Shown here: one piece after another, positions 1 through 59,244 of the stretch
How the letters are laid out: each line of letters starts with the position of its first letter
Numbering within the stretch: the stretch's first letter is position 1
Virus record (IMG/VR): IMGVR_UViG_3300033067_002000
Span: 1 to 59,244 of that record
Reading direction: 5' to 3' (one strand)
Origin: a virus
Lineage: Duplodnaviria > Caudoviricetes
DNA: 59,244 bases
Notes under the pieces: generated by a model
What the model was told of the DNA's origin: nothing
Seen by the model: the letters and a program-made list of their open reading frames with translations, nothing else
Database searches by the model: none
Translations under genes and position numbers: made by a program

Positions 1-2
1 GG

Positions 3-1178
3 CTTCGTCTTGTCGCTCGCCTTGAGCCGCGCGAGCTTCTTGGTGGCCTCGTTGTACGCTGTGGTGAAGCCGTCCAAGAACTCCTTCTTGGTCGTGAACA
101 CCACAGCGTCGGCCGCGATCTCCTCGGGCAGCTTGATCGGCTTGCGCCCCGACTTGGGCTTCTCATCCCCGCCGGCGGCGGCCTTTGTCTGCTTGTCGAG
201 CCAGTTCTGCACCATGGTCTCGACGTCCTTGGGGGCCATCTCGCTCGCCACGGCGTCGCACGCCATCTGGGTCTGCACGTCCGCGTCGGTCACGCGCTTG
301 AGATGGCGCACCGTGGTGATCGCGTGGCTCTTGAACGGTTCATCGACGCCCGCGCGGATCAGCTTCTGCACGCGCTGGTCGAGCTTGCCGATGGCGCGGT
401 AGTGGCTGACGTAGCCGTCGGTCTTCTCGCCGAACATCGCCGCGATCTCGGTGGCCTTCATGCCGAGCGTGATCAGCTTCTCGAAGTACATGTACGTGTC
501 CCACGCGGACATGTCTTCGCGCTGCACGTTCTCCTTGCCGGCGTGCTCCAGGTACTCGCGCAGGCCGCCCGTGATGATCATCGGAACGGCGTTGATCTCC
601 TTGACTTCGCCCTTCACGGCGGCGGCGACGCGGCGACGGCCCACGACCGTGATCCAGCACTCCTTGCCCGTCTTGATGTTCTTTGCCCACGTGATGGCCG
701 GGGGCTGTAGCATCTTCTGCTTGATCGACGCCACAAACGCGTCGTCGACGTGCGCCGGCTGGTCGCGGGCGTCGACCCTCGACGTTTGGATGGTCTTCGG
801 CGAGATCTTGACGATCTCGGCGAGCGCGCCGTCCGGAGCCTTGGCGTAGTCAGGGACGTACGGCAGGAACTCGTATTCGAAGCCCAGCTTCTCGGCATCC
901 TCGCGGTTCTTGGCCCCGAGCGCGTCGAGCTCGGTGGCGGCCTTGGTGGCCTTCTTGGCTTCGGGCTTCTCGTTCTTCGCGGCGGGCTTTGCTTCGGGCT
1001 TCTCGTTCTTCGCGGCTTCGGGCTTTTTGTCGGCGGGCTTGGCGGCGGTCGCGCTCTTGCCAACCGCCGCCCCAACGACGAGGGTCTCAGGGCTTCGCGC
1101 GGGCGGCGAAACCGGCGCGGGGACGGGCGTGTCCGTCTTCTTGATCTCGGTCTTGTCTTGTTCGTTCTCGATCTTCAT
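3..1178 (-). CDS. parB: ParB/Spo0J-like DNA-binding protein; runs off the left edge; Lys/Ala/Pro-rich N-terminal tail
   Basis: Not in the ORF track because it is truncated. Manual translation from ATG 1178 (GGAGAG upstream) gives MKIENEQDK...VVGRRRVAA...ENVQREDMS...GMKATEIAAMFGEKTDGYVSHY, i.e. the ParB arginine patch, ENxQREDL motif and HTH. Confidence 0.8.
   Translation of the reverse strand, partial: MKIENEQDKTEIKKTDTPVPAPVSPPARSPETLVVGAAVGKSATAAKPADKKPEAAKNEKPEAKPAAKNEKPEAKKATKAATELDALGAKNREDAEKLGFEYEFLPYVPDYAKAPDGALAEIVKISPKTIQTSRVDARDQPAHVDDAFVASIKQKMLQPPAITWAKNIKTGKECWITVVGRRRVAAAVKGEVKEINAVPMIITGGLREYLEHAGKENVQREDMSAWDTYMYFEKLITLGMKATEIAAMFGEKTDGYVSHYRAIGKLDQRVQKLIRAGVDEPFKSHAITTVRHLKRVTDADVQTQMACDAVASEMAPKDVETMVQNWLDKQTKAAAGGDEKPKSGRKPIKLPEEIAADAVVFTTKKEFLDGFTTAYNEATKKLARLKASDKTK
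957..1030 (-). repeat. In-frame tandem repeat encoding KPEAAKNEKPEAKPAAKNEKPEA
   Basis: Repeated cttcgggcttctcgttcttcgcggc units. Confidence 0.75.
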
Positions 1179-1196
1179 GTTGAATCTCTCCAGATG

Positions 1197-1249
1197 TGTG
1201 AGTTGAACCCGAAACACCACGCGTGTGTTCAGGGTCTGTGAGTTGAACC
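1197..1249. repeat. 13-bp direct repeat TGTGAGTTGAACC x2 (40-bp period) upstream of the parB-like gene
   Basis: Exact copies at 1197-1209 and 1237-1249. Confidence 0.7.
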
Positions 1250-1475
1250 GCTTCACCTCGCAGAACCCGTTCAAGGTCAGCGAGAGTCGTCTTGCGGTTG
1301 ATTAAACGGATGGGTAATGAACCCAGCGGCTGCCCGTTGGCCAAGTGCGAATAACACGCCCAGAACTCAACCGCAATGGCTGATGTATCATGGGCGCACG
1401 TTTCGTACGCGGTAAACAGGTAGTTGAGGATGCGACGGTGAATCACGTCGCTGGCGAAGAGGTGCTTGCCTTCGC

Positions 1476-1694
1476 TTAACGCTCGAAGGGTGCGGTTCCG
1501 CAGTTCGGACACTGCCGCGTATGCGTTGATGGGTTTGCGACGACCGGAGCTTTGCATCGTGGACACAACGGCAGGTTTGCCACGGACGGTCTACGGGGTA
1601 AAGCCACCTTAGTCCGTCCTTCTACCGTGTTCTCGTTCGGATTTACGGCAGCTTCTTCACAACCAGTGTCAACGCCGTACTTTTCGTGAGCCAT
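1476..1694 (-). CDS. Small zinc-ribbon protein (72 aa)
   Basis: AAGGAG SD before MAHEKYGV; CPRC...CPNCG pair. Confidence 0.7.
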   Translation of the reverse strand: MAHEKYGVDTGCEEAAVNPNENTVEGRTKVALPRRPSVANLPLCPRCKAPVVANPSTHTRQCPNCGTAPFER

Positions 1695-1919
1695 GGGTGC
1701 TTCTCCTTGCAGGCAGGGCACACGATGCGCACTGAGCCTGTCGAGGTGAATGCTACCAGAACCCAAGGGGTGCCAGGTACTTGCTGGCCGAAATATCCGC
1801 AGTCGACACAGGTGGCGTAGTCGGGAAAAGGCTCAGTGTCAGTCTTCCCTGGCGTGCGATAGGGATCACACGCAGGAATATGCGGGGCGTGGCCTCAATT
1901 CAATCCCATGGGTTGCCTT

Positions 1920-2732
1920 TCAGTACTGCCGACCTCGACAGATCAACCAGTACGAGCACCACTTTTTGGTGCACTTCCAGGAGTCGATCGACGTACGAGG
2001 GAAAATCCCCCGCTTGATCAGATCGACGGTCTCCTCGTAGTCCTCCTTCAAAACAGCCACATCGCGCGGCGTCCGCGTCGTCGGGAGCCGGTGCAGCGCG
2101 GGCGTCTTGGTGGAGACCAGATTGTCGATTCGTCCGTTTACGTGACCTTGTACCGCAGAGTACAGCGTGAGTTGTGTATCGTTCTTGACGTCAGACTCCG
2201 ACCACTTCGAAGCTGACGTCTTGAGGTCGACGATCACGTACTTGCCCGGATCGGCCGGGTTCTCGCGCTCGTGGTCGATCAAGTCGATGATGCCGCGCAC
2301 AACCACGGTACCAAGCTTGCCGATGAACGGAACCTCCACTTCTACCGGGTTGAGCTTCGGGAGGGCTTGGGCGTGATATACGTGGTACATCCCGAGCGTC
2401 GCTTCTCGGTGCTTGTCCTTACTCTCTTCACCCCAATCCTCGATCTCCTCCGCCTTCTTGTCGTAGGTGTGGTGGAGCACTGTCACCTGCTGCTCCCACT
2501 CCGGCATCGTCTTTTTGTCGCGGATGTGCTTGAGCGCCATCTCGGCAGCCATGTGAATGGCGGAGCCCCGCGCCAAAGACGGTGAGCCGGCGGTGGGGAT
2601 TTTCTCGATGTACTTCTTGCAGTACGACCTGGGGCAACTTTTGTAGCAGTCGTATTGCGAGTGAGAGAACGCACCGCCAGGAAGGTCCGGGTCCGCTTGA
2701 TCAGGTGGGAGTACAGGGAGGTGAGTGCTCAT
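1920..2732 (-). CDS. PD-(D/E)XK RecB/Cas4-like exonuclease
   Basis: SHSQ...CPR, GSAIH, GIIDLID, DLKTS, QLTLY, and C-terminal C...WCSY..C Fe-S-type cysteines. Confidence 0.88.
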   Translation of the reverse strand: MSTHLPVLPPDQADPDLPGGAFSHSQYDCYKSCPRSYCKKYIEKIPTAGSPSLARGSAIHMAAEMALKHIRDKKTMPEWEQQVTVLHHTYDKKAEEIEDWGEESKDKHREATLGMYHVYHAQALPKLNPVEVEVPFIGKLGTVVVRGIIDLIDHERENPADPGKYVIVDLKTSASKWSESDVKNDTQLTLYSAVQGHVNGRIDNLVSTKTPALHRLPTTRTPRDVAVLKEDYEETVDLIKRGIFPRTSIDSWKCTKKWCSYWLICRGRQY

Positions 2733-3412
2733 TCCACGGGCTCGCGACCCATGGTGTCGTCAAGGTCATTCGGGGCCGGGTCTGTGTTGGAAAAGTGCGG
2801 CCCCTGCGACGCCAACTTTTCGGAGTGTTCCATGATCTTGGCCAACTCCGCTTGATCCGCCTCGTCGAGCTCAGTAGAAAGGACGATCGCACGGTCCGGC
2901 GGCGCTACAGGCATTTCGGGGTCTGGAGCCTCTTCAGGAAACACCAAGTCGCTGCTCTCCTCGTCAGCTTCAAAGGCGTTCACGATCTCGCTCGCGGCGC
3001 CCGAAGCGTTTGGCGGCGTATAACCCACAAGGCTGCCGGCGCCCTTGCTCGCCGCCCTGTCGAGAACGCGAATGCGCGGCGCCCGGTACGTGAGCGGCAC
3101 CGGCGGAGCCGTGGTCTTGAGCAGGTCGTTGTTGGCGACGTGCTTCTTGGGTGGCGGCGGGGCACGCCTTGGCGCTGGTGCTGGCGCGCGCGCAATCGCC
3201 GGTCGCATTTCGGCGGGCGCCGTAGGGCTGCTCGGCGCCTGCCTCGCGTTCGGGTCGAACTCGACGCCGCGAATCTCGACCTCGATCTCGCACTCGTCCG
3301 GCGCGATCGAGAACAAGAAGTTGTGCGGGCTGGGGTCGACGGAGTAGCCCTGGGTGCGCAAGTAGAGCACCAAGGCCTTGCAAACGTCGTTGTGTTCAAA
3401 CTGCATCTTCAT
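2729..3412 (-). CDS. Hypothetical protein (short globular N-terminus, Pro-rich/acidic tail)
   Basis: GAAGGAG SD before ATG 3412; overlaps both neighbours in an operon-like way. Confidence 0.6.
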   Translation of the reverse strand: MKMQFEHNDVCKALVLYLRTQGYSVDPSPHNFLFSIAPDECEIEVEIRGVEFDPNARQAPSSPTAPAEMRPAIARAPAPAPRRAPPPPKKHVANNDLLKTTAPPVPLTYRAPRIRVLDRAASKGAGSLVGYTPPNASGAASEIVNAFEADEESSDLVFPEEAPDPEMPVAPPDRAIVLSTELDEADQAELAKIMEHSEKLASQGPHFSNTDPAPNDLDDTMGREPVE

Positions 3413-5498
3413 GATTTTCTTCTCCTTCAATCACTTCAACGGGCGCGGAGGGTTTGTCCACCGCTGCCGCGTACAAACACGTCGCTTGAAACGGCAACGT
3501 ACCGTTCTGCGCACAGAGCGCCTGTTGATCACACTGCGCGCAGACCACCCTTTCGGCAATGGTCAGAGAAATGCGCTTTTTGTCCTCAAGCACCGTTGCG
3601 ACGAATCGATCCATCGCGTACGTCGCGTTGGACGTGAGGAGGCGGAGCACCGTCATAGGCCTTTTCTGCCCGATGCGGTACGCGCGGTCCATGGACTGCC
3701 GGTACTGAAGAGGGTCCCACGGCACGGAGTAGTAGATCGTGTAGTTGGCTGCCGTGAGCGTAATGCCGATACCTGTCGAGACCTGGCTGAAGTACACGCG
3801 GCAGTTTGGGTCTGTCTGAAACTTGTCTTCGCACGCACTCTTGTTGGAGGTCTTCCCATCAACACGAACGAAGGCGATTTTCTGAGTCACAGGAACGCCG
3901 TCTACGACGACTGAAAGTCGTATAGCTTTAAGCGCCTCTTGGATGTCTTCGAGCTCAGCGGTGCGGTTCGACCAAACGATGACCTTGTTCGTGGGATCGG
4001 CTTCGAGGATGTCGACCAGCGTTGACTTGAACAAGTCGAGCTTCGGGTTCTCCATGTCGCGCAGAATCGTCTTCGGCACGGTCTCCGGATACACCTTGCA
4101 CTTCTTTGTGTAAGGCCTGATCTTCGACTCGACACACGGAAGCATGTACGGGCACTCGTCACACACGGAGGTGTCTGCGCCGAGCGTCACAAAGCCAGAC
4201 ACGACCTGAAGCAGCTTGTTGGAGCGATCCGCGCCGTTGGCCAGGTTGCGACCTTCAGAAACGGGAAGCTCCTGATCCTCCAAAGCTGCCGGGTTCATGT
4301 ACGCCAGCATGGGTGCCACGGACGTTCGAAGCTTGAGCACCAGCTCGTTGTACCGGGCACGCTGTGTTGGGCCCATGTCGAAGTAACGATCCTCGATCAC
4401 CAGCGGCGGTAGATCGATGCACTCGGACTTCTTCATCCGGATCGCGATCTGATTCACACGATCGTTGAGCTCATTCAGGAGACGAAATCCCCGCACAATG
4501 TGCTTGTTGAACTTTGAGAACACCACATGGTGGTCGACGAACTTCCGGTACGGCATCGGCACGAGCGCAGGGGACAAAAAGTACAGTTGCGCGTACGCTT
4601 TGCGCGGATCGTCTCCAAACGTACCTGTGAGGCACAGCCGCCGGGACGCTTTGGCTGAAAGTTCAATCGCGGCCTGCGTGCGGCCGGATTCCCAATTACC
4701 CATGTAGTGGCTTTCATCCGCGATGATCATGTCGTAGTCGAGCTGATAGAGGTGGTGTTGAACATCCCAGCGGTACTGCTCAACTTGCTCCGCCGTAAGT
4801 AGGGGCAAGTTGTACTGAAGGCGCTTGGCGTCAGGGATTCGAAGCTCCTTAGCCGCATGATCGGCCTTGTCCTTTTCGATTCGTACGCGATCGTAAGACG
4901 CAAGGACCATGTCGGCGTCTTGGGCTGCTGCTACGGCTTTACGCGATCCGTCCCACTCCACCACCTTCCAGGTCTTTGAAGTACAGCGAAGGGCGTCACG
5001 TTTCCAGCTGTCGAGCACGACCGGCGGCGCAATCACGAGAGCCTTGTTGAACTCCCCGCGCTTGCGTAAAAGGCGCAGGCCGTCGCTTACGGTCCGTGTC
5101 TTCCCGGTACCCATGTCCCACAAGATCAAGGATCGCCTGTACGACACGATCCGCTGCATCCCGAGGGGTTGATGCCTGTACGGCGTAAAATCGTCAGGGA
5201 AGTCGAGGTCGATCTCGACGTGGTTTCCCGCGTAGTAGGCAATCTCCGCCGCCGTCCAAGTCGCGAGGTCGTCGCGCGCGGCCTTGAGGTGATCAAGAGC
5301 GCGGTCGTCCCAGTGCGCCGTTGGGTACATCTTCCGGATGTCCGAAAATACCCACTGCGCGAACGGGGCGTACGCAGGAAATAGCCACGTCCCGTCGAGA
5401 TAGGACGCGCCCCACGCGCGGCGAAGCACGCTGTGCTCCCCCTCAGAGATCGAGAACGCGGGAGTAGACTTACCTAAGAGTATGCCGTTGATCTGCAT
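3396..5498 (-). CDS. SNF2/Swi2-family helicase
   Basis: DMGTGKT (motif I), DESH (II), LTGT (III), GIGITLTAA, QSMDRAYRIGQ (VI). Start reassigned to MQING after GAGGGAG. Confidence 0.93.
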   Translation of the reverse strand: MQINGILLGKSTPAFSISEGEHSVLRRAWGASYLDGTWLFPAYAPFAQWVFSDIRKMYPTAHWDDRALDHLKAARDDLATWTAAEIAYYAGNHVEIDLDFPDDFTPYRHQPLGMQRIVSYRRSLILWDMGTGKTRTVSDGLRLLRKRGEFNKALVIAPPVVLDSWKRDALRCTSKTWKVVEWDGSRKAVAAAQDADMVLASYDRVRIEKDKADHAAKELRIPDAKRLQYNLPLLTAEQVEQYRWDVQHHLYQLDYDMIIADESHYMGNWESGRTQAAIELSAKASRRLCLTGTFGDDPRKAYAQLYFLSPALVPMPYRKFVDHHVVFSKFNKHIVRGFRLLNELNDRVNQIAIRMKKSECIDLPPLVIEDRYFDMGPTQRARYNELVLKLRTSVAPMLAYMNPAALEDQELPVSEGRNLANGADRSNKLLQVVSGFVTLGADTSVCDECPYMLPCVESKIRPYTKKCKVYPETVPKTILRDMENPKLDLFKSTLVDILEADPTNKVIVWSNRTAELEDIQEALKAIRLSVVVDGVPVTQKIAFVRVDGKTSNKSACEDKFQTDPNCRVYFSQVSTGIGITLTAANYTIYYSVPWDPLQYRQSMDRAYRIGQKRPMTVLRLLTSNATYAMDRFVATVLEDKKRISLTIAERVVCAQCDQQALCAQNGTLPFQATCLYAAAVDKPSAPVEVIEGEENHEDAV

Positions 5499-5533
5499 GC
5501 TGTGCTCCCTCGTTTTAGAGCAAGAGGCCGTTG

Positions 5534-7291
5534 ATGAGTATGGACGTGGCTGGGTTTGACACTGGAGGCGGGTCACAGGAGGGTTGGGGCGCACGCGGCG
5601 CGGCTCATCCCAACCCGATGAACGACTACCTGACAGGCTTCTATCCCAGGAAGCTCAAGGACGTTTTCAAGTGGGCAGAGTTCCTTCGGACCCGTAGCGC
5701 ACACGTCTGCAACGTCGTGCGTTCGTTCGGTGAGTACCCCATCACCCGGTTCATCTACGAAGAGGCAGGTAACGACAACGAAAAGAAGCGACACAAGGAG
5801 GCCCTCGAAACGCACTTGCAGCTGAAGGGGTTTTTGACGCAGGTCTCGGGCGACTTGTGGACGTACGGCAACTGCTTCGTCTCCGTGTACGAGCCAATTC
5901 TTCGAGAGCTCAAGTGCACAAGTTGTGGTACGTGGGAGAACATTACAGCGGCCGACTACACCTTCAACTTGGACAAGTTGCAGTTCAAAATGAATTGCCG
6001 TGCATGCAAGTTGAAGAACTCGGTCGCCGAAGTGAAGGACTTGCCGCTTCGTAAGCCCGAGCGTCTCAAGCTTCTTCTCTGGGATCCGAAGGCGATCGAC
6101 ATCGAGCACAACCCGGTCACCGGCGAGGCGGTTTACTACTACCAGATTCCGCGCGACACGATCGCGAAGGTTCGTGCCGGCGAGAAGGTTCAGATCAACC
6201 ACACGCCGATGGGGATGTTGCGGGCCATGCAGGACCGCAAGACCTTCAAGTTCGAAGACGACAAGATCTTCCACTTGAAGATGAAGGGGCCTTCAGGGCT
6301 CCAAGCGCAGTGGGGTCACTCACCGATGACGGCGGCCATCGGGCCGTTCATGTTCGCGGCAACACTCCGCAAGGCCAACGAAGCCATCGCGCTCGACCAC
6401 CTCACGCCGATGCGGATCATTCACCCGCTGGCGGGTAGCGCGCAGGGAGATCCGCTCACGACGATCCCTCTCGACGAGTGGCGCACGCAGATGGAGCGCA
6501 ACCTGCGTCTGTTCCGTCGCGACCCCCTTCGCATCCAGTTCTCTCCCATCCCCGTCGGCGTACAAAACGTCGGCGGTGAAGGCCGTGCGATGCTCACCCT
6601 CGGTGAGCTGCAAGAAGCGGAGAAGGCCATCATCATGGCCTTCGGCGTCCCCATGGAGTTTGTCACCGGCGGTCTCGGCCAGACGCGTGGCGAAATTACG
6701 TTGCGGATGATCGAGAACAAGCTCCAGACACACATTGAAAACTTGAACTCACTGATCCAATGGGTGGAGAAGAAGGTCGCCATCTTCATGGGCTGGGGTT
6801 TCGTCAAGGTCCGCCTCGCCGACTTCAAGATGATCGACGACATGGACAACAAGCAGTTGAAGATGTCCCTCTTCGACCGTCAGATCGTGTCCGAAATGAC
6901 CGTGGCCGAGATGCTCAATATCGATCTCGCACACGAGCGCGATCAGCGCTACGAGGACACGATCGCCAACGAGAAGGTCAAGCAGAAGACCAGCATCGCC
7001 GTTCAAAAGCTCCAGATCGCTCTCTCGCAGCAGGCGCAGCAAGGGGCCTTGCAGGCGCAAGGTGGGATGGCGTACGACCAACAGCAGATCATTGCTCAGG
7101 CCGATCAACGTGTGCAAGAGTTGATCGGACTCGACGCGGGCTCGCGCAGGTCCGTGCTCGACAAGATGAAGGGCGAGGACTTCGTCATGTACTCAGTCAT
7201 TGTTCAACGGCTTGAGCAGACACAGCAGGATCAGATGGCGCAGATGAAAGCCCAGGGCGGCGGTGGTGAGACGCAAGGGGTAGCGGCATGA
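5534..7291 (+). CDS. Portal protein with Zn-ribbon insertion
   Basis: YGNCFV, IFHLK, WGHSP and AFGVP portal-like segments; CTSC...CRAC insertion; first gene of the structural region. Confidence 0.72.
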   Translation: MSMDVAGFDTGGGSQEGWGARGAAHPNPMNDYLTGFYPRKLKDVFKWAEFLRTRSAHVCNVVRSFGEYPITRFIYEEAGNDNEKKRHKEALETHLQLKGFLTQVSGDLWTYGNCFVSVYEPILRELKCTSCGTWENITAADYTFNLDKLQFKMNCRACKLKNSVAEVKDLPLRKPERLKLLLWDPKAIDIEHNPVTGEAVYYYQIPRDTIAKVRAGEKVQINHTPMGMLRAMQDRKTFKFEDDKIFHLKMKGPSGLQAQWGHSPMTAAIGPFMFAATLRKANEAIALDHLTPMRIIHPLAGSAQGDPLTTIPLDEWRTQMERNLRLFRRDPLRIQFSPIPVGVQNVGGEGRAMLTLGELQEAEKAIIMAFGVPMEFVTGGLGQTRGEITLRMIENKLQTHIENLNSLIQWVEKKVAIFMGWGFVKVRLADFKMIDDMDNKQLKMSLFDRQIVSEMTVAEMLNIDLAHERDQRYEDTIANEKVKQKTSIAVQKLQIALSQQAQQGALQAQGGMAYDQQQIIAQADQRVQELIGLDAGSRRSVLDKMKGEDFVMYSVIVQRLEQTQQDQMAQMKAQGGGGETQGVAA

Positions 7292-7698
7292 GCGGCGATT
7301 GGTACGATGAGCAGAAGCAGGAGCAACAGGACAAGCCGCGCGGCGTGCGTCCGTATGCGCGCAGCCTGGACGAAGACACGCCCACGCGGCGCAAAGAAAA
7401 GGTGCACCACGACACCTTCTCGCTCTTCCGTCCGTGGCGGGGCTGCTCTCGATGCAAAAAAGAGCTGGGGCCCGACCTGGTGGGTCTGCCAGAAAACTCC
7501 GACTACGTATGCCCGCACACCCGGAAAGCCGAGTACGTCGAGCTGATCGCAAGCATCCGCAACAACCCGAACATGATCCGGCTCTCGCATCGCGAGTTTT
7601 CGACCGATCGCGGCGAGACGTTCGCGCAAGTGACGTGGGCGACGCCGGAAGAACCCGTCGCAGTGGCGCCCCGGAAGGCGCCGCTGCGGGAGCTCTAG
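7288..7698 (+). CDS. Hypothetical protein (CxxC...CPH)
   Basis: ATGA overlap with the portal stop codon. Confidence 0.6.
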   Translation: MSGDWYDEQKQEQQDKPRGVRPYARSLDEDTPTRRKEKVHHDTFSLFRPWRGCSRCKKELGPDLVGLPENSDYVCPHTRKAEYVELIASIRNNPNMIRLSHREFSTDRGETFAQVTWATPEEPVAVAPRKAPLREL

Positions 7699-7702
7699 GT
7701 CG

Positions 7703-7753
7703 TTACTTCGACCACGCTCGGACGACCAACCTCAAGATGCTTACGATCACCAT
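7703..7753 (-). CDS. 16-aa hydrophobic/basic peptide MVIVSILRLVVRAWSK
   Basis: GGAGGT SD just upstream of the ATG; fits inside the intergenic gap; below the ORF-track size cutoff. Confidence 0.5.
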   Translation of the reverse strand: MVIVSILRLVVRAWSK

Positions 7754-7833
7754 GAGAAACCTCCAGTAGTTCTGAGGGCAACCTTTGCCCTACGTAGTCT
7801 TTTACCGCGTGAAGTAGCTATTCTTCGCACGCG

Positions 7834-10800
7834 ATGCCCAACCTCACTCCGATCCTGACCGACGCCGCAACCCTCCGCGCCAAGATCCACGCCAAGGCCG
7901 CCTCCGCACTGAAAAGCGCGTTTCCCATCGACTTGAAGGGTCGCACGCTGGAACTGGAGGACGTGAAGGTCCACGCGCAGGAGTACGGCCCCAACGACCA
8001 GAAGCAGAAGCTGCTGACCGAGGGCTCGCTCAACGAGGCCATCAAGGGCACGCTCGTCCTGAAGGACTCGCAAGGCCGCACGATCAACCGCGCCGAGAAC
8101 TTCCTGCTCGGGCACCTGCCGTACCTGACCGAGCGTCACACGCTCATCGCCAACGGCAACGAGTATCAGCTGGCGAACCAGCTTCGCCGCAAGCCTGGGG
8201 TCTATGCCCAAAGGGCCGAGAACGGGGAACTCAAGTCCACGTTCAATCTTGGGCGAGGAAAGAACTTCGACCTGACCTTCAACGAGGGCAAGGGTACCTT
8301 CCACCTCGCGTACGGCACGAGCAACATCCCTCTTTACGCCGTACTGAACGGCCTCGGAGCAAAGCACGAGGACGTCAGCAAGGCGTGGGGTGCCGGCGTC
8401 GCGGCGGCGAACCGTGACGAACACGGACACCAGGTCGATGCCTCGATTTCGAAGCTCTACGGGAAGCTGGCACACCCATCAACGCTGAACATGGCGCTCG
8501 ATCACGAGGCGAAGCGCGCGGAGATCGAGAAGAGTTGGGCTAAGACGCAGCTCGATCCGGAAGTGACGCACGCGACGCTCGGGCACGGACATGATCGTGT
8601 GACGATCCCTGCGCTGCTGGCGGCGTCAAAGAAGCTCCTTCAAATTCACAAGGGCGAGACTGAGGTCGACGACGTCGATGCGCTCACATACAAAACCTTC
8701 CACGCCATCGACGATGTTCTCGCCGAACGCCTGGGCCTCGCGGCGCGCGATTGGAAGATGAAGGCGCGCTTCGCACTCAACGGCAAGACGAACATCCGTG
8801 AGGCATTGAAGCCTGCGCCGTTCTCGAACTCGATCAGGAAGTTCGTGACTACGAGCTCATTGACGGCGGTTCCGACGGGCATCAACCCCATGGAGATCCT
8901 CGACCACGCGATGAAAGTGACGTCGCTCGGCGAGGGAGGCATCCCGAGCGATCGAGCAATTCCGTACGACGCGCGCATGATCCACGACACACACTTCGGG
9001 GCGCTGGACCCGATTCGTACGCCCGAGTCCGGACACTCCGGCGTCGACATCCGCGCCACCATCGCCGCGCATCGTGACGACGCCGGCAACCTCTACACCG
9101 TCGTGCGAGACGTGAAGACCAACAAGGAGGTGTACCTCCGGGCGGGTGATCTCGCGAAGTACGTAGTGGCGTTTCCTCATCAGCCGCTCAGCGGGTTGGT
9201 GGATGCCTTTGAGCATGGGAAGCAAACTCGTGTACCCGCGAGCCGTGTGACCCACCAGGTCATCCACCTGAAGCACCTCTACTCGCCCGTAACGACGCTC
9301 ATCCCTGGCATCCACTCGATTCAGGGCAACCGCGCGATCATGGGTTCGAAGATGGGCACGCAAGCACTGCCTCTCGTCGAGCGCGAGGCTCCGCACGTGC
9401 AAGTCATGTCGCACCTGGCTGACGACGTGTCGTTCGAGCGTATCTACGGCTCGATGATCACACCGCGCGCGCCCGTCGCCGGCACGATCAAGAAGATCGA
9501 CGAGAACTGGATCTACATCCAGCCGCACACCAAGAAGATGGGCGAGAAGACGGCGGCCGAAGCCCTCGTGAAGGTGCCGTACCAGAATCACTTCCCGTTC
9601 CCTTCGAAGACCTACTTGCACCACGCCCTTCACGTGAAGGCCGGCGACAAGGTCGAAGAGGGCGAGAACATGGGTGAGTCCAACTTCACACGCAAGGGTA
9701 CCCTCGCGCTCGGAAAGAACCTGCTCGTCGGGTACCTGCCGTACTACGGCTTCAACTCCAACGATGCCGTAGTCATTTCCGACGCTGCTTCGAAGAAGCT
9801 CACTAGCGAGCACATGTACCGGGAGGTCTATCCGCTTTCGACCGGCTTGGAGATCAACAAGGCCAAGCACCGGATGTACGTCGGCGCGAAGTACACCGTG
9901 TCGCAGTACGCACAGCTCGGCGAAGATGGCGTCGTGAAGAAGGGGGCGAAGGTGCACCCGAAGGACATTCTCGTCGCTGGCATGATGAAGCAGCAGATCA
10001 CAGGCACCGATGCGATGCTGGGTAGGATTTCCAAGGCGTTGTCGAGTCCGTACAAGGATGTGGCGTTGACGTGGGAGCACGGGACTCAGGGCGAAGTTAT
10101 TGACGTCGTAAAGTCTGGAGGGCAGATCGCGATCCTGGTGAAAACGCTTGAGCGTATGCAGATCGGCGACAAGCTCTGCTACGCCGAGGGTACCGACGTG
10201 CTCACCGAGACGGGCTGGAAGCCGATCCAGGACGTGTTATTGACCGAACGTGTGGCCATTCTCGACGGGGACGAGCTCAAGTACGACTACCCATCCGCGA
10301 CACACAAGTACGCAACGGGCGGGCGCATGTACTCGCTGGAGACGCAGCAGGTTGATCTGCTGGTGTCCGAGACGCACAACATGTACGTCAAGCGCCGCTC
10401 CGGCAAAGCCTTCGAGCTCATCCCGGCCAAGAGCGTTTGGAAGGAGCGCGTGCGCTACCGCAAGGACGCCAACTGGACAGGGGTGCCCGCACAGCCTGTG
10501 ATCTTCCCTGCAATGCAAGTCGTGGCGGGCCGGCACGGGCACGGGACGCGTGAGATGCCCGCGTTCTCTATGGCGGCGGCGACGTACGCCATGTTGCTTG
10601 GGATGTTCTTGTCGGAAGGGAATTGTGTCGATCAAATCGACAGCGGTTCGTATGGGATCGACATCACACAGATCAAGGAACCGAATCGGGCAATGCTTCT
10701 GGACGCTCTAACGGCGGCGGGGCTCAAGTTTTGTGAGGCGAGTCACCACACAAAGGTTCGGATCTACTCCAAGCAGCTCTTGGAACACTTCAAGCAGTTT

Positions 10801-13800
10801 GGATTGTCCGAAGACAAGTACATCCCGAACTTCGTGTTCACATGGGATCGCGAGACACTCAAGATCCTGTTCAAGTGGCTGATGTGGGGCGACGGCAACG
10901 CGTTGGACGGGCGGTCCGTGGCGTACACCACGACGTCCCTACGTTTGGCTGACGACGTTCAACGGCTTCTGCTGCACATCGGCTACGCCGGCAACATCAA
11001 GTCGAGCCACAAGCCTGTGCAGACCATCAAGGGTCGTACGTCGCACAACTGCCTGCGCCGTTACGACGTTCGCACCATCACGACGAAGCTCCAGCCCGAG
11101 GTCAATCACGGGCACACCAAGACGCAATCGGGTCAGACGGAATCGTGGATCCCGGACTACCAGGCGCCCATCTACGGCCTGACGGTTCCTGGCGGCGTCA
11201 TCTACGTACGGCGCAACGGCAAGTCCGTGTGGTCCGGCAACAGTGGGCGCTACGGCAACAAGGGCGTCGTCGCCAAGATCGTCCCCGACCACGAGATGAT
11301 CCGTGACGCCGAGGGTCGTCCTATCGACTTGCTCCTCACGTCGGCGGGCGTTGTCTCACGCATCAACCCCATGCAGGTGATCGAGACCGCCCTCGGCAAG
11401 GTCGCCGAGAAGACCGGCAAGCCGATCCTCTTCGACAATGCGGCCGGGCACAACGCCGAGGCGTGGGCGCAGAAGCTGCTCAACGAGCACAACATCAAGG
11501 ACAAGGAGCACCTCTACGACCCCGTCTTGAAGCGGCACATCAAGGGCTCCGACGGCAACGGCGTCCTTGTCGGCCGTCAGTACATCTACAAGCTCTTCAA
11601 GTCGACCGACACCAACTTCGCTGGGCACGGCGTGGGCCCGTACGACTTGAACGAGCAACCGCTCAAGACCGGGGGCGACGACTCCGCCAAGGGCCTCGGC
11701 AAGATGGAGTTCGACGCGCTCCTCGCACATAACGCCCGCAACTTCCTCCGCGACGCGGCCACAGTGCGCGGGCAGAAGTCCGAGGAGTTCTGGAAGGCTG
11801 TGCAGACCGGGATGCCGCTCCCGGCCGGCAAACCGTCGTTCGCGTACAACAAGTTCCTGGGCATGCTCGAAGGCGCCGGCATCCGCGTCGACAAGCGCGG
11901 ATCGAAGATCACGCTCATGCCGCTTACGGACAAGGACGTGCTCGCGCGCAGCACCGGCGCCATCGAGAACAACAAGACGTTGGCGGCGAAGAACCTCAAG
12001 CCGGAAGCTGGCGGCCTCTTCGATTTACGCCGTACTGGCGGCGCCAACGGCACTCTCTACTCGCACATCGACTTGCACGAGAAGATGCCGAGCCCTGTGT
12101 TCCAGGAGCCTGTTCGCCGCTTGCTTGGGCTCACGCAGGCGGAGTTCGACAAGCACCTCGGCGACAAGGGCGGCTCGTGGTTCCACTCCGAGCTCTCGAA
12201 GATCGACGTGACGAAAAAGATCGCCGAGCTGCGCGAGAAGATGAAGAAGGCTGGCGGCCCGGTGCTCAACGACTTGATCAAGCAGATCAAGTACCTGGAG
12301 ACGTTGAAGGCCCACAACCTCACGCCGCAGGACGCGTACATGGTGTCGAAGGTGCCGGTGGTGCCTCCGATCCTGCGCCCGATTCTGCCGATGCCCAACG
12401 ACCCGACGCAGATCATGGTGAGCGATCCGAACAAGCTCTATGCGCACTTGATGGACGCGAACCACACGCTCAAGAACACCGCGATCGAGAGTGACACGGC
12501 GAAGCACCGGCGCGAGCTGTTCGGCTCGATGGAGGCCTTGTACGGGACTGCGCTGCCTCTCGACCCGAAGCTGTCGCAACAGAAGACGAAGGGGTTCTTG
12601 GCGAACATCGCGGGTGTGGGGACGCCGAAGGGTGGGTTCTTCCAACGCAAGCTCATGCGCCGTAACCAAGACGTGTCAGGACGCGGTACGGCGGTACCAG
12701 ACGTGAACCTCGGCATGGACGAGATCGGCGTTCCCGAGGCCATGCTGTGGGGCATGCTCGACAAGTTCCTCGTCGCCCGGTTGGTGCGCAAGGGCTACAG
12801 CGGCCTGGACGCGCGCGAGCTCGTCAACAAGAAGACCCCTGCGGCGAAGCAGGCGATGATGGAGGAAGTGAAGGAGCGCCCCTTCATCTTCAACCGCGCC
12901 CCGACGCTGCACCGGTTCAGCGTGCTCGCTGCGTACGCGAAGCCGGTGCAGGGCAAGACCCTGCGCGTGAATCCGTTCGGGGAAAAGGGGCTAAATCTTG
13001 ATTATGACGGCGATTTCTCGATTAGTGCATTAACAGTATTGATCGACAGCGCTACCTCTGACGACGTGACCCGCAAGTGGGCGGCGTCGCAAACGGAGGT
13101 GCCTATGTCCGCGCGTTTCAAAGAGGTTGTCGGCGTCAAAAACGGAACGAGTGTCTACTTCTGTCACTTGGCTGATTTTCCTCGACACGAAGAAATCAGC
13201 AGCGTCAGCAACCACATCACATTCCACAAGGTTCCTGACGGCGTTGAGGTGCTCTCGTACGATGCCGCCACGGGGCGTATCATCGCCACGAAGCCCTCGT
13301 ACTGGTCGTTCCACAAACAGCGTGAAGTCGAAATCGCGACACTCATGTCCAAGCGCCAGATCATCAGCGACGACGACGAGCGCGCCGTTTATGGCTTGAA
13401 CGCCAATTTGGAAGAAGTGCGCGCTCGGCCATCAGAAGCGGTCGGCATTCATGTGCCGGTCGGTTTCGGATTCGAGGACCTCGGCGAAACGCTCACGCGT
13501 ATCGCGACGCCGCCCATCAACCGTAACAACGCATACGCGCTCAAGGAGTTCATCGAGCTCAACGAACGCACGGGGCGCGTGATCGGCACTTACGTGGGCG
13601 ATGGGTGGGTCTCGTACTTGCACGACAAGATCGTTGGTACGTGCCTCGCCAACGTAGCCCCTGAAGTCACCAAGCACTTCTATGCTGACCTTGAAGCCGA
13701 GTTCTTCGCTGAAATGCCTGGAACGTACCACCGCACCACCGAAGCCCTGACGCAGGGAAACTACGGCGAGAGTCAAAAGCACACGGTCAATTCGACAGAA

Positions 13801-14973
13801 CTCGGGCGCTGGTTAGCACCACTGATCGGGCGCGGGGCCGAGAACAAGCACCTGCCGCCTTGGTACTTGTTCACACCTCAAGCCTTCAGGGAAGGGCTGC
13901 TGGCCGGCTTGTTGGACACGGACGGGACAGTATCTTGCTCCAAGCCCACGACCAAAAAGTTGAACGGGCAATGGATGGTGAACTACAGCAGTACCAGTCT
14001 GCGTCTGTCGCAAGAATTGGTATGGTTGTGTCGCTCGTTGGGGATCCATGCGCACGTAGGTCCCACCAAGACCAAGGCAGGGGGGCCGGCTTGGCAAACC
14101 AACATCTCTACCGTGGATCTCACACGTGCAAACGTGCCGTGTGTCCACGCTGAGAAACGTGACGGGCTGTCGCGAATCAAGACCGAGGTCGCACAGGTGA
14201 GTGCCGCCAGTTCCGCTCTCGACATGATTCCTATCCCGGAGTTCATCGCAGCCAAGCTCAGCCGGTGCTGTCCGACAAGTTCTACGCCGTATGTCCTTTT
14301 GCGGAAGGCGACGCGGACAAACGTCGTCAATCGCGCGCTGGCCGAACGGGTCTTGGCCAGCAACCCTACGCTGCGTGAAGATGTCAGCCCTCTCATGCAA
14401 CGCTGGTTGCAGATCGTCGACAATCACGCAGTTCGCTGGGACCGCGTCGTCTCCTACGAGAAAACCGGCATCGTCGAGGACGGCTACGACCTCACCGTCC
14501 CCGGCTACGAAACGTTCATGAACGTCGAAGGCGTGATCCTGTCCAACACGTTGCAGATCCACGCGCCCATCACCGCCGGCGGCATCGAGGACACCAAGAA
14601 GATGCTGCTCTCCAACCTCCTCTTGGCTGATCAGAGGAAGAACACGTTGATGGCGTTCCCTCAGCACGAAGCCATCATCGGGTTTACCCTTGCGGCGAAA
14701 GCTCAGGGTAAGGGTCCTGTGAAGCACTTCGCTACTGAGGAAGACGTGATCGCAGCCTACCGGCGCGGCGAGATTCCGATGGACGCCCTGGTGGAAATCG
14801 ACAACAAGAAGCACGCCGCCGACCCCGTCGACAACACCGACAACGACGAGTCCGACCCTGCCGAAGGCGATTTCGTCCCGGGGCACGCGAGCGTCTTAGC
14901 CTTGTATCCGCCCGGGAGTGTCACCGGCGAAGCGGATGAAGACGATGACGACGATGTTCCCGTTTCTGGCTGA
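7834..14973 (+). CDS. rpoBC: RNA polymerase beta fused to N-terminal half of beta', containing two inteins (about 1513 aa after splicing)
   Basis: Beta motifs HFGALDPIRTPE, GNRAIMGSKMGTQA, GDKL|SGRYGNKG and GLGKMEFDAL; beta' motifs VPVVPPILRP, FNRAPTLHR and NLDYDGD|TLQIHAP. Confidence 0.96.
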   Translation: MPNLTPILTDAATLRAKIHAKAASALKSAFPIDLKGRTLELEDVKVHAQEYGPNDQKQKLLTEGSLNEAIKGTLVLKDSQGRTINRAENFLLGHLPYLTERHTLIANGNEYQLANQLRRKPGVYAQRAENGELKSTFNLGRGKNFDLTFNEGKGTFHLAYGTSNIPLYAVLNGLGAKHEDVSKAWGAGVAAANRDEHGHQVDASISKLYGKLAHPSTLNMALDHEAKRAEIEKSWAKTQLDPEVTHATLGHGHDRVTIPALLAASKKLLQIHKGETEVDDVDALTYKTFHAIDDVLAERLGLAARDWKMKARFALNGKTNIREALKPAPFSNSIRKFVTTSSLTAVPTGINPMEILDHAMKVTSLGEGGIPSDRAIPYDARMIHDTHFGALDPIRTPESGHSGVDIRATIAAHRDDAGNLYTVVRDVKTNKEVYLRAGDLAKYVVAFPHQPLSGLVDAFEHGKQTRVPASRVTHQVIHLKHLYSPVTTLIPGIHSIQGNRAIMGSKMGTQALPLVEREAPHVQVMSHLADDVSFERIYGSMITPRAPVAGTIKKIDENWIYIQPHTKKMGEKTAAEALVKVPYQNHFPFPSKTYLHHALHVKAGDKVEEGENMGESNFTRKGTLALGKNLLVGYLPYYGFNSNDAVVISDAASKKLTSEHMYREVYPLSTGLEINKAKHRMYVGAKYTVSQYAQLGEDGVVKKGAKVHPKDILVAGMMKQQITGTDAMLGRISKALSSPYKDVALTWEHGTQGEVIDVVKSGGQIAILVKTLERMQIGDKLCYAEGTDVLTETGWKPIQDVLLTERVAILDGDELKYDYPSATHKYATGGRMYSLETQQVDLLVSETHNMYVKRRSGKAFELIPAKSVWKERVRYRKDANWTGVPAQPVIFPAMQVVAGRHGHGTREMPAFSMAAATYAMLLGMFLSEGNCVDQIDSGSYGIDITQIKEPNRAMLLDALTAAGLKFCEASHHTKVRIYSKQLLEHFKQFGLSEDKYIPNFVFTWDRETLKILFKWLMWGDGNALDGRSVAYTTTSLRLADDVQRLLLHIGYAGNIKSSHKPVQTIKGRTSHNCLRRYDVRTITTKLQPEVNHGHTKTQSGQTESWIPDYQAPIYGLTVPGGVIYVRRNGKSVWSGNSGRYGNKGVVAKIVPDHEMIRDAEGRPIDLLLTSAGVVSRINPMQVIETALGKVAEKTGKPILFDNAAGHNAEAWAQKLLNEHNIKDKEHLYDPVLKRHIKGSDGNGVLVGRQYIYKLFKSTDTNFAGHGVGPYDLNEQPLKTGGDDSAKGLGKMEFDALLAHNARNFLRDAATVRGQKSEEFWKAVQTGMPLPAGKPSFAYNKFLGMLEGAGIRVDKRGSKITLMPLTDKDVLARSTGAIENNKTLAAKNLKPEAGGLFDLRRTGGANGTLYSHIDLHEKMPSPVFQEPVRRLLGLTQAEFDKHLGDKGGSWFHSELSKIDVTKKIAELREKMKKAGGPVLNDLIKQIKYLETLKAHNLTPQDAYMVSKVPVVPPILRPILPMPNDPTQIMVSDPNKLYAHLMDANHTLKNTAIESDTAKHRRELFGSMEALYGTALPLDPKLSQQKTKGFLANIAGVGTPKGGFFQRKLMRRNQDVSGRGTAVPDVNLGMDEIGVPEAMLWGMLDKFLVARLVRKGYSGLDARELVNKKTPAAKQAMMEEVKERPFIFNRAPTLHRFSVLAAYAKPVQGKTLRVNPFGEKGLNLDYDGDFSISALTVLIDSATSDDVTRKWAASQTEVPMSARFKEVVGVKNGTSVYFCHLADFPRHEEISSVSNHITFHKVPDGVEVLSYDAATGRIIATKPSYWSFHKQREVEIATLMSKRQIISDDDERAVYGLNANLEEVRARPSEAVGIHVPVGFGFEDLGETLTRIATPPINRNNAYALKEFIELNERTGRVIGTYVGDGWVSYLHDKIVGTCLANVAPEVTKHFYADLEAEFFAEMPGTYHRTTEALTQGNYGESQKHTVNSTELGRWLAPLIGRGAENKHLPPWYLFTPQAFREGLLAGLLDTDGTVSCSKPTTKKLNGQWMVNYSSTSLRLSQELVWLCRSLGIHAHVGPTKTKAGGPAWQTNISTVDLTRANVPCVHAEKRDGLSRIKTEVAQVSAASSALDMIPIPEFIAAKLSRCCPTSSTPYVLLRKATRTNVVNRALAERVLASNPTLREDVSPLMQRWLQIVDNHAVRWDRVVSYEKTGIVEDGYDLTVPGYETFMNVEGVILSNTLQIHAPITAGGIEDTKKMLLSNLLLADQRKNTLMAFPQHEAIIGFTLAAKAQGKGPVKHFATEEDVIAAYRRGEIPMDALVEIDNKKHAADPVDNTDNDESDPAEGDFVPGHASVLALYPPGSVTGEADEDDDDDVPVSG
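10177..11241 (+). mobile_element. Intein 1 (355 aa) with LAGLIDADG homing endonuclease, in the beta GDKL/SGRYGNKG motif
   Basis: Starts CYAEGTDVLT and ends WSGN before Ser; LLGMFLSEG and WLMWGDG motifs; removal restores the conserved beta motif. Confidence 0.92.
13015..14547 (+). mobile_element. Intein 2 (511 aa), atypical N-terminus, LAGLIDADG endonuclease, directly after catalytic DYDGD
   Basis: Ends GYDLTVPGYETF...ILSN before Thr; IGTYVGDG and LAGLLDTDG motifs; removal gives NLDYDGDTLQIHAP, matching NADFDGDQMAVHVP. Confidence 0.88.
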
Positions 14974-15496
14974 GCTGATTGAGAAGACGGGGTCGGACTA
15001 CGACCAACCCGCCCCGCCCGAGCAACCGGCACCCCCGGAGCAGCCGGCGCCGCCCGAACAAGCCCCGGAACCCGAGCAACCCTCTCCCTATCTGGAAATC
15101 CTTCGACGGCTTCTGACCAAGAAGACGACGTTGATGCTCGCGTACATTTCCTACGGCGACCAGCTCCAAGCGTTCTTCCGCGACGGGATCTACGAGCACT
15201 TCCAAGAGCACCTCAAAGAAGAGCGGGCTGCCGTCTACGAAATCCACAAGAAGATCGTGGCGCTCGGCGGCGGTGCTGGCGTGCAGATCGAGCCCGTGCC
15301 CCCAGTGCCGCTCGACAACCCGCGCTTCATCTTCGGCATCATCCAGTCTTTGGAGATGCAGGCTGTCGAGCTCTGGACCGAGCTCTTCAACGCTACCAAG
15401 AAGGACGTGCCTCTGAACGGCCTCGCGCAAGACAACGCACGCATCGATCAAGCACACGCGGACGACATGGCGCGCTACCTTCGGGCGGTACCATGA
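14954..15496 (+). CDS. Ferritin-like (Dps/bacterioferritin fold) protein with N-terminal leader and QPAPPE repeats
   Basis: YEHFQEHLKEE...KIVALGG, LEMQAVELW and DQAHADDM helical-bundle pattern; start uncertain (14936/14945/14954). Confidence 0.65.
   Translation: MFPFLAELIEKTGSDYDQPAPPEQPAPPEQPAPPEQAPEPEQPSPYLEILRRLLTKKTTLMLAYISYGDQLQAFFRDGIYEHFQEHLKEERAAVYEIHKKIVALGGGAGVQIEPVPPVPLDNPRFIFGIIQSLEMQAVELWTELFNATKKDVPLNGLAQDNARIDQAHADDMARYLRAVP
15005..15082 (+). repeat. In-frame 18-bp repeat (QPAPPE x3 plus variant)
   Basis: Translation QPAPPEQPAPPEQPAPPEQAPEPEQP. Confidence 0.8.
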
Positions 15497-15852
15497 GCGA
15501 GCTCGACCCCTTGATCCACGGCATCGCCACGCGCCTGAAGAAGAAGCAGCGCGGCTTTCACTTCGATCCCCCGCCGGGTTTTTACGGAGTCAAGAAGCTC
15601 TTCGGCAAGACGGCCGAGGCGTGCGCGCGTGGTGTGGCTTCGGTGCTCGCGAAGTACGCCCTGCTCGACAACCAGAAGACGCCGATCGAGGACCTCGCGA
15701 AGCTCTTCAGCACGTCGAACTTTGGGTACGGCGACAACCCTGGCAAGCGGCCGGGCAAAGAGCCTGTGAACTGGGGCGCTGCGGGCGCGGCGCCTGACGG
15801 TCAAGGTGATCGCGCGGGGGCTTCGAGGTTCTTGCGTTCAACCAGCGTTTGA
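15493..15852 (+). CDS. Hypothetical protein with KTA motif
   Basis: ATGA-coupled to the upstream gene; coding-like codon usage. Confidence 0.65.
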   Translation: MSELDPLIHGIATRLKKKQRGFHFDPPPGFYGVKKLFGKTAEACARGVASVLAKYALLDNQKTPIEDLAKLFSTSNFGYGDNPGKRPGKEPVNWGAAGAAPDGQGDRAGASRFLRSTSV

Positions 15853-15863
15853 TAGGAGTTGAA

Positions 15864-16523
15864 ATGAGTACGCCCGAACAGATCAAAGAAGCCCAATGGC
15901 GCGGCGTCGACCGCGCCCTCACCCTCTACGGCCTCGACAAGACCGCCGGTGTTCTTGGCACGCTCGGCAGCGCGCTCGGTCGAGCGGGCACCGGCGCAGC
16001 CAAGGCGTACCAGCATGGCGGCGGCACCATGATGCAGAACGCTGCGAAGGGTGCCAAGGCCGGTTGGTCGGGCTTCCAGCGCGCAGGTGGCATGCAGGCT
16101 GCTGGCAAGGCCCTCGGCGGCGCGGCGCTCGCGGGTGGCGCGGCGTACGGAGCAGGCAAGGCGTTCGGGGCGGGACAGCAGTCGAACCAGCCGCCGAAGA
16201 TGGCGGGGATCAGCGACTTCGCGGCCATCGCGGCCCTCCCTGCTCTCGGCGGCGCGTTCAAGGGCGTTTCGCACAACCACGCAGAGCCTGTTCAAGGTGC
16301 CGCACGAGGTGTCGCAGGCGCGACGGGCGGGGCGCTGGCCGGCGGCGTGGCGGGCCTCGGCGGCAGCCTCGCGCTCTCGCACCTTTTGAAGCCGCAAGTG
16401 GGTGACAAGAGCCCCATCAAGGCATTGGCCGCGCTCGCGCCCCTCCTGCTCGGTACGGTCGGCGGCGGCGTCGGCGGCTACAACCTCGCGACCAAGAAGT
16501 ACGATCAGCCCCGTCAGGACTAA
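15864..16523 (+). CDS. Gly-zipper membrane-type protein with LYGLDKTA leader (putative virion cargo)
   Basis: AGGAG SD; GxxxG-rich hydrophobic helices; N-terminal module shared with 18570..19394. Confidence 0.75.
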
Positions 16524-16540
16524 ACAGAAGGACAACGATC

Positions 16541-16768
16541 ATGGATTTCGGACAGGCACTTCTCCTGCTCAAGCAGGGACATCGCGTGGCTCGGGATGGC
16601 TGGAACGGCAAGGGCATGTCCCTTGAACTGCAACGCCCGGACATGAACTCAAAGATGACGCTCCCGTACATCTTCATGACCACGGTGCAAGGTCAGCGTG
16701 TCCCGTGGCTTGCGTCGCAAACCGACATGCTCGCCGAAGACTGGGCCGTATTGCCCGCCATCGCGTAG
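16541..16768 (+). CDS. DUF2829 / Tad2-like anti-defence protein
   Basis: [21 protein letters not shown]...PYI...[15 protein letters not shown] signature. Confidence 0.88.
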
Positions 16769-16780
16769 TAAGGGGGTCTC

Positions 16781-18583
16781 GTGCCCGTCACCGTCGGATC
16801 CATCCTCATCAACTCCGTGATGCCGAAGGGCTACAAGCTCAACGGCCCCATCACCAATCGTGATCTTCATGACCATGTCGTCGGCTTGGCGAAGTCCGAC
16901 CCTGCACAGTATGTGCAGACGATCATGGCGTTGAAGCGGCGCGGCGACGAGATCGCGACGCTCGAAGGTGTGTCCGTCGGCCTTGAGGACATCCGGCCGG
17001 ATTACGCGGCGCGAGACAAGATCATGGTGCCTGCCATCAAGGCGCTCGCGGAAGCCAAGACTGAGAAGGCCCGCGAGAAAGTCATCATGGACACGCAGGC
17101 TGCGATCACCGCGCACACCAAGCAGCACCCAGGGTCCATGACCCACATGGCGCTGTCGGGCGCGCGCGGCAACATCGGGCAACTCATGAAGATCGTGGCT
17201 ACGCCGTTGGCGTCGGTGCACCCAAGGAAGGGCGTCAGCCCCGAGTTCATTGACCGCTCGTACTCCGAGGGCCTTACCCCGGCGCAGTACTGGCGCGCGG
17301 GACCCGAAGTGCGAGCCAACGAAGTGAAGGCCCGTATCTCGGTTTCTGAGCCTGGCGAGATGGCCAAGGTCCTCGTCAACAACATGATCGGCCAGGTCAT
17401 TACGTCGTCCGACTGCGGAACTTTCAACGGCGTAAAGACCAGCCTCGATGACGGCCACATCCTCGACCGGTACACCCAGGCGGATCACGGGCTGCCAAGG
17501 AATACCCTCGTCACTCCTCAACTGATTCAACAACTCAAGCACAAGGGCAACATCGCAACGTTGTTGGTGCGCTCTCCCATGACGTGCGCCGCGACGCAAG
17601 GCGTCTGCCAGCACTGCCAAGGGCTCAACGAGAAGGGGCACATGCACGCCGTCGGCATCACCGTCGGCGTTCGCGCGGCCCAAGCCATGGCAGAGCCGCT
17701 CACGCAGATGGCGCTCTCGTCGCGTCACGGCACGTTGATGGTCAAGGAGAAGGCGGAAGCCCCTTCAGGCTTGAAGGGTGTGCGGCAGCTCTTGGAGATC
17801 CCGAAGGCATTCAAGCACGAAGCCGTACTCGCACCGCATGCCGGTCAGGTCGGTCAGATCGAAAAGGCACCTCAAGGCGGCCACTACATCCACGTCGGTG
17901 CAAAGAAGCTGTACGCGGGCCCGAATCTCACGGTCACGGCGCACGAAGGGCAGACGGTCGAGCACGGCGACACGCTCACCGATGGTGTTCCGCACCCGGC
18001 CAAGATCGTGGCGGCCAAAGGCATCGGCAAGGGCCGCGCGCACTTCGTCGATGCGATGTACGCGCTGTACAAGGGCGAGGGTGTCGACCTCGACAAGCGG
18101 CACTTGGAGCTGCTCGCCAAGAGCGAGATCAATCACGTGCGGCTGCTTGAAAGTGACCCGGATCACCCCGAGCTTTTGAAGGGTGACACGATCAACTACA
18201 ACCAGTTTCGCGATGCGTACGTACATGACGTCGCACGTTTGCCCGTGGCAGATGCCATCGGCAAACGCCTGGGGGCCGAGGTTCTCCATCACACCGTCGG
18301 GACGTTGATCACACCGAACGTCGCGAAGGAGCTTCAGGGCCACGGCGTGCACGAAGTGAGCACGGCGCGACGCATGCCCCAGGTCGAGTTCGTCATGAAG
18401 CCCTTCGCGATGAACCCGCTTTTGGAGCGCGACTGGATGGCGCGTTTGTCGCACCGCTACCTGAAGAACACCTTGCAGGAGGCCGCGCAGTTCGGCGAGA
18501 CCTCTGACATCCATGGCACGCACGCAGTGCCAGCGTATGCTTTCGGAGCGGAATTGCGACACGGACCCAATGGAACCTTCTAG
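16781..18583 (+). CDS. rpoC: RNA polymerase beta' C-terminal half
   Basis: SGARGN, SYSEGL, DCGT, RSPMTC...GVCQHC Zn site, AAQAMAEPLTQMALSSRHG trigger loop, DKRHLE. Confidence 0.95.
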   Translation: MPVTVGSILINSVMPKGYKLNGPITNRDLHDHVVGLAKSDPAQYVQTIMALKRRGDEIATLEGVSVGLEDIRPDYAARDKIMVPAIKALAEAKTEKAREKVIMDTQAAITAHTKQHPGSMTHMALSGARGNIGQLMKIVATPLASVHPRKGVSPEFIDRSYSEGLTPAQYWRAGPEVRANEVKARISVSEPGEMAKVLVNNMIGQVITSSDCGTFNGVKTSLDDGHILDRYTQADHGLPRNTLVTPQLIQQLKHKGNIATLLVRSPMTCAATQGVCQHCQGLNEKGHMHAVGITVGVRAAQAMAEPLTQMALSSRHGTLMVKEKAEAPSGLKGVRQLLEIPKAFKHEAVLAPHAGQVGQIEKAPQGGHYIHVGAKKLYAGPNLTVTAHEGQTVEHGDTLTDGVPHPAKIVAAKGIGKGRAHFVDAMYALYKGEGVDLDKRHLELLAKSEINHVRLLESDPDHPELLKGDTINYNQFRDAYVHDVARLPVADAIGKRLGAEVLHHTVGTLITPNVAKELQGHGVHEVSTARRMPQVEFVMKPFAMNPLLERDWMARLSHRYLKNTLQEAAQFGETSDIHGTHAVPAYAFGAELRHGPNGTF

Positions 18584-19394
18584 CTTCGACATTGACGCGG
18601 TAAAGGCTCAGACCCGTGTGAAGGTCGCGACCCTCTATGGCCTCGACAAAAGCGCGTATGAAGCAGTCGGCCCTCTTGAAAGCGCCCTCGGTCGCGCGGG
18701 TCGCGCCGCATCCAAGGCGTATCAGAACGACAGTGGCCACATCCTTCAAAAGCTCCTGGCTGGGACGGGCGCAGGTTGGAAGGGCTTTCGCCGAGGTAAG
18801 GGCTTCAGCGCAGCGGGCAACGCGTTGTTCAGTGAACACGTCATTCACCCTTCGCAGCCGGGCGTCCTCAACAAGCTCAAGGCTTTCGGCAAGCACGTCG
18901 GGGAGTTCGGCCGCGAGATGGTGGCAGGCTCGCCGATCACCTTGGCGAAGCAATTGAAAGACCACCACATCGAAGCCGGGGGCGGCGTCGGCGGCGCTGT
19001 GCGCGCTGGCGGCAAATACGTCAAGGACTTCTACATGTCGCCGAAGTCGCCGATGTGGATGAAAGCCCTTTCGCTCGGAGTGCCAGCGATGGAACTTGGC
19101 GGCATCGCGCTCAAGGGTGATCCTGCGACACGCAAGGGCGATCTGGCGCACGCGATCTCCGGCCTCGTCGCCTCGCCCTTTACCGCGCGCTTGGGCTTGC
19201 CCGGTATGGCCCTGCAAGGCGCGGTTCAGTCAGGTGCGCGCGCTCTGGCGTCCAAGTTCGACCACAAGAAGCAACCGTACGATCCGAACTACGCACAGCT
19301 CGGACCACACGCTCGCAACGTCGTTCGCGCCACCGGCGGCCCTTTGAACGCCCTCAACGACATCGTGCCGCCTGATATAGACGCGGCCACCTAA
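18570..19394 (+). CDS. Gly-rich protein with LYGLDKSA leader (N-terminus paralogous to 15864)
   Basis: About 65-aa module shared at protein and DNA level; hydrophobic C-terminal helices. Confidence 0.7.
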   Translation: MEPSSFDIDAVKAQTRVKVATLYGLDKSAYEAVGPLESALGRAGRAASKAYQNDSGHILQKLLAGTGAGWKGFRRGKGFSAAGNALFSEHVIHPSQPGVLNKLKAFGKHVGEFGREMVAGSPITLAKQLKDHHIEAGGGVGGAVRAGGKYVKDFYMSPKSPMWMKALSLGVPAMELGGIALKGDPATRKGDLAHAISGLVASPFTARLGLPGMALQGAVQSGARALASKFDHKKQPYDPNYAQLGPHARNVVRATGGPLNALNDIVPPDIDAAT

Positions 19395-19427
19395 ACTACG
19401 CACAGAACACCAAGGAGCTACTCAGCG

Positions 19428-20861
19428 ATGGCAACCGTCTTCAATCAAACGTACCTCAAGGGCATCAGCGACATCTTCGTCGACGAGGGCTGGATGCCCG
19501 CGTGGGTGAACGAGAAGGTGGCTTGCGACGTGTTCGACAAGATCGCGAGCAAGCACAGGCTCCCGCAGTTCCTGGAGAGCCCGCTGCCCGACGACGTGAA
19601 CATCAAGATCGCCAACGACCTGCTCGCCGAAGGCCGCAAGAGCCCCGCGCTCGCATCGACCTACGCGCGCCAGAAGCAGGCGTCGCTCATGGATGCGAAC
19701 GAGCGCGCCGGCATGGTCGCCAGCTTCTACATGCAGAAGATGGCGGACGAAGCCAGCCTCAACAACACCGGCCCCAATACGGCCGAGAGCGCAGCGCAGA
19801 CGAACGCGAACGCCGCGCTCGACAACCGCAATCGCTCGCCGCGCGCGTACATCGTGCCGCGCGGACACACGGACCTTCCGCAAGGCGGCGTGACTGGCAA
19901 GCAGATGCCGCACCCCGAGGCACCCAAGGGTCCGGCGATCGACAACACGCTCACGCACCTCGACAAGCAGGCGCAGCTCGACCGCGCCTGGCAGTTCGTG
20001 CGCGGCGTGTCGCAACGCGGCTACGACCCTCGCGACCCCAAGGTCGTCCTCGCCGCGTGCGGCCTGGCGGAAGCCGGCAACACCGGCCTCGAAGCGATGA
20101 ACCTCGTGCTCTCGAACGCGAAGACCGCGAATGACATCGGCGCGCTGATCGAGCAAGTGCTGATGCAGCAGGACCAGGAGCACCACACACCGGACCCCGC
20201 GCTGATCGAAGCGTTGGAGCAGGCGCTTCAGAGTCAGATGGGCGGCGCACCCGAGGGCAGCATGCCTCAAGGCATGGGCGAAGGTGACCCCACCCCGGCG
20301 CCTGAGACGAACGCCCTGAAGGAAGAGCCCGCGCCGAAGATGGACGACGGGAAGGCCCCTGGCGAAAAGGCCGCCGGCGACTTCGTCGAGATGATGAAGG
20401 CGAAGAAGGACAAGCCGAAGGACGACAAGGACGAGAAGAAGACCAAGGAGGCCGCGCTGCTCGCGACCTTGAAGGCAGCGGCCGAAGGTTCGCTCAACTC
20501 GACGGGCGCCAACACGCCCGAGAGCGCCGCGAAGACCAACGCGAACGCGAAGCTCGACATGGAGAACCGCAAGCCGAACGAGTACCTCCCAGGTCGAGGC
20601 CAGACCGATCTGCCGGACGAAGGCCAGATCGGCGCGACGATGCCGGCTCCCAAGGCCCCCGACGTCGTGAACCCGGAGCTGACCAAGACCCTCACGGCGG
20701 CGGAGCGCGCGTACAATGAGCGCGTGAAGGCTGCCGGTGAGAAGTGGGGCAAGAAGTTGCCCGCAACGATGCCCACGGGCGAGAAGCGCGCGACAATCAT
20801 CGCGCTGGCCGGCATGCCCGAGCACCTGCACGGGCAGTACGTCGCAGAGCTCAGCAAGTAG
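19428..20861 (+). CDS. Putative head-internal protein with duplicated ~60-aa module and many KxA sites
   Basis: AAGGAG SD; strong codon bias; two copies of ExSLN.TG.NT.ESAA.TNANA.LD..NR.P..Y...RG.TDLP. Confidence 0.75.
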   Translation: MATVFNQTYLKGISDIFVDEGWMPAWVNEKVACDVFDKIASKHRLPQFLESPLPDDVNIKIANDLLAEGRKSPALASTYARQKQASLMDANERAGMVASFYMQKMADEASLNNTGPNTAESAAQTNANAALDNRNRSPRAYIVPRGHTDLPQGGVTGKQMPHPEAPKGPAIDNTLTHLDKQAQLDRAWQFVRGVSQRGYDPRDPKVVLAACGLAEAGNTGLEAMNLVLSNAKTANDIGALIEQVLMQQDQEHHTPDPALIEALEQALQSQMGGAPEGSMPQGMGEGDPTPAPETNALKEEPAPKMDDGKAPGEKAAGDFVEMMKAKKDKPKDDKDEKKTKEAALLATLKAAAEGSLNSTGANTPESAAKTNANAKLDMENRKPNEYLPGRGQTDLPDEGQIGATMPAPKAPDVVNPELTKTLTAAERAYNERVKAAGEKWGKKLPATMPTGEKRATIIALAGMPEHLHGQYVAELSK

Positions 20862-20883
20862 TACAGCCTCACGCTACTAACGG

Positions 20884-20919
20884 AGCGCCCGCCAGCCGTA
20901 TACTTCGGCGACGGGCGCT
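20884..20919. other. Intergenic hairpin with TATACTT loop
   Basis: AGCGCCCG/CGGGCGCT outer stem and GCCG/CGGC inner stem. Confidence 0.6.
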
Positions 20920-20943
20920 TCGCCTATTTAGGGAGCATTGCAG

Positions 20944-23529
20944 ATGTCGATGGATCCGTTCGCCCTTTCGCAGTCGCCGCGCACGCAAGGGTTTCAGCAG
21001 CCGCAGGGTCAGCAGGATGAGGACGACCTGTTCACACAGGGCTTCACTGAGCTCGCGCGCAACGCCTTTGCGAAGACGCACCCCGAGCTGCTCGACATGT
21101 TGCTCACGTTCCGTGTGCTCTCGACCGATGCGAGCGCGGGCGAAGGCCTCGGTGCGTTCATCTTGCGCGCGGCGAACGATGTGCTCTTCATCCCGGCCGT
21201 GATCGTCGACAACACGATCAAGCCCTTGGAGATGTTTTACACGCGCGTGAAAGACCGCTTCTACCCGCTCACAGCGGAGTGGTTGCAAACGGCCACAGCT
21301 GGCGTGTCCACGATGGGGGATGGTGTAGAGCCGCCCAAGACCCTGACGACGGACGTCGATCTGCGTAATCAGATGTTGCCGCCGACCACGGGCAGGTACT
21401 CCTACGCCGAGGACTACAGCGACCCTGCGTGGTCTCCGTTTACGGCGGCAAAGGTCGCAGAGGTATCGGATGGCACCCCGCCAGTCGTATTCCCCGAGCT
21501 GCTCTCGAAGATGGCCAACCACCAAAAGGTGGCGTTGGCTCGCTACTTCCAGCGGTGCGTCCCCTATTTCCGCAAGCTCGCGGAAGTTTACGGCGCAAAG
21601 ACTCTGATCGCGGCGCTTCAGCTCACCGAGGAAAAGACCGCCGCTGGCATCCACACCGAGATGCCGATCAAGCGCGACGTGTACCTCGTCACAGCCAGCA
21701 CCGATCGGCAAGAGATCAAGAAGGAGCTCGGGGTCGACGGCGCGAAAGAGGCCTACAAGGCCGTGCGCTACCACGGGTTCTACCTGAAGGATCGTCGCGA
21801 CGGGATGCGCGATTCCGTGGTGTCGATGCCAGAGGAGCTGGTGGGGCTTACGACTCCGGGCGCGCCCGGCGTGTACATGGTCTTCTTGGCCGACGGTACG
21901 GCCGAGAAGGCCCTGATCATCCCCGATCCGATTTGCGTGAGCCCCGCGCAGACAGACAATCAGCGCATGGCACGTGACGACCACAAGAGCTTGAAGGAAG
22001 ACGCCTACAAGGAAGGTCCCCGCTATCTCGTGCTCATGTCCGGGGGTCGTGGTGGTTGCCTGGATCATCTCGTGGTGGAGCCGGTTCTCTCGGCCTCGCA
22101 AGAAGAGCTCGAAGCGTTCATCGACGGGATCACCGAGAAGTCTCCGGAGCGCCGGGAGCGTGGCTGCCTGGTGTCGACAGCGAATTTGACCTTCCGTGCG
22201 ACCGACATCTTCTACGCCGAAGACGTGAACGTGTCCGACGACCAGGTCACGATCAACGCCGGCTACCGATCGAAGATCATCATGTCCCGCAAGCTCGGAG
22301 GCGGTCGTGTGATCAAGCCGACGGGGGCCTCTGCGTTGATCTTCCCGAACTCGTTCCGGTGGCTCAAGGTCACCGAGGACCTGCGCGACGGAGATCTGCT
22401 CGACAGTCAGCGCGCCGTGATGCAGGTGCTTGAGCAAGGTGTGAAGCGCAAGGGCCTCAAGAAGATCGAGGTCAAGACGGCTTCAAACGGGGCTTACGTC
22501 GTCGGACGGCATGGTTGGTCATCCGACAACAAGATCGAAGCCATCGTGAAGGTCGCGACGACGTACAACCTCGGGCTCAAGGACGCGGCGGAGATTGTCG
22601 AGATCACCCGTACAGGCGTACCCGTGCGCGCGTGGGCGGAGAAGACTGCCGCCGAAGGCGCGGCCCCTCAGCCGTCCGAAGAGCCCATGATGGACCCGAG
22701 CATGGTGGCACCGGCGCCGCCTCCGCCGACGGGCATGGAGCTCGCCATCCAGGAGAAGCTCACACAAGTGGCGGCGCAGCGCGCGGCGCTCGATCAGGCC
22801 GAGCAGATGCTCAACGAGATCCTCGGACGCAGCCAGGGCATCGACGCGGGCGGTGGCGCAATGGCGGCTCCGGGCGCAGCGGCAGCCATGGCAGGCGGCC
22901 CGTCGCAGGGTGTGATGGGACAGCCCGCGATGGCTCCCGTGCCGGGGTTGACTACGGATCCAGGCATGCAGCAGGGCGCAGTTCCGCCTGCGCAGGGGGC
23001 ACCGCAGGGCGCCCCGCCGCCTGCCGATCCAAGCATGCAACCGCAACCCGGAACGGTTTCGGGCATGCAACAGCCGCCGATGGATCCGAGCATGGGAAGG
23101 GACCCAGCGATGCAAGGAGATCCGAGCATGCAGCAGCCGGAACAGCCGCCCATGCCGGTCATGCCCAAGGACCCGAATCCAGCGCTGTTTGACCAACAGA
23201 TCAACCCGGCCTTCTTGGACCAGGCGGCCGAGCTCGACAACCAGGGTGTCTTCGACGCGACGGCTGTTGCGTCGCTCGCGAGCGTACGATCGGTTCGGGA
23301 CTTGCTCCAGAACTACACACCGACGCTCGATAACGCGCTTGATCGATTGGGGCGCACGCTGCTCCTTCTGTACGTGAAGAGCCGGATGATTCAAGATCAG
23401 ATCGGCGCCGAAGCGTACACCCGTATCGAGCAGACCATCCGTGACGTCTTCCGGATGCTTGGAGACGCGCTTTTGGAGCTCAACCAGTACGGTGATTCCT
23501 TGACCCCCAACGGAGCGCGCGCCGCATAA
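20944..23529 (+). CDS. Large putative head core/scaffold protein; Pro/Gln/Met-rich linker with DPSM repeats
   Basis: Long ORF with SD; KVA/KMA/KLA/KTA sites at apparent domain boundaries. Confidence 0.7.
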   Translation: MSMDPFALSQSPRTQGFQQPQGQQDEDDLFTQGFTELARNAFAKTHPELLDMLLTFRVLSTDASAGEGLGAFILRAANDVLFIPAVIVDNTIKPLEMFYTRVKDRFYPLTAEWLQTATAGVSTMGDGVEPPKTLTTDVDLRNQMLPPTTGRYSYAEDYSDPAWSPFTAAKVAEVSDGTPPVVFPELLSKMANHQKVALARYFQRCVPYFRKLAEVYGAKTLIAALQLTEEKTAAGIHTEMPIKRDVYLVTASTDRQEIKKELGVDGAKEAYKAVRYHGFYLKDRRDGMRDSVVSMPEELVGLTTPGAPGVYMVFLADGTAEKALIIPDPICVSPAQTDNQRMARDDHKSLKEDAYKEGPRYLVLMSGGRGGCLDHLVVEPVLSASQEELEAFIDGITEKSPERRERGCLVSTANLTFRATDIFYAEDVNVSDDQVTINAGYRSKIIMSRKLGGGRVIKPTGASALIFPNSFRWLKVTEDLRDGDLLDSQRAVMQVLEQGVKRKGLKKIEVKTASNGAYVVGRHGWSSDNKIEAIVKVATTYNLGLKDAAEIVEITRTGVPVRAWAEKTAAEGAAPQPSEEPMMDPSMVAPAPPPPTGMELAIQEKLTQVAAQRAALDQAEQMLNEILGRSQGIDAGGGAMAAPGAAAAMAGGPSQGVMGQPAMAPVPGLTTDPGMQQGAVPPAQGAPQGAPPPADPSMQPQPGTVSGMQQPPMDPSMGRDPAMQGDPSMQQPEQPPMPVMPKDPNPALFDQQINPAFLDQAAELDNQGVFDATAVASLASVRSVRDLLQNYTPTLDNALDRLGRTLLLLYVKSRMIQDQIGAEAYTRIEQTIRDVFRMLGDALLELNQYGDSLTPNGARAA

Positions 23530-23536
23530 TCAGCTG

Positions 23537-24253
23537 ATGAAGCCGCTACCCAACCCCTCGGCCCGTGCGGAGGCGGTTCGAGACCTTGTTCGAAACAAGG
23601 CCGAGGCGCCGACGGACCCGTTCGAGCGCGCCTTTTTTTACCTCGTAGAGAACACGCCCGTTGATGAGGACCCCGTAGCGGAGGCCGTTGCGACGGCCTA
23701 CGAGCTTACACAGGATCCCGTCGCCGTTCCTTTGTTGCGTGCGCTCATCCTGTTTGGCGCTGTCGGGGCTCAGGTTGATGAGGCCCTACAGCTTCCGCCC
23801 GGGACTTACGAAGCATTCAAGCACTTGTTCTTCGCGCGAGCCGCGTTCCCTACAGTGTTCGCTGTGCTTCGATTCGTTCGTGAGCAAGCCGAGGACGATC
23901 GAGAGCAGTACTACAACCTCGCATCAGAAGAAGGCCCTGAACGGCTGCTTGACCGGTTTCGCATCGGCCCCAAGCCGCTGCCTGCGCCAACACAAGTGCT
24001 CAACGAACTTCTTGCAGATGCGCACAGTCGATCGTTTGAGCATCGCGGACGTTCAATCACGAGCCGGGTCGCACAGGAGTCGCAACGATGGCAACGCCAC
24101 GCGGCTTCATTGGCGGATAGCCTCTTGAAGAACGAAGCGGCCAAACAGCAGCCCGGTAGTATCGTGGCATTGAAGCTCGCCCTCGTTTCAAAGGACGAGA
24201 CAAAGACTCCCGAGGAACTTGAATTGGATCCTCGCGCCATCATTCGTGAGTGA
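23537..24253 (+). CDS. Hypothetical protein
   Basis: Fills the gap in the operon; CATAAT-N6-ATG start. Confidence 0.7.
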   Translation: MKPLPNPSARAEAVRDLVRNKAEAPTDPFERAFFYLVENTPVDEDPVAEAVATAYELTQDPVAVPLLRALILFGAVGAQVDEALQLPPGTYEAFKHLFFARAAFPTVFAVLRFVREQAEDDREQYYNLASEEGPERLLDRFRIGPKPLPAPTQVLNELLADAHSRSFEHRGRSITSRVAQESQRWQRHAASLADSLLKNEAAKQQPGSIVALKLALVSKDETKTPEELELDPRAIIRE

Positions 24254-24280
24254 CAGCGGAACGCTAGACTAAAGGCACAC

Positions 24281-25138
24281 ATGACCTCTTGGGACAACAG
24301 CGACATCGATCGTGAAGCGAGTGAACTCGCTCGCGTGTTCTGGGCCGGCCAGGGTCAAAACGGAGCCAATCTCGGGGAGCTTGCCACCAAGCTCGCACGA
24401 GATAATGCGCTCAATGAAGAACAGATCCGGCGATTGTGTCGTGCCGCGAACGCCAAGGCGTTCGAACAGAAGCACGCCAGCATGACGGGTGACGTACGTT
24501 CCCCAACTTGGGAACTTGCGGACGAAGAGGGCGTGATCAGCCAACTCAACCAAGCGGCGGCGACGAGCTTCTCCAAGCAAGCGGCGGCGACGTACCCAGA
24601 GTTGGAGGACGAGCTGCGGCCTCAGTATCGACCCACCCTGCAAGCATCAACGCGTTCGAAAGTCGCGTCGATGGTCGCGGTCGCGGAGACGTACGCAGAG
24701 CCTACACGTGCTCCGTTGATCGAGTTCAATCGCTGTGCCCGGGAACTCGAAGAGCAACGAGCCGAGAAGATCGCGCACGACTTTGTATGGTCGGACGCGG
24801 TCAACCAGCTCATTCGAAATTCGCAGTTGATGAACTGGGATCACGACGCGTTTGAAAAGAACGCCGTGGCGCTCTTCGGTGGCGACGTGCTTCCCGAGCT
24901 CGATCTGTTGCGACGCCACACAGGCCGCCCGCAGCTGGCAACCGATGACACGCTGCACGACGTTACGGCGAAGCTGGCCGAACTCAGCGATGACTTGGTG
25001 GGGACTCCCGACGACAACTCCAAGCAGTTGGGTCTCGCTTTGACCGCACGGCGCGCGTACGAAGACGCAGGCACCAAGATCGCCCAGCTCACACGCAAGC
25101 ACGCGGAGCTGCGCAAGGTGCTCCGCCATGCGCGATAA
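24281..25138 (+). CDS. KxA-rich helical protein (putative head-internal)
   Basis: 9 of 12 Lys are K-x-A (manual count). Confidence 0.72.
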   Translation: MTSWDNSDIDREASELARVFWAGQGQNGANLGELATKLARDNALNEEQIRRLCRAANAKAFEQKHASMTGDVRSPTWELADEEGVISQLNQAAATSFSKQAAATYPELEDELRPQYRPTLQASTRSKVASMVAVAETYAEPTRAPLIEFNRCARELEEQRAEKIAHDFVWSDAVNQLIRNSQLMNWDHDAFEKNAVALFGGDVLPELDLLRRHTGRPQLATDDTLHDVTAKLAELSDDLVGTPDDNSKQLGLALTARRAYEDAGTKIAQLTRKHAELRKVLRHAR

Positions 25139-26417
25139 GAAGGCCACTCTCGCGGAGGTGGAAGACATCCTCCAGAAGAACGCAGGCTTCCTTCAGCAGG
25201 CGGGCGCCGCTGCACGTGGGCTTGCGTCTGGAGCCAAGCAGGTCGCCCACCAGCAAGGGGTGAAGCAAGAGCTCCAGGGCGCCGTCAACACGTTGCACCA
25301 CATGGGCGCTCTGCCTGCTCAGGTCAAGGGCAATGTTGTACAAGCACTGCCGCACGGTGTCGGCGTTGGTGAAAAGGGCCCTGGCGCCCTCTCACGCTTG
25401 AGTGAGAAGGTGAAGGGTGCGCTCGGCGGGGCGAAGCAAGAGTTCGCGCAGACTCGCGCAGCGGATCAGGCCGTCGATCGCTTCAAGCAGATTCAGCAAG
25501 GCGAAGCCGAAGTTGCGAAGGCAACGGCGACCGCACGCGCGCAGGGGCTCAATGTTCCGGATGCTCTGGCTGGTCAGAAGAACTACCGCGACATGACCCC
25601 GGAGCAGTACCTCCAGATGCACGGACACGTGGTACCTGCGCACCACCAGACACCGGCGCCTCGCCCTGCGCCGCAAGCAGCCCCGCAGGGTTCTGCCGCG
25701 TTGCCGCCGGGGCCTCAGATGCCGTACAGACAAGCGCTCGCGCCGCCTCCACAACAGACGTCGCCTGCACCTACAGCACGACCCCAGCAGAACTGGGCAC
25801 CGCGCAACGCGGGGGCTCTTGGGCTCGCCGGCGGTGCAGCACTTCTCGGAACCACAGCATGGCGCGGCAACCAGGCCGCGACGGAACAGGAGATGCGCAT
25901 GCGTGACTACCAGACCAATGCGCAAGGGAACATGGCGACACCGATGCCTTCGATGGCGGTTTACGCGAGCTACGAGAAGTTTGCGGCGCTCAAAGCACAG
26001 CCTCCGAAGTCGCCGTACACGCCGGTGTATCCGACGATGCAGGGCGCCCTTGCGAACAGCTTGGCCAGTCAGTTGGCTTCGAAGTTCATCGGCGACCCTA
26101 TCGACGCGATCCAGAAGGTGCTCAAGAAGAAGTTCTACGACGAGCCGAAGCACAGGGCGTCGTACGACCACGCCATGCTCGACCCAGACTTGATCGCGCT
26201 GCACAAGGACAAGCCGGACGTGTTGCCCATGGCGTTCAGCACGCTCAAGAAGTTCGCGCCGACAATGAGCCAAGACCCCGGGCTCACGCGAACGTGGCTT
26301 CGTCAGGTCGCACAGAGCGGCATGCACGATACAGGGCCTGACTTCGCCACCCTGCGTATCATCACCGAGGCTGAGAAGAACCTCGCCCAGGCGAAAGGCA
26401 ACGGCAACCCGTGGTAA
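25128..26417 (+). CDS. Hypothetical virion protein with QKNAG leader and one Gly-zipper helix
   Basis: Overlaps both neighbours; GALGLAGGAALLG segment. Confidence 0.7.
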   Translation: MRDKKATLAEVEDILQKNAGFLQQAGAAARGLASGAKQVAHQQGVKQELQGAVNTLHHMGALPAQVKGNVVQALPHGVGVGEKGPGALSRLSEKVKGALGGAKQEFAQTRAADQAVDRFKQIQQGEAEVAKATATARAQGLNVPDALAGQKNYRDMTPEQYLQMHGHVVPAHHQTPAPRPAPQAAPQGSAALPPGPQMPYRQALAPPPQQTSPAPTARPQQNWAPRNAGALGLAGGAALLGTTAWRGNQAATEQEMRMRDYQTNAQGNMATPMPSMAVYASYEKFAALKAQPPKSPYTPVYPTMQGALANSLASQLASKFIGDPIDAIQKVLKKKFYDEPKHRASYDHAMLDPDLIALHKDKPDVLPMAFSTLKKFAPTMSQDPGLTRTWLRQVAQSGMHDTGPDFATLRIITEAEKNLAQAKGNGNPW

Positions 26418-26638
26418 ACCCATCTCTGCTTGTCTCTCCGACGTTGCGCGCTGCGCTGCGTACGTACGGCTTCTCGAAGCTCTCGGCGCTCGTGCTGGGG
26501 GCACAGGGTGAGTACGCCCCCACCGACGGCTCGTACGAGGAGCTCGCCAAGTGCTTGGGGGCGAAGTTCGCCAGCAACCACATGAATCGTGCCGTCATCC
26601 TGGACGGTTTGACCGCGTTGGAGGAGCTCAATGTTTGA
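26411..26638 (+). CDS. Small protein with YGFSKLS leader-like motif
   Basis: GTG start overlapping the upstream gene end; 3' end carries the GGAGG SD of the next gene. Confidence 0.55.
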   Translation: MVNPSLLVSPTLRAALRTYGFSKLSALVLGAQGEYAPTDGSYEELAKCLGAKFASNHMNRAVILDGLTALEELNV

Positions 26639-27158
26639 CGCGGTAAAGGCGTGGGGCGCGATCAAGGAGGCGGCGCTCAGCGAAGGGGAAACCCTGGTTG
26701 AGGGCTTGTCTCACGTCGCGCTCGCGGCTTGGTCGCGCTGTGATGCCGGGACCAAGCTCAGCGCAGATCGACCGACGCGAGAAGCCTTCGCGGCCTCACT
26801 CGTCGGCGCGGCGATCGTGGATACTGCGCTCGACAAGCTCGCGGCTGAAGGTACGTACACGCCTGAAGAGCATCAATTCTTGAAGGAGTTGAATGCCGAA
26901 GCGGCGCTGACGGACTTGGCCGAGTTCACCAAGAACGCGTCGACCCTGGAAGCACTTCTGTCGACGATCAAGAAGAACCCAGCACTTGTGGGCGCAGGTG
27001 CCGGTGCGGTCGCGGGTGCTGGCTTTGGCGCGTACGCCGACGACAACAACCGGTTGCGCGGGGCTCTTCGCTTCGCGTTGCCAGGAGCGGCCACCGGCGC
27101 GCTTCTCGGTAACGGGGCGTCTCAACTCCACGCCGAGAGTCTCGCCAAGGCCAAGTAG
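26631..27158 (+). CDS. KxA protein with C-terminal Gly-zipper hairpin
   Basis: GGAGGAG SD; VGAGAGAVAGAGFG...GAATGALLG. Confidence 0.72.
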   Translation: MFDAVKAWGAIKEAALSEGETLVEGLSHVALAAWSRCDAGTKLSADRPTREAFAASLVGAAIVDTALDKLAAEGTYTPEEHQFLKELNAEAALTDLAEFTKNASTLEALLSTIKKNPALVGAGAGAVAGAGFGAYADDNNRLRGALRFALPGAATGALLGNGASQLHAESLAKAK

Positions 27159-27181
27159 CCCGCCTCTTACATTTTCCCCCG

Positions 27182-29020
27182 ATGGACAAGATCGTAGAGC
27201 TCGGCGAGCACTTCGCTAACACCGGAGAGCCGACTGCGCAGCTCGTGGCATTTTCAAATGGACGGGGCGGACTCTCGATGGAGAAGACCGCGTTGGCGTC
27301 CGCGCAGTCGCCGCTCTACGATTTCCTCCAGACCATCCAGGCTGAGCCGGGGGTGTACTACATCCTCGTCAACGCGCTTGGCTCTTGGGAGTACTACGAC
27401 GACAACCGCAACGGCGACGGCTTCCCGGCCATGCCGTACAAAGTTGGGCAGCCCGCAAGCTGCGGACACCCCGACTGCTCGAACCCTGCGGGTTGGATCG
27501 CGGAGCCTGAGACGCTCCTGCACCACTACAAGAGCTTCGAGAAGCACGGCGGGATCTACCTCCACCACAAGAACAGCGATCCGACCAAGTCTCTCGGCGA
27601 CGTCCGCAACGCGGTGTGGAACCCCTACATGCGTCGCGTCGAGCTCCTGCTCAAGGGCTACAACGACCGCGACGCACGTATGGCGCAGCGCATCGGCGAC
27701 GGGGACTTCCCCGCCGTCAGCATGGGCGCTCGCGTGCGTTGGGACGTGTGCACGATCTGTGGACACCGGGCGCCTACGCGCGCCGATTACTGCGTGCACG
27801 CGGCCACGATGCTCCGCAAGGTATTGCCGGATGGTCGCAAGTGTTCTGTGCTCAATCCGAGCCCTTTGTTCTTCGACATCTCGTTCGTGTTTCGTCCAGC
27901 GGACCCGACAGGCTACATGCTTCAGAAAGTCGCGGAGACGATCGTTATTTCAAGCGCAGAACTTGGAGAACGTCGTGCGGAGCATCAAGAGCGTGTGCGC
28001 CGTGCCGAGCAAGAACGTTCCAAGTTCGCGGAGTTGACTCGTAGTCCTTATCGGCGCGAGGCTGATGTGATCGCCCGGGAGTGGCCAAGCCTCGCCGGCG
28101 CGACTCGCGAAGTGTTGGCATCTGTGCCTGTCGCAACCGCCCTCTCGTCGTTGGCCTACGCAGGTGTCGTGCTTGGCGCTCACGAGGTGACTGATCTTTT
28201 CGCCACGCGAATGGGTCACACGGTTACGGCTGAGTGGCTCGACCGTGTCGCCGCAATCCAGCCGGTGCTGCAAACGATCTGCGATATGCACCCGATGCTC
28301 GAAGAAAAGTTGGGCGGCGCAATTCAGCTGCGTATTGACGCAGTAAATGGAGAGCCCCTCAACAAGATCGGCGAGTGGATTGAGAAGCGGGGAGGCCTCG
28401 GTCACTACCTGCGCCAACAGGCGTTTGCGCCTTCGGACTTCGATCTACCGATCGGCCCTGGAGCCTGGCACCGCGCCACGGAACCCGCGAAGACCGACGT
28501 GTTCACCATGACGGACCCTGCGACCGGTCAGCAGTACCAGACCACGCGCGGCGCTGCGATGGGCGCACACAACGAAGATGTGAAAAGCCAACTCGCGGGT
28601 ACGGCTTTGATGGGGACTTTGTACGCCGGAGGCTTGCGCGCGATGCTCGGACACCGTGCGGGGCTGTGGGCGCTCCCTGCAAGTGCCGCCGCCGGTTGGG
28701 CCACGACCAAAGCGATGAAGAAGATGTTTCCGCCGCACCGATACCATGAGTACGGCACGGACCAGGGTATCCCAGTCTCCGGCGGCACCGAGTTCATGAA
28801 GGTTTCAACGCTCGTCCAGCGGGCAGCCTTCGACGAACAGGCCGCTGATCGAGCACGCGCGCACGGGGGGCCGTTTGCGACGTGGCTCGGAATGCCCGAG
28901 TCGCAGAAGCTCGCTTCGCTTCTCGAAGGTGCGATCGGAGCTCCCGAGGAGCTCTACGGTCCGCCCACGTTGGACCTCACCGTTCTCTGCCAAAACATCG
29001 CAGCGGTGCTTTGGCGCTGA
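27182..29020 (+). CDS. Prohead (capsid maturation) serine protease with Zn-finger insertion and long C-terminal extension
   Basis: LHHKN (His), VSMG (Ser), FFDISFV..PAD (Asp), CTICG...YCVH; lies upstream of scaffold-like and capsid genes. Confidence 0.75.
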   Translation: MDKIVELGEHFANTGEPTAQLVAFSNGRGGLSMEKTALASAQSPLYDFLQTIQAEPGVYYILVNALGSWEYYDDNRNGDGFPAMPYKVGQPASCGHPDCSNPAGWIAEPETLLHHYKSFEKHGGIYLHHKNSDPTKSLGDVRNAVWNPYMRRVELLLKGYNDRDARMAQRIGDGDFPAVSMGARVRWDVCTICGHRAPTRADYCVHAATMLRKVLPDGRKCSVLNPSPLFFDISFVFRPADPTGYMLQKVAETIVISSAELGERRAEHQERVRRAEQERSKFAELTRSPYRREADVIAREWPSLAGATREVLASVPVATALSSLAYAGVVLGAHEVTDLFATRMGHTVTAEWLDRVAAIQPVLQTICDMHPMLEEKLGGAIQLRIDAVNGEPLNKIGEWIEKRGGLGHYLRQQAFAPSDFDLPIGPGAWHRATEPAKTDVFTMTDPATGQQYQTTRGAAMGAHNEDVKSQLAGTALMGTLYAGGLRAMLGHRAGLWALPASAAAGWATTKAMKKMFPPHRYHEYGTDQGIPVSGGTEFMKVSTLVQRAAFDEQAADRARAHGGPFATWLGMPESQKLASLLEGAIGAPEELYGPPTLDLTVLCQNIAAVLWR

Positions 29021-29051
29021 TTACCCTACTGCCCCAGGAGCCCAAAGACAG

Positions 29052-29645
29052 ATGAACACTCAATCGCTCAGCCTCGACACACTGCTCGGTCGCAACAAGA
29101 CGGCGGCGGCAGCGCCCACGCAGCAAGCGCCGACCCAACCGGCTTCAACCACTTCAAAGGTGGCGGCGGCAGTGGACGCGGCGACGGCGGCAGCCACCGC
29201 GAAGGTTGCGTCGACGGCGACGCCCGTGATGCCCCTGATCAACAAGCTCGCGTCGGATCTCGCCAAAAGCGATGCGGCCGATCTGGAGAAGGTTGCGGCC
29301 CGCTGCGGCTTGATCATGGCCGATACCTTCGTCGCGCAGATGGGCCACTACGAGAAGATCGCCGCCGAGGTGATGGCGAAGACCGCTGCGGAGCAGCCGG
29401 CCAACGGTGGCATCGATCCCGAGGTCCTCAAGTTCGCGAAGCTCGCGCTGGAGAACCCAGAGGCCGCGTACGCCCTGATCGAGAAGCGCGCCGCCGAGCG
29501 CCAGAATGCCGCGCCCGCCGACGCGATCAAGCAGGCCGAGGAAGAGGCCGCGCGCGAAACCGAGGAAGCGATCTTCAAGGGCGCCGCCGAGCACTACCTC
29601 CACGGCCAGGAAGTGGCCAAGCAGCTGATCGCGACAGCCAAGTGA
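29052..29645 (+). CDS. Scaffold-like Ala-rich protein
   Basis: 12 of 15 Lys are K-x-A; located between protease and capsid genes. Confidence 0.7.
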   Translation: MNTQSLSLDTLLGRNKTAAAAPTQQAPTQPASTTSKVAAAVDAATAAATAKVASTATPVMPLINKLASDLAKSDAADLEKVAARCGLIMADTFVAQMGHYEKIAAEVMAKTAAEQPANGGIDPEVLKFAKLALENPEAAYALIEKRAAERQNAAPADAIKQAEEEAARETEEAIFKGAAEHYLHGQEVAKQLIATAK

Positions 29646-29830
29646 AGAACGAACGCCGCGCACAACTGGTAGCCGAGCACTTGGGGCTGCGCAAAGCGGC
29701 CTTCGAGAGCGCAGCACCACACGTGAATGCCTTCTTCAAAGAAGCCGCTGCGGCCTTCTCGAACGTGAAGGTGGCGACCGAACTGGCGAACTTCGACACA
29801 GTCCTGCGAAAGCACTTGGTGGAGCGCTAA
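29642..29830 (+). CDS. Small KxA protein
   Basis: GTGA coupling; KAA, KEA and KVA sites. Confidence 0.6.
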   Translation: MKNERRAQLVAEHLGLRKAAFESAAPHVNAFFKEAAAAFSNVKVATELANFDTVLRKHLVER

Positions 29831-30112
29831 ATGGCCCTCGCGAAATTGGCGGCGCTGCTTCGGCAGCTCCCTGAACCCGAAGTGACCTTCGAGTCCTTGT
29901 ACGCCGTAAAAGAGGCCAATCTCTCGGCGTTCACACCCGAGCTCCCGGCGGCGCCCATCGACTTGGGTACGCCCGGCGATAGCCTCCGCAAGCTTGCGCA
30001 CGCGTGTCGTTGCGAGGAGGTCGCGCGCATGACGCGCTTCCACGAGAAGAACGCTCGCGCTCTTCGTGCAATTCGCGGCCTTACACTCTTGCAAGAACGG
30101 GTCAACTCATGA
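29831..30112 (+). CDS. Small KxA protein
   Basis: Starts immediately after the upstream TAA; 4 of 4 Lys are K-x-A. Confidence 0.65.
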   Translation: MALAKLAALLRQLPEPEVTFESLYAVKEANLSAFTPELPAAPIDLGTPGDSLRKLAHACRCEEVARMTRFHEKNARALRAIRGLTLLQERVNS

Positions 30113-30501
30113 GCGCGCTGGAAAAGATTGCCGAAGCCTTGGATGCCCTGGGCCTGGAACGCGACGCGGAGGCTGTCAAGGTGGCCGCCGCTCCGCCTCC
30201 CGAAACGAAGGTCGCCAGTTCCGCCGAAGCCTTCAACGCACTCCTGCGTGACCGCTTCGGCACCGAGCTTCCTGAAGAGCTTCGCGCCAAGTTGGCGACG
30301 ACCGACGACGGCAAGCTTCTGGAAGCCCTCGACACCTTCGTGAAGCAGGCGGCGGCTCCGGCTCCGTCCTTCGGAGACGCGGTCGAATCGCGCGATCTCA
30401 GCAACATCACGCCGCGTACGCGCGCCGAGGCAATCAAGCTCGCAGACGAACAGTTCGCAGCGGCCGTCTTCGACGCGACCGAGGGTTACTACGAGGGCTG
30501 A
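30109..30501 (+). CDS. Scaffold-like KxA protein
   Basis: ATGA coupling; 6 of 7 Lys are K-x-A. Confidence 0.7.
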   Translation: MSALEKIAEALDALGLERDAEAVKVAAAPPPETKVASSAEAFNALLRDRFGTELPEELRAKLATTDDGKLLEALDTFVKQAAAPAPSFGDAVESRDLSNITPRTRAEAIKLADEQFAAAVFDATEGYYEG

Positions 30502-30536
30502 GCCCTTAACATCGACACAACGGAGAAGTACGGACA

Positions 30537-31046
30537 ATGAAGCTCAACAGCAAGTACGACCTGATCTCGGCGATGCCTCAACCGGGCGGCTACGCGTCGC
30601 TCTGGTTCTCGAACGGTCTGGCGCAGGAAGCTGCGACCGCGATCGACAACGGTTCGGGACCCGGCGTTCCGAACGCCGAGGGTACGCCGACGCCCGGCAC
30701 CATCGAGCCCGGCCACGTGGTCACGTTGAACGCGAGCGGCAACTGGGACCTGGCGACCTCGCCGACCCTCGGCACGCCCGCGCTCCCGATCCTGATGTGC
30801 CTCGTTCACTCCGGCGACGACGACTTCGACGGCGCGTACCTGGGCAAGCTCGTGGCGCTCAGCGGCCCCGTGGAAGTCCTCACCGACAAGGTGACGGGCT
30901 CGTCGTTCCCGGTCGGCACGAACCTCGTGGTGACTGCCGGTCGCTTCGTGTCCGAAGTAACCGCCAACAGCACGGTTCAGCGCGTGGGCTACGTGGGTGC
31001 CCAGGGCTTCAAGAACGGCGTGCTCCACGTGATCTTCAAGCCGTAA
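30537..31046 (+). CDS. Putative capsid decoration/cement protein
   Basis: 169 aa, beta-rich, strong codon bias, directly upstream of the capsid gene. Confidence 0.6.
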   Translation: MKLNSKYDLISAMPQPGGYASLWFSNGLAQEAATAIDNGSGPGVPNAEGTPTPGTIEPGHVVTLNASGNWDLATSPTLGTPALPILMCLVHSGDDDFDGAYLGKLVALSGPVEVLTDKVTGSSFPVGTNLVVTAGRFVSEVTANSTVQRVGYVGAQGFKNGVLHVIFKP

Positions 31047-31086
31047 TCAACAACCCCGACCACAAGCCCAACGAGGACAAACGACG

Positions 31087-32010
31087 ATGTACCAGACCGA
31101 AACGACCACAGCGAGCTCGACCGAGCTGAACCAAAGGTTCGGCGCGATGCTCAAGGCCGGACAGACCAAGCAGGCCGAAGAGATCGGCAATGCCTTCATC
31201 CGCACTCGCGTCCGCCAGGAAGCTGCGGTCCGGATGATCATCATTCCGCAGAAGCTCAACGAGGACGAGCTGAGCGAGGACCTCGAATCGGACGAGCCGC
31301 GCAAGATCGTCGACAAGGAGCCGAACTCCAAGGCGACGTACGTGCCCTTCGACGGCACGCCGGCCGCGACTTGGTACCGTGGTCGCAAGTACGCGGTGTA
31401 CTTCGGCAAGACGCAGAGTGACATCTTCGTCAAGTCGAAGTACAAGCTCCTCACGTACAACTACGACATCCGCAAGGTGCTCGCGGACAACTCGGTCAAG
31501 GACATGGCCGACCAGGAAGACATCTTCTTCCGCCGCACCGCGCTCGGCTGCGTGAACGCCAACGCGGGCGTCCAGCGCACCCCGGCCGGCGCGTTCACTC
31601 CCTCGGCGTTCGTGCGCGGCAGCCAGGCGATCATCAATCGCCGCTTGCCCATGGGCAAGATGCTCATGACGCAGTCGCTCTTCCAGGAGGCGATGAACCT
31701 CCCGGCGACCCTCATCGGCGACAGCATCGCGCGCAAGCACTACGAGCAGGGCGTCGAGAAGGAAGACAGCCTCTGGGGCATGCCGGTCATCACGACGGCC
31801 AAGACGGACGTGTACAACACCCAGGAGTGCTGGATGTTCGCGCCGCAGAACTACCTCGGCAACTTCTTCCTGCTCCAGGACGCGACGCTCTTTATCGAGC
31901 AGCGCGCGGATATGATCACCTTCTGGACCTACGCAGTACCCGGCATCGGCATCGGCAACGCGGAAGCGATCCAGCAGATCGTCTTCGGCCAGCAGGCGCA
32001 GCTGACCTAA
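31087..32010 (+). CDS. Major capsid protein (HK97-like fold)
   Basis: Position, size, very strong codon bias and downstream hairpin; FIRTRVRQEAAVRMII, DMADQED, LWGMPVI, GIGIGN. Confidence 0.75.
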   Translation: MYQTETTTASSTELNQRFGAMLKAGQTKQAEEIGNAFIRTRVRQEAAVRMIIIPQKLNEDELSEDLESDEPRKIVDKEPNSKATYVPFDGTPAATWYRGRKYAVYFGKTQSDIFVKSKYKLLTYNYDIRKVLADNSVKDMADQEDIFFRRTALGCVNANAGVQRTPAGAFTPSAFVRGSQAIINRRLPMGKMLMTQSLFQEAMNLPATLIGDSIARKHYEQGVEKEDSLWGMPVITTAKTDVYNTQECWMFAPQNYLGNFFLLQDATLFIEQRADMITFWTYAVPGIGIGNAEAIQQIVFGQQAQLT

Positions 32011-32022
32011 GCCCACCCACGA

Positions 32023-32049
32023 GGCACGGGCCTACTCTTGGTCCGTGCC
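32023..32049 (+). other. 10-bp hairpin after the capsid gene; loop contains TACTCT, right arm contains the next GTG start
   Basis: GGCACGGGCC-TACTCTT-GGTCCGTGCC; no clear U-tract. Confidence 0.65.
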
Positions 32050-32326
32050 CAAGTTCTTCACCACCCCTCAAATTCCTGTACTCGCACTCACTGGCGCCAA
32101 GTGCGCTTCGGCAGGTGTTACGTCGGGCGTTACCAGTTCGCCCGCGCCGACTGCCGCGTCCACCCCGACGCGAAAGACGCCATCGAACCAGAGCGGGGCG
32201 CTTCGTCAACCCTGGCCAGGGGATTACAAACAGAACTTCCTCGACGCATCGGCCGCCGGTGCTCAGCGATCTTCAGCTGACCTGTTCAGTACGGGAGACC
32301 AGCTCACAATGCCGGTGACGCCTTGA
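32045..32326 (+). CDS. Hypothetical low-complexity protein
   Basis: TACTCT-N6-GTG start; TTGA coupling to the next ORF. Confidence 0.5.
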   Translation: MPKFFTTPQIPVLALTGAKCASAGVTSGVTSSPAPTAASTPTRKTPSNQSGALRQPWPGDYKQNFLDASAAGAQRSSADLFSTGDQLTMPVTP

Positions 32327-32991
32327 CCCCTGAGTCCACGACGTACCTCTCGGGTACGCCCGTAGGCGAGGGTTCTGGCGACATGAACCCGGGTCGCGGG
32401 AACGGTGGTGCGTCTCGTGCGCAACAGGTCGCGCTCGAAGCCGGGACATCTTTTCGAAACAACGAGCAGGTCACGCTCAATGAACCGAGCGCGCAAGAGG
32501 GCGGACCATACGCCGTAAAGGACGCGGCGCACCCTCACGATCGCATGGAGGAGCGCACCCCGTTTCATCGAGATGGTGTTGATGAACTGCAACGCGTCGT
32601 TGATCAGATCGGGTTACCGCCCGGAGTGTATCACATCCCACTCCGAGGCAAGGGTGGAGAGGTACTCGGGTACGCGCAGTTCAAGGGCGTTCCGAACCGC
32701 GCGTCACCTGTACTCGCGACGATCTTGGCCCCTTACATGCGTCCTGGGGGTACTGACCTCTCAGCACTCACCAAGCGTGCAGCTGTATCGCCCGCGACGA
32801 ATGTGTCACCCCGGGAACAGCAGCTCTTCTCGACAGATCAACTGGCGACCCGACTGCCCGAAGGCTTGGTGTGGAATGGGCGCTACGAGAACCCGGGCGC
32901 AGTCAATCGCGACTACGCGATTCGTCGCGGCTTCGACAACGTGGCGCAAGCCACCACCTCGGACACACCAGACATGGGATTTGATCCGTGA
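32323..32991 (+). CDS. Hypothetical protein
   Basis: Coupled at both ends; contains a TKRAA site. Confidence 0.6.
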   Translation: MTPESTTYLSGTPVGEGSGDMNPGRGNGGASRAQQVALEAGTSFRNNEQVTLNEPSAQEGGPYAVKDAAHPHDRMEERTPFHRDGVDELQRVVDQIGLPPGVYHIPLRGKGGEVLGYAQFKGVPNRASPVLATILAPYMRPGGTDLSALTKRAAVSPATNVSPREQQLFSTDQLATRLPEGLVWNGRYENPGAVNRDYAIRRGFDNVAQATTSDTPDMGFDP

Positions 32992-33833
32992 CCACTTTGC
33001 GCTTCACACGTTTTACCGCCTTGTTCCCCTACGGATACCACGTGCAGTGGTCGCTCATCGACGTGCCAGAAAATGTGTCTGGCGTATTCCAGTTCGACCT
33101 GTATCGATCAGGTGGACCTGAAGGGCCTTGGCAGCAAGTACTTGCGTCCGACGATCAGTACGCGTTCCTCGACAAGTTCAACTCGGTGGCCACCACGTTG
33201 TCGGAGTTGCAGCCCAATCAGATGCGATTGTTCCAAGAGGTGCACTACAAGCTGGTGTGCCGAATGCCCAATGGAACCATCCTTGAGACGAAGGAGGAGA
33301 CGGGTCCGGCCAATGCGACGAGGAAAATGTCGCAGTACCTGCGCAAGAGCAAGCGCGATTTCCGTCTCACTCTGAAGTTCAACGGCACAAAGCTCGTCGT
33401 GCTCAAGAAACGACGTTGGGGCGCCAAGTGCATCGTTCAGCCAGACGGCACGGGCTGCTACGACCCGATCTCGCAAGAGGTCATGCGCCAAAACTGCCGG
33501 GAGTGCTGGGGTACCGGTTTCATCGGCGGGTACTGGACGCCCTTCGTAACGTACGGCCGTCGCAATGTGTCCGCGAACACCTCCGCAATCACACCAGCAC
33601 AACGCTCCGACACAAACGACGGGTCATTCTGGTTGCCGGATTATCCGACGCTCGAAGCCGACGACATCCTGATCAGCTTGTCAGATCAGCGACGCTTCAT
33701 CATCGATCAGCAAGTTGAGACTCAGATCTTGCTCAACAGCGTTCACCAAGAGGTGGCCTGTATGGAACTCGATCACGACCACATCATCTACCAAATGCGC
33801 GTCGCGCCCGACACCCTCTCCCCGCTTTACTGA
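32988..33833 (+). CDS. Putative neck/head-completion protein
   Basis: Ig/FN3-like N-terminus and CRECWGTGFIGGY Zn motif typical of large-myophage neck proteins; between capsid and sheath. Confidence 0.6.
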   Translation: MTTLRFTRFTALFPYGYHVQWSLIDVPENVSGVFQFDLYRSGGPEGPWQQVLASDDQYAFLDKFNSVATTLSELQPNQMRLFQEVHYKLVCRMPNGTILETKEETGPANATRKMSQYLRKSKRDFRLTLKFNGTKLVVLKKRRWGAKCIVQPDGTGCYDPISQEVMRQNCRECWGTGFIGGYWTPFVTYGRRNVSANTSAITPAQRSDTNDGSFWLPDYPTLEADDILISLSDQRRFIIDQQVETQILLNSVHQEVACMELDHDHIIYQMRVAPDTLSPLY

Positions 33834-33841
33834 GGTTCCCC

Positions 33842-34537
33842 ATGGACGGCCAGATTCTACCCGGTGTGACTCGTGTAGCGGGGCAGCATCCCGACATCTT
33901 CCCGGGATCGCCACAGGCGGTCATCGGCGTGTTCGCGAAGTGTCTTCAAGTGCGCTTCTCGGGTGAGAACGCTCTGGGCCTCCCGTTCGTTTGGGACGGG
34001 GATCCGCAACAGCCCGAGAACAACTCCTCGACAGGTACAAAGCCGTCGCGGCTTTACATCGCCAGCGAGTACACGGCCGAACCTGACGCGCGCAATCGCA
34101 CACCCGCGCTTCTGGTCGATAGGGGAACGGTACAGCTCCAGAAAATTACCGTGGGTAACCTGGCGACGGTCCATCTGCCGACGCGCCTCGAAACGTACAC
34201 CGCCTGGGCGTACGTGCCTGTTGCGATCCTGTGCAACAGCAACACGCGCGGGAACAGCGCCAACCTGGGAGATCTGGTCTTCGCGTTCTTCGCGGCCACC
34301 AACCACCTCATTCGCGCCACCTTCAACATTCACGAGATCTCTCCGCCCACGTTGGGGGAGACCGTTCCGTACCGCGAGAACAACGGCAAGTCGCCGATCT
34401 ACAGCACGACGGTCACACTCACTACGATGGTTCAGTACCAGTGGACCACTTTGCCGATCGCAGCTCGACTCCAAGAGGTCGCCGTCAAGATGAACGAAGA
34501 ACTGACACGTACGACTGCACGGCGTCCAAACCCTTGA
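33842..34537 (+). CDS. Putative tail terminator/completion protein
   Basis: Size and position immediately before the sheath gene. Confidence 0.5.
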   Translation: MDGQILPGVTRVAGQHPDIFPGSPQAVIGVFAKCLQVRFSGENALGLPFVWDGDPQQPENNSSTGTKPSRLYIASEYTAEPDARNRTPALLVDRGTVQLQKITVGNLATVHLPTRLETYTAWAYVPVAILCNSNTRGNSANLGDLVFAFFAATNHLIRATFNIHEISPPTLGETVPYRENNGKSPIYSTTVTLTTMVQYQWTTLPIAARLQEVAVKMNEELTRTTARRPNP

Positions 34538-34579
34538 CACTCCTCATCGCTATCTTTCGCCCCAACGGAGCAGACACGA

Positions 34580-37500
34580 ATGGCACGTCCTCTCGTACTC
34601 ATCTTTCAGCAACTCGCAGCCCCGACGGCGACGCCGAACACGCCCGATCTGAACACGATCGTGGTGGGTCCTGCGTACGACCTGTTTGACTACCCCGACG
34701 ACGCAGCGACGATCCTGTTGCCCTCGACGTACGGGCAGTTGCAGGGCCGGGCGGGCAACGGCACATATACGCCGTACAGCCCCCCTGTTGCAGGGAGCGA
34801 CGCGGTCATCGTCCTCGACGGCGGGTACCCCGGGCAGAGCCCAGGCTCTCGCGTGGATCACTCCTCGGTGCGCGCGTATCTGCGCACGCCTCGCGTGGTC
34901 CTCGGTTCTACCTACTTGGGTGCCGGCGTGGCTCCTGTGTTCGGTGGAGCTGTCACGACATCGAGCGCAGACAAGACGCTGATCTCGATCACGGGCGGAC
35001 CGACGACGGACTTCGTGGCGGCAGGCATCCAACCTGGCGACACCGTGATCCTCACGTCGTCCCAGGCCGCGAACGAGCAGACCTTCATCGGCACCGTGCA
35101 GTCCGTCGGCGAACCCGACGCGAACGGGCAAGTGCCGCCTGCCAACGTCGGCCTGCTGCGCCTCACCTCGCAGCTTCCGGATGCCGGCACGGGTGCGAAC
35201 CAGTGGACGTACGATGCCGCAACGGAGATCCGCATCGAGCGGACACTGGTGACGCAAGAGCTGAACGACCCGAGCCACGCCTTTCTGGTGTTCCCGGAAG
35301 GTGGCAGCGACAAGGTCGTGCTCAAGGGTGCCGTGCAAGTGATCGTCGCGATCACTCCGGCGGCCACAACGACAGTGCCGAGCCCTGCCACGACCCTCGT
35401 CAATCGGTCGTTGTCGTACGCCGAGTTGTACCTCGCGTACCGCGCGCTGCGCCAGGACCTCCAGGATGTGGGTTCGGTGACCTCGGCCAGCGTGACGACG
35501 GTGTCGAACGTGCCAGTCGTGGTCGGCTACGGCAAGATCGATGCGCGCAACCCCCTCGCGGTCGCACTCTCGATCGCGCTCCAGAACGGCGGAACGGTAC
35601 CGATCTACGCGTTCGGCGTTGCGACCAACGATGCCGCAGGGCACTTGTCCGCCCGCGCCGCCCTGGCGTCGAGGCAGGACCTCTACTGCTTCGTTCCGCT
35701 GACGCAGGACATCAACATCCACGCGGCCTACAAGGTCGAGTTCGATCAGATGGCGGACCCGAGCTTCGCCAGCACCAACGGAACCATCCAGAAGTTCCGT
35801 GTCTGCATCGGCTCGATCCCCCTGCCGGAGATCGAGACCATCTCGAACGGCTCCATCAGCGGCGTCGCGCAAGCTCCGACGGGCGTGGCGACCGGCAAGT
35901 ATCGGACGCTCTCGATCACGGCCGCGTCGACCGCGACGCTCAACGTGCGCAGCGTGCTGCCGGGCGATTCGATCACGATCGGGCTTACGCCCAGCGCAAG
36001 CGACTGGCAGTCGCGGCGGGGCACCCACAAGGTGGGCCACGTCAACAGCAGCCAGAACTACCCGAACGTCAGCGATCCGATGAGCCTGGAGATCATCCCC
36101 AGCACCACGCGCTGGGATGATGCCGCCGGCGCGACATCGGGCGACATCGAGCTCGTGATCAAGGCCCCCGACGGCACTGTGAAGGTCTCGACCTTGGCGC
36201 AAGTGGATGTGTCCACCGGCGCGGGCGGCACCCTCGGTACGGTGCGGTACACGATGCTCAACCCGACGGCTGTGGGAGGGCCTTACACGGTCCTCTACGC
36301 AGTAAACGGCGCCCTCACGCTGCCTGCGGTCTCGATCGCAGGCTTCGCGATCACGGTGACCGTGAACGGGACCTCGAACACACACGCCGAGGTCATCACC
36401 GCTGTGAACAGCCACGCGGTCGTCAAGACCTTGATGCTCGCCTCGATTCAAGCAGGTGCGGCCAATGTTGTCGCGCCGACAAGCCAAGCCACGCGCGACG
36501 CCATCACCGGCCAGACCGGTTCGGCGGCGAGCTTGGTGGTCGGTGCGGCGGCTGGCAACATCCGGGTCACAGGCCTCACGGGTATGACGGCAGCCTCGGT
36601 GGGTCACTACATGACCATCACCGGCGCGGCCACTCCGGCCAACAACGGCACGTTCCTGATCGCAGTCTACACAAGCGCCACGTCCGTCGACCTCGTGAAC
36701 GCCTCCGCCGTCGCGGGCGACGCCAACAACGCGTCCATCGGTTGGACCGAGCGTCAGCCGTACACCTCGATTCGTCCAATCGCCAGCTCGGCGGTTTCGA
36801 CCATCGTGGTCAACGACGACCTGTACAACCGGCTCGAAGACGGGACCGCGCGTTTCCTCACGGATCTCGTGCGCCCCGGAGACACGCTCCAGATCCCGAT
36901 CGACCCGAACAACTACGGACCGACGGCGTTCGAAGGCCGCGTGTTGTCCTACCTGATCGCGGCGGTGCAGAACGAGAACCGGCTGCTCATCGCGAACGGG
37001 ACGGACGACACGGACCAGGCCGCGAACGAGCTCCCGCACTTCTTCGCGCGAGATCTGCCGGACCGTTACATCGACGACGCGACCCCGAACGCGCAGAACT
37101 ACCGCATCGTGCGGGCGCTCTCCAAGGATGACCAGGTCCTGGCGCTCACAACGATCGTGCAGTCCGCGCGCTCGAAGCGGCTCACCGTCGTGTGGCCCGA
37201 CGTGGGCATGGTCTCGGACCTTCGCGACGGCTCCTTGCCGCGCGCGGTGTCTTCGACACGCACGCTCGCGGGTCCCCAGCCGATGTACTATCTCGCGGCG
37301 GCGGTTGGTGGTGTGGTCGCTGGTGTTCCTCCGCAAGCAGGCCTCACCGGTGGCACGTTCATCGGCTTCGGGGCGCTGTCTCACACGCAGGGCTACTACA
37401 GCGAAACGCAGCTGTCGCAGCTGTCGGACGGCGGCTTGTTCGTGTGCATCCAGGCGACGCCTGGTGCGCTGCCCGAGTGCATCCACCAGCTGACCACGGA

Positions 37501-37819
37501 CACAACAGCTCTCGAAACGGGGGAACTCTCGGTGGTAAAGAACGTCGACTTCCTGTCGCTGTTCTTCCAGGGTATCATCAAGCCCTTCATCGGCCAGTAC
37601 AACGTGCTGCCCGAAACGCTCAACGAGGTCTTCCGGGCCGTCAGCGACGGCGCAGAGGAGCTCAAGGGCCGGAAGCTCGCACGCATCGGAGCGCCGCTGA
37701 TCAGCGGGCAAGTCACCTCGATCTCGGTCTCGCCCTTCAGCGCCGACTCGATCGAGCTGTACTTCACCGGCGCGGTACCTCGCCCCCTCAACCGCGTGAA
37801 CTTCCGGCTGGTGGTGTGA
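34580..37819 (+). CDS. Contractile tail sheath protein with large insertions
   Basis: MARPLVLIFQ N-terminus; IHQLTT...ELSVVKNVDF...PRPLNRVNFRLVV sheath-type C-terminus; 1079 aa. Confidence 0.85.
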   Translation: MARPLVLIFQQLAAPTATPNTPDLNTIVVGPAYDLFDYPDDAATILLPSTYGQLQGRAGNGTYTPYSPPVAGSDAVIVLDGGYPGQSPGSRVDHSSVRAYLRTPRVVLGSTYLGAGVAPVFGGAVTTSSADKTLISITGGPTTDFVAAGIQPGDTVILTSSQAANEQTFIGTVQSVGEPDANGQVPPANVGLLRLTSQLPDAGTGANQWTYDAATEIRIERTLVTQELNDPSHAFLVFPEGGSDKVVLKGAVQVIVAITPAATTTVPSPATTLVNRSLSYAELYLAYRALRQDLQDVGSVTSASVTTVSNVPVVVGYGKIDARNPLAVALSIALQNGGTVPIYAFGVATNDAAGHLSARAALASRQDLYCFVPLTQDINIHAAYKVEFDQMADPSFASTNGTIQKFRVCIGSIPLPEIETISNGSISGVAQAPTGVATGKYRTLSITAASTATLNVRSVLPGDSITIGLTPSASDWQSRRGTHKVGHVNSSQNYPNVSDPMSLEIIPSTTRWDDAAGATSGDIELVIKAPDGTVKVSTLAQVDVSTGAGGTLGTVRYTMLNPTAVGGPYTVLYAVNGALTLPAVSIAGFAITVTVNGTSNTHAEVITAVNSHAVVKTLMLASIQAGAANVVAPTSQATRDAITGQTGSAASLVVGAAAGNIRVTGLTGMTAASVGHYMTITGAATPANNGTFLIAVYTSATSVDLVNASAVAGDANNASIGWTERQPYTSIRPIASSAVSTIVVNDDLYNRLEDGTARFLTDLVRPGDTLQIPIDPNNYGPTAFEGRVLSYLIAAVQNENRLLIANGTDDTDQAANELPHFFARDLPDRYIDDATPNAQNYRIVRALSKDDQVLALTTIVQSARSKRLTVVWPDVGMVSDLRDGSLPRAVSSTRTLAGPQPMYYLAAAVGGVVAGVPPQAGLTGGTFIGFGALSHTQGYYSETQLSQLSDGGLFVCIQATPGALPECIHQLTTDTTALETGELSVVKNVDFLSLFFQGIIKPFIGQYNVLPETLNEVFRAVSDGAEELKGRKLARIGAPLISGQVTSISVSPFSADSIELYFTGAVPRPLNRVNFRLVV

Positions 37820-37821
37820 GC

Positions 37822-38337
37822 GTGAACGCCCGCGACAAAATGGCCGGTGTCTTGGGCGCGCTCGGAAAGGGTGCGCTCAACGTAGGCAAGGGAATGTTCG
37901 GTATGGGCCCGACTGCAAAGGCGGGCCTGGCCGGCAAGGCGCTCAACTACGGCGCGCAGGCGTACACCACTGCGGCGCCGGTCATGTCAGCCATGAGCAC
38001 GGGCAAAGGGGGCGCGTCCGTGAACATGCCGTGGAAGTCGGCGGCGGTGTCGCCCGTGCTGCGCAGCACGTACGCGAAGCTCGCACACCTTGGGGCTTCG
38101 GATCTTGCCGACGTCGCCAGCTACGGATCGTTCATCGGCGCCAAGTTGGTAGACCCGCACAAGCACCCGAAGTTGCACGCCGCCCTCGACGCCGCAGGCC
38201 TCCTTGGGCTCGGCGCGACGACCGCACACAGCATGTTCACCAACCCTGCCGACCGGGGCCCATCAGCCAAGGACCTCACAGGCCTTGCGCTCATGGGGTC
38301 CGCCCTCTTCGACCGCATGCGCAGCGGCGGACACTAG
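37822..38337 (+). CDS. Gly-rich KxA cargo-type protein between sheath and tube genes
   Basis: GTG start at 37816 or 37822; DKMAG, WKSAA and AKLAH sites; amphipathic helices. Confidence 0.65.
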   Translation: MNARDKMAGVLGALGKGALNVGKGMFGMGPTAKAGLAGKALNYGAQAYTTAAPVMSAMSTGKGGASVNMPWKSAAVSPVLRSTYAKLAHLGASDLADVASYGSFIGAKLVDPHKHPKLHAALDAAGLLGLGATTAHSMFTNPADRGPSAKDLTGLALMGSALFDRMRSGGH

Positions 38338-38353
38338 CTTTCGGAGCAACGAA

Positions 38354-39139
38354 ATGGCAACCTACCCGATCGGCGTTACCAAGAGCTTGGCCACCTGGAA
38401 CTTCCAGCGCAACCAGGTAGAGCGCATCACCGACAACGCCACGTTCGACGCGGCGCACCCGGACGACACCCTGCTCCTGGCGGGACCCGCGCGCCGGTCA
38501 GTCGCACGAGCTGGTACCAACTCGGCACGCACGCTCGCGGCGCTCGGGATGTTTACGGCGTTCGGCGTGCAGACGCAGGCGCCGGTGACCCCGATGATGG
38601 CGATCGGCTCTGGCCGCTCGTACTTCCTGCGTGGGAAGTCACAAAGCAGCTGGAACATCCAGCGTGTGATGCTCAACGGGAAGAACCTGCTGCGCGCCCT
38701 GTACCACAACGCGGTCGAAGTCGGCGGGCTCAACCCCGACCAGTTCGACGACCCGGCCGCGTTCGAAGGCGCACCGCAGAGCCAGTTCTTCATCAACCTG
38801 GACTCCGAGCTCTTCTACATCCCGTTCGGAATGGCGGTGATCATGCGCACCAAGTCGCACACCCTCTTGGCGTCGTGCTACTTGGAGCTGTGCATGATCA
38901 ACAGCTGGGGCATGCAGATCGGCGCGGGTCAGGCGATGATCATGGAGTCTGTCTCAGGCTTCTGCGACCGCATCCTGCCCTTCCAGGCGTCGGATGCAAT
39001 GGAAGTTCCCACGGTGGGAAGGCCTCTGATGGACGCCGTGCTGGGTCTCGCGCCCAACACGTTCCCGCCGGCGGTCTACAACCGGATGGGTTCGTTCCCC
39101 GACGACGGGCTCGGGGATTCCACGGTGCCCGCTCTCTGA
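38354..39139 (+). CDS. Putative tail tube protein
   Basis: GGAG SD; AIGSGRSYFLRGK...IQRVML...YLELCMINSW pattern; follows the sheath. Confidence 0.7.
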   Translation: MATYPIGVTKSLATWNFQRNQVERITDNATFDAAHPDDTLLLAGPARRSVARAGTNSARTLAALGMFTAFGVQTQAPVTPMMAIGSGRSYFLRGKSQSSWNIQRVMLNGKNLLRALYHNAVEVGGLNPDQFDDPAAFEGAPQSQFFINLDSELFYIPFGMAVIMRTKSHTLLASCYLELCMINSWGMQIGAGQAMIMESVSGFCDRILPFQASDAMEVPTVGRPLMDAVLGLAPNTFPPAVYNRMGSFPDDGLGDSTVPAL

Positions 39140-39151
39140 TAGACTCGGGGC

Positions 39152-40591
39152 ATGCGCAAGCCCCGCCCTTCTGCACGCCCCTTCAACCCCTCCAATCCGC
39201 TGTTCCCGGCCGAGGCGGCCCTACCTCAAGGTCAGGGCCCCTTCGTCGCGACCAGCGGTCGACTGCCGCTCGTACGCGGCACAATCTTCAGCGTCGATGC
39301 GCGCGGCCACATGTACGCCGTCACCCTCAACGACGGACGGCACATGCAGATGGGACGTCTCCGTTTGCACCCTGGCGATCTCACGCTTCTCCCTGCCCAT
39401 ACCCAAGTCCTGGTCTCCTTCGACGCAGGCATGCCTTACATCATCGGGTGCCTGCCTCCTGAAGTGGCGTCCGTCACAGAGGAGACCCCACAATCGGTCA
39501 CCGACGTCCCCGGCCATGGCGGTGACGATCCCGTCTTGCAACGCAACATGGGAGCAGCATCCCGCGCGCCAGGGGAGCCCAAAGACCTCATGCCGGGGGA
39601 CTACGTAGGCTTGTCACCCGACGGCGCGTCAGTCGCGGCGCTGCACGGTCAGCTCGCACAGCTTCGCGGCGGCCCGCTCGCCAAAGTTCAAGCATTCGGA
39701 GGCTCCGACAAGGTCCAGATCATCGCCAGCCTTTTGCGCGTGGTCACTGAAATGGGCGAGTACAACTACGTCAACGACGACGGCAAGACGTCGTTCATCT
39801 GGCGTGGAGGTACTGACCAACTCACACAGACTGGACCTGACGAAGAGAAGTACACCATCGCTCTGGACGTCGGACACACCGGCGACATGATCCGCCTCGA
39901 AGTACTCAATCGTGAGGGGCAATCGCTCTTCAGGTTTCACGTATCAGCAACGGGCGCCTGTGAGATCTTCGCCGCCGGCGGCATGAACCAACACGGCGGC
40001 TCAGCGGGTTCGGACGTACACCCGATCCGTTTCTACGGTCGGCGGGAGACGGAAGTCGCAGGGGCGAGCTCGGAACGTATTTCCGGGGACGCGACGCACA
40101 CGTACGAAGGCGGACACGTAGAAACGGTCAGCTCTGATCGCAGCACCACGATCGGAGGCAAGTTTCGTCACGACGTCACAGGGGACCACACGCTCGGGAT
40201 CGGCGGAGATGCCCGGGAGACAGTGGTCGGAAAGAAGACCACCACGACCATCGGAGACCATACAGTCAACGTGAAAGCCACCGGAGCGTACGCCGTAAAC
40301 ACCGCAGCGGGAGATCAGACCTTTTCGCCTGGTACTGCGAAGTTCAAGGTCGCGACAAGCCGCCCGGACTCAATTGAGCTGAGCACGAATCCCAGCTCAC
40401 ACGCCACCAAGTTTGAAGAACTGCAAACGATCATGAACGGGTTCAAAGGGCAGCTTGATGCGCTCTTTGCGTTGATCAGCACTCACGTACATCCGGGTAT
40501 TGGCGTGGTCTCTCCCACTCTTACTCCATTGGCACGACCGACAACCCTCGACCTCAGTACCGCCAAGACGCTGATCACCAAGATCGGCTGA
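39152..40591 (+). CDS. Baseplate spike/puncturing protein (gp5/gpV/VgrG-like)
   Basis: N-terminal OB-like region, 8-residue beta-helix repeats (T.I.GD), THVHPG apex motif. Confidence 0.75.
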   Translation: MRKPRPSARPFNPSNPLFPAEAALPQGQGPFVATSGRLPLVRGTIFSVDARGHMYAVTLNDGRHMQMGRLRLHPGDLTLLPAHTQVLVSFDAGMPYIIGCLPPEVASVTEETPQSVTDVPGHGGDDPVLQRNMGAASRAPGEPKDLMPGDYVGLSPDGASVAALHGQLAQLRGGPLAKVQAFGGSDKVQIIASLLRVVTEMGEYNYVNDDGKTSFIWRGGTDQLTQTGPDEEKYTIALDVGHTGDMIRLEVLNREGQSLFRFHVSATGACEIFAAGGMNQHGGSAGSDVHPIRFYGRRETEVAGASSERISGDATHTYEGGHVETVSSDRSTTIGGKFRHDVTGDHTLGIGGDARETVVGKKTTTTIGDHTVNVKATGAYAVNTAAGDQTFSPGTAKFKVATSRPDSIELSTNPSSHATKFEELQTIMNGFKGQLDALFALISTHVHPGIGVVSPTLTPLARPTTLDLSTAKTLITKIG

Positions 40592-40645
40592 GCATTATCT
40601 TTCCGGCTCGGAAGCCTATTTACAGGCGACCCCGGAGGCTCTTCA

Positions 40646-41932
40646 ATGTACGCACAGATCACGGTTCTTTGTGTTTCGTCCGCCGTCACATCCGACATCC
40701 TCGCGCTCGAAAGCACCGCGCCCGAGGCCGCGTTCATGCGCATGGCAGGTACCGGCGGGACCACGGTCGTGATCCGCTGCACAGGGGCGACCTGGGATCG
40801 CCTTCGGCCGTCGCTGCGCCGGCTCTCGGACATGCGCCTCCCGGCCGTGACCGACGCGGGCGTTCGCGTCCCGAACAAGACGCGCCCGGCGCTGACGTAC
40901 AGCGTGGACTGGGTCCCCGGTGGTCGCCCGCGCATCCATCAGGTGGAAGGCGCCGTCTCCGTCGGCGCGGGCACCAACACCCTCACCGTGCGCGGCGAGA
41001 ACCTGCTCGCAGGGACGCAGGCGAAGCTCGACATTCAGCGCGAGCTGATCCTCACGGGCAACGAGTACGCTCCGGCGGGCACGCTCCCGCGTTACAACAA
41101 CCTGGAGACCGTGCTGACCATCACAGCGGTCGCCAAGGGCCCGAACGGTCGCCGCATCGGCTTCCTGGTTCTTCCCGCCACTGGTGGTGGCAGCGTCTCG
41201 GTCGAGGAGTACGCGGACGGCCTCGTCGGCGTGATCGTCACTCCAGCAGCGGGGGCCAACACCGCCACGGCCATCGCAGCGCAAGTCGCTGGCAGCGCCC
41301 TCGCGTCGGTGTGGATCACGGCCACGGCGGTGGTCGGCGCGGCGCTGATCCCGGCCTTTGTCAGCAACGGAGAGATCGTCGGCCCGAACATCATCCCGGG
41401 CCGCCCCTTCCGCTACCTCACCGGCGGCGACGGCGGCGGCGTGGCTATTGCGGACTTGCTCGTGTCGGGCGTCGATCCGACCAACCGTCTGCGCATCGCG
41501 GCACAGCGCGCGGGCAACGACTCGAACAACGTGTCGATCACGTTGCTCGGCGGTCAGGGTGCCGACGCGGTCTCTGTTTCGGGCACCAACATCACCGTGA
41601 CTCGCATCGCCGCGACCACGGCGATCGGCACGCTGGCCACGGCCATCAACGCGAACGCTGCGGCGAACGCCTTGGTGCAAGCGACCGCCGTGGGCGCGGG
41701 CAGCCTCGGAAACGTGACGCAGACATGGCTCTGCGGCGGCGGCGGCGAGCAGCCGGTGGCGCAGGTGGGCGGTGCTCCGGCCACGATCACGCTGCACACG
41801 GACATTTCGATGGTGGTGTCGGTGACTGGCGCCGCGCTGACCACGGCAGGTGTTGCGGCCGGCGAAGTCGTCGGCCTCAACGTGCTGATGGACTACCAGC
41901 GCGTCACGATGAGCCTGGTAGCGGTCGCCTAA
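40646..41932 (+). CDS. Virion structural protein with two sheath-insertion-like beta domains
   Basis: GGAGG SD; LTITAVAKGPNG and LRIAAQRAGNDSNNVSI repeats. Confidence 0.65.
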   Translation: MYAQITVLCVSSAVTSDILALESTAPEAAFMRMAGTGGTTVVIRCTGATWDRLRPSLRRLSDMRLPAVTDAGVRVPNKTRPALTYSVDWVPGGRPRIHQVEGAVSVGAGTNTLTVRGENLLAGTQAKLDIQRELILTGNEYAPAGTLPRYNNLETVLTITAVAKGPNGRRIGFLVLPATGGGSVSVEEYADGLVGVIVTPAAGANTATAIAAQVAGSALASVWITATAVVGAALIPAFVSNGEIVGPNIIPGRPFRYLTGGDGGGVAIADLLVSGVDPTNRLRIAAQRAGNDSNNVSITLLGGQGADAVSVSGTNITVTRIAATTAIGTLATAINANAAANALVQATAVGAGSLGNVTQTWLCGGGGEQPVAQVGGAPATITLHTDISMVVSVTGAALTTAGVAAGEVVGLNVLMDYQRVTMSLVAVA

Positions 41933-42741
41933 CGGCGCTTGTTCTGGTTCTGATTGTGCTGCGACCTCGAAGGCGGCGTCTGGGCAACCGGCGCCGCTTT
42001 CGGCGCTTCGGGCTCCTTGGGCGCCGGAGGCTCCACGTACTCGGGCTGCGTCGGCGCGGAGGTCATGCCCTTGTTCTCTTCGCGACGCTGAAGGATCTCG
42101 GCGTTGATCGCGTCGCGTTGCGCTTCGGTCATCGGACCGCCGGGGGTCAACGTAGCAAGGTCATCAGGAGCATCACCCCGTTGGGTCGCCCGCTGATGCT
42201 CGCGCTGTGCATCCTCGCGCGCCATGGCGTCCTGCTGCTCCTGAGTGAACACCGGCTCCATGACCGGGGCGGGGGCCGTCGTCGCCGGGGGCTTCGCGTG
42301 CGTGCCTTCAGGCATCTGGCCCGTGAGCTGCCTGCGCGACCCCCACTTCCCATCCGACCGAAGAGCTTCTCGCGTCGCGTTCGTGAGGTGCTGCTCGTCC
42401 ATCACCGTCGCAGGGTGTGGTGGCGCGAGGGGGGTCTCGCGCGCGCTCGGCAACGGACCGATGATCGTCGCCGAATGAGGCACCTGCGACCCGGCAGGCG
42501 CGATCGGGACGTCGCTGCGTGCGGCCGGGATGCGAAGCTGGAACGACATGTCCATCTCGTCGTCGACCGCCAGCTTCACCACGCGAACCCACACGGGGTA
42601 AAGGCGCCCTCCGACGTTCGCGTGAAGCATCCGGGAAGTTTGTCCCGGCGCGAAATGCAAATCAATGGACATGCCCGACGTCGGATCCATCATGTTGATG
42701 GTGAATCCGCTGGACTCGTGAATCGCGCTGAACTTGGTCAT
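41929..42741 (-). CDS. Hypothetical protein with Pro-rich C-terminus
   Basis: Convergent 4-bp overlap with the upstream gene; start reassigned to MTKFS. Confidence 0.55.
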   Translation of the reverse strand: MTKFSAIHESSGFTINMMDPTSGMSIDLHFAPGQTSRMLHANVGGRLYPVWVRVVKLAVDDEMDMSFQLRIPAARSDVPIAPAGSQVPHSATIIGPLPSARETPLAPPHPATVMDEQHLTNATREALRSDGKWGSRRQLTGQMPEGTHAKPPATTAPAPVMEPVFTQEQQDAMAREDAQREHQRATQRGDAPDDLATLTPGGPMTEAQRDAINAEILQRREENKGMTSAPTQPEYVEPPAPKEPEAPKAAPVAQTPPSRSQHNQNQNKRR

Positions 42742-42881
42742 GCTGTATGGTTCCTCAGTGAGCTGGACGAAACACCCGGGAATGGTACGCGCCGTCAGCG
42801 ATCTTGGATCGCTGTTAACGACTCTACAGCGAGTCGTCACACTCAACAAGATTGCCCGCGCAAAGCGACTTCTGGAGGCCC

Positions 42882-44672
42882 ATGGCTTGGCAGCGATTGA
42901 ACCTCAACCTTCCCCCGGAACTCCAAACGATCGCGCAAGGAGTGGTGACGGGGATTGACGCAGTAAAGAGTGCATTGCAGCTCGTGGTAACTCAAGCACG
43001 GGCGGCGCAAGTACTCACACAAGACACAGAAGGTGCTGCCGTACAGGCCACCAACGCCGCTATTCAAGCTGCTGTTCAAGCAGTAACCACGCTCGTCAAC
43101 GAACTGCTCGACACGTCTGGTGTCTACCTGCTTCAGATCCCGATCCCCAAGAAGGGCCTCGTGAATGTGATCTCGTCGCCGAACACCAGCGACGAACCGG
43201 GTTCAAACTTCGTCGGGTTCCCCGAAGGAAACATTCTCGGTGCGCTCGGTCTCGATGAAGCTTCGGTTGTTCGGGACGCTCCATCCTTCGCCAAGATCTT
43301 CGAGCCAGGCGGGCTGTTTCTCGGCGGGAACGCCTATCTCGTCAAAGCCATCGCGGAAGCCTTGTACGATCCCAAGGACTCCAATCGTCCAAAGTTCGGT
43401 ACCAGCAGCTTCTGGGCCTACAGCCTGATGCTCGCCGGCGGCTCCGACCTGACCAGTGTGTTAGGTGTCGCGAGCCTCTTCGAGAAACTCTTCACGCCCG
43501 CCAGCAGCGCCAACACCGTTGGTGCATCACGTGGTGTAGCGGATGTTGTTCCTCGCGGACTCAACGTGAAACCTTCGGGACGTGGTTACTTCCCAGTCCT
43601 CAGCTGGGAGCCTGTGGCACCTTCAATCCGCTTGTCAGGCTTCGACGATGCCCGCGTAGTGCCAACACATTACGCGATCATTCGCTCCACAGACTTTCGC
43701 GCCAAGACGGCCGCCAAGGTTCTGGACCTCTTTGCGACGACGGAGCTAACCAAGGACCTCTCGGGACAGTTCGGCGCAAAGGTTCTGTACGTCGCCCCGT
43801 TCGATGGCGTGGTCAATCGCTACGTCGACGAAACGGAGCTTGCCGTAGATACAACGTACTACTACCACGTCGCGTACCGCACGCGCACCGATGCGGATCC
43901 CAGCCAGGGTACATCGCAGCCGGCACCCACTCAGAACAAGAGGCAAGGCCAGCCCATTTCCAACGAAATGCCGAGCGTCGAGAATCCATTCTCACGTCTC
44001 TCCTCGTGCGCGGAGTACCGAAGGCCTAAAAGTGCATCACAGCTCACAGCCTCTGGCCTTGGCAAAGCGCCTGACTGGCAGCGAACACCATCGGCGGCCA
44101 CGCTCGTTCCTGGGGCTGAAAAGTTCCTCGATCGCGCGCTGGAGAAACTCGCCACGCTCGGACAGGCATCACAGACGCTCACGAGCACGAACGAAGCGTA
44201 CCTGGACTTTCTCCAGCGCGAGGTGGACAAGCTCCAACGCGAAGTGGGCGAGCTTCAACTCTTTCTCGGGCAGCTCACGAACATCTTCAGCACGTTGCAA
44301 AGCGGGATCTACGCGACACTTCGCGAAGGCAAAGGAGGTGTCTCCAACTTCTTGTCCGATCTGATTCGGACCCTGGATGACAACACCGACGAGAATCGGC
44401 CCGCGTTCGACACAGGGGACGAATACGTCACCGGCACCGTTTTACTGTGCGTAGGCCCTGATCCTGCCCCCATTGCAGCAGCCTTCGCGCTCTTCACCGC
44501 GCTCTTCGGTCCTCCCGCTGATAGCGAAGCCCTTGCGGGGATCAACTCGATCTCCGCCGGCCTCACAACCGTCGAGCAGGCTTTGATTGATGAGATTCAA
44601 ACGCCTTCAGTGGCGTTCGGAACGGACATGCTCCCTCGACCTCCCGGTCAAGGTGACGCATCCTGTTCGTAA
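42882..44672 (+). CDS. Putative baseplate/tail-associated protein (FN3-like plus coiled coil)
   Basis: GGAGG SD before MAWQR; LSWEP...YVDET...YYYHV FN3-like pattern. Confidence 0.55.
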   Translation: MAWQRLNLNLPPELQTIAQGVVTGIDAVKSALQLVVTQARAAQVLTQDTEGAAVQATNAAIQAAVQAVTTLVNELLDTSGVYLLQIPIPKKGLVNVISSPNTSDEPGSNFVGFPEGNILGALGLDEASVVRDAPSFAKIFEPGGLFLGGNAYLVKAIAEALYDPKDSNRPKFGTSSFWAYSLMLAGGSDLTSVLGVASLFEKLFTPASSANTVGASRGVADVVPRGLNVKPSGRGYFPVLSWEPVAPSIRLSGFDDARVVPTHYAIIRSTDFRAKTAAKVLDLFATTELTKDLSGQFGAKVLYVAPFDGVVNRYVDETELAVDTTYYYHVAYRTRTDADPSQGTSQPAPTQNKRQGQPISNEMPSVENPFSRLSSCAEYRRPKSASQLTASGLGKAPDWQRTPSAATLVPGAEKFLDRALEKLATLGQASQTLTSTNEAYLDFLQREVDKLQREVGELQLFLGQLTNIFSTLQSGIYATLREGKGGVSNFLSDLIRTLDDNTDENRPAFDTGDEYVTGTVLLCVGPDPAPIAAAFALFTALFGPPADSEALAGINSISAGLTTVEQALIDEIQTPSVAFGTDMLPRPPGQGDASCS

Positions 44673-44673
44673 G

Positions 44674-45003
44674 ATGCCCAACTACGACTACATGTGCTGC
44701 AACGAACACCATCAAGAGTACCGTTGCTCCATCTCCGACAAGCCCGCGACGCTCCCGTGTCCAGAATGCGACCAACCGGCCAAGTCCGTCATTCTAGCGG
44801 CGCCGCATGTGTGGAAGAACCTGTACGTGTTCGACTACCCCGGCTCGAAGGCCTTCAAGGCAGGGTACGTATACTCGCATGGAGATGTCGGAGTGCAGAA
44901 GGTGTCGTCAGGGCCGGGCGGGATGCTCAACCCAAAGACGCGGGATCTGCACCCTCTGGCACATGGGATGCAGCCGGAGTGGGTGAAGAAGTCTCCGGAG
45001 TGA
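44674..45003 (+). CDS. FmdB-family zinc-ribbon protein
   Basis: MPNYDYMC..EH...CPEC. Confidence 0.75.
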   Translation: MPNYDYMCCNEHHQEYRCSISDKPATLPCPECDQPAKSVILAAPHVWKNLYVFDYPGSKAFKAGYVYSHGDVGVQKVSSGPGGMLNPKTRDLHPLAHGMQPEWVKKSPE

Positions 45004-45397
45004 GGTGCGCGACGCCGGGCGTTTCGGCGTTCTGAATCACGTTCATGTTGGTGTCCAACATGTGGAGCTTGAGGATGTGGCGCAAGAAATTGGCCTTGCG
45101 CACATCCGACCCTTCCGCTTGACGAGCCAGATGGCCCGTGAACGCGAGCCACGCGCCGAACAATCCGTCCAGAGCCAAGGGCTCACCGCTCGCGCCGTAG
45201 AGCGACGCAAGTTCGATCTTCATCTCCCCCGAGTCTTCGACGAGAAAGCGGGTCAGAACTACCGCGTCAGCCGACAACATGTCTCGGCGTTGCGCGTCAG
45301 CTTCGCAGATGCCGCCCTCGGGGGTCAGGTCACGGACGCGCAGCTCCAGCGGACGCTTGCGCAACAAATCGAAGGCGGGGGTCGCGGGTGTCTCCAT
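44927..45397 (-). CDS. Hypothetical protein
   Basis: TACGTT-N6-ATG start (METPATP). Confidence 0.55.
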   Translation of the reverse strand: METPATPAFDLLRKRPLELRVRDLTPEGGICEADAQRRDMLSADAVVLTRFLVEDSGEMKIELASLYGASGEPLALDGLFGAWLAFTGHLARQAEGSDVRKANFLRHILKLHMLDTNMNVIQNAETPGVAHLTPETSSPTPAASHVPEGADPASLG

Positions 45398-45884
45398 CCA
45401 GCGAACGTAACAGCTCCTTCGCGATGACGTAAAGGAACGGGCGCCAGCGCATAGCCCGCCCCGTGTACGCGCGCTCGACCTCTGCGGCAGCCCACGCCGG
45501 CTCAAACGCCGCCTGCCACTTACCTGCAAGCGCCAAATCAAGAGCCGCTCGCCCATAGAGCGCAGCTCGCTTAGCGTCCTGACGAATCCCAAGGAGCATC
45601 ACCACCGCCTCCAGCCAAAGATCCGCGTACGCCGTAAACGTGTCCTTCAGTCCGCCCGAAGAGCGCAGGGCCAACGTCGTCGCAACCTGCTGTGGGTTGA
45701 GTGCACCTTGTTCAATCAGCTGTACGAACCGTAAGGGGACTGCGGCGAGCGTAATCGTGACGGCGTCCTGCTTGAGAACCACAGGCCAGTGCGCCCAGTT
45801 CCAACTGGCTCCCTTCAAATGCGTACGACGCAAGGCTGTGATCAGCCTGCGCTTTAACAAAGGAGTAGAAGGGTCAATCGTCAT
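45330..45884 (-). CDS. Hypothetical protein
   Basis: ORF divergent from the amidase gene; start MTIDP assumed. Confidence 0.5.
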   Translation of the reverse strand: MTIDPSTPLLKRRLITALRRTHLKGASWNWAHWPVVLKQDAVTITLAAVPLRFVQLIEQGALNPQQVATTLALRSSGGLKDTFTAYADLWLEAVVMLLGIRQDAKRAALYGRAALDLALAGKWQAAFEPAWAAAEVERAYTGRAMRWRPFLYVIAKELLRSLDGDTRDPRLRFVAQASAGAARP

Positions 45885-45946
45885 GGCAGTCAATGGTGCT
45901 CTGAGAGCCAAAAAAAGACTATCCAGGGCCGCACCACCATTGGTGC

Positions 45947-46882
45947 ATGAGCATCGTACTCTACGGCAAGAAGATCGACGTCCCCGACACCGCCTGCTGG
46001 CTGGACCCGCCCGAGGTCGTGCGGGCTGTTACAGGGGGTCGCGCGAGCAAGATCCCCAAGAGCAACGAGGGATACAAACGCGACCCGGCCGAAGACTGGA
46101 TGTCCGGTCACGTCACGCACACCAACAATGGCACGGTAAAGGCCCTCGACAAGCAGCCCTTCATCTCATCTGTGATGGACTGGATCTACGCGGCGTACGG
46201 CGTGCGCGAGGATGACAAGTCCTGGTCGCTCTCGAAAGACTTGGATGAAACGGCGATCCAGACCATGGACCCAGGCTACCGGGCACCTTTCCAAGCCGGT
46301 CGGGTGAACGAGTTCACCGACGGCTGGGAGCTGATGCAGACCAAGGACGGCACCCTTACGACCCGGCAGCTCGACGGGTACCTGCGTCTGTGCGACGAGT
46401 GGTCGTACCACTGCGGGATCCCTCGCGTGATCGCGTGGAGGGACGGGGCGCCCTTCTTGGGCATGCTCACGAGGGCGTTGGCGGCGTACGGCTCAGGGAA
46501 GAGCCTGTGTCTCTTCTACGGCCACTGCAACATCTGGAGCCTCAAGAAGGACGGCAAGACACTGACGGCCGTACGCGGACACGGCGACCCCTCGCACCTT
46601 CCATTCATGCGGTTGCACGAAGGCAGCTACATGAGCCTCGACGTTGAGAAGGGTGAGGACCTCGTGATGTGGAAAGACATCCAGTCGTCGTTGGGCTTGC
46701 AGCCGGACGGCATCCCCGGCCCCGACACCCGCGCAGCGCTCATCGCCAGCGGGAAGTACGGGGCCGGAGGCATGCTCGTGGCCCGGCCGCTCGACGAGAC
46801 GCGCGGGACGCCCGCGTGGCTAGCGGCGCGGCCTAAGCGGTGGCGGCAGGAGCGCGGAGTGTGGTCAGAGTCCCAAGCTTGA
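45947..46882 (+). CDS. Endolysin-like: divergent Amidase_2 domain plus peptidoglycan-binding domain
   Basis: THT...GWEL...YGHC...GDP zinc-amidase pattern; QSSLGLQPDGIPGPDT PG_binding_1 motif. Confidence 0.72.
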   Translation: MSIVLYGKKIDVPDTACWLDPPEVVRAVTGGRASKIPKSNEGYKRDPAEDWMSGHVTHTNNGTVKALDKQPFISSVMDWIYAAYGVREDDKSWSLSKDLDETAIQTMDPGYRAPFQAGRVNEFTDGWELMQTKDGTLTTRQLDGYLRLCDEWSYHCGIPRVIAWRDGAPFLGMLTRALAAYGSGKSLCLFYGHCNIWSLKKDGKTLTAVRGHGDPSHLPFMRLHEGSYMSLDVEKGEDLVMWKDIQSSLGLQPDGIPGPDTRAALIASGKYGAGGMLVARPLDETRGTPAWLAARPKRWRQERGVWSESQA

Positions 46883-47326
46883 AAGCGGTACGTCCGCCGA
46901 CCAATCCGGCATCGGCACGTCCCCGGTGCGCTCGTTCCAAAGTGGGCGAACGCCGAACCAGACGTGAGTGGCGTTGAGGGCCACCAGGCTTCCGCCACCT
47001 ACGGGACGTGCCACAGCTTTGAAGAGCTTCTGGATTGGGGTCAGAGCACCGGACAGCGCCCAAACCTGGTAGTGCTTCGTCCGCAACGAGTTGACTTCGT
47101 CCGCACCCAGGTTTGCCAACCACAAAGCCGTTGGGCTAAGCATCAACCCTGCCCCCATTTTCAGAACGATCGAGTCCAACACCCCCACATCGTGGCGAAG
47201 CTCGTCGAACTTCTGCGCGGCGGTCCTCCAGGTTTTCACCTCGGCCTCAAGCGCGTGATAGATGAAAAACGGCGACTCGCCCCACGGGGGCGTGGGAGCC
47301 ATACGAACGACGATCAAAAAGTCCAT
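46865..47326 (-). CDS. Hypothetical protein
   Basis: AGGAGGT SD; convergent overlap with the amidase gene. Confidence 0.65.
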   Translation of the reverse strand: MDFLIVVRMAPTPPWGESPFFIYHALEAEVKTWRTAAQKFDELRHDVGVLDSIVLKMGAGLMLSPTALWLANLGADEVNSLRTKHYQVWALSGALTPIQKLFKAVARPVGGGSLVALNATHVWFGVRPLWNERTGDVPMPDWSADVPLSSLGL

Positions 47327-47374
47327 CAGTACCTCCTATGAGCCCTTTGAAGCGCTCATAGCTTGTACCGTGAA

Positions 47375-47611
47375 CTACCGATGCTTTCGCGACGCGTGCG
47401 GCTTCATGTCGACGGTGTCAGCCTCGCACGTGGGCTTGACTTCGGGCGGCGTCTCGACCGGCAACACCGTTTCATTCGGCACCGGCGGCGCTTTGTCCCA
47501 CGCGCCCGGGAACACGACCGGCAGCACCTTGTCCGCCAAGGCCGCCGGGACGGACAGCGCCGATGGTACGACGTAAACGACCTGATTGATCACGATGGCT
47601 TTGAACGACAT
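47375..47611 (-). CDS. Hypothetical protein (78 aa)
   Basis: TAAGAT-N6-ATG start. Confidence 0.55.
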   Translation of the reverse strand: MSFKAIVINQVVYVVPSALSVPAALADKVLPVVFPGAWDKAPPVPNETVLPVETPPEVKPTCEADTVDMKPHASRKHR

Positions 47612-47628
47612 GCCATTATCTTAGGCTC
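47612..47628. promoter_or_regulatory. Overlapping divergent -10 boxes (TATCTT plus strand, TAAGAT minus strand), each 6 nt from an ATG
   Basis: cat-gccattatcttaggctc-atg; only 17 bp separate the two start codons. Confidence 0.6.
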
Positions 47629-48009
47629 ATGCCCACGATCAAGCTCACAGGCAACGCCCTCGTACAACTGATGGACGGCGCCACGCCGCAACCGGTTCCG
47701 GTCGCTTTTGATGCGGTCTACACCGAAAAGCTGCTCGCGGGGATCAACTACACCTCCGCCCAAACCAATCTGGCGATCGGTCCAGGCTCGGTGACCAACC
47801 CGCGCATCGTGATGGTCTTCATCTACGAAGGTACGATGTCGCTCTCATGGGGCGTCGACGGGGCCAATCCGACAGTGCTGTCGGCCAATCCGACGCCTCC
47901 GCCGACGGACCGGCCCGTGCTGGTCATGTTCCGCTACAACGCGCCCGCAAGCACGCTCTACTTGACGACGACGGGTCCAGTGCGCGGCGAGATCTGGCTC
48001 TTCGAGTAA
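47629..48009 (+). CDS. Small beta-rich protein, possibly structural
   Basis: Clean ORF with coding-like codon usage. Confidence 0.6.
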   Translation: MPTIKLTGNALVQLMDGATPQPVPVAFDAVYTEKLLAGINYTSAQTNLAIGPGSVTNPRIVMVFIYEGTMSLSWGVDGANPTVLSANPTPPPTDRPVLVMFRYNAPASTLYLTTTGPVRGEIWLFE

Positions 48010-48572
48010 GTCGCGGTCTCCCAGCACTCACGGCACAGCGGCTTGTACGTCTCCTCCGCCCCTACCAAAATCTGCTGCACGCCTTTCGACACTGCGTGGC
48101 GAAAGGTCATGGTGCCCTTCTCGCTCTTGCACTCGCTACAGATCGCCGTGAGCTTGGTGACCGAGTCTGCGTGGGCCATGAGCGCGGGCATGGGCCCAAA
48201 CGGACGGCCCATGTAATCCCGGTCGAGCCCGGCCGCGAGCACGGAGATTCCGCGCCGAAGCAGTTCCTGCACTTCCCCCACCACATTGTCACCAAAGAAC
48301 TGTGCTTCTTCGAGGGCGACAAAGCGCGTGTGAGGTCGTGCCCGCTTGGCGAAGGGCTCCCCCGGCGGCGTAATACACACCACGCCGTGGTAGCCCATCT
48401 TCGTTTCCGCGTGCGACGTGAGCTCCTCCAGCGATCGGCGCGTGTCAGTCGACGGACGGAACACCTGCACGCCTTGACCCGCGTGGTAAGCTCGGCGCAC
48501 ACGCGCGATAATCGTCTCCGTCTTGCCGGCCCACATAGGGCCGCAGACGACGTCGAAGCGACCCATGGTCAT
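47958..48572 (-). CDS. tdk: Thymidine kinase (type II)
   Basis: GPMWAGKT, EEAQFF, GLDRDYMGRPF, CSEC...YKPLCREC. Confidence 0.93.
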   Translation of the reverse strand: MTMGRFDVVCGPMWAGKTETIIARVRRAYHAGQGVQVFRPSTDTRRSLEELTSHAETKMGYHGVVCITPPGEPFAKRARPHTRFVALEEAQFFGDNVVGEVQELLRRGISVLAAGLDRDYMGRPFGPMPALMAHADSVTKLTAICSECKSEKGTMTFRHAVSKGVQQILVGAEETYKPLCRECWETATYSKSQISPRTGPVVVK

Positions 48573-49051
48573 TCAATCACAGCCGATGTGAGGTCGCTGC
48601 GAAGGCCACCCTCAAAGCGGTGGGCCTTCGTCTCCCTCGGTACGACGTACACGTCGCAGGGCGCGTCCGCCATCACATTGCGTCGGTCCTCGAAGCTGAG
48701 CTTGCCGTACGTCTTGTCGAGACGATACCACATATCCATCAGCGAGAGCAGCTCATCCTTGTTGGCGTTGGTGATGTCGTTGACCCACCAATAACGCGAG
48801 CCGCTGTACGGATGTGCGACACACGCCATCTGCTCGTCGGTTACATCCCGAAAGATGCTCTTCGATTCCCAGCTGGTTCGATGTGTGTCGTACGGTCCAG
48901 GCTGTCTCAGCCATTCGAGACACACGAAGGCGGTCTCGATCGCCAGAATCCGGACAGGGGAACCCTCGTTCAGTCCGATGTTGCCGTCATCGTCTTGAGC
49001 CTCTACGGCGTAAACGGTGTAATAGTCCCCAACCTTCAGCTCGACACCCAT
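48569..49051 (-). CDS. Hypothetical protein
   Basis: AGGAGG SD; ATGA coupling to tdk. Confidence 0.65.
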   Translation of the reverse strand: MGVELKVGDYYTVYAVEAQDDDGNIGLNEGSPVRILAIETAFVCLEWLRQPGPYDTHRTSWESKSIFRDVTDEQMACVAHPYSGSRYWWVNDITNANKDELLSLMDMWYRLDKTYGKLSFEDRRNVMADAPCDVYVVPRETKAHRFEGGLRSDLTSAVIE

Positions 49052-49066
49052 GCGCTCCTCCTGGCT

Positions 49067-49462
49067 TCAACCCTGGAGGGAGTTGTATATGCCAGGTTCG
49101 GGCATGAGGGAAGACACCGCACGATCGTCTTGAGCATTGGTAATGAATGCCTGATTCACGTCCGACTTGATCCGCTGCTCTTCCATCTTCGGATCAGTGG
49201 CGCGCGCTTTCACAGGGTCGCCCGAGAGCATATCCAAGAGCGCGAGGCCGCCTTCGGCAAGCTTGCCTCCAGCCATCTGCTCCTGAAGGATCGGATGCAC
49301 GACCGACAGTGCCGGGTACCGCTGGCGATCCTTCTCAGCCTGCTCGGCCTTGTAGCGCTCGTACGACGCCATCATCGCGGGGAACCCCTGCGACGCGAAG
49401 AACATCGAGCCGAGCTTGTAGCGCTCCAGGACACGACGAACACCAGGGTTCCTGGGATTCAT
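49067..49462 (-). CDS. Small protein with GVRRVLERYKLG leader
   Basis: TGATG coupling; leader resembles the KxA/G motif family. Confidence 0.65.
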   Translation of the reverse strand: MNPRNPGVRRVLERYKLGSMFFASQGFPAMMASYERYKAEQAEKDRQRYPALSVVHPILQEQMAGGKLAEGGLALLDMLSGDPVKARATDPKMEEQRIKSDVNQAFITNAQDDRAVSSLMPEPGIYNSLQG

Positions 49463-50106
49463 CAGAACGACGCCGTACCTTCCAAGGGCGCTTGCGCTTG
49501 GCCGCTCTCTTCGCCCACCGATGCCGCAGATGAATCAACAGCTCGCAGCGCGGCGCTCAAGTGCTGGTCGATCGCACCTTCATCGGGGATGGTGTTCTTG
49601 TCGGCGGTGTTGAACCCGAGGATGTTGCCTCGAATGAGCTTCTCGATCTCGGCGGCCTTGAGGCCCGAGAGCTTGTAGCGGGCCAAGACCTCGCGGGTAC
49701 CTTCAGGGATCGACGCTTCCTTGCTCACGTAACGCTCCTTCTTCTTGGGCTCGAACTTCCCGAGCGCGCCCTTGAGGTGATCCATGTCGCGGAAAATTCT
49801 TCGCGCGTGCACTTCCGGTCCGTAGAGCTTGTAGATGATCTCGCGATCCCGGTCCGACACGCCGACGAGGAACTTGGTCTCGTCGAGACTCTTGAGGTCT
49901 GACGTGAGCTTCTGGAAGCACTCGTAGTGCCCGTTGGGGTCGTCGCCGACGAAGGCATCGAGACCCTCGTTGTCCTCACCCTTCAGGCGCGGGAAGTATC
50001 CGTAGTCGCACGGGTACTGAAACGACTTGCCGCCGGGCCACTTCTTCACGTAGCCCTTCGGCCGATCGATGATGAAGCGGGTGTCTTGGAAGATCTTTGT
50101 TGCCAT
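49462..50106 (-). CDS. Inorganic-pyrophosphatase-like (phage InPase) domain protein with KxA-delimited C-terminal module
   Basis: DRPKG...YPCDYGY...GEDNEGLDAFVG...DETK; then SKEAS and RYKLS. Confidence 0.75.
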   Translation of the reverse strand: MATKIFQDTRFIIDRPKGYVKKWPGGKSFQYPCDYGYFPRLKGEDNEGLDAFVGDDPNGHYECFQKLTSDLKSLDETKFLVGVSDRDREIIYKLYGPEVHARRIFRDMDHLKGALGKFEPKKKERYVSKEASIPEGTREVLARYKLSGLKAAEIEKLIRGNILGFNTADKNTIPDEGAIDQHLSAALRAVDSSAASVGEESGQAQAPLEGTASF

Positions 50107-50131
50107 GGACGCCAGCCTCTATGTTATGGGG

Positions 50132-51319
50132 ATGACTCGTGCTGAACGCGCTGCCGCTGCTTTCATCAAGCAGGCGGCACAACAAGTCCCGATCGAGGAA
50201 GAGGAGTCCCACACCGGACGCAACCTCGCCATGGTAGGTGTCGCCACTGCGCCCATGCTTGGTGCGATCGGACAGAAGCCGGTTCTCCACGATCCGCACA
50301 TGAACCCGAACGTCAATCGGTTCAAGAACCTGCGCGAGCTCGAACGCCAGGCGCGACCCGGCGACGTGCTGCTCACCAGCAAGCCCAAGGGCAGCTTCTG
50401 GAAGTCGTGGATCAAGCCACTCTCGGGGTCGGAGTTCTACCACGCGCAACCTATCACCGGACGGCGCAAGGGCCTCGGCACCACCATGACCGCCGGGCAG
50501 TACAACGAGCCTGACTGGCACGAAGGAACGCGCGCGCAAGGCATCAAGGACATGGCGAGCCACGCGGGCACCATCGGCACCGAGATGCGCGGCAACGCGT
50601 ACGATGATGTGCTCTTGCTGCGTCCGAAAGCAGGACTTACCCCGGAGCAGAAGAAGAGATTCGTCGAAGATGCGATGCTTCGCTCACGCGAGAAGTACGA
50701 CACGCCGAAAGGCGTCACCGCGTGGCTCAAGGACATCTTCGTCCCCAAGATGAAGGGACTGGAGAACGTCCCGAACGCTCCGCTCTGCGAAGGCGGCGTG
50801 TGCTCGACCGTGAGTGCCATGGCGCACAACGCCGCCGGCGTGCCCCTCCAGGTGGGCAAGGCCGCCAAGGACATCATGCCGGGGGACTACCTCCGCTCGG
50901 AGGCGTTCAAGCCTGTTGGCGTGCACATGAAGAACGACTACACACACTCTTCGCAGCTTCGCCGCGCGATGCCCTACCTGGCGCGCGGAGCCCTCGGGCT
51001 TGCGGGCGCGGGCGCGATCTACGCAGGCACCAAGGACCCCGCGTCGCTGGCCGTCGTCCCCGGTGTCGCAGCGGGTGGCGCTCTCGGGGCGCGGCTCGGT
51101 CAGAAGCTCTTCGGCCACAAGGAGCTCGCTCCCGGGCTCATGAACGCGTGGATCCAGTACGGCGACAAGGGTCCCAAGGGCAAGGCCCGCCTGATCAAGC
51201 AGCTGCTTCAAGGTCGCGTGCCGGGGATGGCGCTCGGCGGGCTCGCGAGCTACCTGGCTGCGCAGAAGCTGCGTGACAAACTGCGAGGGCAAGCGCCCGA
51301 CGAAGCTCCGCTGCGCTAA
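50132..51319 (+). CDS. Permuted papain-like amidase (YiiX/YebB-like NlpC/P60) with KQAA leader and Gly-zipper helices
   Basis: RPGDVLL, FYHA, LLRP, KYD, VCST with His before Cys; TATGTT-N6-ATG start. Confidence 0.72.
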   Translation: MTRAERAAAAFIKQAAQQVPIEEEESHTGRNLAMVGVATAPMLGAIGQKPVLHDPHMNPNVNRFKNLRELERQARPGDVLLTSKPKGSFWKSWIKPLSGSEFYHAQPITGRRKGLGTTMTAGQYNEPDWHEGTRAQGIKDMASHAGTIGTEMRGNAYDDVLLLRPKAGLTPEQKKRFVEDAMLRSREKYDTPKGVTAWLKDIFVPKMKGLENVPNAPLCEGGVCSTVSAMAHNAAGVPLQVGKAAKDIMPGDYLRSEAFKPVGVHMKNDYTHSSQLRRAMPYLARGALGLAGAGAIYAGTKDPASLAVVPGVAAGGALGARLGQKLFGHKELAPGLMNAWIQYGDKGPKGKARLIKQLLQGRVPGMALGGLASYLAAQKLRDKLRGQAPDEAPLR

Positions 51320-51674
51320 GAGTGGAACGCCTTTCAGCCCGCACCGCCGCCCTCTCGTACTTGTTCTTGCAGTACCCCACGCGCCAGGACTCCCATAGGT
51401 AGTCGAGCCACATCCTCACGCCGCCGAGCACGTACTGATCGACGTGCTTGAGCTCGTGTCGCACGTTCGCGAGCGTCACCTCGGCGTAAGAGCGGAAGTA
51501 CATCTCCAGGCCGCGCGCGAACGCGAGGCAGTCAGAGAACTCACGTTCCCGAACGTGCTCATTCTTCGCCACGTACATAGGGACACCGCGTACGTGGCCG
51601 ATGAGCTTGAAGTCGCCGCGACGCCGCATCCACTTGTTCGAGATTCGAGAGACTACTTCGCTGATGCCGTCCAT
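51195..51674 (-). CDS. HExxH zinc-metallopeptidase-like protein (DUF4157-like)
   Basis: RHELKHVDQY...GYCKNKYERAA; TACTTT-N6-ATG start. Confidence 0.65.
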   Translation of the reverse strand: MDGISEVVSRISNKWMRRRGDFKLIGHVRGVPMYVAKNEHVREREFSDCLAFARGLEMYFRSYAEVTLANVRHELKHVDQYVLGGVRMWLDYLWESWRVGYCKNKYERAAVRAERRSTLSAAELRRALALAVCHAASAQPGSSRARRAPSPARDLEAAA

Positions 51675-51712
51675 GTTTGAAAAGTACCCTACGGTACTAA
51701 TCTTGTCTAGGA

Positions 51713-52204
51713 TCAGGCGTAGCGGCTTCGCGTTGTCGACAAGTACCCCGAGCTGAGTCCGCCCCACGCTGCGCGCATGTTTCGCTCGGTCTTGATCGCG
51801 CGCACTGCTGTCTTGAACTCTTCGCGCATCCAACCCGCCCACTGCTGATAGAGGGCCTGCTTGTCGTCGATGCCGATGGGCTGCACGTTGCCATCCTGCG
51901 TGGTTGCTTGGTTGCGCAGCTGACGCATGCCTTCCGACGTGAGCAAGTGCGCAGCAGCACCGTACAGAAGCACCACCTCAGGGACGCCGTCTTGCGGAAG
52001 GTTCGTGATTGGCGTGGTCGCGTTGTACCAAGCCAACGCCAAGCCGATCGCTGCGTCCACGTCGTCGTCCGAGAACTCGACATTGTCGAGCAGGATGTTG
52101 ATGACCCCTGTGTTCGGTACGTCGCCCGGATAGTCGCGCATGAAGCGGCGGATCGCATCGCGTCGCGGGATCGAGCTGGTGACGGGAAGGCCGATAACAG
52201 GCAT
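51713..52204 (-). CDS. Putative head-tail adaptor/neck protein
   Basis: RRFMRD...EFSDDDV...LLYGAAAHLL...QLRNQ...DG helical adaptor-like pattern; GAGGAG SD. Confidence 0.55.
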   Translation of the reverse strand: MPVIGLPVTSSIPRRDAIRRFMRDYPGDVPNTGVINILLDNVEFSDDDVDAAIGLALAWYNATTPITNLPQDGVPEVVLLYGAAAHLLTSEGMRQLRNQATTQDGNVQPIGIDDKQALYQQWAGWMREEFKTAVRAIKTERNMRAAWGGLSSGYLSTTRSRYA

Positions 52205-52207
52205 TGG

Positions 52208-52693
52208 TTACTCCTCGTACATCGGGATGGACTCGGGCTTCGGTGCCATCAGGTGCTTCGCGCCTGCGTAGAGCGCTCCGCCCGTTGCGGCGCCCGCGAG
52301 CGCCCTGAGCGCCACACCCTTGAAGAGGGCGTTACGCGAGGCAGTCGCCGCGCTCATTAAGGGCTTGGCGGCTCGCAACGCTTGATCCTGCGCATGCCCC
52401 GCAAGACGCCGATCCCGGAGCCACGTTTCCATCAGATCCGCAACCCCCGCCAGCTTATCGATCTCCATGTTCCGGACATTGAGCTTTGGCTTCTTCAGCT
52501 TGGCGTCGACCAGCGCATCCAACACCGCAGCTTGCTTGGCCCCTGGCGTCGCCGAGGGTGGGGGTGCACTGGATGTCGGCGCAACGCTGGGTGCAGGCGG
52601 AGCCGCCGGGGCTCCGGGCCCGCAGCGTGGCAACGTCGGGCGCCCTGCGGGGGACGTCGGGTAGCCTGCGACCTCATCAGAAAGCTTCAACAT
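52208..52693 (-). CDS. KxA protein with C-terminal Gly-zipper helix
   Basis: KLS, KQAA and DKLAG sites; ALAGAATGGALYAG. Confidence 0.65.
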   Translation of the reverse strand: MLKLSDEVAGYPTSPAGRPTLPRCGPGAPAAPPAPSVAPTSSAPPPSATPGAKQAAVLDALVDAKLKKPKLNVRNMEIDKLAGVADLMETWLRDRRLAGHAQDQALRAAKPLMSAATASRNALFKGVALRALAGAATGGALYAGAKHLMAPKPESIPMYEE

Positions 52694-52702
52694 GTCGAAA
52701 CC

Positions 52703-53503
52703 TCAGTAGGGAAATTCACCCGCGCGACCTACGTCGAGGGAGATGAAGCCGTCAATCGGAGCAGATGTGATCACGAGCAGCCCCTGGCCTGGATGGAGCA
52801 GCTGTTGCACATCCGTGTACGCGATGTCGTAGGCGTCATCGGTCGTGGTCAGCCCCGAGTAGACCCACCAGTTCACCGCTTCTGCGAGAATCGGGGTGTA
52901 GTCCGCGTTGAGTCGAACACGTTGAAGCTTGAGCGTGTACGGCCCGGCGCCTGGCAAGGAGAAACGCGCCGCGAGGCCCTTGATGTACAGGGGTACTGTG
53001 TGTTCGAAGTGGAAGAAGCCGGCGTTCTGCGCCGCAGGCATCGTCCACAGGTACTGCGTCCCGTCGACCAGAGGGTTTGCGCCGCCAGTCATGGCGGTAG
53101 CGGCCACGGCGGACGCCAGCCCCGTACCGTTGCCGCCCGCCCGTGCCCGCACGGCGAAGGCCAAGCCCGTGTACGCGGTAAAATTATTGATCGCGGCGAC
53201 CACTTCCGCTGCGTTGGCGAGGACGGCCCCGGCACTACGGCGCAAGATGACGCGAATCGCCGAGCCGACTTGCTGGACGAGGGTGCTGCTGACGACGGCG
53301 CCGGCCCCGGCGTTGACGAGCTCTACGGTGATGGCGTTGGACGCCGTCCCATAGAGCTGCGATGCCACATAGATCATGCCGTTCGGACCCGAACCTGGAT
53401 CGAGCGTCACGCGAGCGCGGCCGTACTCCGTGCCGTTGAGAGCGCCGCCGCCTGAAACGGCTTGCTGTACGAGAAACTTGGTGCCGATGTTGGCGGGGTA
53501 CAT
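52703..53503 (-). CDS. Virion structural protein, paralog of 55191..55976
   Basis: Full-length similarity by eye; sheath-insertion-like domain. Confidence 0.7.
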   Translation of the reverse strand: MYPANIGTKFLVQQAVSGGGALNGTEYGRARVTLDPGSGPNGMIYVASQLYGTASNAITVELVNAGAGAVVSSTLVQQVGSAIRVILRRSAGAVLANAAEVVAAINNFTAYTGLAFAVRARAGGNGTGLASAVAATAMTGGANPLVDGTQYLWTMPAAQNAGFFHFEHTVPLYIKGLAARFSLPGAGPYTLKLQRVRLNADYTPILAEAVNWWVYSGLTTTDDAYDIAYTDVQQLLHPGQGLLVITSAPIDGFISLDVGRAGEFPY

Positions 53504-53524
53504 CGGTGAAAGAGTAGTTGTGAG

Positions 53525-54100
53525 CTACCGCTTGGTTCCGTCAGGCTTCTGCGCGGGCAAGCTCGACGAGCTCTCGGAACTCGGACGACGCAAGAGCCCG
53601 TCGATGTTGCCCAGACGCTCCATCAACTTTTGGTTGAACTGGCGCATCTGATCGTCGCGCGTCTCCATGCTCAACGAGAGCTTTGCGAGCTCTTGGCGGA
53701 TGCCCGCGACAGTGCTCGTAAAGTCGCGTTCAACGGCGTCAATCTTTTGCGTGATGTCCTTGTGGATGACGCCGTCGTTGCGCTGAACCTCGTTGTCGAT
53801 GACATCACGAACGAAGCGCTTTCGTTCCTCGATTGTCGCGGGGTCGTTGTACCAAGCGAGTACGCCGTCCTTGATCTCCTGCTTACGTGCCGTCACGTAC
53901 TCGTGCTCGGTGAGCGTAGCCACGAGAATGCCCTGGATGGCCGGCTTGCCGGTTTTCTCCCAGAAGCCACGCACGAGAAGCATCATCAACCCCCACAAAA
54001 CACCGGTGGCGACCATAAGTGCCGCCACCCAGCCGCCTACCGCTTGCACGGAGAGGTCTTTCACGATGTCGGCCACCAACAGCGACAGTTTCGGGTGCAT
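53525..54100 (-). CDS. Membrane protein (N-terminal TM plus coiled coil), possibly lysis-related
   Basis: Hydrophobic WVAALMVATGVLWGLMMLLV; TACTGT-N6-ATG start. Confidence 0.6.
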   Translation of the reverse strand: MHPKLSLLVADIVKDLSVQAVGGWVAALMVATGVLWGLMMLLVRGFWEKTGKPAIQGILVATLTEHEYVTARKQEIKDGVLAWYNDPATIEERKRFVRDVIDNEVQRNDGVIHKDITQKIDAVERDFTSTVAGIRQELAKLSLSMETRDDQMRQFNQKLMERLGNIDGLLRRPSSESSSSLPAQKPDGTKR

Positions 54101-54136
54101 GGCGGAACAGTAAGAGGTGGTGATAGGGTCGGGTGC

Positions 54137-54592
54137 ATGAACAATTCTGAAGACACCCACATCCAGCCTCTTCATGCCCAGAACGGAGTTTTCTTCCTGG
54201 GCGGAGCGGAATTCAACGCCAATGCATCCCAGACCGTGCTCGGGCTCGTCTCGGGCATCAAAACGCGCGTGGTCGGCCAACCGAACTGCATCGAGCTTCG
54301 CGGCATTATCGCACGGGGCGGCAGCTTGTCACGCGTTATGACCGAGCTGATGCACAAGCACGCACTGGTGTGCCGGGTGGAAGGGTCTCCAGCAATGTCA
54401 GGTCTGGGCTGGACGCTCAAGGATGAGAAGGGTTGGGTTTTTGGTCGCTACTACAAGGACATCGTGATCGTGAGTGTGTCTGAGGAGGCTCGCGTCGATT
54501 GCCCGATTGTCGAAGAAGTGCTGATCATCCAGTACCAGACGAAGGTGGACATCTCCGCGAAGCTGGAGGCGTCGGTGATCACTCGCGTGTGA
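54137..54592 (+). CDS. Hypothetical protein
   Basis: TAGGGT-N7-ATG start (MNNSED). Confidence 0.55.
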   Translation: MNNSEDTHIQPLHAQNGVFFLGGAEFNANASQTVLGLVSGIKTRVVGQPNCIELRGIIARGGSLSRVMTELMHKHALVCRVEGSPAMSGLGWTLKDEKGWVFGRYYKDIVIVSVSEEARVDCPIVEEVLIIQYQTKVDISAKLEASVITRV

Positions 54593-54920
54593 GGTCTAGG
54601 ACCTTCCGGTAGATCCAACGTTTCAAGGCCTCGAAACCACGGTGCGTCTTCGGGCCTGATACTACCCGGACATAAACCGGATACCCGCGCCACAGGCCGT
54701 TGGCGCAGTTGAGGCGCATGAACTCCCGCCACGCGTCTCCGCACACATCCAACTCCAGATGAATCGCCGTGCGCACATGAGTGGTGTGCGTACCGACTTG
54801 CGCCCGTGAGTACCACGCGTGACAACGGGCTTCCCGGATCAACGCAGCGAGCGCAACGTGCGGTGAAGTCACGGCCCATACCTCCGTACATGCTCCCGAC
54901 GAATGTGGCAGTTCGCGCAA
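54579..54920 (-). CDS. Hypothetical protein (start uncertain)
   Basis: Fills the gap downstream of the HNH gene. Confidence 0.35.
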   Translation of the reverse strand: MRELPHSSGACTEVWAVTSPHVALAALIREARCHAWYSRAQVGTHTTHVRTAIHLELDVCGDAWREFMRLNCANGLWRGYPVYVRVVSGPKTHRGFEALKRWIYRKVLDLTRE

Positions 54921-55180
54921 ACGACCTCACACTTGGCCATCTCAGCGCGCACGAGATGGACGGGAATCTTGCCCATTCGAGCCTCCGACAGGTTGAAGCA
55001 CTTGCGCTTGCCTGGGAGGTGATCGAACTGCATCACAAAGGACGGGAACCAACCCCCACAGTCGGAGCAGGGCTTGGTCTTGGCGTTGTCCAGCTCCCTG
55101 CGAACTTGATCCCGCAGCATGCGACGCGCCAAGCGCAGGCTGTACTGAGGGACGTAGTCGAGGTCGATTCGTACTGCCAC
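54869..55180 (-). CDS. HNH endonuclease (start uncertain)
   Basis: PCSDCG...QFDH...KCEVVCANCH. Confidence 0.8.
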   Translation of the reverse strand: MAVRIDLDYVPQYSLRLARRMLRDQVRRELDNAKTKPCSDCGGWFPSFVMQFDHLPGKRKCFNLSEARMGKIPVHLVRAEMAKCEVVCANCHIRREHVRRYGP

Positions 55181-55190
55181 GCGAACAAGT

Positions 55191-55976
55191 TTACGGCGTG
55201 AACGCCGAAATAGCAGCGGACTGCACCCAGACCGAGCCTTGCAGAGCTGCGTCGACGGCAATAGCCTGCCACGGCATCACCGGGATGTTGATGTCGCGCG
55301 AGGCCACGCGGAAGGGAGACGCCAACGTTTCCGTGTGGATCAGCGTCCCCTGCCCTGCGATCGGTACAAGGGCCTTATCGACGTTCACAAGCTGAAATGT
55401 GATCGCACCCACGCCGCTGAGCGTGCCGCCCACGGAGAGCAGGCGCCAGGGGCGGTCCTGATCGAAGTAGAAGAGCCCCGCGCTCGTACCGTCCGGGGCC
55501 GTGAAGCGCGGCTGGGTGTAGCCGAGGCTCACGTCGGCGTCGAGACCCCCCGCAAGGTCGACAGGTGCCAGGGCGGCGGCGATCGTAGCGTTGGTGACGT
55601 TGCCGGCCCAAAAGGCGGGACTGTCGACACCGAAACCGACACAGTTGATGGCGTTGACCACTTCCACGGCGTCGGCCGTGATGGTGCTCGCAGTTTTGCG
55701 CAACAACACCACGAGCGTGCGCGTGCCCTTGTCGTACGTGGCTGTCGTTTTCGCTACGACGAGGCCGGCTGGGGCGTCCATCTGAAACTTGAACCGTGCC
55801 CCCACACTCCCGTTTCCGTCGGCGCCTGGCTGTGGGAACCTCACCCGGAACGCCGCGCCACCAGCGCTGTAGTTGTAGATGGCGTACCCGAGGGCGGAGC
55901 CGTTGAAGACACCCGCACCCGACACCGTTTGCTGAAGGGTGTAGACGCCGCCCGGGAGGAAGATGACACGTGCCAT
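55191..55976 (-). CDS. Virion structural protein, paralog of 52703..53503
   Basis: QQ.VSG.G..NG...G, V.LR......A.EVV.AIN and AG.F.F shared; TAGCCT-N7-ATG start. Confidence 0.7.
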   Translation of the reverse strand: MARVIFLPGGVYTLQQTVSGAGVFNGSALGYAIYNYSAGGAAFRVRFPQPGADGNGSVGARFKFQMDAPAGLVVAKTTATYDKGTRTLVVLLRKTASTITADAVEVVNAINCVGFGVDSPAFWAGNVTNATIAAALAPVDLAGGLDADVSLGYTQPRFTAPDGTSAGLFYFDQDRPWRLLSVGGTLSGVGAITFQLVNVDKALVPIAGQGTLIHTETLASPFRVASRDINIPVMPWQAIAVDAALQGSVWVQSAAISAFTP

Positions 55977-56156
55977 GAGGGCAAGGCTAAGGCTTCTGTT
56001 GCTGTCGCTGTTCCTGTTCCCGTCGCCACTGGTTCTCCCAATACCGCTGTTCGAACTGCCAATCCCGCCAACCTACGTAGCCTGCCCGGATCGTAGGGAG
56101 CAACATCAACACAACCGCAGTCCCGAAGCCTAAAAAGAACATGAGATTTCCTAGCC

Positions 56157-56192
56157 AAAAAGAGGGGAAGCCCCGGTTACCCGGGGCTCCTT
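56157..56192 (-). terminator. Rho-independent terminator
   Basis: Minus strand AGCCCCGG-GTAA-CCGGGGCT followed by TCCCCTCTTTTT, just after the stop at 56197. Confidence 0.8.
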
Positions 56193-56196
56193 GAGG

Positions 56197-56529
56197 TTAG
56201 AGAAGATGAAGGGCGCGGAGGCTCCAGGTCGTCAGGCTCAGGCAGAGCGAGAACGTTACGTAACCGGGCAACCCCTCCACACGGTAGAGCGCCTTAATCA
56301 AGGCAGAGTAGAGGGCGGCCGAAAGGCACCATGCCGCGACGAGGACGTGATTCGCATCAACGAGATGCACAACGTCCAAGAAGATCGCAAAGCCGATAGA
56401 GGCCAGGACGATACCCAAGAAACGTACGGCGACCGTGACCCACCCGGTCTTCTGTTCTGTATGCACCACGACTCCGAAGGTCATGAAGATGACCAAGAGC
56501 GTGATCGTACCTTGCGAGAACCGGCTCAC
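56197..56529 (-). CDS. Small four-TM membrane protein
   Basis: Four hydrophobic segments; GTGA coupling to groES. Confidence 0.6.
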   Translation of the reverse strand: MSRFSQGTITLLVIFMTFGVVVHTEQKTGWVTVAVRFLGIVLASIGFAIFLDVVHLVDANHVLVAAWCLSAALYSALIKALYRVEGLPGYVTFSLCLSLTTWSLRALHLL

Positions 56530-56798
56530 GTGCTCACGTACTTGCAGAACACCTCCGCCTCAGTCATCGAGACGAGCTTCTCCCCGTCCGCCTCGATCGG
56601 CGTGCCGGAGTACTTGCCGAAGATGACGTTGTCGCCGACCTTGAGGCCCTTCACATCGGGCCCAGCGGACAAAACGACGCCCTTGTCCGGGCGCTGATCG
56701 ACGTTGCCGGGGATGATGATGCCGCCAGGGGACTTCTCCTCCACGGTTTCGACCTTGATGATGACGCGGTCATTGAGCGATTCGAACTGAATGGGCAT
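56526..56798 (-). CDS. groES: Co-chaperonin GroES
   Basis: SLNDRVII...EKSPGGIIIP...G.VLSAGP...LKVGDNVIFGKYSG; AAGGAG SD. Confidence 0.93.
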   Translation of the reverse strand: MPIQFESLNDRVIIKVETVEEKSPGGIIIPGNVDQRPDKGVVLSAGPDVKGLKVGDNVIFGKYSGTPIEADGEKLVSMTEAEVFCKYVST

Positions 56799-56821
56799 GA
56801 CAGTCTCCTTGCGATGGATGT

Positions 56822-57658
56822 TCAACGATTCGAACTGAGACGTCCAGTGACCGACCCAGCGGCTTGAAGCTTGCGGATTCCCTTCACGAAGCCGCGCGGC
56901 GCAAGGACGAGGGTGTTGGGGACGGCGTCGTACTCTTCGAGCAGCTTGTCCAGGTCCTCGGAGACTTTGTCCGTCGCGAAGTCGTGCGGCAACGCGTCGT
57001 CGAAGATCTTGTAGACCTTTTCTTGGAGCTCTTCTTTCTTGCGCGCGGCGTCGTCCATGGACTTGTGGATCCTGGCCAGTTCCGCCTTCGCGTTGGCGAG
57101 CAGGTCGGGCACAACGCAAGTGGCGAGGTACTCGTCGGCATCATCGACCTGACCAATAGAATCTGTGCACTTCACGTTGCTCTCGCCATCGGTGATTGTG
57201 CACTTCACAAACCACATCACCCGCTGACCACTACCGTAATCCTCCAACAGCTCGATGTCCTCCTTGATGTCCTTGCGTACAAAACAATCAGCCTCCGTTC
57301 GGCCGAAGTTCGCGCGCCGGTATTCTTCGACGCGTTCGGCGTACGTACGCACCAACTCAATGAGTTGGTACTCGCGCTGTGGGGGCTTCGGCCACCGAGG
57401 TACGGTTCGGTCGCTGGCCTTGTCGGTGAACTTCCCCAACCAGGAGAGATCCACGTCCTGTTCTTCCTCGCGTGTCACGGAGATGGTGAGGGCGCCTTCT
57501 GACCACTCACAGCGGTTGTTCACCCAGTTCAGCGGGAGAGGCTCTCGCTCCGGCTCTCGCTCCGGCTCTCGTGAGAAGAACTTCGTCCAGCCCAGGTGCC
57601 TGGCGGCCGTCATCCATCGGGCGTAGAGCGCGGGGTCAATGTCCTTGAGGGTTTTCAT
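56822..57658 (-). CDS. Hypothetical protein with REPE repeat
   Basis: ATGA coupling with the upstream ORF; 12-bp tandem repeat near 57540-57570. Confidence 0.6.
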   Translation of the reverse strand: MKTLKDIDPALYARWMTAARHLGWTKFFSREPEREPEREPLPLNWVNNRCEWSEGALTISVTREEEQDVDLSWLGKFTDKASDRTVPRWPKPPQREYQLIELVRTYAERVEEYRRANFGRTEADCFVRKDIKEDIELLEDYGSGQRVMWFVKCTITDGESNVKCTDSIGQVDDADEYLATCVVPDLLANAKAELARIHKSMDDAARKKEELQEKVYKIFDDALPHDFATDKVSEDLDKLLEEYDAVPNTLVLAPRGFVKGIRKLQAAGSVTGRLSSNR

Positions 57659-58128
57659 GTGAACGCCTTCTTCGGGTTGATCTGGTACGAGCAGTACGCA
57701 GGCACTGCTCGCCATGATTTCTCCACCGGTACGATCTTGCCGATGGCGTCGCCAATAGCCTCTCGCATCTTGTCAGCGAGCAGCACATACGTTGCCCGCG
57801 TAGACTCGATCTTGATCTCGAACGCGGGCTTGCCGTAAGGGTCCGTAGGGATCTTGATGGCGGCGATGGCCGCCTGCATCACGAGCAAGTCCATCGCGAA
57901 GAGTTCTTCGTACGGCGGGACTTGAACAGCCTGCGCCAGAACCACCACGCAGTCTTTCGTTGGGTTCCCTGCGTAGTCGAGCACCACGCGACGCGGCACC
58001 CCATTGTCGTCGGGGATCTCGACCTCAGTCCCGGCCCAGTAGCACTTGTTCCAGATCGCGTCGGGACCCGGCCGAACGACACGACGGAGCCACTTTTCGA
58101 GCGACGTAGGTTTGTCGGTTTTGTACAT
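57655..58128 (-). CDS. Hypothetical protein
   Basis: Start MYKTD placed just downstream of the terminator-like hairpin. Confidence 0.55.
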   Translation of the reverse strand: MYKTDKPTSLEKWLRRVVRPGPDAIWNKCYWAGTEVEIPDDNGVPRRVVLDYAGNPTKDCVVVLAQAVQVPPYEELFAMDLLVMQAAIAAIKIPTDPYGKPAFEIKIESTRATYVLLADKMREAIGDAIGKIVPVEKSWRAVPAYCSYQINPKKAFT

Positions 58129-58142
58129 GTTGTTCTTTCTTG

Positions 58143-58190
58143 AGAAAAGAAAACAACCCCAAGACCTTTCACAGCCTTGGGGTTGTTTTG
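58143..58190 (-). terminator. Rho-independent terminator (possibly bidirectional)
   Basis: 14-bp perfect inverted repeat AAAACAACCCCAAG/CTTGGGGTTGTTTT plus a T-rich tail. Confidence 0.8.
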
Positions 58191-58658
58191 TTAGTACCAG
58201 GTCTTGGGGCGGAAGAACCAAGACTGCTCGGCGTACCACTTCGCTACTTGCTGCCGAGTACCGTTGGCCCTCCCGCACCTCATGTTGTATGGGTCGATCT
58301 TCGTCCAGTAGTACGACCACATGTCTTCGAGAGTTGTATAGTAGAAAGGCGGTTGTGCGCCTTGGAAGTCGAGCGCGCCCGTCTGCGGATCGCGCCGCTC
58401 CAGTACGTACCTATTGCTGCTGTGGAAGGTGTTCACAGGGCAATAGGTGTACTGGTTTCGTTCTTGGAGTTCTTGCTGCTTGCGCAGCAAGTAGTCCTCC
58501 AGCTTCTTGCGACGCTTGGTTGGGTCCGCTGCGCCATGGTGATCAGCTACGACTCCGTGACCGTACCCCAGGTTTCGGGCGTGCGCATGGTGCACGCAGC
58601 TCAACAGGTCATTGAGCTGCGCCTCGGTCACTTCAAGCAGGATGCGCTTGGTGGCCAT
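58191..58658 (-). CDS. Hypothetical protein
   Basis: TGATG coupling to the upstream Cys-rich gene. Confidence 0.6.
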   Translation of the reverse strand: MATKRILLEVTEAQLNDLLSCVHHAHARNLGYGHGVVADHHGAADPTKRRKKLEDYLLRKQQELQERNQYTYCPVNTFHSSNRYVLERRDPQTGALDFQGAQPPFYYTTLEDMWSYYWTKIDPYNMRCGRANGTRQQVAKWYAEQSWFFRPKTWY

Positions 58659-59242
58659 CAGACCCCACACACGTTCTGCGTGTTACAACGCCCAGCCCAA
58701 CACACGTTGCCCGCGCAGCACGGCTGCCCGAGCTGCCCGCACTGGCACAGGCCGCCCCCATTGCAGGAGAAGCCCGTATTGCAGGTGCCGCCGTAACCCA
58801 CAGGACGCGCCAGGCCGCCGTCGTCGCGAACGATCGTGCCGACGCCCCCGCAGCACGGTTGGCCAGGGCCGCCACAACCCGTGCACATGTTGAACGTACC
58901 TCCCGAGATGATGCAGGTGTTGCCCGGGTTGCAAGAAGCGCCCGTTGCCGTCTGGCAGCAGCGGTCGTCTTGACCCCCGCAGCGAACGCACGAACCGCTT
59001 CGGCACACACCGCCGCCGCAGCCCACACCATCCGCCACGTTCACGATGCCGCAGCGACCTTCTGTACAGGTGGCAGCCTGGCACTCGTTGGTCGCTGCGG
59101 GGCAACGGATGCAGGCGGAGTTGAGGCCGCACTGCTCGGGTGACGCGGCGACGCAAGTGGAGCCGAGGAAGCAACCCGAGGTGCAAGGCGTGGAGGCTGC
59201 GTCGGTTTCAGTGTTACCGGCGTCGGCTGTCGCTTCTTTGGT
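58658..59242 (-). CDS. Cys-rich repeat protein of myxobacterial lipoprotein type; 5' end outside the window
   Basis: Frame is open to the right edge (...ADAGNTETDAASTPCTSGC...); CGGPGQPCC and CGQLGQPCC repeats. Confidence 0.7.
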   Translation of the reverse strand, partial: TKEATADAGNTETDAASTPCTSGCFLGSTCVAASPEQCGLNSACIRCPAATNECQAATCTEGRCGIVNVADGVGCGGGVCRSGSCVRCGGQDDRCCQTATGASCNPGNTCIISGGTFNMCTGCGGPGQPCCGGVGTIVRDDGGLARPVGYGGTCNTGFSCNGGGLCQCGQLGQPCCAGNVCWAGRCNTQNVCGV

Positions 59243-59244
59243 GT

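Follow-up and report, generated by a model that had tools for sequence, protein, structure and literature searches.

Phages of the phiKZ/AR9 type encode RNA polymerases (RNAPs) that have no alpha or omega, carry a beta-prime split just past the catalytic barrel and include a virion form (PMC7598289, PMC7824862). A review places this split at the cyanobacterial-type site (PMC7598289). These phages have two RNAP sets, with beta in two or three pieces, no fusion and no sigma homologue. In Helicobacter, the beta C-terminus is joined directly to the beta-prime N-terminus and beta-prime is whole; in cyanobacteria and plastids, beta-prime is broken into rpoC1 and rpoC2, beta is a chain of its own, and the enzyme works with alpha, omega and sigma and has the zinc domain. 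Salmonella phage Arash (gp206 and gp216) and three Vibrio phages (D69, D181 and D148) encode a 1525-aa beta/beta-prime-N chain and a 606-aa beta-prime-C. The Arash paper labels its two proteins beta and beta-prime, and the portion of it available to us does not describe a fusion (PMC10585845). Our literature searches found no described phage beta/beta-prime fusion and no intein at DFDGD.

Here we analyse a 59,244-nucleotide stretch of DNA (the window), a fragment of an uncultured phage genome with a completeness of about 34%. Its RNAP shares the two-gene layout by the portal gene with Arash and D69 but is only 29-35% identical to the Arash/Vibrio proteins, carries inteins that those phages lack, reads NSND where they read N[HN]ED and has other genes in the gap between the two RNAP genes. 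It differs from phiKZ/AR9 in having one RNAP set, an intact and fused beta, and sigma70-like genes in its relatives; tblastn at E 1e-5 did not pick up the phiKZ and AR9 beta-prime-C proteins.

Anatomy of the polymerase locus

The two RNAP genes are flanked by homologues of a portal protein and a major capsid protein (Table 1), which bears out the placement within the virion module proposed in a preliminary description of this DNA. This slot between the portal and the head/tail genes is kept in all relatives examined. By megablast, the RNAP locus matched none of 50,697 phage records, and PHROGs gave no family for the portal protein, orf136, three of the gap genes or three downstream ORFs; a cluster look-up yielded no useful names. 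The mReC phages are described as having a T4-type capsid protein with PF07068 as its best hit (Weinheimer and Aylward 2020); the capsid homologue of the window gave no Pfam hit at E 0.001, PF07068 included. A scan of genome contigs for integrated or host-linked relatives matched only cellular rpoC (21-31% identity) and thus gave no clue to the host.

Table 1. Features of the RNAP locus and its flanks, in window coordinates.
Feature	Nucleotides	Strand	Residues	Remarks
Portal protein homologue	5531..7291	+		31% identity to Arash gp204; directly upstream of the precursor ORF
Precursor ORF	7834..14973	+	2379 aa	beta fused to beta-prime N-part, two inteins inside
Extein 1	7834..10176	+	aa 1-781	beta N-terminal and middle part to GDKL; Rpb2_3; Rpb2_6 positions 53-227
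Intein 1	10177..11241	+	aa 782-1136 (355 aa)	Cys1, Gly-Asn end, Ser at +1, LAGLIDADG_3
Extein 2	11242..13014	+	aa 1137-1727	beta C-part, junction, beta-prime N-part to DYDGD; Rpb2_6, Rpb1_1, Rpb1_2
Beta/beta-prime junction	about 11890-11913	+	about aa 1353-1360	within extein 2
Intein 2	13015..14547	+	aa 1728-2238 (511 aa)	HINT fold and LAGLIDADG endonuclease
Extein 3	14548..14973	+	aa 2239-2379	TLQIHAP... to about E. coli beta-prime 560, then acidic tail
Gap gene 1	14918..15496	+		ferritin-like four-helix; Pro/Glu-rich N-terminal repeat; start perhaps 14936
Gap gene 2 (orf119)	15493..15852	+	119 aa	fold not recognised
Gap gene 3	15849..16523	+	224 aa	without family; partial matches in 5/16 relatives
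Gap gene 4	16541..16768	+		Tad2-like (anti-Thoeris) protein
Beta-prime C-terminal subunit	16781..18583	+	600 aa	Rpb1_4, Rpb1_5
Major capsid protein homologue	31087..32010	+		37% identity to Arash gp226

In the precursor ORF, the beta families Rpb2_3 and Rpb2_6 (the latter at E 1e-35) are followed by the beta-prime families Rpb1_1 and Rpb1_2 (the latter at E 1e-13). Mapping onto E. coli agrees with this order, precursor residues 24-1353 corresponding to beta 51-1338 and residues 1437-1727 to beta-prime 175-464, and the alignment leaves essentially no linker between the end of beta and the start of beta-prime. Thus beta runs straight into beta-prime, as reported earlier, and both catalytic barrels lie on one chain with beta-prime-C separate. 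The beta-prime N-terminal zinc ribbon is indeed absent: about 32 E. coli residues, with their four Cys, have no counterpart.

What the preliminary description overlooked is that this ORF is not an uninterrupted polymerase gene. Two LAGLIDADG inteins, which interrupt the two catalytic motifs (GDKL|SGRYGNKG and DYDGD|TLQIH), take up 866 of its 2379 codons, and what was called a minimal RNAP is a precursor that must undergo protein splicing twice. The Rpb2_6 profile stops at position 227 and resumes at 228-369 on the other side of intein 1. With the inteins removed, the lysines of the beta barrel GDK...GNKG and the DxDGD triad of beta-prime become contiguous, and the spliced chain would be 1513 aa long; the ORFs of intein-free relatives measure 1503-1518 aa. 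The motif changes listed earlier are present: NSND replaces E. coli NFED in all 17 window-clade sequences covering the site, and both GRYG and DYDGD occur, but GRYG is actually parted from GDKL by intein 1.

The beta-prime break also falls where it had been placed, shortly after the catalytic barrel, about 100 residues past DYDGD. Extein 3 ends in an acidic tail of some 45 aa followed by the stop codon, and beta-prime-C starts at about E. coli beta-prime 570. Cyanobacteria break rpoC1 from rpoC2 at nearly this point: the two sites are no more than about 15 residues apart, with query residue 51 opposite residue 36 in rpoC2. All four Cys that make up the second zinc site are retained in beta-prime-C, which also carries a clade-specific C-terminal motif; the best solved matches of this subunit are bacterial beta-prime proteins (E about 1e-27).

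The four genes in the gap had been called unrelated. Gap gene 3 has partial matches in 5 of 16 relatives and the Tad2-like gene is absent from the 18 related loci examined, but the other two are conserved in place: among the 16 relatives, 13 have the ferritin-like gene in this gap and 15 have orf119 there. A protein atlas returned nothing beyond 'ferritin-like' for the former and nothing usable for the latter. These two conserved genes could encode extra RNAP subunits.

Family, phylogeny and partners of the enzyme

The architecture is not unique to the window, as the word 'unusual' might have suggested, and belongs to a large family that includes the published phage Arash. A single large ORF lies ahead of beta-prime-C in 15 of 16 IMG/VR relatives, and more than 120 metagenomic protein clusters share the architecture. 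Searches of metagenomic proteins returned 1289 matches at E 0.001 or better within the length band searched, and the 120 best clusters listed, the window's own included, span the junction at 53-76% identity.

We placed beta-prime-C on an unrooted IQ-TREE phylogeny with long branches that included 25 bacteria, Helicobacter pylori among them. The 25 bacteria form one side of a branch supported at 100/99, and the window clade lies outside, grouped with Arash and D69 at 100/100. The RNAP is therefore not nested among cellular RNAPs. The fused H. pylori gene reads open over at least 1945 aa; on the tree its product sits with the Campylobacterales, within Bacteria and a long way from the window. Beside the window clade stand phage proteins with a complete beta-beta-prime fusion (IMG/VR L110, 2157 aa; P0123, P0127 and P0143), on which we found no paper. 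They have the same fusion and the same C-terminal motif, and P0123, P0127 and P0143 carry the same atypical intein after DFDGD, but their beta-prime is unsplit and their identity to the window is about 26%.

The missing partners were sought by family searches in five records: the window, two complete IMG/VR relatives, Arash and D69. Alpha (PF01000) and omega (PF01192) were each found in none of the five (controls 14/14), an absence that rests on Pfam HMMs and could therefore miss divergent analogues. The earlier observation that the window has no alpha or omega gene thus extends to complete relatives. Matches to the beta-prime barrel family PF00623 are confined to one ORF per record (5/5), indicating a single RNAP set. 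Sigma is a different matter. None was detected in the window by PF04542, by tblastn of five sigma-like ORFs from four related records or by their HMM, in agreement with the earlier observation, but this is because the fragment is only about a third complete. The phage itself should not be called sigma-less; all four complete relatives encode a Sigma70_r2 protein, although these sigma70-like proteins could serve the host core enzyme instead.

We consider it likely that the locus encodes the single RNAP of an Arash-like phage, made from two genes of the virion module, matured by splicing, free of alpha and omega, packaged in the virion and active in early transcription. The phage genome would measure roughly 170-190 kb. 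Gene 1 would be translated into the 2379-aa precursor, from which the two homing inteins would excise themselves, joining GDKL to SGRYGNKG in the beta barrel and DYDGD to TLQIH in the beta-prime barrel. The mature chain would comprise beta, both double-psi barrels and the beta-prime part of the clamp without its zinc ribbon, and gene 2 would add the remaining beta-prime with bridge helix, trigger loop and second zinc site. The covalent link between beta and beta-prime probably does the assembly work of the alpha dimer and of omega, both lacking in the phage. If Arash is a guide, the enzyme would be packed in the virion, injected and put to work on the early genes, probably together with sigma70-like factors that the phage encodes at other places in its genome.

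Could the enzyme be a catalytic core that is not autonomous, so that the phage replaces only beta and beta-prime and still requires the host alpha dimer, omega and sigma? In its favour, bacterial beta-prime proteins are the nearest solved relatives, the order of domains is broadly bacterial with the second zinc site still in place, and no assembly factor was identified. But the phage enzyme has lost the N-terminal zinc domain, is compact at 1513+600 aa (vs 1342+1407 aa in E. coli) and sits on a long separate branch. Moreover, its homologues are abundant in Arash virions, for which the available portion of the paper names no host alpha (PMC10585845). We judge this dependence on host subunits to be unlikely.

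The packaging step invites a second alternative, in which the RNAP is made late as an unpackaged middle or late polymerase and its position in the structural block is mere gene order. The packaging data do come from Arash alone, which lies outside the window clade and is 29-35% identical to the window proteins, and the Arash authors caution that purified particles might bring abundant enzymes along with them (PMC10585845). However, mass spectrometry of Arash virions detected no protein more often than Gp206 (3516 spectra), and Gp216 reached 1210, counts above those of the major capsid protein (PMC10585845). In all relatives examined the RNAP genes occupy the slot between portal and head/tail genes, and each genome has only one RNAP set. 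A late, unpackaged enzyme is thus more improbable again, and the packaged early polymerase remains the reading that we favour.

Two inteins in the catalytic motifs

Intein 1 looks like a canonical class 1 intein. Cys1, an invariant His67, N355 and the +1 Ser are found across eight related inteins. Its site is polymorphic among relatives, presence or absence being exact, and intein-free alleles read GDKL-AGRYGNKG with Ala in the empty sites. Searching the PDB with the intein 1 sequence retrieved no solved relative.

Intein 2 is also exactly present or absent at its site among relatives, and it combines several oddities: Phe at position 1, an SDDDER motif, a Leu-Ser-Asn end and Thr as the next extein residue. 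Clustering with representatives at 50% identity puts at least 762 clusters in its family. In an alignment of 96 inserts, position 1 is mostly Gln and is neither Cys nor Ser in 91 (Cys or Ser in the other 5, Ala in 13); 92 end in LSN, and Thr stands at +1 in 96/96, Cys+1 in 0/96. Many columns are invariant, including the N-lobe polar residues S98, H100, D119-D121 and R123. The N lobe has an invariant DDD[P/E]R motif plus a WSxH motif, with no conserved Thr column and no recognisable TxxH. The window copy keeps these family features and both LAGLIDADG motifs. With tblastn at E 1e-5, intein 2 matched none of the 50,697 phage records, and no cultured carrier emerged.

How does this family relate to known inteins? 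The HINT fold, the terminal Asn and a +1 nucleophile are all there, but the N-terminal Cys/Ser/Thr nucleophile of class 1 is missing, Phe taking its place in the window. No Cys column reaches 85% conservation, and the block F Cys of class 3 (F:4) is not found; the block F sequence is GYDLTVPG, whose Asp occurs in 100% of the members and is taken here to occupy position F:4. Class 2 (KlbA-type) inteins are alike in lacking an N-terminal Ser/Cys, in their Ser-Asn end and in a block F Asp, but they need Ala1, Cys+1 and the Thr/His of block B (PMC4031507), whereas the intein 2 family has mostly Gln1, Thr+1 and DDD/WSxH. The family fits none of the three described classes. Aligning canonical inteins to it with hhalign paired the endonuclease domain alone and gave no block B residue map.

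Other boundaries were considered. A start at the Cys of insert residue 49, suggested by spacing, was dropped because homologues have V/I/L/T/C there and because a structure alignment makes the first insert residue the first residue of the intein (model 31..541 vs chain 1..537, Z 23.8). A group I/II intron was rejected as well, since Rfam over positions 7500-18900 gave only one sub-threshold microRNA match.

If intein 2 could not splice, the enzyme would be dead. That the window copy is non-functional, with a decayed insert stuck in its catalytic loop, is nevertheless very improbable: Phe1 and the lack of a recognised TxxH would fit decay, but the position 1, LSN and Thr counts make such features the family rule, and the frame is open over 511 codons with family features and both LAGLIDADG motifs kept. 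Tentatively, intein 2 may instead represent an undescribed mechanistic class, specialised on the phage beta-prime DFDGD|T site, with maturation of the virion RNAP dependent on its splicing. One option is that Thr+1 would attack the Asp-X bond directly, in a class-2-like but oxygen-based reaction. In another, the catalytic Asp triad of the flanking extein would assist, either through a metal held between the extein DxDGD and the intein DDD or through an anhydride on Asp -1.

A probable covalent answer to polymerase assembly

The observation in the preliminary description was thus real but partly misread; it is confirmed in part, and its interpretation is partly supported. The RNAPs of phiKZ/AR9, without alpha or omega, raise the question of how beta and beta-prime hold together without an assembly platform. 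The window family offers a different and simpler answer, in which beta is covalently tied to beta-prime, so that two chains, or one in the sister clades, form a bacterial-type active centre. The inteins lie in both catalytic motifs, and the mechanism of intein 2 is directly testable by expression. Structural and evolutionary studies, for instance on the order in which fusion and fission took place, also gain a compact cell-type RNAP from this family, one cultured member of which, Arash, appears to carry the enzyme in its virion.

Architecture of the polymerase genes and their neighbourhood

The large RNAP gene is an open frame of 2379 codons in which Pfam places Rpb2_3 and Rpb2_6 of beta, then Rpb1_1 and Rpb1_2 of beta-prime, on one chain; Rpb1_4 and Rpb1_5 are carried by the 600-aa beta-prime-C ORF. 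By BLASTP, residues 24-213, 261-758 and 1137-1353 of the large ORF match E. coli K-12 beta 51-251, 425-931 and 1067-1338 (of 1342), and residues 1437-1727 match beta-prime 175-464. In pairwise alignment, the end of beta runs directly into sequence that corresponds to E. coli beta-prime from residue 14 on, and about 32 residues with the four zinc-binding cysteines of the N-terminal ribbon are gone. Thus, the preliminary description, made from the sequence alone, was right about both the fusion and the lost Zn ribbon. The second zinc site, in beta-prime-C, keeps its four cysteines, invariant in alignment with E. coli.

The beta-prime split claimed there is also real: the last extein of the large ORF extends to about E. 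coli residue 560 and the 600-aa ORF begins at about residue 570, with the break between the two. A strongly acidic tail of about 45 residues closes the fused chain at this point; the C-termini of relatives' fused chains in the alignment are likewise acidic. The end of beta-prime-C carries the motif DWMA.L.H..L ... SDIHGTH.VP..AFGAE, common to a 2157-aa full fusion in another IMG/VR locus (L110). Alignments with relatives confirm the three substitutions that had been named. NSND stands at the E. coli NFED position in all 17 window-clade sequences covering the site, Salmonella phage Arash and Vibrio phage D69 having N[HN]ED; GRYG becomes GRHG or GRFG among relatives, and DYDGD becomes DFDGD.

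The window, which spans an entire IMG/VR virus record (59,244 bp, linear ends, GC about 0.60-0.65 throughout), is an estimated 34% complete by CheckV. Its RNAP region is colinear with those of Arash and D69, in the common order minus-strand helicase, portal, small conserved ORF, large RNAP ORF, variable gap, second RNAP ORF, structural genes, major capsid protein and tail protein. This shared order bears out the proposed location within a virion gene cluster. The gap had been said to hold four unrelated genes, which is not established for the ferritin-like and 119-aa proteins, given their recurrence among relatives; these two could be RNAP-associated or virion proteins. The Tad2-like gene occurs in none of 18 related loci examined and thus has the appearance of a recent accessory.

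Features of the window around the RNAP genes
Feature	Position (nt)	Strand	Details
KorB/ParB-like domain protein	3-1274	-	weak, 23 bits; runs off window start
Large DNA helicase	3396-5594	-	phrog_62, E 2e-89; upstream of portal, opposite strand
Portal	5531-7291		31% identity to Arash gp204
Large RNAP ORF (beta/beta-prime-N)	7834-14973
Intein 1	10177-11241		aa 782-1136; between GDKL and SGRYGNKG
Intein 2	13015-14547		aa 1728-2238; between DYDGD and TLQIH
Acidic tail of fused chain	14830-14970
Ferritin-like protein, Pro/Glu-rich repeat	14918-15852 block	+	29.8 bits in Pfam; TM 0.67 to an atlas structure; same gap in 13/16 relatives
119-aa protein	14918-15852 block	+	same gap in 15/16 relatives
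224-aa protein			partial recurrence in 5/16 relatives
Tad2-like protein (anti-Thoeris sponge family), 75 aa	16541-16768	+	PF11195, 92 bits; just upstream of beta-prime-C
Beta-prime-C ORF	16781-18583
C-terminal motif of beta-prime-C	18400-18583
Major capsid protein	31087-32010		37% identity to Arash gp226

Inteins in the fused gene

Alignment with Arash, D69 and 16 IMG/VR relatives revealed two exact in-frame inserts in the large ORF that the preliminary description had missed. Relatives lacking intein 1 read GDKL-AGRYGNKG, and the three carriers (the window, L010 and L012) have Ser at the first post-insert position; ahead of the insert the Rpb2_6 profile runs to position 227, and behind it the profile continues from 228. 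Intein 1 has Cys first, an invariant His at the block B position, a Gly-Asn end and a LAGLIDADG_3 domain. The intein 2 site is uninterrupted in 13 of 16 related loci (DYDGD-TLQVH, with DFDGD in two); a homologous insert interrupts it in L013 and L014, and the large ORF of L011 is broken. Together the inteins occupy 866 of the 2379 codons, and the predicted spliced chain of 1513 aa agrees with the ORF lengths of intein-free relatives (1503-1518 aa). A search of 7500-18900 for group I or II introns found none.

A third site, occupied by canonical inteins in relatives, follows RTPE in beta at the equivalent of window residue 398; in the window it is empty. The inteins there are full-length (350-353 aa) in L009, L011 and L017, and mini (145-170 aa) in L010 and L013/L014. 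The canonical inteins of relatives at the RTPE and GDKL sites have a block F Cys (YC.TVPG) alongside Cys1; window intein 1 has Gly there. In beta, several of L013-L019 also have inserted domains of 116-310 aa that are not inteins, after window-equivalent residue 570, one with a P-loop motif; the window has no such insert. PF13238, PF18823 and PF00719 are among the precomputed Pfam labels of related proteins. Inteins at the three sites (RTPE, GDKL, DYDGD) and the residue-570 inserts thus explain the spread of large-ORF lengths among relatives.

Intein 2 belongs to a family of 762 clusters at E <=0.001, 229 of them at <=1e-30 (HMMER, 1.84 billion representatives). Among 147 listed proteins, not counting the window's own and two from the junction-segment search, the insert lies directly behind a DxDGD motif in 100, mostly 1.9-3.7 thousand residues long; most of the other 47 are short fragments or show a variant of the motif. 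In the 96 inserts with recognisable ends (16 more were not parsable), residue 1 is Q 40, A 13, D 11, E 9, L 5, N 4, F 3, C 3, H 2, S 2, G 2, Y 1 and M 1 times, the end is LSN in 92 and the +1 residue is Thr in all 96. A 35-sequence alignment has S98, H100, D119, D121 and R123 as invariant polar N-lobe residues and no Cys column conserved at >=85%.

The AlphaFold model of intein 2 (mean pLDDT 80.2, from 34 sequences) aligns to intein-endonucleases, with PI-PkoII at Z 23.8 and rmsd 4.0 over 399 residues. Model residues 31 to 541 correspond to chain residues 1 to 537, which puts Phe1728 at intein position 1 and Asn2238 at the last. DDDP, DDDE or DNDP precedes R-A-V-Y-G in 85 of the 96 inserts; from a predicted strand-loop-strand pattern, this DDD motif may sit at the block B position, and hhalign gave no mapping of DDD to block B. 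Intein 2 shares Ser-Asn and a block F Asp with class 2 inteins. As stated in PMC4031507, class 1 has an N-terminal nucleophile, class 2 has Ala1, Cys+1 and block B Thr/His, and class 3 has a block F Cys; judged against these definitions, intein 2, which has no N-terminal nucleophile, is none of the three. It must presumably leave, because it interrupts the magnesium-binding loop. This intein family may be more surprising than the RNAP architecture itself.

Distribution and relation to other RNAPs

The 16 IMG/VR loci, found by beta-prime-C (58-73% identity), all have an RNAP ORF upstream of it, and in 15 this is a single ORF of 1503-2431 aa. The exception, L011, has two overlapping ORFs (1032 and 1023 aa; L011 3489-9363), for which a frameshift, a misassembly or a genuine break may account. 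Searched against 5.8 billion protein clusters, the junction segment (residues 1137-1727) matched 1289 proteins at E <=0.001 within a length band of 1308-4164 aa. In the best 120 listed, the window's own included, matches span 94-100% of the segment; these proteins have lengths of 1452-2682 aa and lie on contigs of up to 191 kb. Without the window's protein, identity over the segment is 53-76%.

Among 50,697 deposited phage records, a one-piece junction occurs only in Arash and the Vibrio phages D69, D181 and D148; in the remaining high-coverage records it is pieced from 2-3 parts, on separate rpoB/rpoC genes or unannotated records. Other phages with bacterial-type RNAPs differ: beta is separate and beta-prime split in YerA41, RP13 and IME392, whereas RHph_TM30 has separate beta and whole beta-prime. 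Our literature searches found no description of a phage beta/beta-prime-N fusion or a DFDGD-site intein. In the paper on the mReC phage group (97 contigs), the words intein, split, virion and sigma are all absent, and "fused" appears for crAssphage only (PMC7481178); the hallmark capsid family of these phages is missing from the window's capsid protein. Since Arash has already brought the family into GenBank, the window represents a variant of phage multisubunit RNAPs that has been sequenced but not described.

Among solved structures, the best matches to beta-prime-C are bacterial beta-prime chains (E 2e-27 at best), and the 60 listed include no phage RNAP chain. Residue 51 of beta-prime-C pairs with residue 36 of an rpoC2 chain from a cyanobacterium, so the two break points are no more than about 15 residues apart; a review gives phiKZ-type phages the same split site as cyanobacteria (PMC7598289). 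A scan of 185,579 prokaryote species, one genome each, returned only cellular rpoC among its best 80 loci, at 21-31% identity. We then placed beta-prime-C in an unrooted tree with long branches (careful IQ-TREE run, LG+C20+F+G4, 37 rows, 615 columns), covering 25 bacteria (hand-picked from the scan, with E. coli added), four other phage RNAPs, six window-clade rows, Arash and D69; it has no archaeal outgroup and some MAG labels appear unreliable. The window clade, Arash and D69 group together on a long branch (100/100), outside the 25 bacteria, H. pylori among them, all of which lie to one side of a branch supported at 100/99. The RNAP of the window therefore does not nest among these cellular enzymes.

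Full fusions also exist. The metagenomic proteins P0123, P0127 and P0143, met through the intein search, carry every beta and beta-prime Pfam domain on one chain, and the L110 fusion, intein-free and on a 150-kb contig, matches window beta-prime-C at 26% identity (E 3e-45). In a quick tree (39 rows, unrooted, YerA41 left out, P0143 unused), the three full fusions it includes branch on the same side as the window (SH-aLRT 99) and below the node (99) that unites Arash/D69 with the window clade. This suggests, on a tree with no root, that fusion came first and that beta-prime was broken later.

Subunits and a proposed role in the virion

We inventoried subunits by Pfam family in five records: the window, Arash, D69 and two relatives with a 100% completeness rating, one of 186.8 kb with terminal repeats and one of 172.9 kb. 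Neither alpha (PF01000) nor omega (PF01192) was found in any of the five, the controls being positive in 14/14 genomes; their reported absence thus extends to complete relatives. Sigma fared differently: none was found in the window by Pfam Sigma70 region 2, tblastn or a family-specific HMM, but each of the four complete genomes has Sigma70 region 2, at 7-10 kb from its RNAP gene. Its absence, true of the window, is therefore a property of the fragment and not of the biology. Beta-prime barrel matches all fall in one large ORF per record, hence a single RNAP set per genome.

In the published virion proteome of Arash, the fused chain, Gp206, is reported as the most-detected protein (3516 spectra), with beta-prime-C, Gp216, at 1210 spectra and a sigma-like Gp10 and a helicase also present; its authors suggest early transcription and allow for carry-over too (PMC10585845). 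By analogy, the window's enzyme would be a virion-packaged early polymerase and probably the phage's only RNAP, in which a covalent link from beta to beta-prime probably takes the place of alpha-mediated assembly.

Follow-up and report, generated by a model that had tools for sequence, protein, structure and literature searches.

Inteins are grouped into just three recognised mechanistic classes. The PolII intein of archaeal PolD is a member of class 1. This intein lies between N962 and C963 of DP2, directly after the third residue of the acidic motif in a two-barrel core (PMC7708050). The element studied here has an insertion point of the same kind, but in PolD the -1 Asn is immediately followed by a Cys. 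The histidine of block B (B:10) has been called the most conserved residue of inteins; only two exceptions are known, and one of these is a pseudogene (PMC4031507). The Tko CDC21-1 intein works without this histidine, a lysine compensating for it (PMC4031507), and in this respect resembles the present element; however, it is a single case and has kept its residue-1 nucleophile, whereas both features are missing family-wide here.

The class 2 intein of Methanocaldococcus jannaschii KlbA also resembles the element: it lacks a Cys, Ser or Thr at residue 1 as well as the WCT triplet, and has a Ser G:6 before the terminal Asn and an Asp at F:4 (PMC2807308, PMC4031507), all of which applies here. 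Activation of the class 2 junction requires Thr B:7 and His B:10 (PMC4031507). The KlbA inteins are orthologues in one archaeal protein, with Ala1, Cys+1 and these essential block-B residues, whereas in the present case residue 1 is almost free, the +1 residue is always Thr, block B reads D-D-D-x-R and the host is a phage RNA polymerase. In class 3, represented by the DnaB intein of mycobacteriophage Bethlehem, a non-nucleophilic residue 1 likewise covaries with a changed block B, the +1 residue is Thr or Ser, the origin is a phage and a family-specific residue is found near B:12. Class 3 keeps His B:10 and the triplet, whereas here the histidine is absent, F:4 is an invariant Asp and G:5 is Leu. 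Finally, the cysteine-less class 1 inteins with Ser1, a Ser or Thr at +1 and a motif NX histidine (PolB16 OarG, Psp Pol-1 and Mvu-M7 Pol-3; PMC10189870) share with this family an oxygen chemistry at +1 and, some 20 residues before block B, an invariant His. The PolB16 intein can do without its block-B His and is split in an atypical way, its N fragment being very short (PMC10189870). Unlike the present family, these inteins retain a Ser1 nucleophile and the block-B His, and an Arg or Lys stands before their NX His.

The window, a stretch of 59,244 nucleotides from the virus record IMGVR_UViG_3300033067_002000, comes from an uncultured Arash-like phage with an RNA polymerase of the virion type. 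The polymerase gene that carries the element (Table 1) specifies 2379 amino acids with its two inteins and about 1513 without both. Its product was matched by the Pfam families RNA_pol_Rpb2_6 (1e-35) and RNA_pol_Rpb1_2 (1.2e-13), and the beta' part is 32% identical to gp206 of Salmonella phage Arash and to its counterpart in Vibrio phage D69. The product of a second gene matched the PHROG RNA polymerase families phrog_25354 (2.6e-31) and phrog_3015 (2.6e-08); Arash has the same two-gene layout, with gp206 and gp216. Among the virion proteins of Arash, the homologue of the host protein was detected in the greatest abundance (PMC10585845), so that an insert inactivating this protein would be costly. 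Intein 1 of the same gene is located at GDKL/./GRYGNKG, where the insert-free relative P0016 reads GDKLAGRYGNKG.

Table 1. Features of the polymerase locus, with positions in the window
Feature	Position	Strand	Basis or remark
Host gene, fused RNA polymerase beta and N-terminal beta'	7834..14973	+	Open reading frame and translation
Intein 1, same gene	10177..11241	+	Canonical class 1: Cys1, block B S-E-T-H, Gly-Asn/Ser end
End of the N-extein, DYDGD, catalytic magnesium-binding aspartate motif	13000..13014	+	Third Asp is the -1 residue
Intein, 511 aa, Phe1-Asn511: predicted HINT splicing domain with inserted LAGLIDADG homing endonuclease	13015..14547	+	Insert-free relatives, fold, family
Variable N-terminal segment, residues 1-30	13015..13104	+	Alignment, secondary structure, pLDDT
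Internal Shine-Dalgarno GGAGG (13095-13099), 5-nt spacer, ATG (13105-13107, intein Met31)	13095..13107	+	Sequence, family comparison
W-S-F-H, residues 97-100	13303..13314	+	Possible counterpart of the oxyester-intein motif NX histidine
Block B region, QIISDDDERAVYG	13357..13395	+	Asp119-Asp120-Asp121-x-Arg123 replaces T-x-x-H
First LAGLIDADG motif, GRVIGTYVGDGW, acidic Asp196 (VGDGW)	13573..13608	+	Pfam, family alignment
Conserved Lys278 in ENKHLP	13840-13857	+	Family alignment
Second LAGLIDADG motif, FREGLLAGLLDTDG, acidic Asp303 (LLDTDG)	13885..13926	+	Pfam, family alignment
Block F, EDGYDLTVPGYETFMN	14476..14523	+	Asp492 at F:4 invariant; Glu499 where many inteins have His; aligned to Ssp DnaB mini-intein 1mi8
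Block G, EGVILSN, and Thr+1	14527..14550	+	Ser510 G:6, Asn511 G:7, Thr at +1
C-extein, 141 aa, TLQIHAPIT..., and stop codon	14548..14973	+	Translation, insert-free relatives
Second RNA polymerase gene, 600 aa, presumably the remaining beta'	16781..18583	+	PHROG matches
Sister family sharing this polymerase insertion site			Loci L015-L019, L021, L027; proteins P0247, P0257-P0259; set DYDGN/C...WD/T: P0007, P0008, P0064, P0098

The second insert corresponds to residues 1728-2238 of the host protein, with the junctions DYDGD/FSISAL...GVILSN/TLQIH and Thr at +1. Among the 122 proteins collected, 104 are insert-free, including those of the cultured phages Arash and D69. In all 104 of them, D[YF]DGD is directly followed by [T/A]-x-Q-x-H (T in 91, A in 13), and this direct join places the insert exactly from Phe1 to Asn511. 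In addition, comparison of the A1 profile with bacterial beta' aligned NADFDGDQ/MAVHVP on both flanks of the insert. The coordinates given by a sequence-only reading of the locus, which had proposed an intein starting with Phe1 directly after the catalytic aspartates, were thus confirmed, and the start at Ser2 or Ser4 considered there as an alternative was not supported.

That alternative, in which Ser2 or Ser4 would act as a class 1 nucleophile behind a shifted junction, is scarcely credible, and the same applies to removal of the insert as RNA. In our own reading, block A taken from Ser2 (S-I-S-A-L-T-V-L) does resemble the usual C-x-x-x-x-T-x-V. However, the extra extein residues that such a start implies were seen in none of the 104 insert-free relatives, which leave no space for them, and the corresponding family columns are mostly occupied by other residues (position 2, Gln in 57 of 102; position 4, Asn in 34, Gly in 33 and Ser in 20 of 102). 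When both junctions are moved one residue to the right, the length is restored, but an Asn-Thr end before Leu fits no intein chemistry. Against removal at the RNA level, a scan of positions 12400-15200 at E<=1 matched no Rfam family, introns included, and the insert is an in-frame protein with a confidently predicted intein fold.

An insert-free allele was also sought in the contigs of four runs from the same samples over positions 12700-14900, and no joint across 13015-14547 was found. One of these contigs covers the entire 12700-14900 region and may be the source of the record itself. Two joints present in the same contigs lie inside or after the insert and originate from diverged relatives. 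Among the public runs, no RNA run was listed as holding the element.

The HINT fold, whose prediction had been suggested as a check, was recovered in an AlphaFold model of the element (mean pLDDT 80.3). The best Foldseek match of this model was the TliVMA intein (7qss, E 1.9e-19), followed by further intein homing endonucleases (2cw7, 1dq3 and PI-SceI) and also by I-DmoI and PI-PfuI. Pfam detected LAGLIDADG_3 (2e-06, 28.4 bits, above the 22.5 cut-off) and Intein_splicing (4.9e-05, 23.6 bits, below the 35.8 cut-off). When the whole intein was compared with the PDB by sequence, only weak C-terminal matches to DnaB mini-inteins were obtained (E 0.033), and a profile of the N-terminal half (14 sequences) retrieved no solved intein among the PDB chains at E<=10. 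In the model, residues 1-30 comprise a first beta-strand (intein 5-11, model 15-21), then a helix and a linker of low confidence, and they are poorly conserved across the family. The window's copy contains the two LAGLIDADG motifs with an acidic residue in each, and the intein is intact and, through the predicted endonuclease, probably still mobile.

The element thus combines an in-frame interruption of a motif, a predicted HINT fold and a C-terminal Asn followed by Thr, as expected for inteins in general, but it stands outside the sequence definitions of classes 1, 2 and 3, as had been claimed. For class 1, the Cys, Ser or Thr at residue 1 is replaced by Phe1 and His B:10 is missing. The register of block B relative to that of the sister family described below (S-x-D-H) is ambiguous by one residue, and B:10 is occupied either by Asp121 or by Glu122; in neither register does QIISDDDERAVYG (S-D-D-D-E-R) provide the histidine, in line with what had been noticed earlier. 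For class 2, the lack of a residue-1 nucleophile and of the WCT triplet and the Ser510 at G:6 are found, whereas Ala1, Cys+1, orthology to KlbA and activation by Thr B:7 and His B:10 are not. The class 3 triplet (Trp B:12, Cys F:4, Thr G:5) is replaced by Arg123 or Ala124, according to the block-B register, and by Asp492 and Leu509. The Asp in place of the class 3 Cys in block F (EDGYDLTVPGYETFMN) and the Ser-Asn/Thr end without a penultimate His, both pointed out previously, were seen as described. Thr484 was considered as a new internal nucleophile, since it is family-specific when compared with the sister group; however, in the Ssp DnaB mini-intein, which is of class 1, the aligned residue is the Thr of a T-G turn, and Thr484 was therefore read as structural.

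The intein was matched by 833 library proteins at E<=0.001 and by 245 clusters at E<=1e-30. Across 97 distinct members, block B reads D-D-D-x-R and contains no His, and only 6 start with Cys or Ser, the leading first residues being Gln (30), Ala (15) and Asp (12). The junctions, on the other hand, hardly vary in the same 97 members: the -1 residue is Asp and the +1 residue Thr in all of them, the last residue is Asn in 96 and the Ser510 position is Ser in 91. When 136 full-length members were aligned, the -1 Asp, Pro56, His100, Asp492 and Gly506 were invariant, and near-invariance was observed for Asn511 (133), Thr+1 (134) and the block-B residues Asp119 (133), Asp120 (124), Asp121 (135) and Arg123 (133). 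The window's copy has all these conserved residues, both acidic residues of the LAGLIDADG motifs and Lys278. Judging from these alignments, the unusual residues are conserved as the rule throughout a large family and do not reflect decay of a single copy. A tblastn search with the intein in 50,697 deposited phage records gave no match at E<=1e-8, and no description of the family was found in the mainly open-access literature on inteins of RNA polymerases or phages and on non-canonical or fourth-class inteins. The D-D-D-x-R inteins form a large family that has apparently not been described.

We consider it likely that the element splices. The opposite situation would be one in which only C-terminal cleavage takes place, which would yield a polymerase divided after DYDGD and still bearing the intein, or in which an inactive polymerase copy tolerates the insert. 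The poor conservation of residues 1-30 and the existence of split genes are in favour of such a loss, and so are the constancy of His B:10 in other inteins and the pseudogene among the exceptions to it. Furthermore, the host motif is DFNGD in 4 of 102 hosts and DYDGN in 4 relatives, which indicates that the catalytic motif is not untouchable in these phages. The Arth_1007 intein, which also lacks a residue-1 nucleophile and has an Asp at F:4, proved to be a pseudogene (PMC3196547), and this too speaks against splicing. However, the insert separates the third catalytic Asp from the strand that follows in the double-psi barrel, where a domain of 511 residues should obstruct the active centre, and the junction residues are under strong purifying selection in the 136 members. 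Thr+1 is fixed only in insert-bearing alleles (99 of 99, against 91 Thr and 13 Ala in the insert-free ones; p 1.7e-4) and looks to be required by the intein. The intact endonuclease motifs point to continuing mobility, and hence to a need for harmlessness. The same gene also contains an ordinary class 1 intein, so that the phage already depends on splicing. Absence of splicing is on balance unlikely.

A sister family occupies the same insertion site and is homologous to the D-D-D-x-R inteins over the whole length (24-31% identity for the loci compared), with the D-F-P and S-x-H motifs and the endonuclease in common. It differs by its residue 1, which is Cys, Ser or Thr in 9 of 9 sequences, by its terminal residue, Asp in 9 of 9, and by a +1 residue that can be Thr, Ser or Cys. 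In its block B, S-x-D-H, the His is present in 7 of 9; a Lys is found in one (L016) and an Ala in one (S-R-D-A, the reading of P0247 and L027). The difference in residue-1 nucleophile between the two families was significant (Fisher p 1.5e-9, relatedness uncorrected). At -1, Asp was found in 97 of 97 D-D-D-x-R inteins, whereas 4 of the 14 nucleophile-bearing relatives at this site have Asn (p 1.7e-4). With its classical residues at the same site, the sister family offers a natural comparison to find which changes make the switch.

This comparison also bears on a possible role of Ser98. By analogy with class 3, Ser98, polarised by His100 and perhaps by Asp492, would attack the N-terminal junction, and the resulting ester branch would pass to Thr+1. 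Position 98 is Ser in 125 and Thr in 11 of the 136 members, next but one to the invariant His100. In the model, both residues belong to one predicted strand (model 106-120) and should point to the same face. Judging from its spacing, His100 is a candidate equivalent of the motif NX His, which in oxyester inteins lies close to the F:4 Asp and near enough to residue 1 for a hydrogen bond (PMC10189870). Nevertheless, the S-x-H motif is as common in the sister family with Cys, Ser or Thr at residue 1 (among 14 sequences, Ser in 10, Thr in 4 and His in 10), so that its origin does not coincide with the disappearance of the nucleophile. The class 3 signature is absent as well, B:12 not being Trp, F:4 being Asp and G:5 Leu. 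For this element, initiation by Ser98 is very unlikely.

The sequence-only reading had suggested that splicing could involve a direct attack by Thr+1 or the help of the -1 Asp, and this suggestion fits both the covariation described above and a published side reaction. Acid-catalysed cleavage of Asp-Xaa bonds proceeds through a cyclic anhydride, and in published work it constitutes an off-pathway cleavage. We read the element as a working intein that would reach its Thr+1 ester in a new way, most likely with the -1 Asp as a helper. The leading explanation, which we put forward tentatively, would be a substrate-assisted splicing via an anhydride.

First, in a very acidic pocket made of Asp119-121, Arg123, His100 and Asp492, the side chain of the -1 Asp, which is the third Asp of DYDGD, would attack its own backbone carbonyl to form a cyclic anhydride, and the amino group of Phe1 would be released. 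Then, attack of the Thr+1 hydroxyl group on the alpha carbonyl would open this anhydride and produce the branched ester usual in splicing. Cyclisation of Asn511 would free the intein, and the shift of the ester would create the DYDGD-TLQIH peptide bond. It is possible, though doubtful, that the family represents a fourth mechanistic class, in which the host's catalytic -1 Asp supplies the initiating group and cyclises in an acidic, possibly metal-binding pocket.

The contrast at -1 between the two families argues for a role of this Asp. Furthermore, archaeal PolD, an enzyme with a homologous two-barrel core, functions with either Asn or Asp at the equivalent position, and has an intein right after it (PMC7708050). 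However, polymerase function already fixes the -1 Asp, and the family occupies no more than one homing site, so that the invariance of this Asp is no proof of a role in splicing. The four relatives with Asn at -1 may form one clade, in which case the contrast may reflect a single event. The chemistry also carries a risk, as opening at the wrong carbonyl would leave an isoaspartate in the active site and hydrolysis would lead to cleavage without ligation.

In addition, class 2 shows the same signature of a Ser at G:6 before Asn, and there the +1 residue attacks the amide directly (PMC4031507); this favours a route without any anhydride. Here, Thr+1 would attack the Asp(-1)-Phe1 amide with the remodelled block B (Asp119-121 and Arg123), His100 and Asp492 as activators, before cyclisation of Asn511 and an O-to-N shift. 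The absence of a residue-1 nucleophile and of the WCT triplet is the very sequence definition of class 2 (PMC2807308). All class 2 inteins have the Ser G:6, and their Asp F:4 is thought to activate the +1 residue (PMC4031507); Ser510, Thr+1 and Asp492 are conserved in our family to the extent given above. On the other side, class 2 needs His B:10 and uses Cys+1 (PMC4031507), whereas the present family has no such His and would rely on a Thr hydroxyl, a much weaker nucleophile, acting on an unactivated amide. The known class 2 inteins are all KlbA orthologues with Ala1, a residue found in only 15 of our 97 members. Direct attack by Thr+1 is somewhat unlikely, and the anhydride route is kept as the leading explanation.

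Set against the two known exceptions to the block-B His, the D-D-D-x-R family amounts to hundreds of clusters that lack both this His and the residue-1 nucleophile and are under strong selection. If these elements do splice, they would reveal that the HINT fold can activate a peptide bond by a novel means and show how an intein can live beside the catalytic aspartates of a polymerase. They would also provide cysteine-free and histidine-poor inteins for protein engineering, some of them naturally split with a very short N fragment. If they do form a fourth class, an active-site residue of the polymerase itself would start the removal of the element that interrupts it. The family would then be chemically tied to sites ending in Asp, a magnesium or pH switch would be conceivable, and the class would exist in contiguous and in naturally split forms.

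The split forms were found at two loci, L022 and L026, where the intein halves are encoded by separate genes and the split falls 24-53 residues after DFDGD. The N segment equivalent to residues 1-30 is there the end of a separate gene, and the polymerase could be joined by no other means than trans-splicing, which argues for splicing in the family. In the window, the intein lies in a single uninterrupted open reading frame and is not naturally split, but the internal Shine-Dalgarno sequence and ATG are kept. In the Met31 column, a start codon is present in 11 of 14 sequences, and a Shine-Dalgarno core is found at -17 to -4 in 10 of 14, against a background of 11% (binomial p 1.9e-7). This signal at Met31 probably lets the intein body and the C-extein be made separately, as in the split relatives.

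The junctions of the intein were checked by alignment to intein-free homologues. Residues 1300-1727 served as query in a database search with 982 relatives at E<=0.001; the 120 listed ones, with the window protein and two cultured phages, gave a set of 122 proteins. In this set, D[YF]DGD was joined directly to [T/A]-x-Q-x-H in 104 of the 122 proteins (Thr 91, Ala 13), the same type of insert followed DYDGD or DFDGD in 14, window counted, and a different insert occupied the DxDGD site in 4. Since the insert-free relatives join both motifs directly, the insert is exactly window 13015-14547, that is 511 residues read as DYDGD/FSISAL...EGVILSN/TLQIH. When a profile including the flanks was aligned to bacterial beta', NADFDGDQ fell on one side of the insert and MAVHVP on the other; it is thus located between the third magnesium-binding Asp (position -1) and the following residue (Thr+1). 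The sequence-only reading had placed Phe1 directly after DYDGD, and the 104 insert-free relatives confirmed this junction; the other features that it had pointed out, namely a block-B region devoid of His, an Asp at F:4 and a Ser-Asn/Thr end, were all found in the window sequence. No insert-free allele was seen in sequencing contigs from four runs aligned to 12700-14900.

The window record (59,244 bases, IMG/VR) has an estimated completeness of 34%, and a helicase, an exonuclease, a ParB-like protein and a baseplate hub are among its genes. The nearest cultured relatives of the polymerase ORF are gp206 of Salmonella phage Arash (1525 aa) and a protein of Vibrio phage D69 (1527 aa), each 32% identical to the window protein across the beta' part and both free of inserts. 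The window shares its two-gene polymerase layout with phage Arash (gp206 and gp216), in which gp206 was the top protein by detected abundance in purified virions, according to PMC10585845.

Features of the polymerase region and split points in two related IMG/VR loci
Feature	Position	Strand	Length	Remarks
RNA polymerase ORF	window 7834-14973	+	2379 residues	beta domains in front, beta' domains behind
Ordinary class 1 intein	window 10177-11241	+	355 aa	Cys1, S-E-T-H, Gly-Asn/Ser, LAGLIDADG motifs
Phe1 intein	window 13015-14547		511 residues	
Internal start	window 13095-13107	+		GGAGG, 5-nt spacer, ATG; thirty residues into the intein
Second RNA polymerase gene	window 16781-18583		600 aa	downstream, 1.8 kb from the fused gene
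Split point, L022	L022:2960-3017			exactly at internal start
Split point, L026	L026:2810-2960			exactly at internal start

In the insert, the Pfam domain LAGLIDADG_3 scored above cut-off and Intein_splicing below it. The HINT-fold check proposed earlier was carried out on an AlphaFold model (27-row alignment, mean pLDDT 80.3), whose best Foldseek matches in the PDB were intein homing endonucleases: TliVMA (7qss; E 1.9e-19, TM 0.68 on target), then PI-PkoII (2cw7), PI-PfuI (1dq3) and PI-SceI. By its predicted fold, the insert is an intein. Sequence likeness to a solved intein was confined to the C-terminal blocks (Ssp DnaB mini-intein, E 0.033), and a profile of the N-terminal half matched no PDB chain at E<=10. 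An Rfam scan of 12400-15200 at E<=1 matched no family.

As had been proposed, this intein falls outside classes 1, 2 and 3. Class 1 inteins require Cys, Ser or Thr at residue 1 together with His B:10, and here both are absent. The triplet Trp B:12, Cys F:4 and Thr G:5, which defines class 3 (PMC2807308), is missing altogether. Class 2 is defined by the absence of both nucleophile and triplet and has Ser at G:6, and the window intein shares these traits. However, the known class 2 inteins are all orthologous to KlbA, have Ala1 and Cys+1, and depend on Thr B:7 and His B:10 (PMC4031507), whereas the window intein combines Phe1 and Thr+1 with no block-B His. The same review describes His B:10 as the most conserved intein residue, with two known exceptions.

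When 1.84 billion cluster representatives were searched exhaustively, 833 matched at E<=0.001, 478 of them at E<=1e-10 and 245 at E<=1e-30. With an HMM built from 12 members, 136 full-length copies of the family were recovered among the collected proteins. Asp(-1), Pro56, His100, Asp492 and Gly506 were invariant (136/136); Asp121 (135), Thr+1 (134), Asp119, Arg123 and Asn511 (133 each) were nearly so, and position 98 held Ser (125) or Thr (11) throughout. Conservation extended to the endonuclease motifs. The window copy possesses every conserved residue tallied; it belongs to a family and is not a decayed single copy. Oxyester inteins carry an additional conserved His (motif NX) close to the scissile bond, according to PMC10189870, and His100 may be its counterpart. 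No D-D-D-x-R intein was found by tblastn at E<=1e-8 in 50,697 deposited phage records, and a literature search whose coverage excluded most subscription journals returned no description of the family.

A homologous sister family, S-x-D-H, was found at the same DxDGD site through IMG/VR loci (L015-L019, L021, L027) and weaker database matches (proteins P0247, P0257-P0259), and offers a natural control for the family that lacks the nucleophile. Covariation was followed on 108 distinct sequences (116 regex-matched rows minus 8 duplicates) sorted by block B into 97 D-D-D-x-R, 9 S-x-D-H and 2 'other' (D-D-D-like variants).

Residues at junction and block-B positions in the two families
Position	D-D-D-x-R (n=97)	S-x-D-H (n=9)
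-1	Asp 97	Asp 9
Residue 1	Gln 30, Ala 15, Asp 12, Glu 11, Leu 5, Asn 4, Phe 3, Cys 3, Ser 3, Gly 3, Lys 3, Met 2, Tyr 2, His 1	Cys 5, Ser 2, Thr 2
Block-B His position	no His	His 7, Lys 1, Ala 1
Penultimate	Ser 91	Gln 5, Tyr 3, Trp 1
Last	Asn 96	Asp 9
+1	Thr 97	Thr 5, Ser 3, Cys 1

Loss of the residue-1 nucleophile was linked to loss of the block-B His (Fisher p 1.5e-9), shared ancestry being ignored in this as in all association statistics here. When both families were aligned, Asp119, Asp120, Arg123, Glu488, Glu499, Ser510 and Asn511 were found to have changed with the switch, and the S-x-H pair and Asp492 were common to both. The former His position corresponds to Asp121 or to Pro/Glu122, the inter-family block-B register being ambiguous by one residue.

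Judged from sequence, the window element is probably a working intein, and three routes could each lead to the usual branched ester at Thr+1. The one that we tentatively favour is assistance by the -1 Asp, the carboxyl of which would attack its own carbonyl to form an anhydride that Thr+1 would then open; once the ester is formed, the ordinary steps of Asn511 cyclisation and O-to-N shift would presumably follow. This role is supported by the same-site comparison, because Asn(-1) is tolerated by nucleophile-bearing relatives (4/14, versus Asp(-1) in 97/97 D-D-D-x-R sequences). It is also supported by archaeal PolD, a two-barrel polymerase that is functional with either Asn or Asp at the third acidic-motif position and so shows Asn to be acceptable there (PMC7708050). 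Furthermore, Asp-Xaa bonds undergo acid-catalysed cleavage via a cyclic anhydride, reported in PMC7897204 as a splicing side reaction when Asp flanks an intein, which again argues for a part of Asp(-1). Finally, the switch put a carboxylate cluster and an Arg in place of the His, and the anhydride route would account for residue 1 and His B:10 having become dispensable at the same time. Minteer et al. 2017 reportedly also dealt with Asp-Xaa cleavage beside inteins. Direct attack of Thr+1 on the N-terminal junction, favoured by the class-2-like Ser-Asn end, appears somewhat less likely. An internal nucleophile at Ser98/His100 is highly improbable, since this pair predates the switch.

Thr+1 was present in 99/99 insert-bearing alleles versus Ala in 13/104 insert-free ones (p 1.7e-4, kinship ignored), and the intein-terminal residue in the family was Asn, rarely Asp. 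Both observations suggest functional junction residues. That the element does not splice at all would fit poorly with the insert position and with selection on the junction residues, and we regard it as improbable.

A different intein was observed at the same site in P0007, P0008, P0064 and P0098 (polymerase relatives), DYDGN/CF...VVWD/TLQVH, with Cys1, a C-terminal Asp and an Asn replacing the polymerase's third catalytic Asp. Ordinary splicing of these proteins would leave an enzyme with DYDGN. Archaeal PolD is similar in having a natural Asn with an intein directly after it; in its homologous acidic motif, the intein separates Asn962 from Cys963 (PMC7708050). DFNGD, with Asn for the second catalytic Asp, occurred in 4/102 hosts of the D-D-D-x-R intein (L025 and three others).

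The internal start signal was compared in the window and 13 contiguous IMG/VR relatives, chosen because they carried the D-D-D block and lacked a stop upstream. The ATG column held a start codon in 11/14 sequences, and a Shine-Dalgarno core lay 4-17 nt upstream in 10/14, versus 11% at random in-frame positions (p 1.9e-7, relatedness ignored). Of 17 IMG/VR loci showing the block-B pattern, L022 and L026 were truly split: the upstream gene ended 53 (L022) or 24 (L026) residues after DFDGD, and the downstream gene began at the internal-start Met behind AAGGAG and retained D-x-D-x-R and L-S-N/T. The family thus has contiguous and naturally split forms, the latter with a short N fragment. Among the short relatives of alignment A1, a set biased by being chosen for shortness, 8/26, plus P0249, began within 2 columns of the internal Met. 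In contiguous copies, separate endonuclease expression and a relic of a split ancestor are candidate readings of the internal start.

The gene of the Phe1 intein is also interrupted by the ordinary class 1 intein, in the beta-subunit motif between GDKL and GRYGNKG; the phage therefore already depended on protein splicing for its polymerase. Inserts recur in this polymerase family at about five sites, near residues 400, 570, 784, 823 and 1374 of the reference P0005. With three or four inserts each, some proteins attain 2,682 residues within the listed polymerase relatives and 4,739 within the intein search of cluster representatives.

Follow-up and report, generated by a model that had tools for sequence, protein, structure and literature searches.

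Prohead proteases determine, for dozens of head proteins, which parts remain in the virion, and few of their specificities are known. According to the available parts of two studies, the characterised phage proteases of the T4 fold cut after Glu, at the motif L/I-x-E for T4 gp21 and A/S/G-x-E for phiKZ and SPN3US (PMC10052503, PMC5694885). The SPN3US enzyme gp245 is described as cutting after A-X-E, which occupies positions P3-P2-P1, with Ser preferred at P1' (PMC10052503). It has also been reported that the SPN3US and phiKZ proteases autocleave C-terminally, and that gp22, gp67 and gp68 of T4 are cut to short fragments (PMC5694885).

The window analysed here, the whole stretch of 59,244 nucleotides of virus DNA, encodes at 27182 (genes are named by their first coordinate) a prohead serine protease, whose catalytic domain covers approximately residues 38-251 and is followed by a C-terminal extension of ~360 aa. 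Its sole family match is PHROG 18299 'head maturation protease' (E 1.7e-5); no Pfam family was found at E<=0.1, and a profile of 27 protease homologs matched none of the PDB chains at E<=1. As modelled with AF2 (pLDDT 79), this protein has the T4 gp21 fold: the top solved match is T4 gp21 itself (5JBL, Z 11.7, rmsd 2.8, 146/165 aligned; Foldseek prob 1.00, E 3.6e-3), and 41 matches in BFVD at E<=1e-3 are prohead proteases. The candidate catalytic Ser lies in the string VSMG (S180) pointed out in an earlier note on this DNA, and D188, D232 and D241, invariant among 27 homologs, are candidates for the third, acidic residue. Intein-like insertions are found directly after the His-His pair in one relative (L065) and directly after Ser-Met-Gly in eight. 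The protease also carries a zinc-ribbon-like insert (CxxC...CxH). In the window its gene precedes that of the capsid protein by 2-5 kb and is read from the same strand, an arrangement shared by 55 of the 81 fetched loci holding both genes, the rest being short contigs.

The catalytic domain of this protease is framed by two Lys-x-Ala (K-x-A) tripeptides (Table 1). The N-side site is K-x-A in 41/43 homologs, followed by Ser in 30, and the C-side site, quoted earlier as LQKVAE (K249), is K-V-A in 43/43. The only two segments of the model with pLDDT<50, residues 35-39 and 239-257, each hold one of these sites. Within the catalytic core K-x-A is not avoided (50 vs 28.5 expected), a point that speaks against K-x-A being a cutting code.

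Table 1. Coordinates of the protease, its flanking sites, and the neighbouring genes and sites discussed in the text.
Feature	Coordinates	Strand	Evidence
Prohead serine protease, 612 aa	27182..29020	+	PHROG match and fold
N-side site K35-T-A37, predicted autoprocessing	27284..27292	+	Translates to KTA
His128-His129, candidate catalytic His	27563..27568	+	Invariant in 27/27 aligned homologs
Ser180-Met-Gly, candidate catalytic Ser	27719..27727	+	Invariant in 27/27
C-side site K249-V-A251, predicted autoprocessing	27926..27934	+	Directly after catalytic domain
Scaffold-like Ala-rich protein, 197 aa	29052..29645	+	First gene after protease; 12/15 Lys in K-x-A vs 3.9 expected, 0/5000 shuffles as high
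Small protein, 62 aa	29642..29830	+	3/5 Lys in K-x-A, p=0.06 alone; two homologs
Small protein, 93 aa	29831..30112	+	4/4 Lys in K-x-A vs 0.63 expected, p=0.0002 (shuffles)
Small protein, 130 aa	30109..30501	+	6/7 Lys in K-x-A vs 1.5 expected, p=0.0002 (shuffles)
All-helical protein, 285 aa	24281..25138	+	9/12 Lys in K-x-A vs 1.8 expected, 0/5000 shuffles as high
Moderately enriched protein, 477 aa	19428..20861	+	12/38 Lys in K-x-A, p=0.003-0.007
Moderately enriched protein, 863 aa	20938..23529	+	10/37 Lys in K-x-A
Gene adjoining capsid gene upstream, 169 aa	30537..31046	+	0/6 Lys in K-x-A
K28-Q-A30, N-terminal, predicted propeptide cut	31168..31176	+	In major capsid gene 31087-32010

K-x-A was counted in 29 window proteins against 5000 composition-preserving shuffles of each. 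Four proteins (29052, 29831, 30109 and 24281) are saturated with the motif, and two larger ones are more weakly enriched (19428, p=0.003; 20938, p=0.004). The counts given in the earlier note for these four and for the capsid protein were all reproduced. When shuffling was confined to blocks of 10 or 20 residues, which keeps the local Ala content, all six proteins remained significant (p 0-0.007), so that the enrichment survives the composition check in its whole-protein and its local form. Saturation does not extend to every gene of the region 14954-30501: 14954 (0/8 Lys), 16781 (0/37), 25128 (5/28) and 18513 (2/21) lie at or below the shuffled expectation. The label 'head-internal' is too narrow, as the genes of the most saturated proteins occupy the place of scaffold or core genes, after the protease gene and before that of the capsid protein. 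The capsid protein is at expectation (2/17 Lys vs 1.7), as is the product of 34580-37819 (2/17 vs 2.0), whose low count had been correctly noted and whose proposed identity as sheath is not confirmed by PHROGs. The 20 ORFs outside the head module hold 18 K-x-A (21.2 expected), and the virion RNA polymerase subunit 7834 holds 15 (15.4 expected), which indicates that the presence of the motif alone is insufficient for cutting.

In the families of these proteins the enrichment is retained. That of 29052 is enriched 3.8x, with K65 and A67 invariant and K51-T-A53 nearly invariant in 11 aligned homologs. Three homologs each of 29831 and 30109 have 12/16 and 14/18 of their Lys in K-x-A. The 17 homologs of 24281, at ~29% identity, have 178/351 (4.0x expected), and in the alignment of 18 sequences three sites are column-conserved in >=70% while the others turn over; density is thus kept in families at this identity although many sites shift position. 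In 20938 (28 homologs, 1.9x) the sites are clustered at residues 172-270 and 513-569. The strings that had been quoted as lying at boundaries between ordered and low-complexity segments were all found (EEKTAAG at K233 of 20938, AEKTAAEG at K569, GEKAAG at K314 of 19428); the sites of the protease do have such a boundary position, whereas the nine sites of 24281 do not. Gene 30537 serves as an internal negative, its 23 homologs being at 0.83x. In the capsid protein K28 and A30 are invariant in 30/30 aligned sequences, and T/V-K-x-A is found at residues 27-32 in 12/12 of the rows listed, including those of Salmonella phage Arash and Vibrio phage D69.

The pattern is specific in spacing and in residues. 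Across the four saturated proteins, position K+2 is Ala in 31/37 cases and K+1, where Ala is depleted, in 1/37, with 16-32% at other offsets. When all residue pairs at offsets 1-5 were scanned without bias in 168 syntenic proteins (22,321 aa) from 41 related loci, K-x-A ranked first by far (z=38; 824 observed vs 238 expected), the motif taking in 60% of 1366 Lys, and the signals ranked next, K-T (z=18), L-x-K (z=16) and K-x-x-S (z=15), all decorate it. R-x-A is not enriched (177 vs 217 expected), so Arg does not substitute for Lys. K-x-S (48 vs 87), K-x-G (46 vs 78) and K-x-T are depleted, and Ser, Gly and Thr do not replace Ala, contrary to the suggestion that K-x-S/G would be used as well. 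V/L/I-x-A is also depleted in this set. Motifs ending in Glu reach z 4.1 for L-x-E, 3.2 for A-x-E, 0.6 for S-x-E, -0.1 for I-x-E and -2.8 for G-x-E, in a comparison that concerns motif enrichment and not cleavage itself.

Conservation in homologs, proposed in the earlier note as a check, proved to be clade-wide. All 41 loci (GC 0.46-0.71) are enriched (z 3.6-9.7), with 0/1000 shuffles reaching the observed count, while their capsid proteins hold 1-3 K-x-A among 15-25 Lys (one miscalled ORF excepted). In Arash the motif takes in 10/21 Lys of gp220, 8/16 of gp223 and 7/13 of gp225, and in D69 11/30 of 0268, 10/18 of 0271 and 6/10 of 0273, with capsid identities to the window protein of 37% and 32%, respectively. 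A search with the capsid protein matches only 4 phage records, and metagenomes contribute at least 821 capsid homologs, on contigs of up to 198 kb. Mycobacteriophage Myrna, which has a distant relative of the protease, gave no clear K-x-A signal (gp97, 15 vs 7.3; not the top pair), and this counts against the cutting-code reading.

For a motif that fills scaffold-like and internal proteins and flanks the catalytic domain of the head protease, the most likely role is that of a code at which this protease cuts. According to these data, K-x-A, in its extended form L-[E/V/T]-K-[T/L/V/Q/I]-A-[A/S], is probably the substrate motif of the prohead serine protease of this clade, most likely a variant unlike the code of its known relatives, which ends in Glu, as the earlier note had proposed without the restriction to Ala. 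By analogy with these relatives, the most likely assignment is Lys at P3 and Ala at P1, cleavage falling immediately after the Ala; the P3-x-P1 spacing would then be that of L/I-x-E in T4 and A/S/G-x-E in phiKZ and SPN3US, with other residues. That cutting occurs, and at which bond, is what we infer from the motif and its specificity, conservation and placement, together with the fold of the enzyme. Position +3 of the K-x-A sites is Ala in 29% and Ser in 23% (3.6x background), which fits a P1' after Ala, given the preference of SPN3US gp245 for Ser at that position. In the proposed sequence of events, the protease would enter the prohead by means of its C-terminal extension and release its own catalytic domain by cuts at K35-T-A37 and K249-V-A251. 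It would then chop the scaffold-like 29052, 29642, 29831 and 30109, together with the helical 24281, into peptides mostly of <30 residues (for 29052, a computed digestion at all sites gives a median fragment of 17 aa, with 85% of residues in pieces of <=30 aa). Propeptides or linkers of the larger internal proteins 19428 and 20938 would be trimmed, and the capsid protein would lose ~30 N-terminal residues.

The same pattern could be produced in other ways. K-x-A could be an uncut motif of helical core proteins, for example a repeated element by which they dock to the protease, the portal or the inside of the capsid, or a signature of helix-helix packing. In favour of this, nine of nine sites of 24281 lie in confidently predicted helices of its AF2 model (pLDDT 83, nine helices). 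Moreover, L(-2), A(+2) and L(+5) would share one helix face, and part of the pattern may therefore be structural. Proteins rich in K-x-A were also still detected in the virion preparation of Arash, the only virion proteome from a relative, in which gp220-gp225 reach 80-100% sequence coverage, indicating that these proteins or their pieces are still present; this preparation held 116/272 proteins, nucleotide-metabolism enzymes among them, and the available part of that study makes no mention of a protease or of cleavage (PMC10585845). However, residues i and i+2 point to opposite helix faces, Ala is only weakly enriched at +3 and +4 (1.6x and 1.3x), and a structural Lys normally swaps with Arg, which is not seen here. 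The two invariant protease sites are in disordered linkers exactly at domain borders, and the turnover of positions at constant site density is what short linear motifs recognised by enzymes typically show, so that binding or packing is considered unlikely. Slightly less probable still is that K-x-A is the protease motif but the bond cut lies after Lys, as L-x-K↓x-A with Ala at P2', a charge-swapped version of the L/I-x-E↓ of T4, in which Leu/Ile likewise stands two residues ahead of the cut (PMC5694885, in the part available). Leu is enriched 3.4x at -2 (28% of 824 sites) and raises the probability of Ala at +2 from 0.57 to 0.80, and proteomics with trypsin, as used for Arash, would not see cuts after Lys. 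Nevertheless, it is Lys at i and Ala at i+2 that are almost absolute, with Leu in just that 28%; a strict P2' with an optional P3 would be unlike the characterised relatives, which are described as reading P3 and P1 with Ser at P1' (PMC10052503, in the part available), and the enrichment of Ser and Ala at +3 suits a P1' after Ala.

Covalent modification or crosslinking of the Lys would explain why this residue is indispensable and cannot be exchanged for Arg, but family searches of 29 window ORFs (5531-41932) gave no candidate modifying enzyme, and a motif that flanks the protease domain and sits at the capsid N-terminus shows the classic geometry of propeptides; this possibility is therefore regarded as remote. 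An artefact of Ala-rich composition, low complexity or a repeated DNA element, for which the 15-26% Ala of the saturated proteins might speak, is refuted: shuffles, global and local, fall short of the observed counts, the signal is confined to one offset and persists from 44% to 71% GC, codons within the motif match usage outside it, and x is filled by 56 different codons. K-x-A is not a DNA-level signal.

It is an evenly balanced proposition that a widespread, mostly uncultured clade of ~170-200 kb phages packaging their own multisubunit RNA polymerase re-tuned a protease of the gp21 fold from the P1-Glu shared by all characterised myovirus relatives to K-x-A↓[A/S], that is, to a herpesvirus-like P1-Ala/P1'-Ser with a basic P3. 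This would be a second sharply defined code, showing how specificity evolves on the T4 gp21 fold, and so strict that sequence alone would suffice to read the whole maturation programme: the protease would cut out its own residues 38-251, the capsid protein would lose 30 residues and the scaffold would fall into ~17-residue pieces. Boundaries of mature proteins would become predictable throughout the clade. Tryptic digests would be blind to this processing, because trypsin cuts at the Lys of the motif.

Compared with T4 gp21 (MEROPS S77), the window protease shares the fold and a motif of two residues, i and i+2, separated by a gap. In both systems core or scaffold proteins have many sites yielding short pieces, and propeptides of capsid and internal proteins are removed, as reported for T4 (PMC5694885, in the part available) and as predicted here. 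However, T4 gp21 reads Leu/Ile and Glu, whereas the window protease would read Lys and Ala, and it differs in its CxxC...CxH insert, its long C-terminal extension and its lack of a Pfam match at the threshold given above. With phiKZ gp175 and SPN3US gp245 (MEROPS S80) the likeness lies in phages of large size whose heads take up a multisubunit RNA polymerase together with many internal proteins, and, as far as the available parts of the two studies go, in features predicted here as well, namely P3-x-P1 reading, P1' Ser, C-terminal autocleavage and multi-site propeptides (PMC10052503, PMC5694885). In contrast, P1 would here be Ala in place of Glu, the motifs A-x-E, S-x-E and G-x-E give little or no signal, and the window phage belongs to a separate clade, as its few capsid matches among phage records illustrate.

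The model of the window protease also has weaker structural matches to the herpesvirus proteases of VZV (Z 5.9) and HCMV (Z 4.7), a related fold, although the match is much weaker than that to T4 gp21. The consensus of herpesvirus assemblin (MEROPS S21) is (V/L/I)-x-A↓S. If the window protease cuts after Ala, its P1 Ala and P1' Ser/Ala would match this consensus, as would its self-release from a scaffold-like C-terminal extension match that of assemblin, and the K-x-A code would link the phage and herpesvirus branches of these proteases; on the other hand, P3 would be Lys and not a hydrophobic residue, and V/L/I-x-A is depleted here. A cultured counterpart is Salmonella phage Arash (OQ632216), in which gp220-gp226 form a syntenic series of portal, RNA polymerase, internal proteins, protease homolog gp222 (annotated merely as 'structural protein'), Ala-rich proteins and capsid. 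Arash shares both the K-x-A enrichment and the two sites flanking the protease, and together with the Vibrio phage D69 group, also cultured, it makes the proposed code directly testable.

Lys-any-Ala (K-x-A) is concentrated in several head-module proteins of the window (genes named here by their start coordinates), above all in the small Ala-rich, scaffold-like proteins encoded after the protease gene and in the all-helical protein 24281, as evaluated with 5000 composition-preserving shuffles of each protein (table). The manual counts of the earlier note, which had proposed K-x-A as the cutting code of protease 27182, were reproduced exactly. The motif is at expectation in the capsid protein and in 34580 (2/17 Lys in both); the large polymerase subunit holds it at 15/169 Lys vs 15.4 expected, and the 20 ORFs outside the head module contain 18 K-x-A vs 21.2 expected. 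The enrichment did not disappear on correction for Ala content, the outcome that the note had considered fatal to its proposal, because the signal exceeds the shuffles, survives shuffling inside 10- or 20-residue blocks that keep local Ala richness, and is specific to one offset. Ala stands at K+2 in 31/37 cases in the four saturated proteins, at K+1 in 1/37, and at the remaining offsets between -6 and +7 in 16-32%; this profile is the decisive control for the K-x-A signal.

The head/virion module lies on the + strand, at about 5.5-42 kb of the window, according to our own ORF list and translations, and the run of genes between the β' C-part and the protease gave no family match. In the metagenome protein collection, 821 homologs of the capsid protein were detected at E<=1e-5, the longest of their contigs reaching 198 kb; the only cultured matches of this protein are four phage records: Salmonella phage Arash (37% identity) and the Vibrio phages D69, D181, and D148 (32%). 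It follows that the window, a whole contig of 59,244 bases, is a piece of a phage genome belonging to a large and mostly uncultured clade, whose members measure roughly 170-200 kb and carry a virion RNA polymerase. The available text of the Arash paper ranks both polymerase subunits among the most abundant virion proteins of that phage (PMC10585845). The Arash counterpart of the window's polymerase fusion has 1525 aa.

Features of the window, insertions in related loci, and K-x-A counts (per Lys, with shuffle results) of the enriched window proteins
Feature	Position	Strand	Basis or detail	K-x-A
Portal-sized gene	5531-7291	+	ORF list	
RNA polymerase β + N-part of β' fusion, 2379 aa	7834-14973	+	Pfam Rpb2_6 1e-35, Rpb1_2 1e-13	
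LAGLIDADG/intein-splicing segment in polymerase fusion	about 13885-14548 (aa about 2018-2238)	+	Pfam	
Ferritin-like domain protein	14954-15496	+	PF00210, 30 bits vs 24.5 cut-off	
β' C-part	16781-18583	+	Rpb1_5 1.7e-13	
Gene 19428	start 19428			12/38; expected 5.5; p=0.003
Gene 20938	start 20938			10/37; expected 4.3; p=0.004
Gene 24281	start 24281			9/12; expected 1.8; no shuffle reaches it
Protease, 612 aa	27182-29020	+		
Intein-like insertion after H-H	equivalent to 27563-27568		related locus L065	
Intein-like insertion after S-M-G	equivalent to 27719-27727		related loci L004, L010, L011, L025, L032, L048, L051, L057	
Intein-like insertion in zinc-ribbon-like element			related locus L039	
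Zinc-ribbon-like CxxC...CxH insert, after presumed catalytic Ser	27749-27799		invariant C190, C193, C204, H206	
Four small Ala-rich genes	between protease and 30537-31046	+		
Gene 29052	start 29052			12/15; expected 3.9; no shuffle reaches it
Gene 29831	start 29831			4/4; expected 0.6; p=0.0002
Gene 30109	start 30109			6/7; expected 1.5; p=0.0002
169-aa gene	30537-31046	+		
Major capsid gene	31087-32010	+		

Other members of the module show individual features. The ferritin-like protein, which also lies within it, carries three PAPPEQ repeats ahead of its domain and has K-x-A at 0/8 Lys. The β' C-part has the motif at 0/37 Lys vs 4.0 expected, which may reflect its avoidance in a packaged enzyme that needs to stay intact. 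Two Gly/Ala-rich paralogs (15849-16523 and 18513-19394) have a common N-terminal block, LYGLDK[T/S]A...ALGRAG; K-x-A ends this conserved leader, which looks like a shared propeptide.

Related loci were collected from IMG/VR, where 80 loci around capsid homologs were found with a capsid-protein alignment; a search with a single protease sequence as query found no loci. Among 81 loci plus the window, 55 hold both genes, with the protease upstream of the capsid gene on the same strand; 48 of them pass length and strand filters, 43 are left after removal of near-identical proteases, and 41 (window and Arash included, GC 0.46-0.71) have a called capsid ORF, L033 and L057 having been dropped from the locus count because they lack one. 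Gene calls in these loci are crude longest-ORF calls. The conservation of the enrichment in homologs, a check proposed in the earlier note, was found in all 41 loci: the ORFs lying between the protease gene and the last pre-capsid gene gave z values of 3.6-9.7, matched by 0/1000 shuffles. In these loci the capsid proteins contain 1-3 K-x-A, one miscalled ORF excepted.

When all residue pairs at offsets 1-5 were scanned without bias in the 168 proteins of these intervals (22,321 residues), K-x-A ranked first by a wide margin, with 824 observed vs 238 expected (z=38), which comprises 60% of the 1366 Lys. The signals next in rank decorate this motif, with Thr at +1 (z=18), Leu at -2 (z=16), Ser at +3 (z=15), and Glu at -1 (z=10). 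Arg is no substitute for Lys (R-x-A, 177 vs 217 expected), and neither Ser, Gly, nor Thr replaces Ala (K-x-S, 48 vs 87; K-x-G, 46 vs 78; K-x-T, 31 vs 84 expected), which contradicts the extension of the code to K-x-S/G suggested in the note. Since codon usage is equal at motif and non-motif positions, and the middle position is filled by 56 codons, the signal resides at the protein level and not at the DNA level.

By family, K-x-A holds 79% of Lys in the 29052 homologs (3.8x expected) and 51% in those of 24281 (4.0x; 17 sequences, median identity 29%), and enrichment is seen in 20938 (1.9x), 23537 (2.2x), and the full-length proteases (2.3x). No enrichment is seen in the families of 25128 (1.0x), the capsid protein (0.86x), 30537 (0.83x), and 34580 (0.37x). 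Three sites are column-conserved in >=70% of the 18 sequences of the 24281 alignment and the remaining ones shift position, the pattern expected of a short linear motif whose presence is maintained by selection. In cultured phages, K-x-A accounts for 10/21 Lys in Arash gp220, 8/16 in gp223, 7/13 in gp225, and 7/35 in the protease homolog gp222, and for 11/30, 10/18, and 6/10 in proteins of D69 (GC 0.44), with 8/32 in its protease. Mycobacteriophage Myrna, a distant protease relative, gave no clear K-x-A signal, which argues that the code is specific to the Arash-like clade. Myrna gp97 (8905-12540 of related locus L082) is annotated as 'tape measure', yet it has an N-terminal prohead-protease domain and directly precedes gp98 and the major head protein, so this annotation looks wrong.

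K-V-A at residues 249-251 of the window protease is found in 43/43 aligned proteases, and a K-x-A about 35 residues from the N-terminus in 41/43, the two exceptions being a protease truncated by the contig end and one that reads K-V-S; Ser directly follows this N-side site in 30 cases. In Arash gp222 the two sites read T-K-Q-A and E-K-V-A. AlphaFold modelling of residues 1-280 from a 27-sequence alignment (mean pLDDT 79) left just two segments with pLDDT <50, 35-39 and 239-257; these are exactly the two K-x-A sites, and they bracket the folded core. K28 and A30 of the capsid protein, at a position where short capsid propeptides usually lie, are invariant in 30/30 aligned sequences; T/V-K-x-A also occurs in Arash, as V-K-E-A at about residue 30, and in D69. 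If all sites of 29052, the first gene after the protease, were cut, the median fragment would measure 17 residues and pieces of <=30 would account for 85% of the residues.

With regard to the enzyme, the best solved match of the protease model is T4 gp21 (VIA-align Z 11.7, rmsd 2.8 Å, 146/165 residues; Foldseek prob 1.00), far ahead of the proteases of varicella-zoster virus (Z 5.9) and cytomegalovirus (Z 4.7), and the matching predicted viral structures are prohead proteases, Bacillus phage G gp19, and proteins of PaBG and RSL1. The relation to T4 gp21 was reached by fold comparison only: the sequence had no Pfam match, a profile search against PDB sequences gave nothing at E<=1, and it did not fall into the curated protease families at sequence level. 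H128, H129, S180-M-G, and the CxxC...CxH element are invariant in the protease alignment; T4 gp21 is not known to have a zinc-ribbon-like insert. Inteins typically sit in active sites, and intein-like insertions of about 365-387 residues, with Cys first, interrupt 10/43 protease homologs (about 940-1060 aa long) but not the window's own protease; those at S-M-G and H-H therefore mark the presumed catalytic residues independently. A complex prediction pairing the protease core (40-248) with the N-terminal 120 residues encoded by 29052 scored 0.02 (mark 0.32), a value that counts neither way. The Arash homolog gp222 (21738-23213 of related locus L001) carries no annotation beyond 'structural protein', and the word 'protease' occurs zero times in the available text of the Arash paper (PMC10585845).

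According to the available text of two papers, every characterised large-myovirus enzyme of the gp21 fold recognises a gapped motif through P3 and P1, and those of T4, phiKZ, 201phi2-1, and SPN3US cleave on the C-terminal side of Glu; the SPN3US enzyme, gp245, cleaves behind A-X-E, favours Val at P4 and Ser at P1', removes N-terminal propeptides, cuts long propeptides repeatedly, and autocleaves its own C-terminus (PMC10052503, PMC5694885). Glu-type motifs show at most weak enrichment here. The K-x-A layout, with fixed positions i and i+2, secondary preferences at -2 and -1 upstream, and Ser/Ala just downstream, has the same geometry as P3-x-P1 in these relatives, so that Lys would be P3, Ala would be P1, and the cut would follow Ala. 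We consider it likely that K-x-A is the recognition motif of the protease and, given this, likely too that the bond is cut after Ala rather than after Lys. Cleavage after Lys would turn Leu at -2 into P3, as in T4, but just 28% of sites have Leu there, and a strictly required P2' would be unusual, which makes this alternative unlikely. With cleavage after Ala, the protease would release its own residues about 38-251, break down the scaffold-like proteins, trim internal proteins, and shorten the capsid protein by 30 residues.

Some observations weigh against this reading. Neither the protease core (50 K-x-A vs 28.5 expected) nor the large polymerase subunit shows avoidance of the motif, which means that accessibility must play a part as well. 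All nine sites of the 24281 model (pLDDT 83) lie inside helices, and the Leu(-2)/Ala(+2)/Leu(+5) pattern would fall on one helix face, which makes a structural contribution possible. In the available text on the Arash virion proteome, gp220-gp225 reach 80-100% coverage and processing is never discussed; as the preparation held 116/272 proteins, this coverage cannot tell whether they are intact (PMC10585845). Since trypsin itself cleaves at the motif's Lys and leaves a two-residue stub, tryptic data would not separate cleavage after Ala from no cleavage and would miss cleavage after Lys entirely. K-x-A is well supported as a motif and putative as a cleavage code, a reading testable in cultured Arash or Vibrio phages.

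In the literature, no paper describing K-x-A as a phage protease motif was found, the available text of the Arash and phage G papers included, and all papers found on prohead protease cleavage motifs concern Glu-type motifs; the phage G paper names gp19 as head maturation protease and its available text gives no motif (PMC12484599). The window protease would work like the T4 gp21 and phiKZ gp175 systems and shares their fold; it differs from them in falling outside their families at sequence level and in having no Glu-motif feature. The consensus of herpesvirus assemblin is (V/L/I)-x-A↓S; should P1 be Ala and P1' Ser/Ala, the K-x-A site would resemble the assemblin site save for its basic P3.

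What the first reader, a model, noticed from the sequence alone, without database searches (positions are those of the whole stretch)
15864..52693. Shared leader ending in KxA/S/G on dispersed cargo genes: possible capsid-targeting and injected-effector system
Seen: a short helical leader ending in the motif precedes unrelated payloads. Examples are [17 protein letters not shown] (15864), VATLYGLDKSA (18570), RAALRTYGFSKLS (26411), LVAEHLGLRKAA (29642), GVRRVLERYKLG (49067 gene), GTREVLARYKLS (InPase gene), AAAAFIKQAA (50132), LAELIEKTG (14954), VEDILQKNAG (25128) and RDKMAG (37822). The genes lie on both strands, some far from the head module. Payloads include Gly-zipper helices and ferritin-like, papain-like and InPase-like domains. 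Known: T4 internal proteins use a cleavable capsid-targeting sequence. Inference: a modular tag lets this phage package, mature and inject diverse proteins.
Basis: partly seen in the sequence, partly recalled or inferred. Interest (0 to 1): 0.88.

Follow-up and report, generated by a model that had tools for sequence, protein, structure and literature searches.

The report
Head-protease cut-site motif in phage
The head-assembly genes of this large, uncultured phage and its relatives are packed with one short motif (hydrophobic-x-Lys-x-Ala) that most likely marks where the phage's head protease trims proteins, so the "shared leaders" are probably removable propeptides, a known kind of system with a new recognition motif.

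Summary
The window is a 59-kb fragment of a roughly 175-190 kb phage. Its closest cultured relative is Salmonella phage Arash, whose virions carry a multisubunit RNA polymerase.

What holds up is a short motif: hydrophobic-x-K-x-A, often followed by S, A or G. In the genes between the RNAP beta'-C gene and the capsid gene it occurs 30 times, against 8.7 expected from shuffling each protein. It ranks first of 311-385 comparable motifs in the window, four relatives, Arash and Vibrio phage D69. It is also denser upstream than downstream of the capsid gene in 16 of 16 further loci.

The motif flanks the catalytic domain of a prohead serine protease (27182-29020). It occurs eight times in the scaffold-like protein. 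It lies within the first 40 residues of 36 of 71 head-module proteins.

Best reading: it is the protease's cleavage consensus, and the leaders are propeptides, as in T4 and phiKZ/SPN3US. A longer helix ("RYGLxK") is shared by only a few families, two of them paralogues. The pyrophosphatase example is internal, not a leader. The ferritin example is not conserved. Neither cleavage nor targeting has been shown experimentally.

The parts
27182..29020 (+). Prohead serine protease: catalytic domain about aa 40-245, plus a 360-aa C-terminal region
   Evidence: Weak match to PHROG head maturation protease (E 1.7e-5). An AF2 model of aa 1-262 (pLDDT 73.5) matches 55 viral models at E<=1e-3, including named prohead and HK97-family proteases. 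H128, H129, S180 and H206 are invariant in 22 sequences. Homologue of Arash gp222, a virion protein.
27278..27292 (+). Motif MEKTA, aa 33-37 of the protease, N-terminal to the catalytic domain
   Evidence: Conserved in 5 of 5 orthologues and as [FIL][TS]KxAS in the wider family. Lies in a segment with pLDDT<50 (aa 25-41).
27920..27934 (+). Motif LQKVA, aa 247-251, at the C-terminal end of the protease domain
   Evidence: K249, V250 and A251 are invariant in 22 sequences. Lies in a segment with pLDDT<50 (aa 239-262).
29052..29645 (+). Scaffold-like, Ala-rich protein between protease and capsid gene, with 8 motif sites in 197 aa
   Evidence: Sites listed; two are conserved in 5 of 5 orthologues. 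No family match. The scaffold role is inferred from position and composition.
15864..16523 (+). Gly-rich protein with a 28-aa helical leader ending in LDKTA (15933-15947)
   Evidence: Leader conserved in 5 of 5 orthologues. Paralogue of the 18570 gene (hhalign 98%).
18570..19394 (+). Paralogous protein downstream of RNAP beta'-C, with a leader ending in LDKSA (18642-18656)
   Evidence: Present in 16 of 16 related loci. G[LF] core in 12 of 14 sequences, K-x-A in 5 of 14.
26411..26638 (+). 75-aa protein with N-terminal LRxxLRxYGFSKLS (site 26471-26485)
   Evidence: G20 and K23 invariant in 10 sequences. A low-confidence model (pLDDT 60) puts the motif inside helix 10-31.
25128..26417 (+). 429-aa protein with an N-terminal leader ending in LQKNA (25170-25184) and two further sites
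   Evidence: K[ND]A kept in 6 of 6 orthologues with an aligned N-terminus. Sites listed.
29642..30501 (+). Three small genes (29642-29830, 29831-30112, 30109-30501), each with a motif site within its first 20 residues and one further site
   Evidence: Conserved sites LRKxA[FY], LRK[LI]A and [LR][TSE]K[IV]A in 4-5 orthologues each. Coordinates.
19428..25138 (+). Head-module proteins 19428-20861, 20944-23529 and 24281-25138, with 3, 3 and 2 motif sites (23537-24253 has none)
   Evidence: Conserved sites. The 20944 gene is weakly similar to Arash virion protein gp218.
26631..27158 (+). 175-aa protein with a weak Gly-zipper match and two conserved motif sites
   Evidence: Pfam Gly-zipper_YMGG at E 6.9e-4, below the curated cut-off. 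Sites conserved in 5 of 5.
31087..32010 (+). Major capsid protein; no motif site
   Evidence: 37% identical to Arash gp226, annotated major capsid protein. Its N-terminus is conserved from the start Met in 80 relatives. Zero sites.
5540..7291 (+). Portal-like protein
   Evidence: 29% identical over 566 aa to Arash gp204, annotated portal protein. One conserved site at aa 42-46.
7834..14973 (+). Fused RNAP beta + beta' N-part, carrying a LAGLIDADG intein
   Evidence: Pfam Rpb2 and Rpb1 domains, LAGLIDADG_3 and Intein_splicing. Motif density at background level: 4 sites in 2379 aa.
16781..18583 (+). RNAP beta' C-part
   Evidence: Pfam Rpb1 domains 4 and 5. No motif site.
37816..38337 (+). Gly-rich protein outside the head module, with N-terminal DKMA (37831-37845)
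   Evidence: K-x-A kept in 5 of 5 orthologues, without a hydrophobic residue at -2.
49462..50106 (-). Pyrophosphatase-like (InPase) protein with a C-terminal tail that opens with VLARYKLS (49666-49680) and a VSKEA site (49714-49728) between domain and tail
   Evidence: Pfam InPase over aa 13-87. The motif is internal. The tail helix is conserved in 3 orthologues. The tail resembles aa 44-119 of the 15493 gene (hhalign 29%, E 6e-4).
49067..49462 (-). 131-aa protein with N-terminal VLERYKLG (49409-49423)
   Evidence: Aligns with the InPase tail helix (hhalign E 0.007). No hydrophobic-x-K-x-A site.
15493..15852 (+). 119-aa protein with sites FGKTA and LAKYA and a tail like that of InPase
50069..51319 (+). 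416-aa protein with FIKQA (50162-50176); cannot be tested
   Evidence: No orthologue in four relatives. No significant family match.
14936..15496 (+). Ferritin-like protein; its IEKTG (14978-14992) is not conserved
   Evidence: Pfam Ferritin at E 6.5e-7. The K is absent in 11 of 11 orthologues, while an N-terminal MF.FL..L peptide is kept in the 6 nearest.

Best explanation
The motif hydrophobic-x-Lys-x-Ala (often followed by Ser, Ala or Gly) is the recognition and cleavage consensus of this clade's prohead serine protease (27182-29020).

Inferred sequence of events: during head assembly the protease cuts itself free at the two sites that flank its catalytic domain. It chops the scaffold-like protein, which has eight sites, into pieces that can leave the shell. 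It also removes short N-terminal propeptides from internal head proteins.

The longer helix upstream of the site in a few families (R..L..YG[LF]xK) may be the part that brings the protein into the prohead, as the T4 capsid-targeting sequence does.

Shown here: the motif exists, is specific to the head module, is conserved across the clade, and sits where described; the protease fold is supported.

Inferred only: that cleavage happens; which bond is cut; and any targeting role. I lean towards cutting after the Ala, because K+2 tolerates only A/S/G and K+3 is small while K+1 is bulky. Cutting after the Lys is also possible.
For: 1. Specificity. The head module was defined beforehand as the genes between the RNAP beta'-C gene and the capsid gene. 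Among all motifs of the form hydrophobic.X.Z, K/A ranks first in the window (30 sites in the module vs 24 outside, p 7.8e-8, 311 motifs tested) and in four relatives (p 1.3e-8, 1.4e-7, 2.1e-12, 2.9e-15).

2. Not composition. Shuffling residues within each protein gives 7.1-11.4 expected sites against 27-42 observed (z 5.5-9.2; 0 of 1000 shuffles reach the observed count). The rest of each genome is at expectation (z 0.1-1.2).

3. Conservation. Of 17 sites kept in at least 80% of orthologues, 14 lie in head-module groups, which hold 15.7% of alignment columns (p 2.3e-9; the next motif has 5). That module was delimited after I had seen the sites.

4. Replication in cultured relatives. Arash: 30 sites in 2279 aa of gp218-gp224 against 55 in 41728 aa elsewhere, p 1.3e-17, rank 1 of 385 (140 of 181 kb held). 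Vibrio phage D69: 36 sites in 2632 aa against 26 in 12903 aa, p 3.4e-13, rank 1 of 311 (49 of 187 kb held).

5. Replication in metagenomic loci. In 16 of 16 further loci the density is 9.5 per 1000 aa upstream of the capsid gene and 1.4 downstream.

6. Anatomy. Both protease sites lie in low-confidence, probably flexible, segments that flank the fold. The scaffold-like protein has eight sites. 36 of 71 head proteins have a site in the first 40 aa, against 22.6 expected.

7. Protease identity.

8. Precedent. SPN3US protease gp245 cuts after A-X-E at 14 sites in 9 proteins; it removes 20-254-aa N-terminal propeptides and its own C-terminal propeptide, with several motif copies inside propeptides (PMC10052503, passages). 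T4 propeptides of 10-19 aa target internal proteins to the core and are then removed (PMC9026906, passages).
Against: - No cleavage data exist for any member of the clade.
- In the Arash virion mass spectrometry, gp221, gp223 and gp224 (motif-rich) are listed with 100% coverage and gp222 with 85% (PMC10585845 Table 2, passage). That would not be expected if propeptides and scaffold fragments had left the head. The preparation also yielded 116 proteins, including primase, ligases and ribonucleotide reductase, so unassembled precursors may have been present. I could not see peptide-level data, because supplements are closed.
- The capsid protein has no site.
- A low-confidence model places the 26411 motif inside a helix rather than an extended loop.
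- Pfam and NCBIfam do not recognise the protease. Foldseek against solved structures gives only weak rows: T4 gp21 at E 0.23, HCMV protease at E 0.21.
- The catalytic triad is inferred from invariant residues; it was not checked in three dimensions.
Confidence: 0.6

Rival explanations
1. The motif is a non-cleaved interaction motif. It would be a recurring helical contact element by which scaffold-like and internal proteins bind each other, the shell or the portal during assembly, and it stays in the mature virion.
For: Arash motif-rich proteins gp221, gp223 and gp224 are reported at 100% coverage in virions. The 26411 motif is predicted inside a helix (pLDDT 60). The flanking preferences (E at -1, L/V at +1, E/A/D at +4) look like an amphipathic helix face.
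Against: It does not explain why two invariant copies bracket the protease's catalytic domain in flexible segments. It does not explain why K+2 accepts only small residues (A, A, S, S, G in the 15864 family). Related helix-type motifs such as hydrophobic.E.A.R.A and .K.L show no comparable enrichment.
Confidence: 0.2
2. One reading: one modular capsid-targeting leader is attached to unrelated cargo genes scattered over the genome on both strands (pyrophosphatase, ferritin-like, 49067, 50069, Gly-zipper proteins). It drives their packaging, maturation and injection.
For: Outside the head module, 47 of 586 proteins in five genomes have a motif site in the first 40 aa, against 30.5 +/- 5.4 from shuffles (0 of 500 shuffles reach 47). 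Several of these recur in orthologues. The profile of the long helix finds six hits outside its two source families with no decoy hit. A pyrophosphatase is detected in Arash virions, and in relative G005 an InPase-like segment matches inside the RNAP gene itself.
Against: The InPase motif is internal. The ferritin site is not conserved. 49067 has no K-x-A. 50069 cannot be tested. Total motif density outside the head module is at chance. Profile comparisons between leader families other than 15864/18570 reach only E 0.007-0.1. The shuffle control ignores any composition bias of N-termini.
Confidence: 0.12
3. K-x-[AGS] is expected in many N-termini, and the similar leaders come from two duplicated genes.
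For: 15864 and 18570 are paralogues. The loose pattern is common: 24 sites lie outside the head module in the window, matching the 23.1 expected.
Against: Rank 1 of 311-385 motifs in seven phages, 0 of 1000 shuffles reaching the observed count, and 16 of 16 further loci.
Confidence: 0.03

Closest known systems
Prohead-protease processing in giant phages phiKZ / 201phi2-1 / SPN3US (motif S/A/G-X-E or A-X-E)
   Same: A phage that packages an RNAP and many internal proteins. A short three-position motif is repeated in head proteins. N-terminal propeptides range from about 20 to a few hundred residues, with several motif copies per propeptide. The protease cuts itself at the end of its catalytic domain (PMC10052503, passages).
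   Different: The motif is basic (K at the centre, A two residues on) instead of ending in Glu. The capsid protein has no site and no long propeptide here. The protease model matches HK97/XkdF-type prohead proteases. This clade has no detectable DNA similarity to deposited phages. Cleavage is inferred here, not measured.
T4 capsid-targeting sequences of internal proteins IPI-III and gp21 cleavage at L/I-X-E
   Same: Short N-terminal peptides that end in the head protease's motif and precede unrelated mature proteins. The scaffold core protein is cut at many sites (PMC9026906, passages).
   Different: No sequence similarity. Targeting is untested here. Only a few families share the longer helix, and two of them are paralogues.
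Herpesvirus assemblin release and maturation sites (Ala|Ser) - recalled, from no call
   Same: Same protease superfold as phage prohead proteases. A self-cleavage site sits at the C-terminal end of the catalytic domain. A-S is frequent at K+2/K+3 in Arash and D69 and in the wider protease alignment.
   Different: The order of the upstream residues differs. The similarity is a lead from memory, and the scissile bond here is unknown.
Encapsulin cargo-loading peptides - recalled, from no call
   Same: Short peptides that load enzymes, ferritin-like proteins among them, into an HK97-fold shell. The core G-[LF]-x-K has a similar flavour.
   Different: No test of binding to the capsid protein was made. 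The ferritin-like gene here lacks the conserved motif. Encapsulin peptides are not cleaved.

Membership tests
HK97/XkdF-type prohead serine protease (for 27182-29020) | Sequence match to curated family models | tested here: not met
   No Pfam family at E<=0.01. No NCBIfam family at E<=0.1. No sequence match to the solved-structure bank. Only a weak match to PHROG 18299, head maturation protease, E 1.7e-5.
HK97/XkdF-type prohead serine protease (for 27182-29020) | Protease fold | tested here: met
   The AF2 model (pLDDT 73.5) matches 55 viral models at E<=1e-3, among them entries named prohead serine protease, HK97 family prohead protease, COG3740 and XkdF. Against solved structures the matches are weak: T4 gp21 at E 0.23 with TM 0.45, HCMV protease at E 0.21.
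HK97/XkdF-type prohead serine protease (for 27182-29020) | Catalytic Ser and His residues | tested here: inconclusive
   H128, H129, S180 and H206 are invariant in 22 sequences. Their geometry in the model was not examined.
HK97/XkdF-type prohead serine protease (for 27182-29020) | Position in a head gene block next to scaffold and capsid genes | tested here: met
   The order protease, scaffold-like gene, small genes, capsid gene is conserved in relatives and in Arash.
Protease-processed head propeptides (T4 / phiKZ kind) | A short motif enriched in head proteins and repeated in scaffold or propeptide regions | tested here: met
Protease-processed head propeptides (T4 / phiKZ kind) | Demonstrated cleavage at the motif in virions | not testable with these tools
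   No peptide-level data available. Arash Table 2 gives only coverage percentages, and supplements are closed.
Capsid-targeting sequence (T4 CTS kind) | The leader alone is sufficient to bring a foreign protein into the head | not testable with these tools
   Needs leader-reporter fusions.
Capsid-targeting sequence (T4 CTS kind) | The same leader on unrelated mature proteins | tested here: inconclusive
   15864/18570 are paralogues (98%). Other family pairs align in register on the Y-G core, but only at E 0.007-0.1. Six extra profile hits against 0 decoys.

The most novel reading that the evidence does not exclude
A widespread, almost uncultured clade of ~180-kb phages that inject their own RNA polymerase uses a two-part N-terminal tag: an amphipathic helix (R..L..YG[LF]) for loading, followed by K-x-A|S for release by an assemblin-like cut after Ala. 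The tag would load Gly-rich membrane-active proteins and polymerase helpers such as the pyrophosphatase into the head. If so, the tag is a portable packaging signal, and the set of injected proteins in any member could be read from sequence alone.
Probability: 0.2. Interest if true: 0.72.

Novelty: new variant of a known kind. Interest (0 to 1): 0.55.

Why it matters
Head-protease cleavage motifs have so far come from mass spectrometry of a few model phages: T4, phiKZ, 201phi2-1 and SPN3US. Here a candidate consensus emerges from comparative sequence alone. It comes from a clade known almost only from metagenomes: 103 capsid relatives in IMG/VR and cultured members Arash and three Vibrio phages.

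If confirmed, it would allow three things:
- predicting mature protein ends and the set of processed, probably injected, head proteins in all these genomes;
- re-reading trypsin-based virion proteomes, because a Lys two residues before the cut hides the site-defining peptides;
- designing a packaging tag for a Salmonella phage that can be grown.

The Arash paper does not use the word 'protease' at all (0 occurrences). My four literature searches found no description of this motif. They cover only the held library.

Tried and rejected
- DNA search of the head region against deposited phages: no match.
- Sequence search of the protease alignment against solved structures: nothing meaningful (best E 0.64).
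- Complex prediction, protease domain (A2) with the 26411 family (A3): no answer, score 0.00 in both runs, controls not folded. This says nothing either way.
- Idea that the capsid protein carries the motif (AMLKAG at aa 20-25): rejected. The place reads FVRKLE.G in relatives and no site is present.
- Idea that FYGVKK in the 15493 gene is the shared core: rejected. The profile alignment places the shared helix at aa 44-58 instead.
- Family-specific leader profiles for the 26411, 25128 and 29642 families do not find the other families significantly. So I dropped the notion of one common leader profile.
- NCBIfam and further PHROG scans added nothing beyond a baseplate-hub match for 39152-40591.
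- Literature searches for a Lys- or Ala-type prohead cleavage consensus returned nothing relevant.
- My recollection that HK97's capsid protein is cut after a Lys comes from no call.

Full report
**What the window is.** The window is a linear IMG/VR viral contig of 59,244 bp, rated 34% complete, with about 62% G+C. It has no DNA-level match among deposited phages.

Family scans and comparison with Salmonella phage Arash give this map:
- 5540-7291: portal-like gene (Arash gp204).
- 7834-14973: a 2379-aa fusion of RNAP beta and the N-part of beta', carrying a LAGLIDADG intein.
- 14936-15496: ferritin-like gene.
- 15493-15852 and 15864-16523: two small genes.
- 16541-16768: Tad2-like gene.
- 16781-18583: RNAP beta' C-part.
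- 18570-30501: a block of 13 genes with no family names, apart from a weak head-maturation-protease match for 27182-29020.
- 30537-31046: a 169-aa gene.
- 31087-32010: the major capsid protein (37% identical to Arash gp226).
- Downstream: tail and baseplate genes, including a gp5-like hub at 39152-40591, then metabolic genes on the minus strand (thymidine kinase, InPase).

Sixteen related contigs share the RNAP at 58-73% identity with conserved gene order. 103 contigs encode a capsid relative. Two relatives are complete at 173 and 187 kb.

In Arash virions the RNAP beta subunit is the most-detected protein. The beta' subunit, a sigma factor and a pyrophosphatase are also found (PMC10585845, passages read). 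So this lineage packages a polymerase, as phiKZ-like phages do.

**Checking the observation.** All ten strings exist. One of them, GTREVLARYKLS, is not a leader: it lies 139 residues into the InPase gene.

Orthologue alignments from relatives show the following:
- 15864 gene: helix plus YGL[DEN]K kept in 5 of 5.
- 18570 gene: G[LF] core in 12 of 14; K-x-A in only 5 of 14.
- 26411 gene: G and K invariant in 10 of 10.
- 25128 gene: K[ND]A in 6 of 6.
- 29642 gene: LRKxA in 5 of 5.
- 37816 gene: K-x-A in 5 of 5.
- Ferritin-like gene: the K is absent from all 11 orthologues.
- 50069 gene: no orthologue in the four relatives.

Profile-profile comparison shows that 15864 and 18570 are paralogues (98%, 135 columns). 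The C-terminal 75 residues of the 15493 protein resemble the InPase tail (29%, E 6e-4). The remaining leader pairs align in register on the Y-G core, but only at E 0.007-0.1.

A profile of the 15864/18570 helix finds 14 proteins at iE<1 in five proteomes, against 0 reversed decoys. Six of these lie outside the two source families, and some are internal or C-terminal. So there is a recurrent helix in a handful of families, not one leader on ten cargos.

**The stronger signal.** I aligned 87 orthologue groups from the window and four relatives. For all 400 motifs of the form hydrophobic-x-X-x-Z, I counted sites kept in at least 80% of members. K/A gave 17 conserved sites. Fourteen of them lie in head-module groups, which hold 15.7% of columns (p 2.3e-9). 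The next motif had 5. I had delimited that module after seeing the sites.

I therefore repeated the test with a rule fixed in advance: the head module is the genes between the beta'-C gene and the capsid gene. Using raw counts, K/A ranks first of 311-385 motifs in every genome:

| Genome | Sites in module | Sites outside | p |
|---|---|---|---|
| Window | 30 | 24 | 7.8e-8 |
| G001 | 27 | 45 | 1.3e-8 |
| G002 | 29 | 50 | 1.4e-7 |
| G003 | 30 | 61 | 2.1e-12 |
| G005 | 42 | 52 | 2.9e-15 |

Shuffling residues within each protein predicts 7.1-11.4 sites for the modules (z 5.5-9.2; 0 of 1000 shuffles reach the observed number). The rest of each genome sits at expectation (z 0.1-1.2).

The result repeats elsewhere:
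- Arash: 30 sites in 2279 aa of gp218-gp224 against 55 in 41,728 aa; p 1.3e-17; rank 1 of 385 (140 of 181 kb examined).
- Vibrio phage D69: 36 sites in 2632 aa against 26 in 12,903 aa; p 3.4e-13; rank 1 of 311 (49 of 187 kb examined).
- All 16 further metagenomic loci with both flanks: 9.5 sites per 1000 aa upstream of the capsid gene and 1.4 downstream. ORFs there were picked crudely, longest first on one strand.

The flanking preferences are E at -1, L/V at +1, A/S/F at +3 and E/A/D at +4. In Arash and D69 the residue after the Ala is very often Ser.

**Where the sites sit.**
- The 27182-29020 protein has two sites. One is at aa 33-37 and one at aa 247-251 (K249, V250 and A251 invariant in 22 sequences). 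Both fall in segments with pLDDT under 50 that bracket the folded domain.
- The scaffold-like protein 29052-29645 has eight sites in 197 aa. Arash gp223 has eight in 260 aa, and its gp220 has nine.
- Half of the head-module proteins (36 of 71) have a site in the first 40 residues, against 22.6 expected for uniform placement.
- The capsid protein has none. Its N-terminus is conserved from the first residue in 80 relatives.

**The protease.** Curated sequence libraries do not name the 27182 protein. The model of aa 1-262 matches 55 predicted viral structures at E<=1e-3. Among them are entries named prohead serine protease, HK97 family prohead protease, COG3740 and XkdF. T4 gp21 and HCMV protease appear among the weak matches to solved structures. 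His128, His129, Ser180 and His206 are invariant. I did not check their geometry.

**Most likely mechanism.** The pattern has these features: a short motif confined to head-assembly proteins; many copies in scaffold-like proteins; copies bracketing the protease domain; and copies near many N-termini. This is what is documented for T4 (L/I-X-E) and for phiKZ-type phages. In SPN3US, A-X-E is cut at 14 sites in 9 proteins. N-terminal propeptides of 20-254 residues are removed there, the protease loses a C-terminal propeptide, and extra motif copies lie inside propeptides (PMC10052503, passages). T4's 10-19-residue propeptides both target internal proteins to the core and are then cut off (PMC9026906, passages).

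Which bond is cut is open. I lean to cleavage after the Ala for two reasons. K+2 tolerates only A, S or G (15864 family). K+3 is usually small, whereas K+1 is usually L or V. That arrangement recalls herpesvirus Ala|Ser sites; this is from memory, from no call. Cleavage after the Lys, by analogy with T4's P3-P1 pattern, is the alternative.

A targeting role for the longer helix is inference only.

**Evidence against, and rivals.**
- The Arash table lists 100% coverage for motif-rich gp221, gp223 and gp224, and 85% for the protease homologue gp222. That speaks against loss of propeptides. However, the same preparation yielded 116 proteins, including replication enzymes. Coverage is not given per peptide, and I could not open the supplements.
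- A low-confidence model puts the 26411 motif in a helix.
- A non-cleaved assembly-contact motif therefore remains possible (0.2).
It rests on an excess of N-terminal sites outside the head module (47 of 586 proteins against 30.5 +/- 5.4; 0 of 500 shuffles) and on the six extra profile hits. Four of its own examples fail or cannot be tested (0.12).
- Pure chance or paralogy is excluded for the head module (0.03).

**Novelty.** The kind of system is known. The motif, the clade and the way it was found are new as far as my searches reach. The Arash paper does not mention a protease. I rate it a new variant of a known kind, interest 0.55.

Noticed in passing
window 7834-14973 (+): RNAP beta and the N-terminal part of beta' are fused in one 2379-aa protein. 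It is interrupted by a LAGLIDADG-type intein at about aa 2018-2238. Relatives have this gene at 1500-2430 aa, so the insert content varies.
   Followed up: partly
G005 contig 71667-77645 (loci L132-L133), compared with window 49462-50106: In relative G005, aa 963-1052 of the RNAP fusion protein match the window's InPase protein (40% identity over 90 aa, E 1.8e-9). If this is a real InPase-like insert, it links the pyrophosphatase functionally to the packaged polymerase. A pyrophosphatase is also detected in Arash virions.
   Followed up: partly
window 16541-16768 (+): A 75-aa Tad2-like (Thoeris anti-defence 2, DUF2829) gene (Pfam E 2.9e-26) sits between the two RNAP genes.
   Followed up: no
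window 14936-15496 (+): The ferritin-like protein has a short N-terminal peptide (MF.FL..L) kept in the six nearest orthologues. It is followed by a variable linker, which in the window is a PAPPEQ repeat, and then the ferritin domain. This layout resembles a cargo with a targeting peptide, but with a different peptide from the K-x-A leaders.
   Followed up: partly
window 15493-15852 (+) and 49462-50106 (-): The last ~75 residues of the 15493 protein and the C-terminal tail of the InPase protein look homologous (hhalign 29%, E 6e-4). Both open with the R..VL..Y.L helix. This may be a shared docking domain.
   Followed up: partly
window 27182-29020 (+), aa ~305-316, and 49462-50106 (-), aa ~137-146: The protease's C-terminal region and the InPase tail share the stretch G.TREVLA. 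It is not kept in the protease orthologues, so it may be chance or a local exchange.
   Followed up: no
window 39152-40591 (+): Tail hub or puncturing-device protein with a T4 gp5 C-terminal trimerisation domain (Pfam E 2e-5; PHROG baseplate hub E 1.7e-8).
   Followed up: no
window 3-1178 (-), 1920-2732 (-), 3396-5498 (-), 47958-48572 (-): KorB-domain protein, PD-(D/E)XK nuclease, SNF2-family helicase and thymidine kinase. These are ordinary replication and nucleotide-metabolism genes flanking the structural block.
   Followed up: no
loci L114-L136 (G001, G002, G005) and L103-L113 (G003): Relatives with 66-73% identical RNAP differ widely in base composition: G002 has 49% G+C, against 60-66% for G001, G003 and G005 and 62% for the window. 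The hosts are probably quite different.
   Followed up: no
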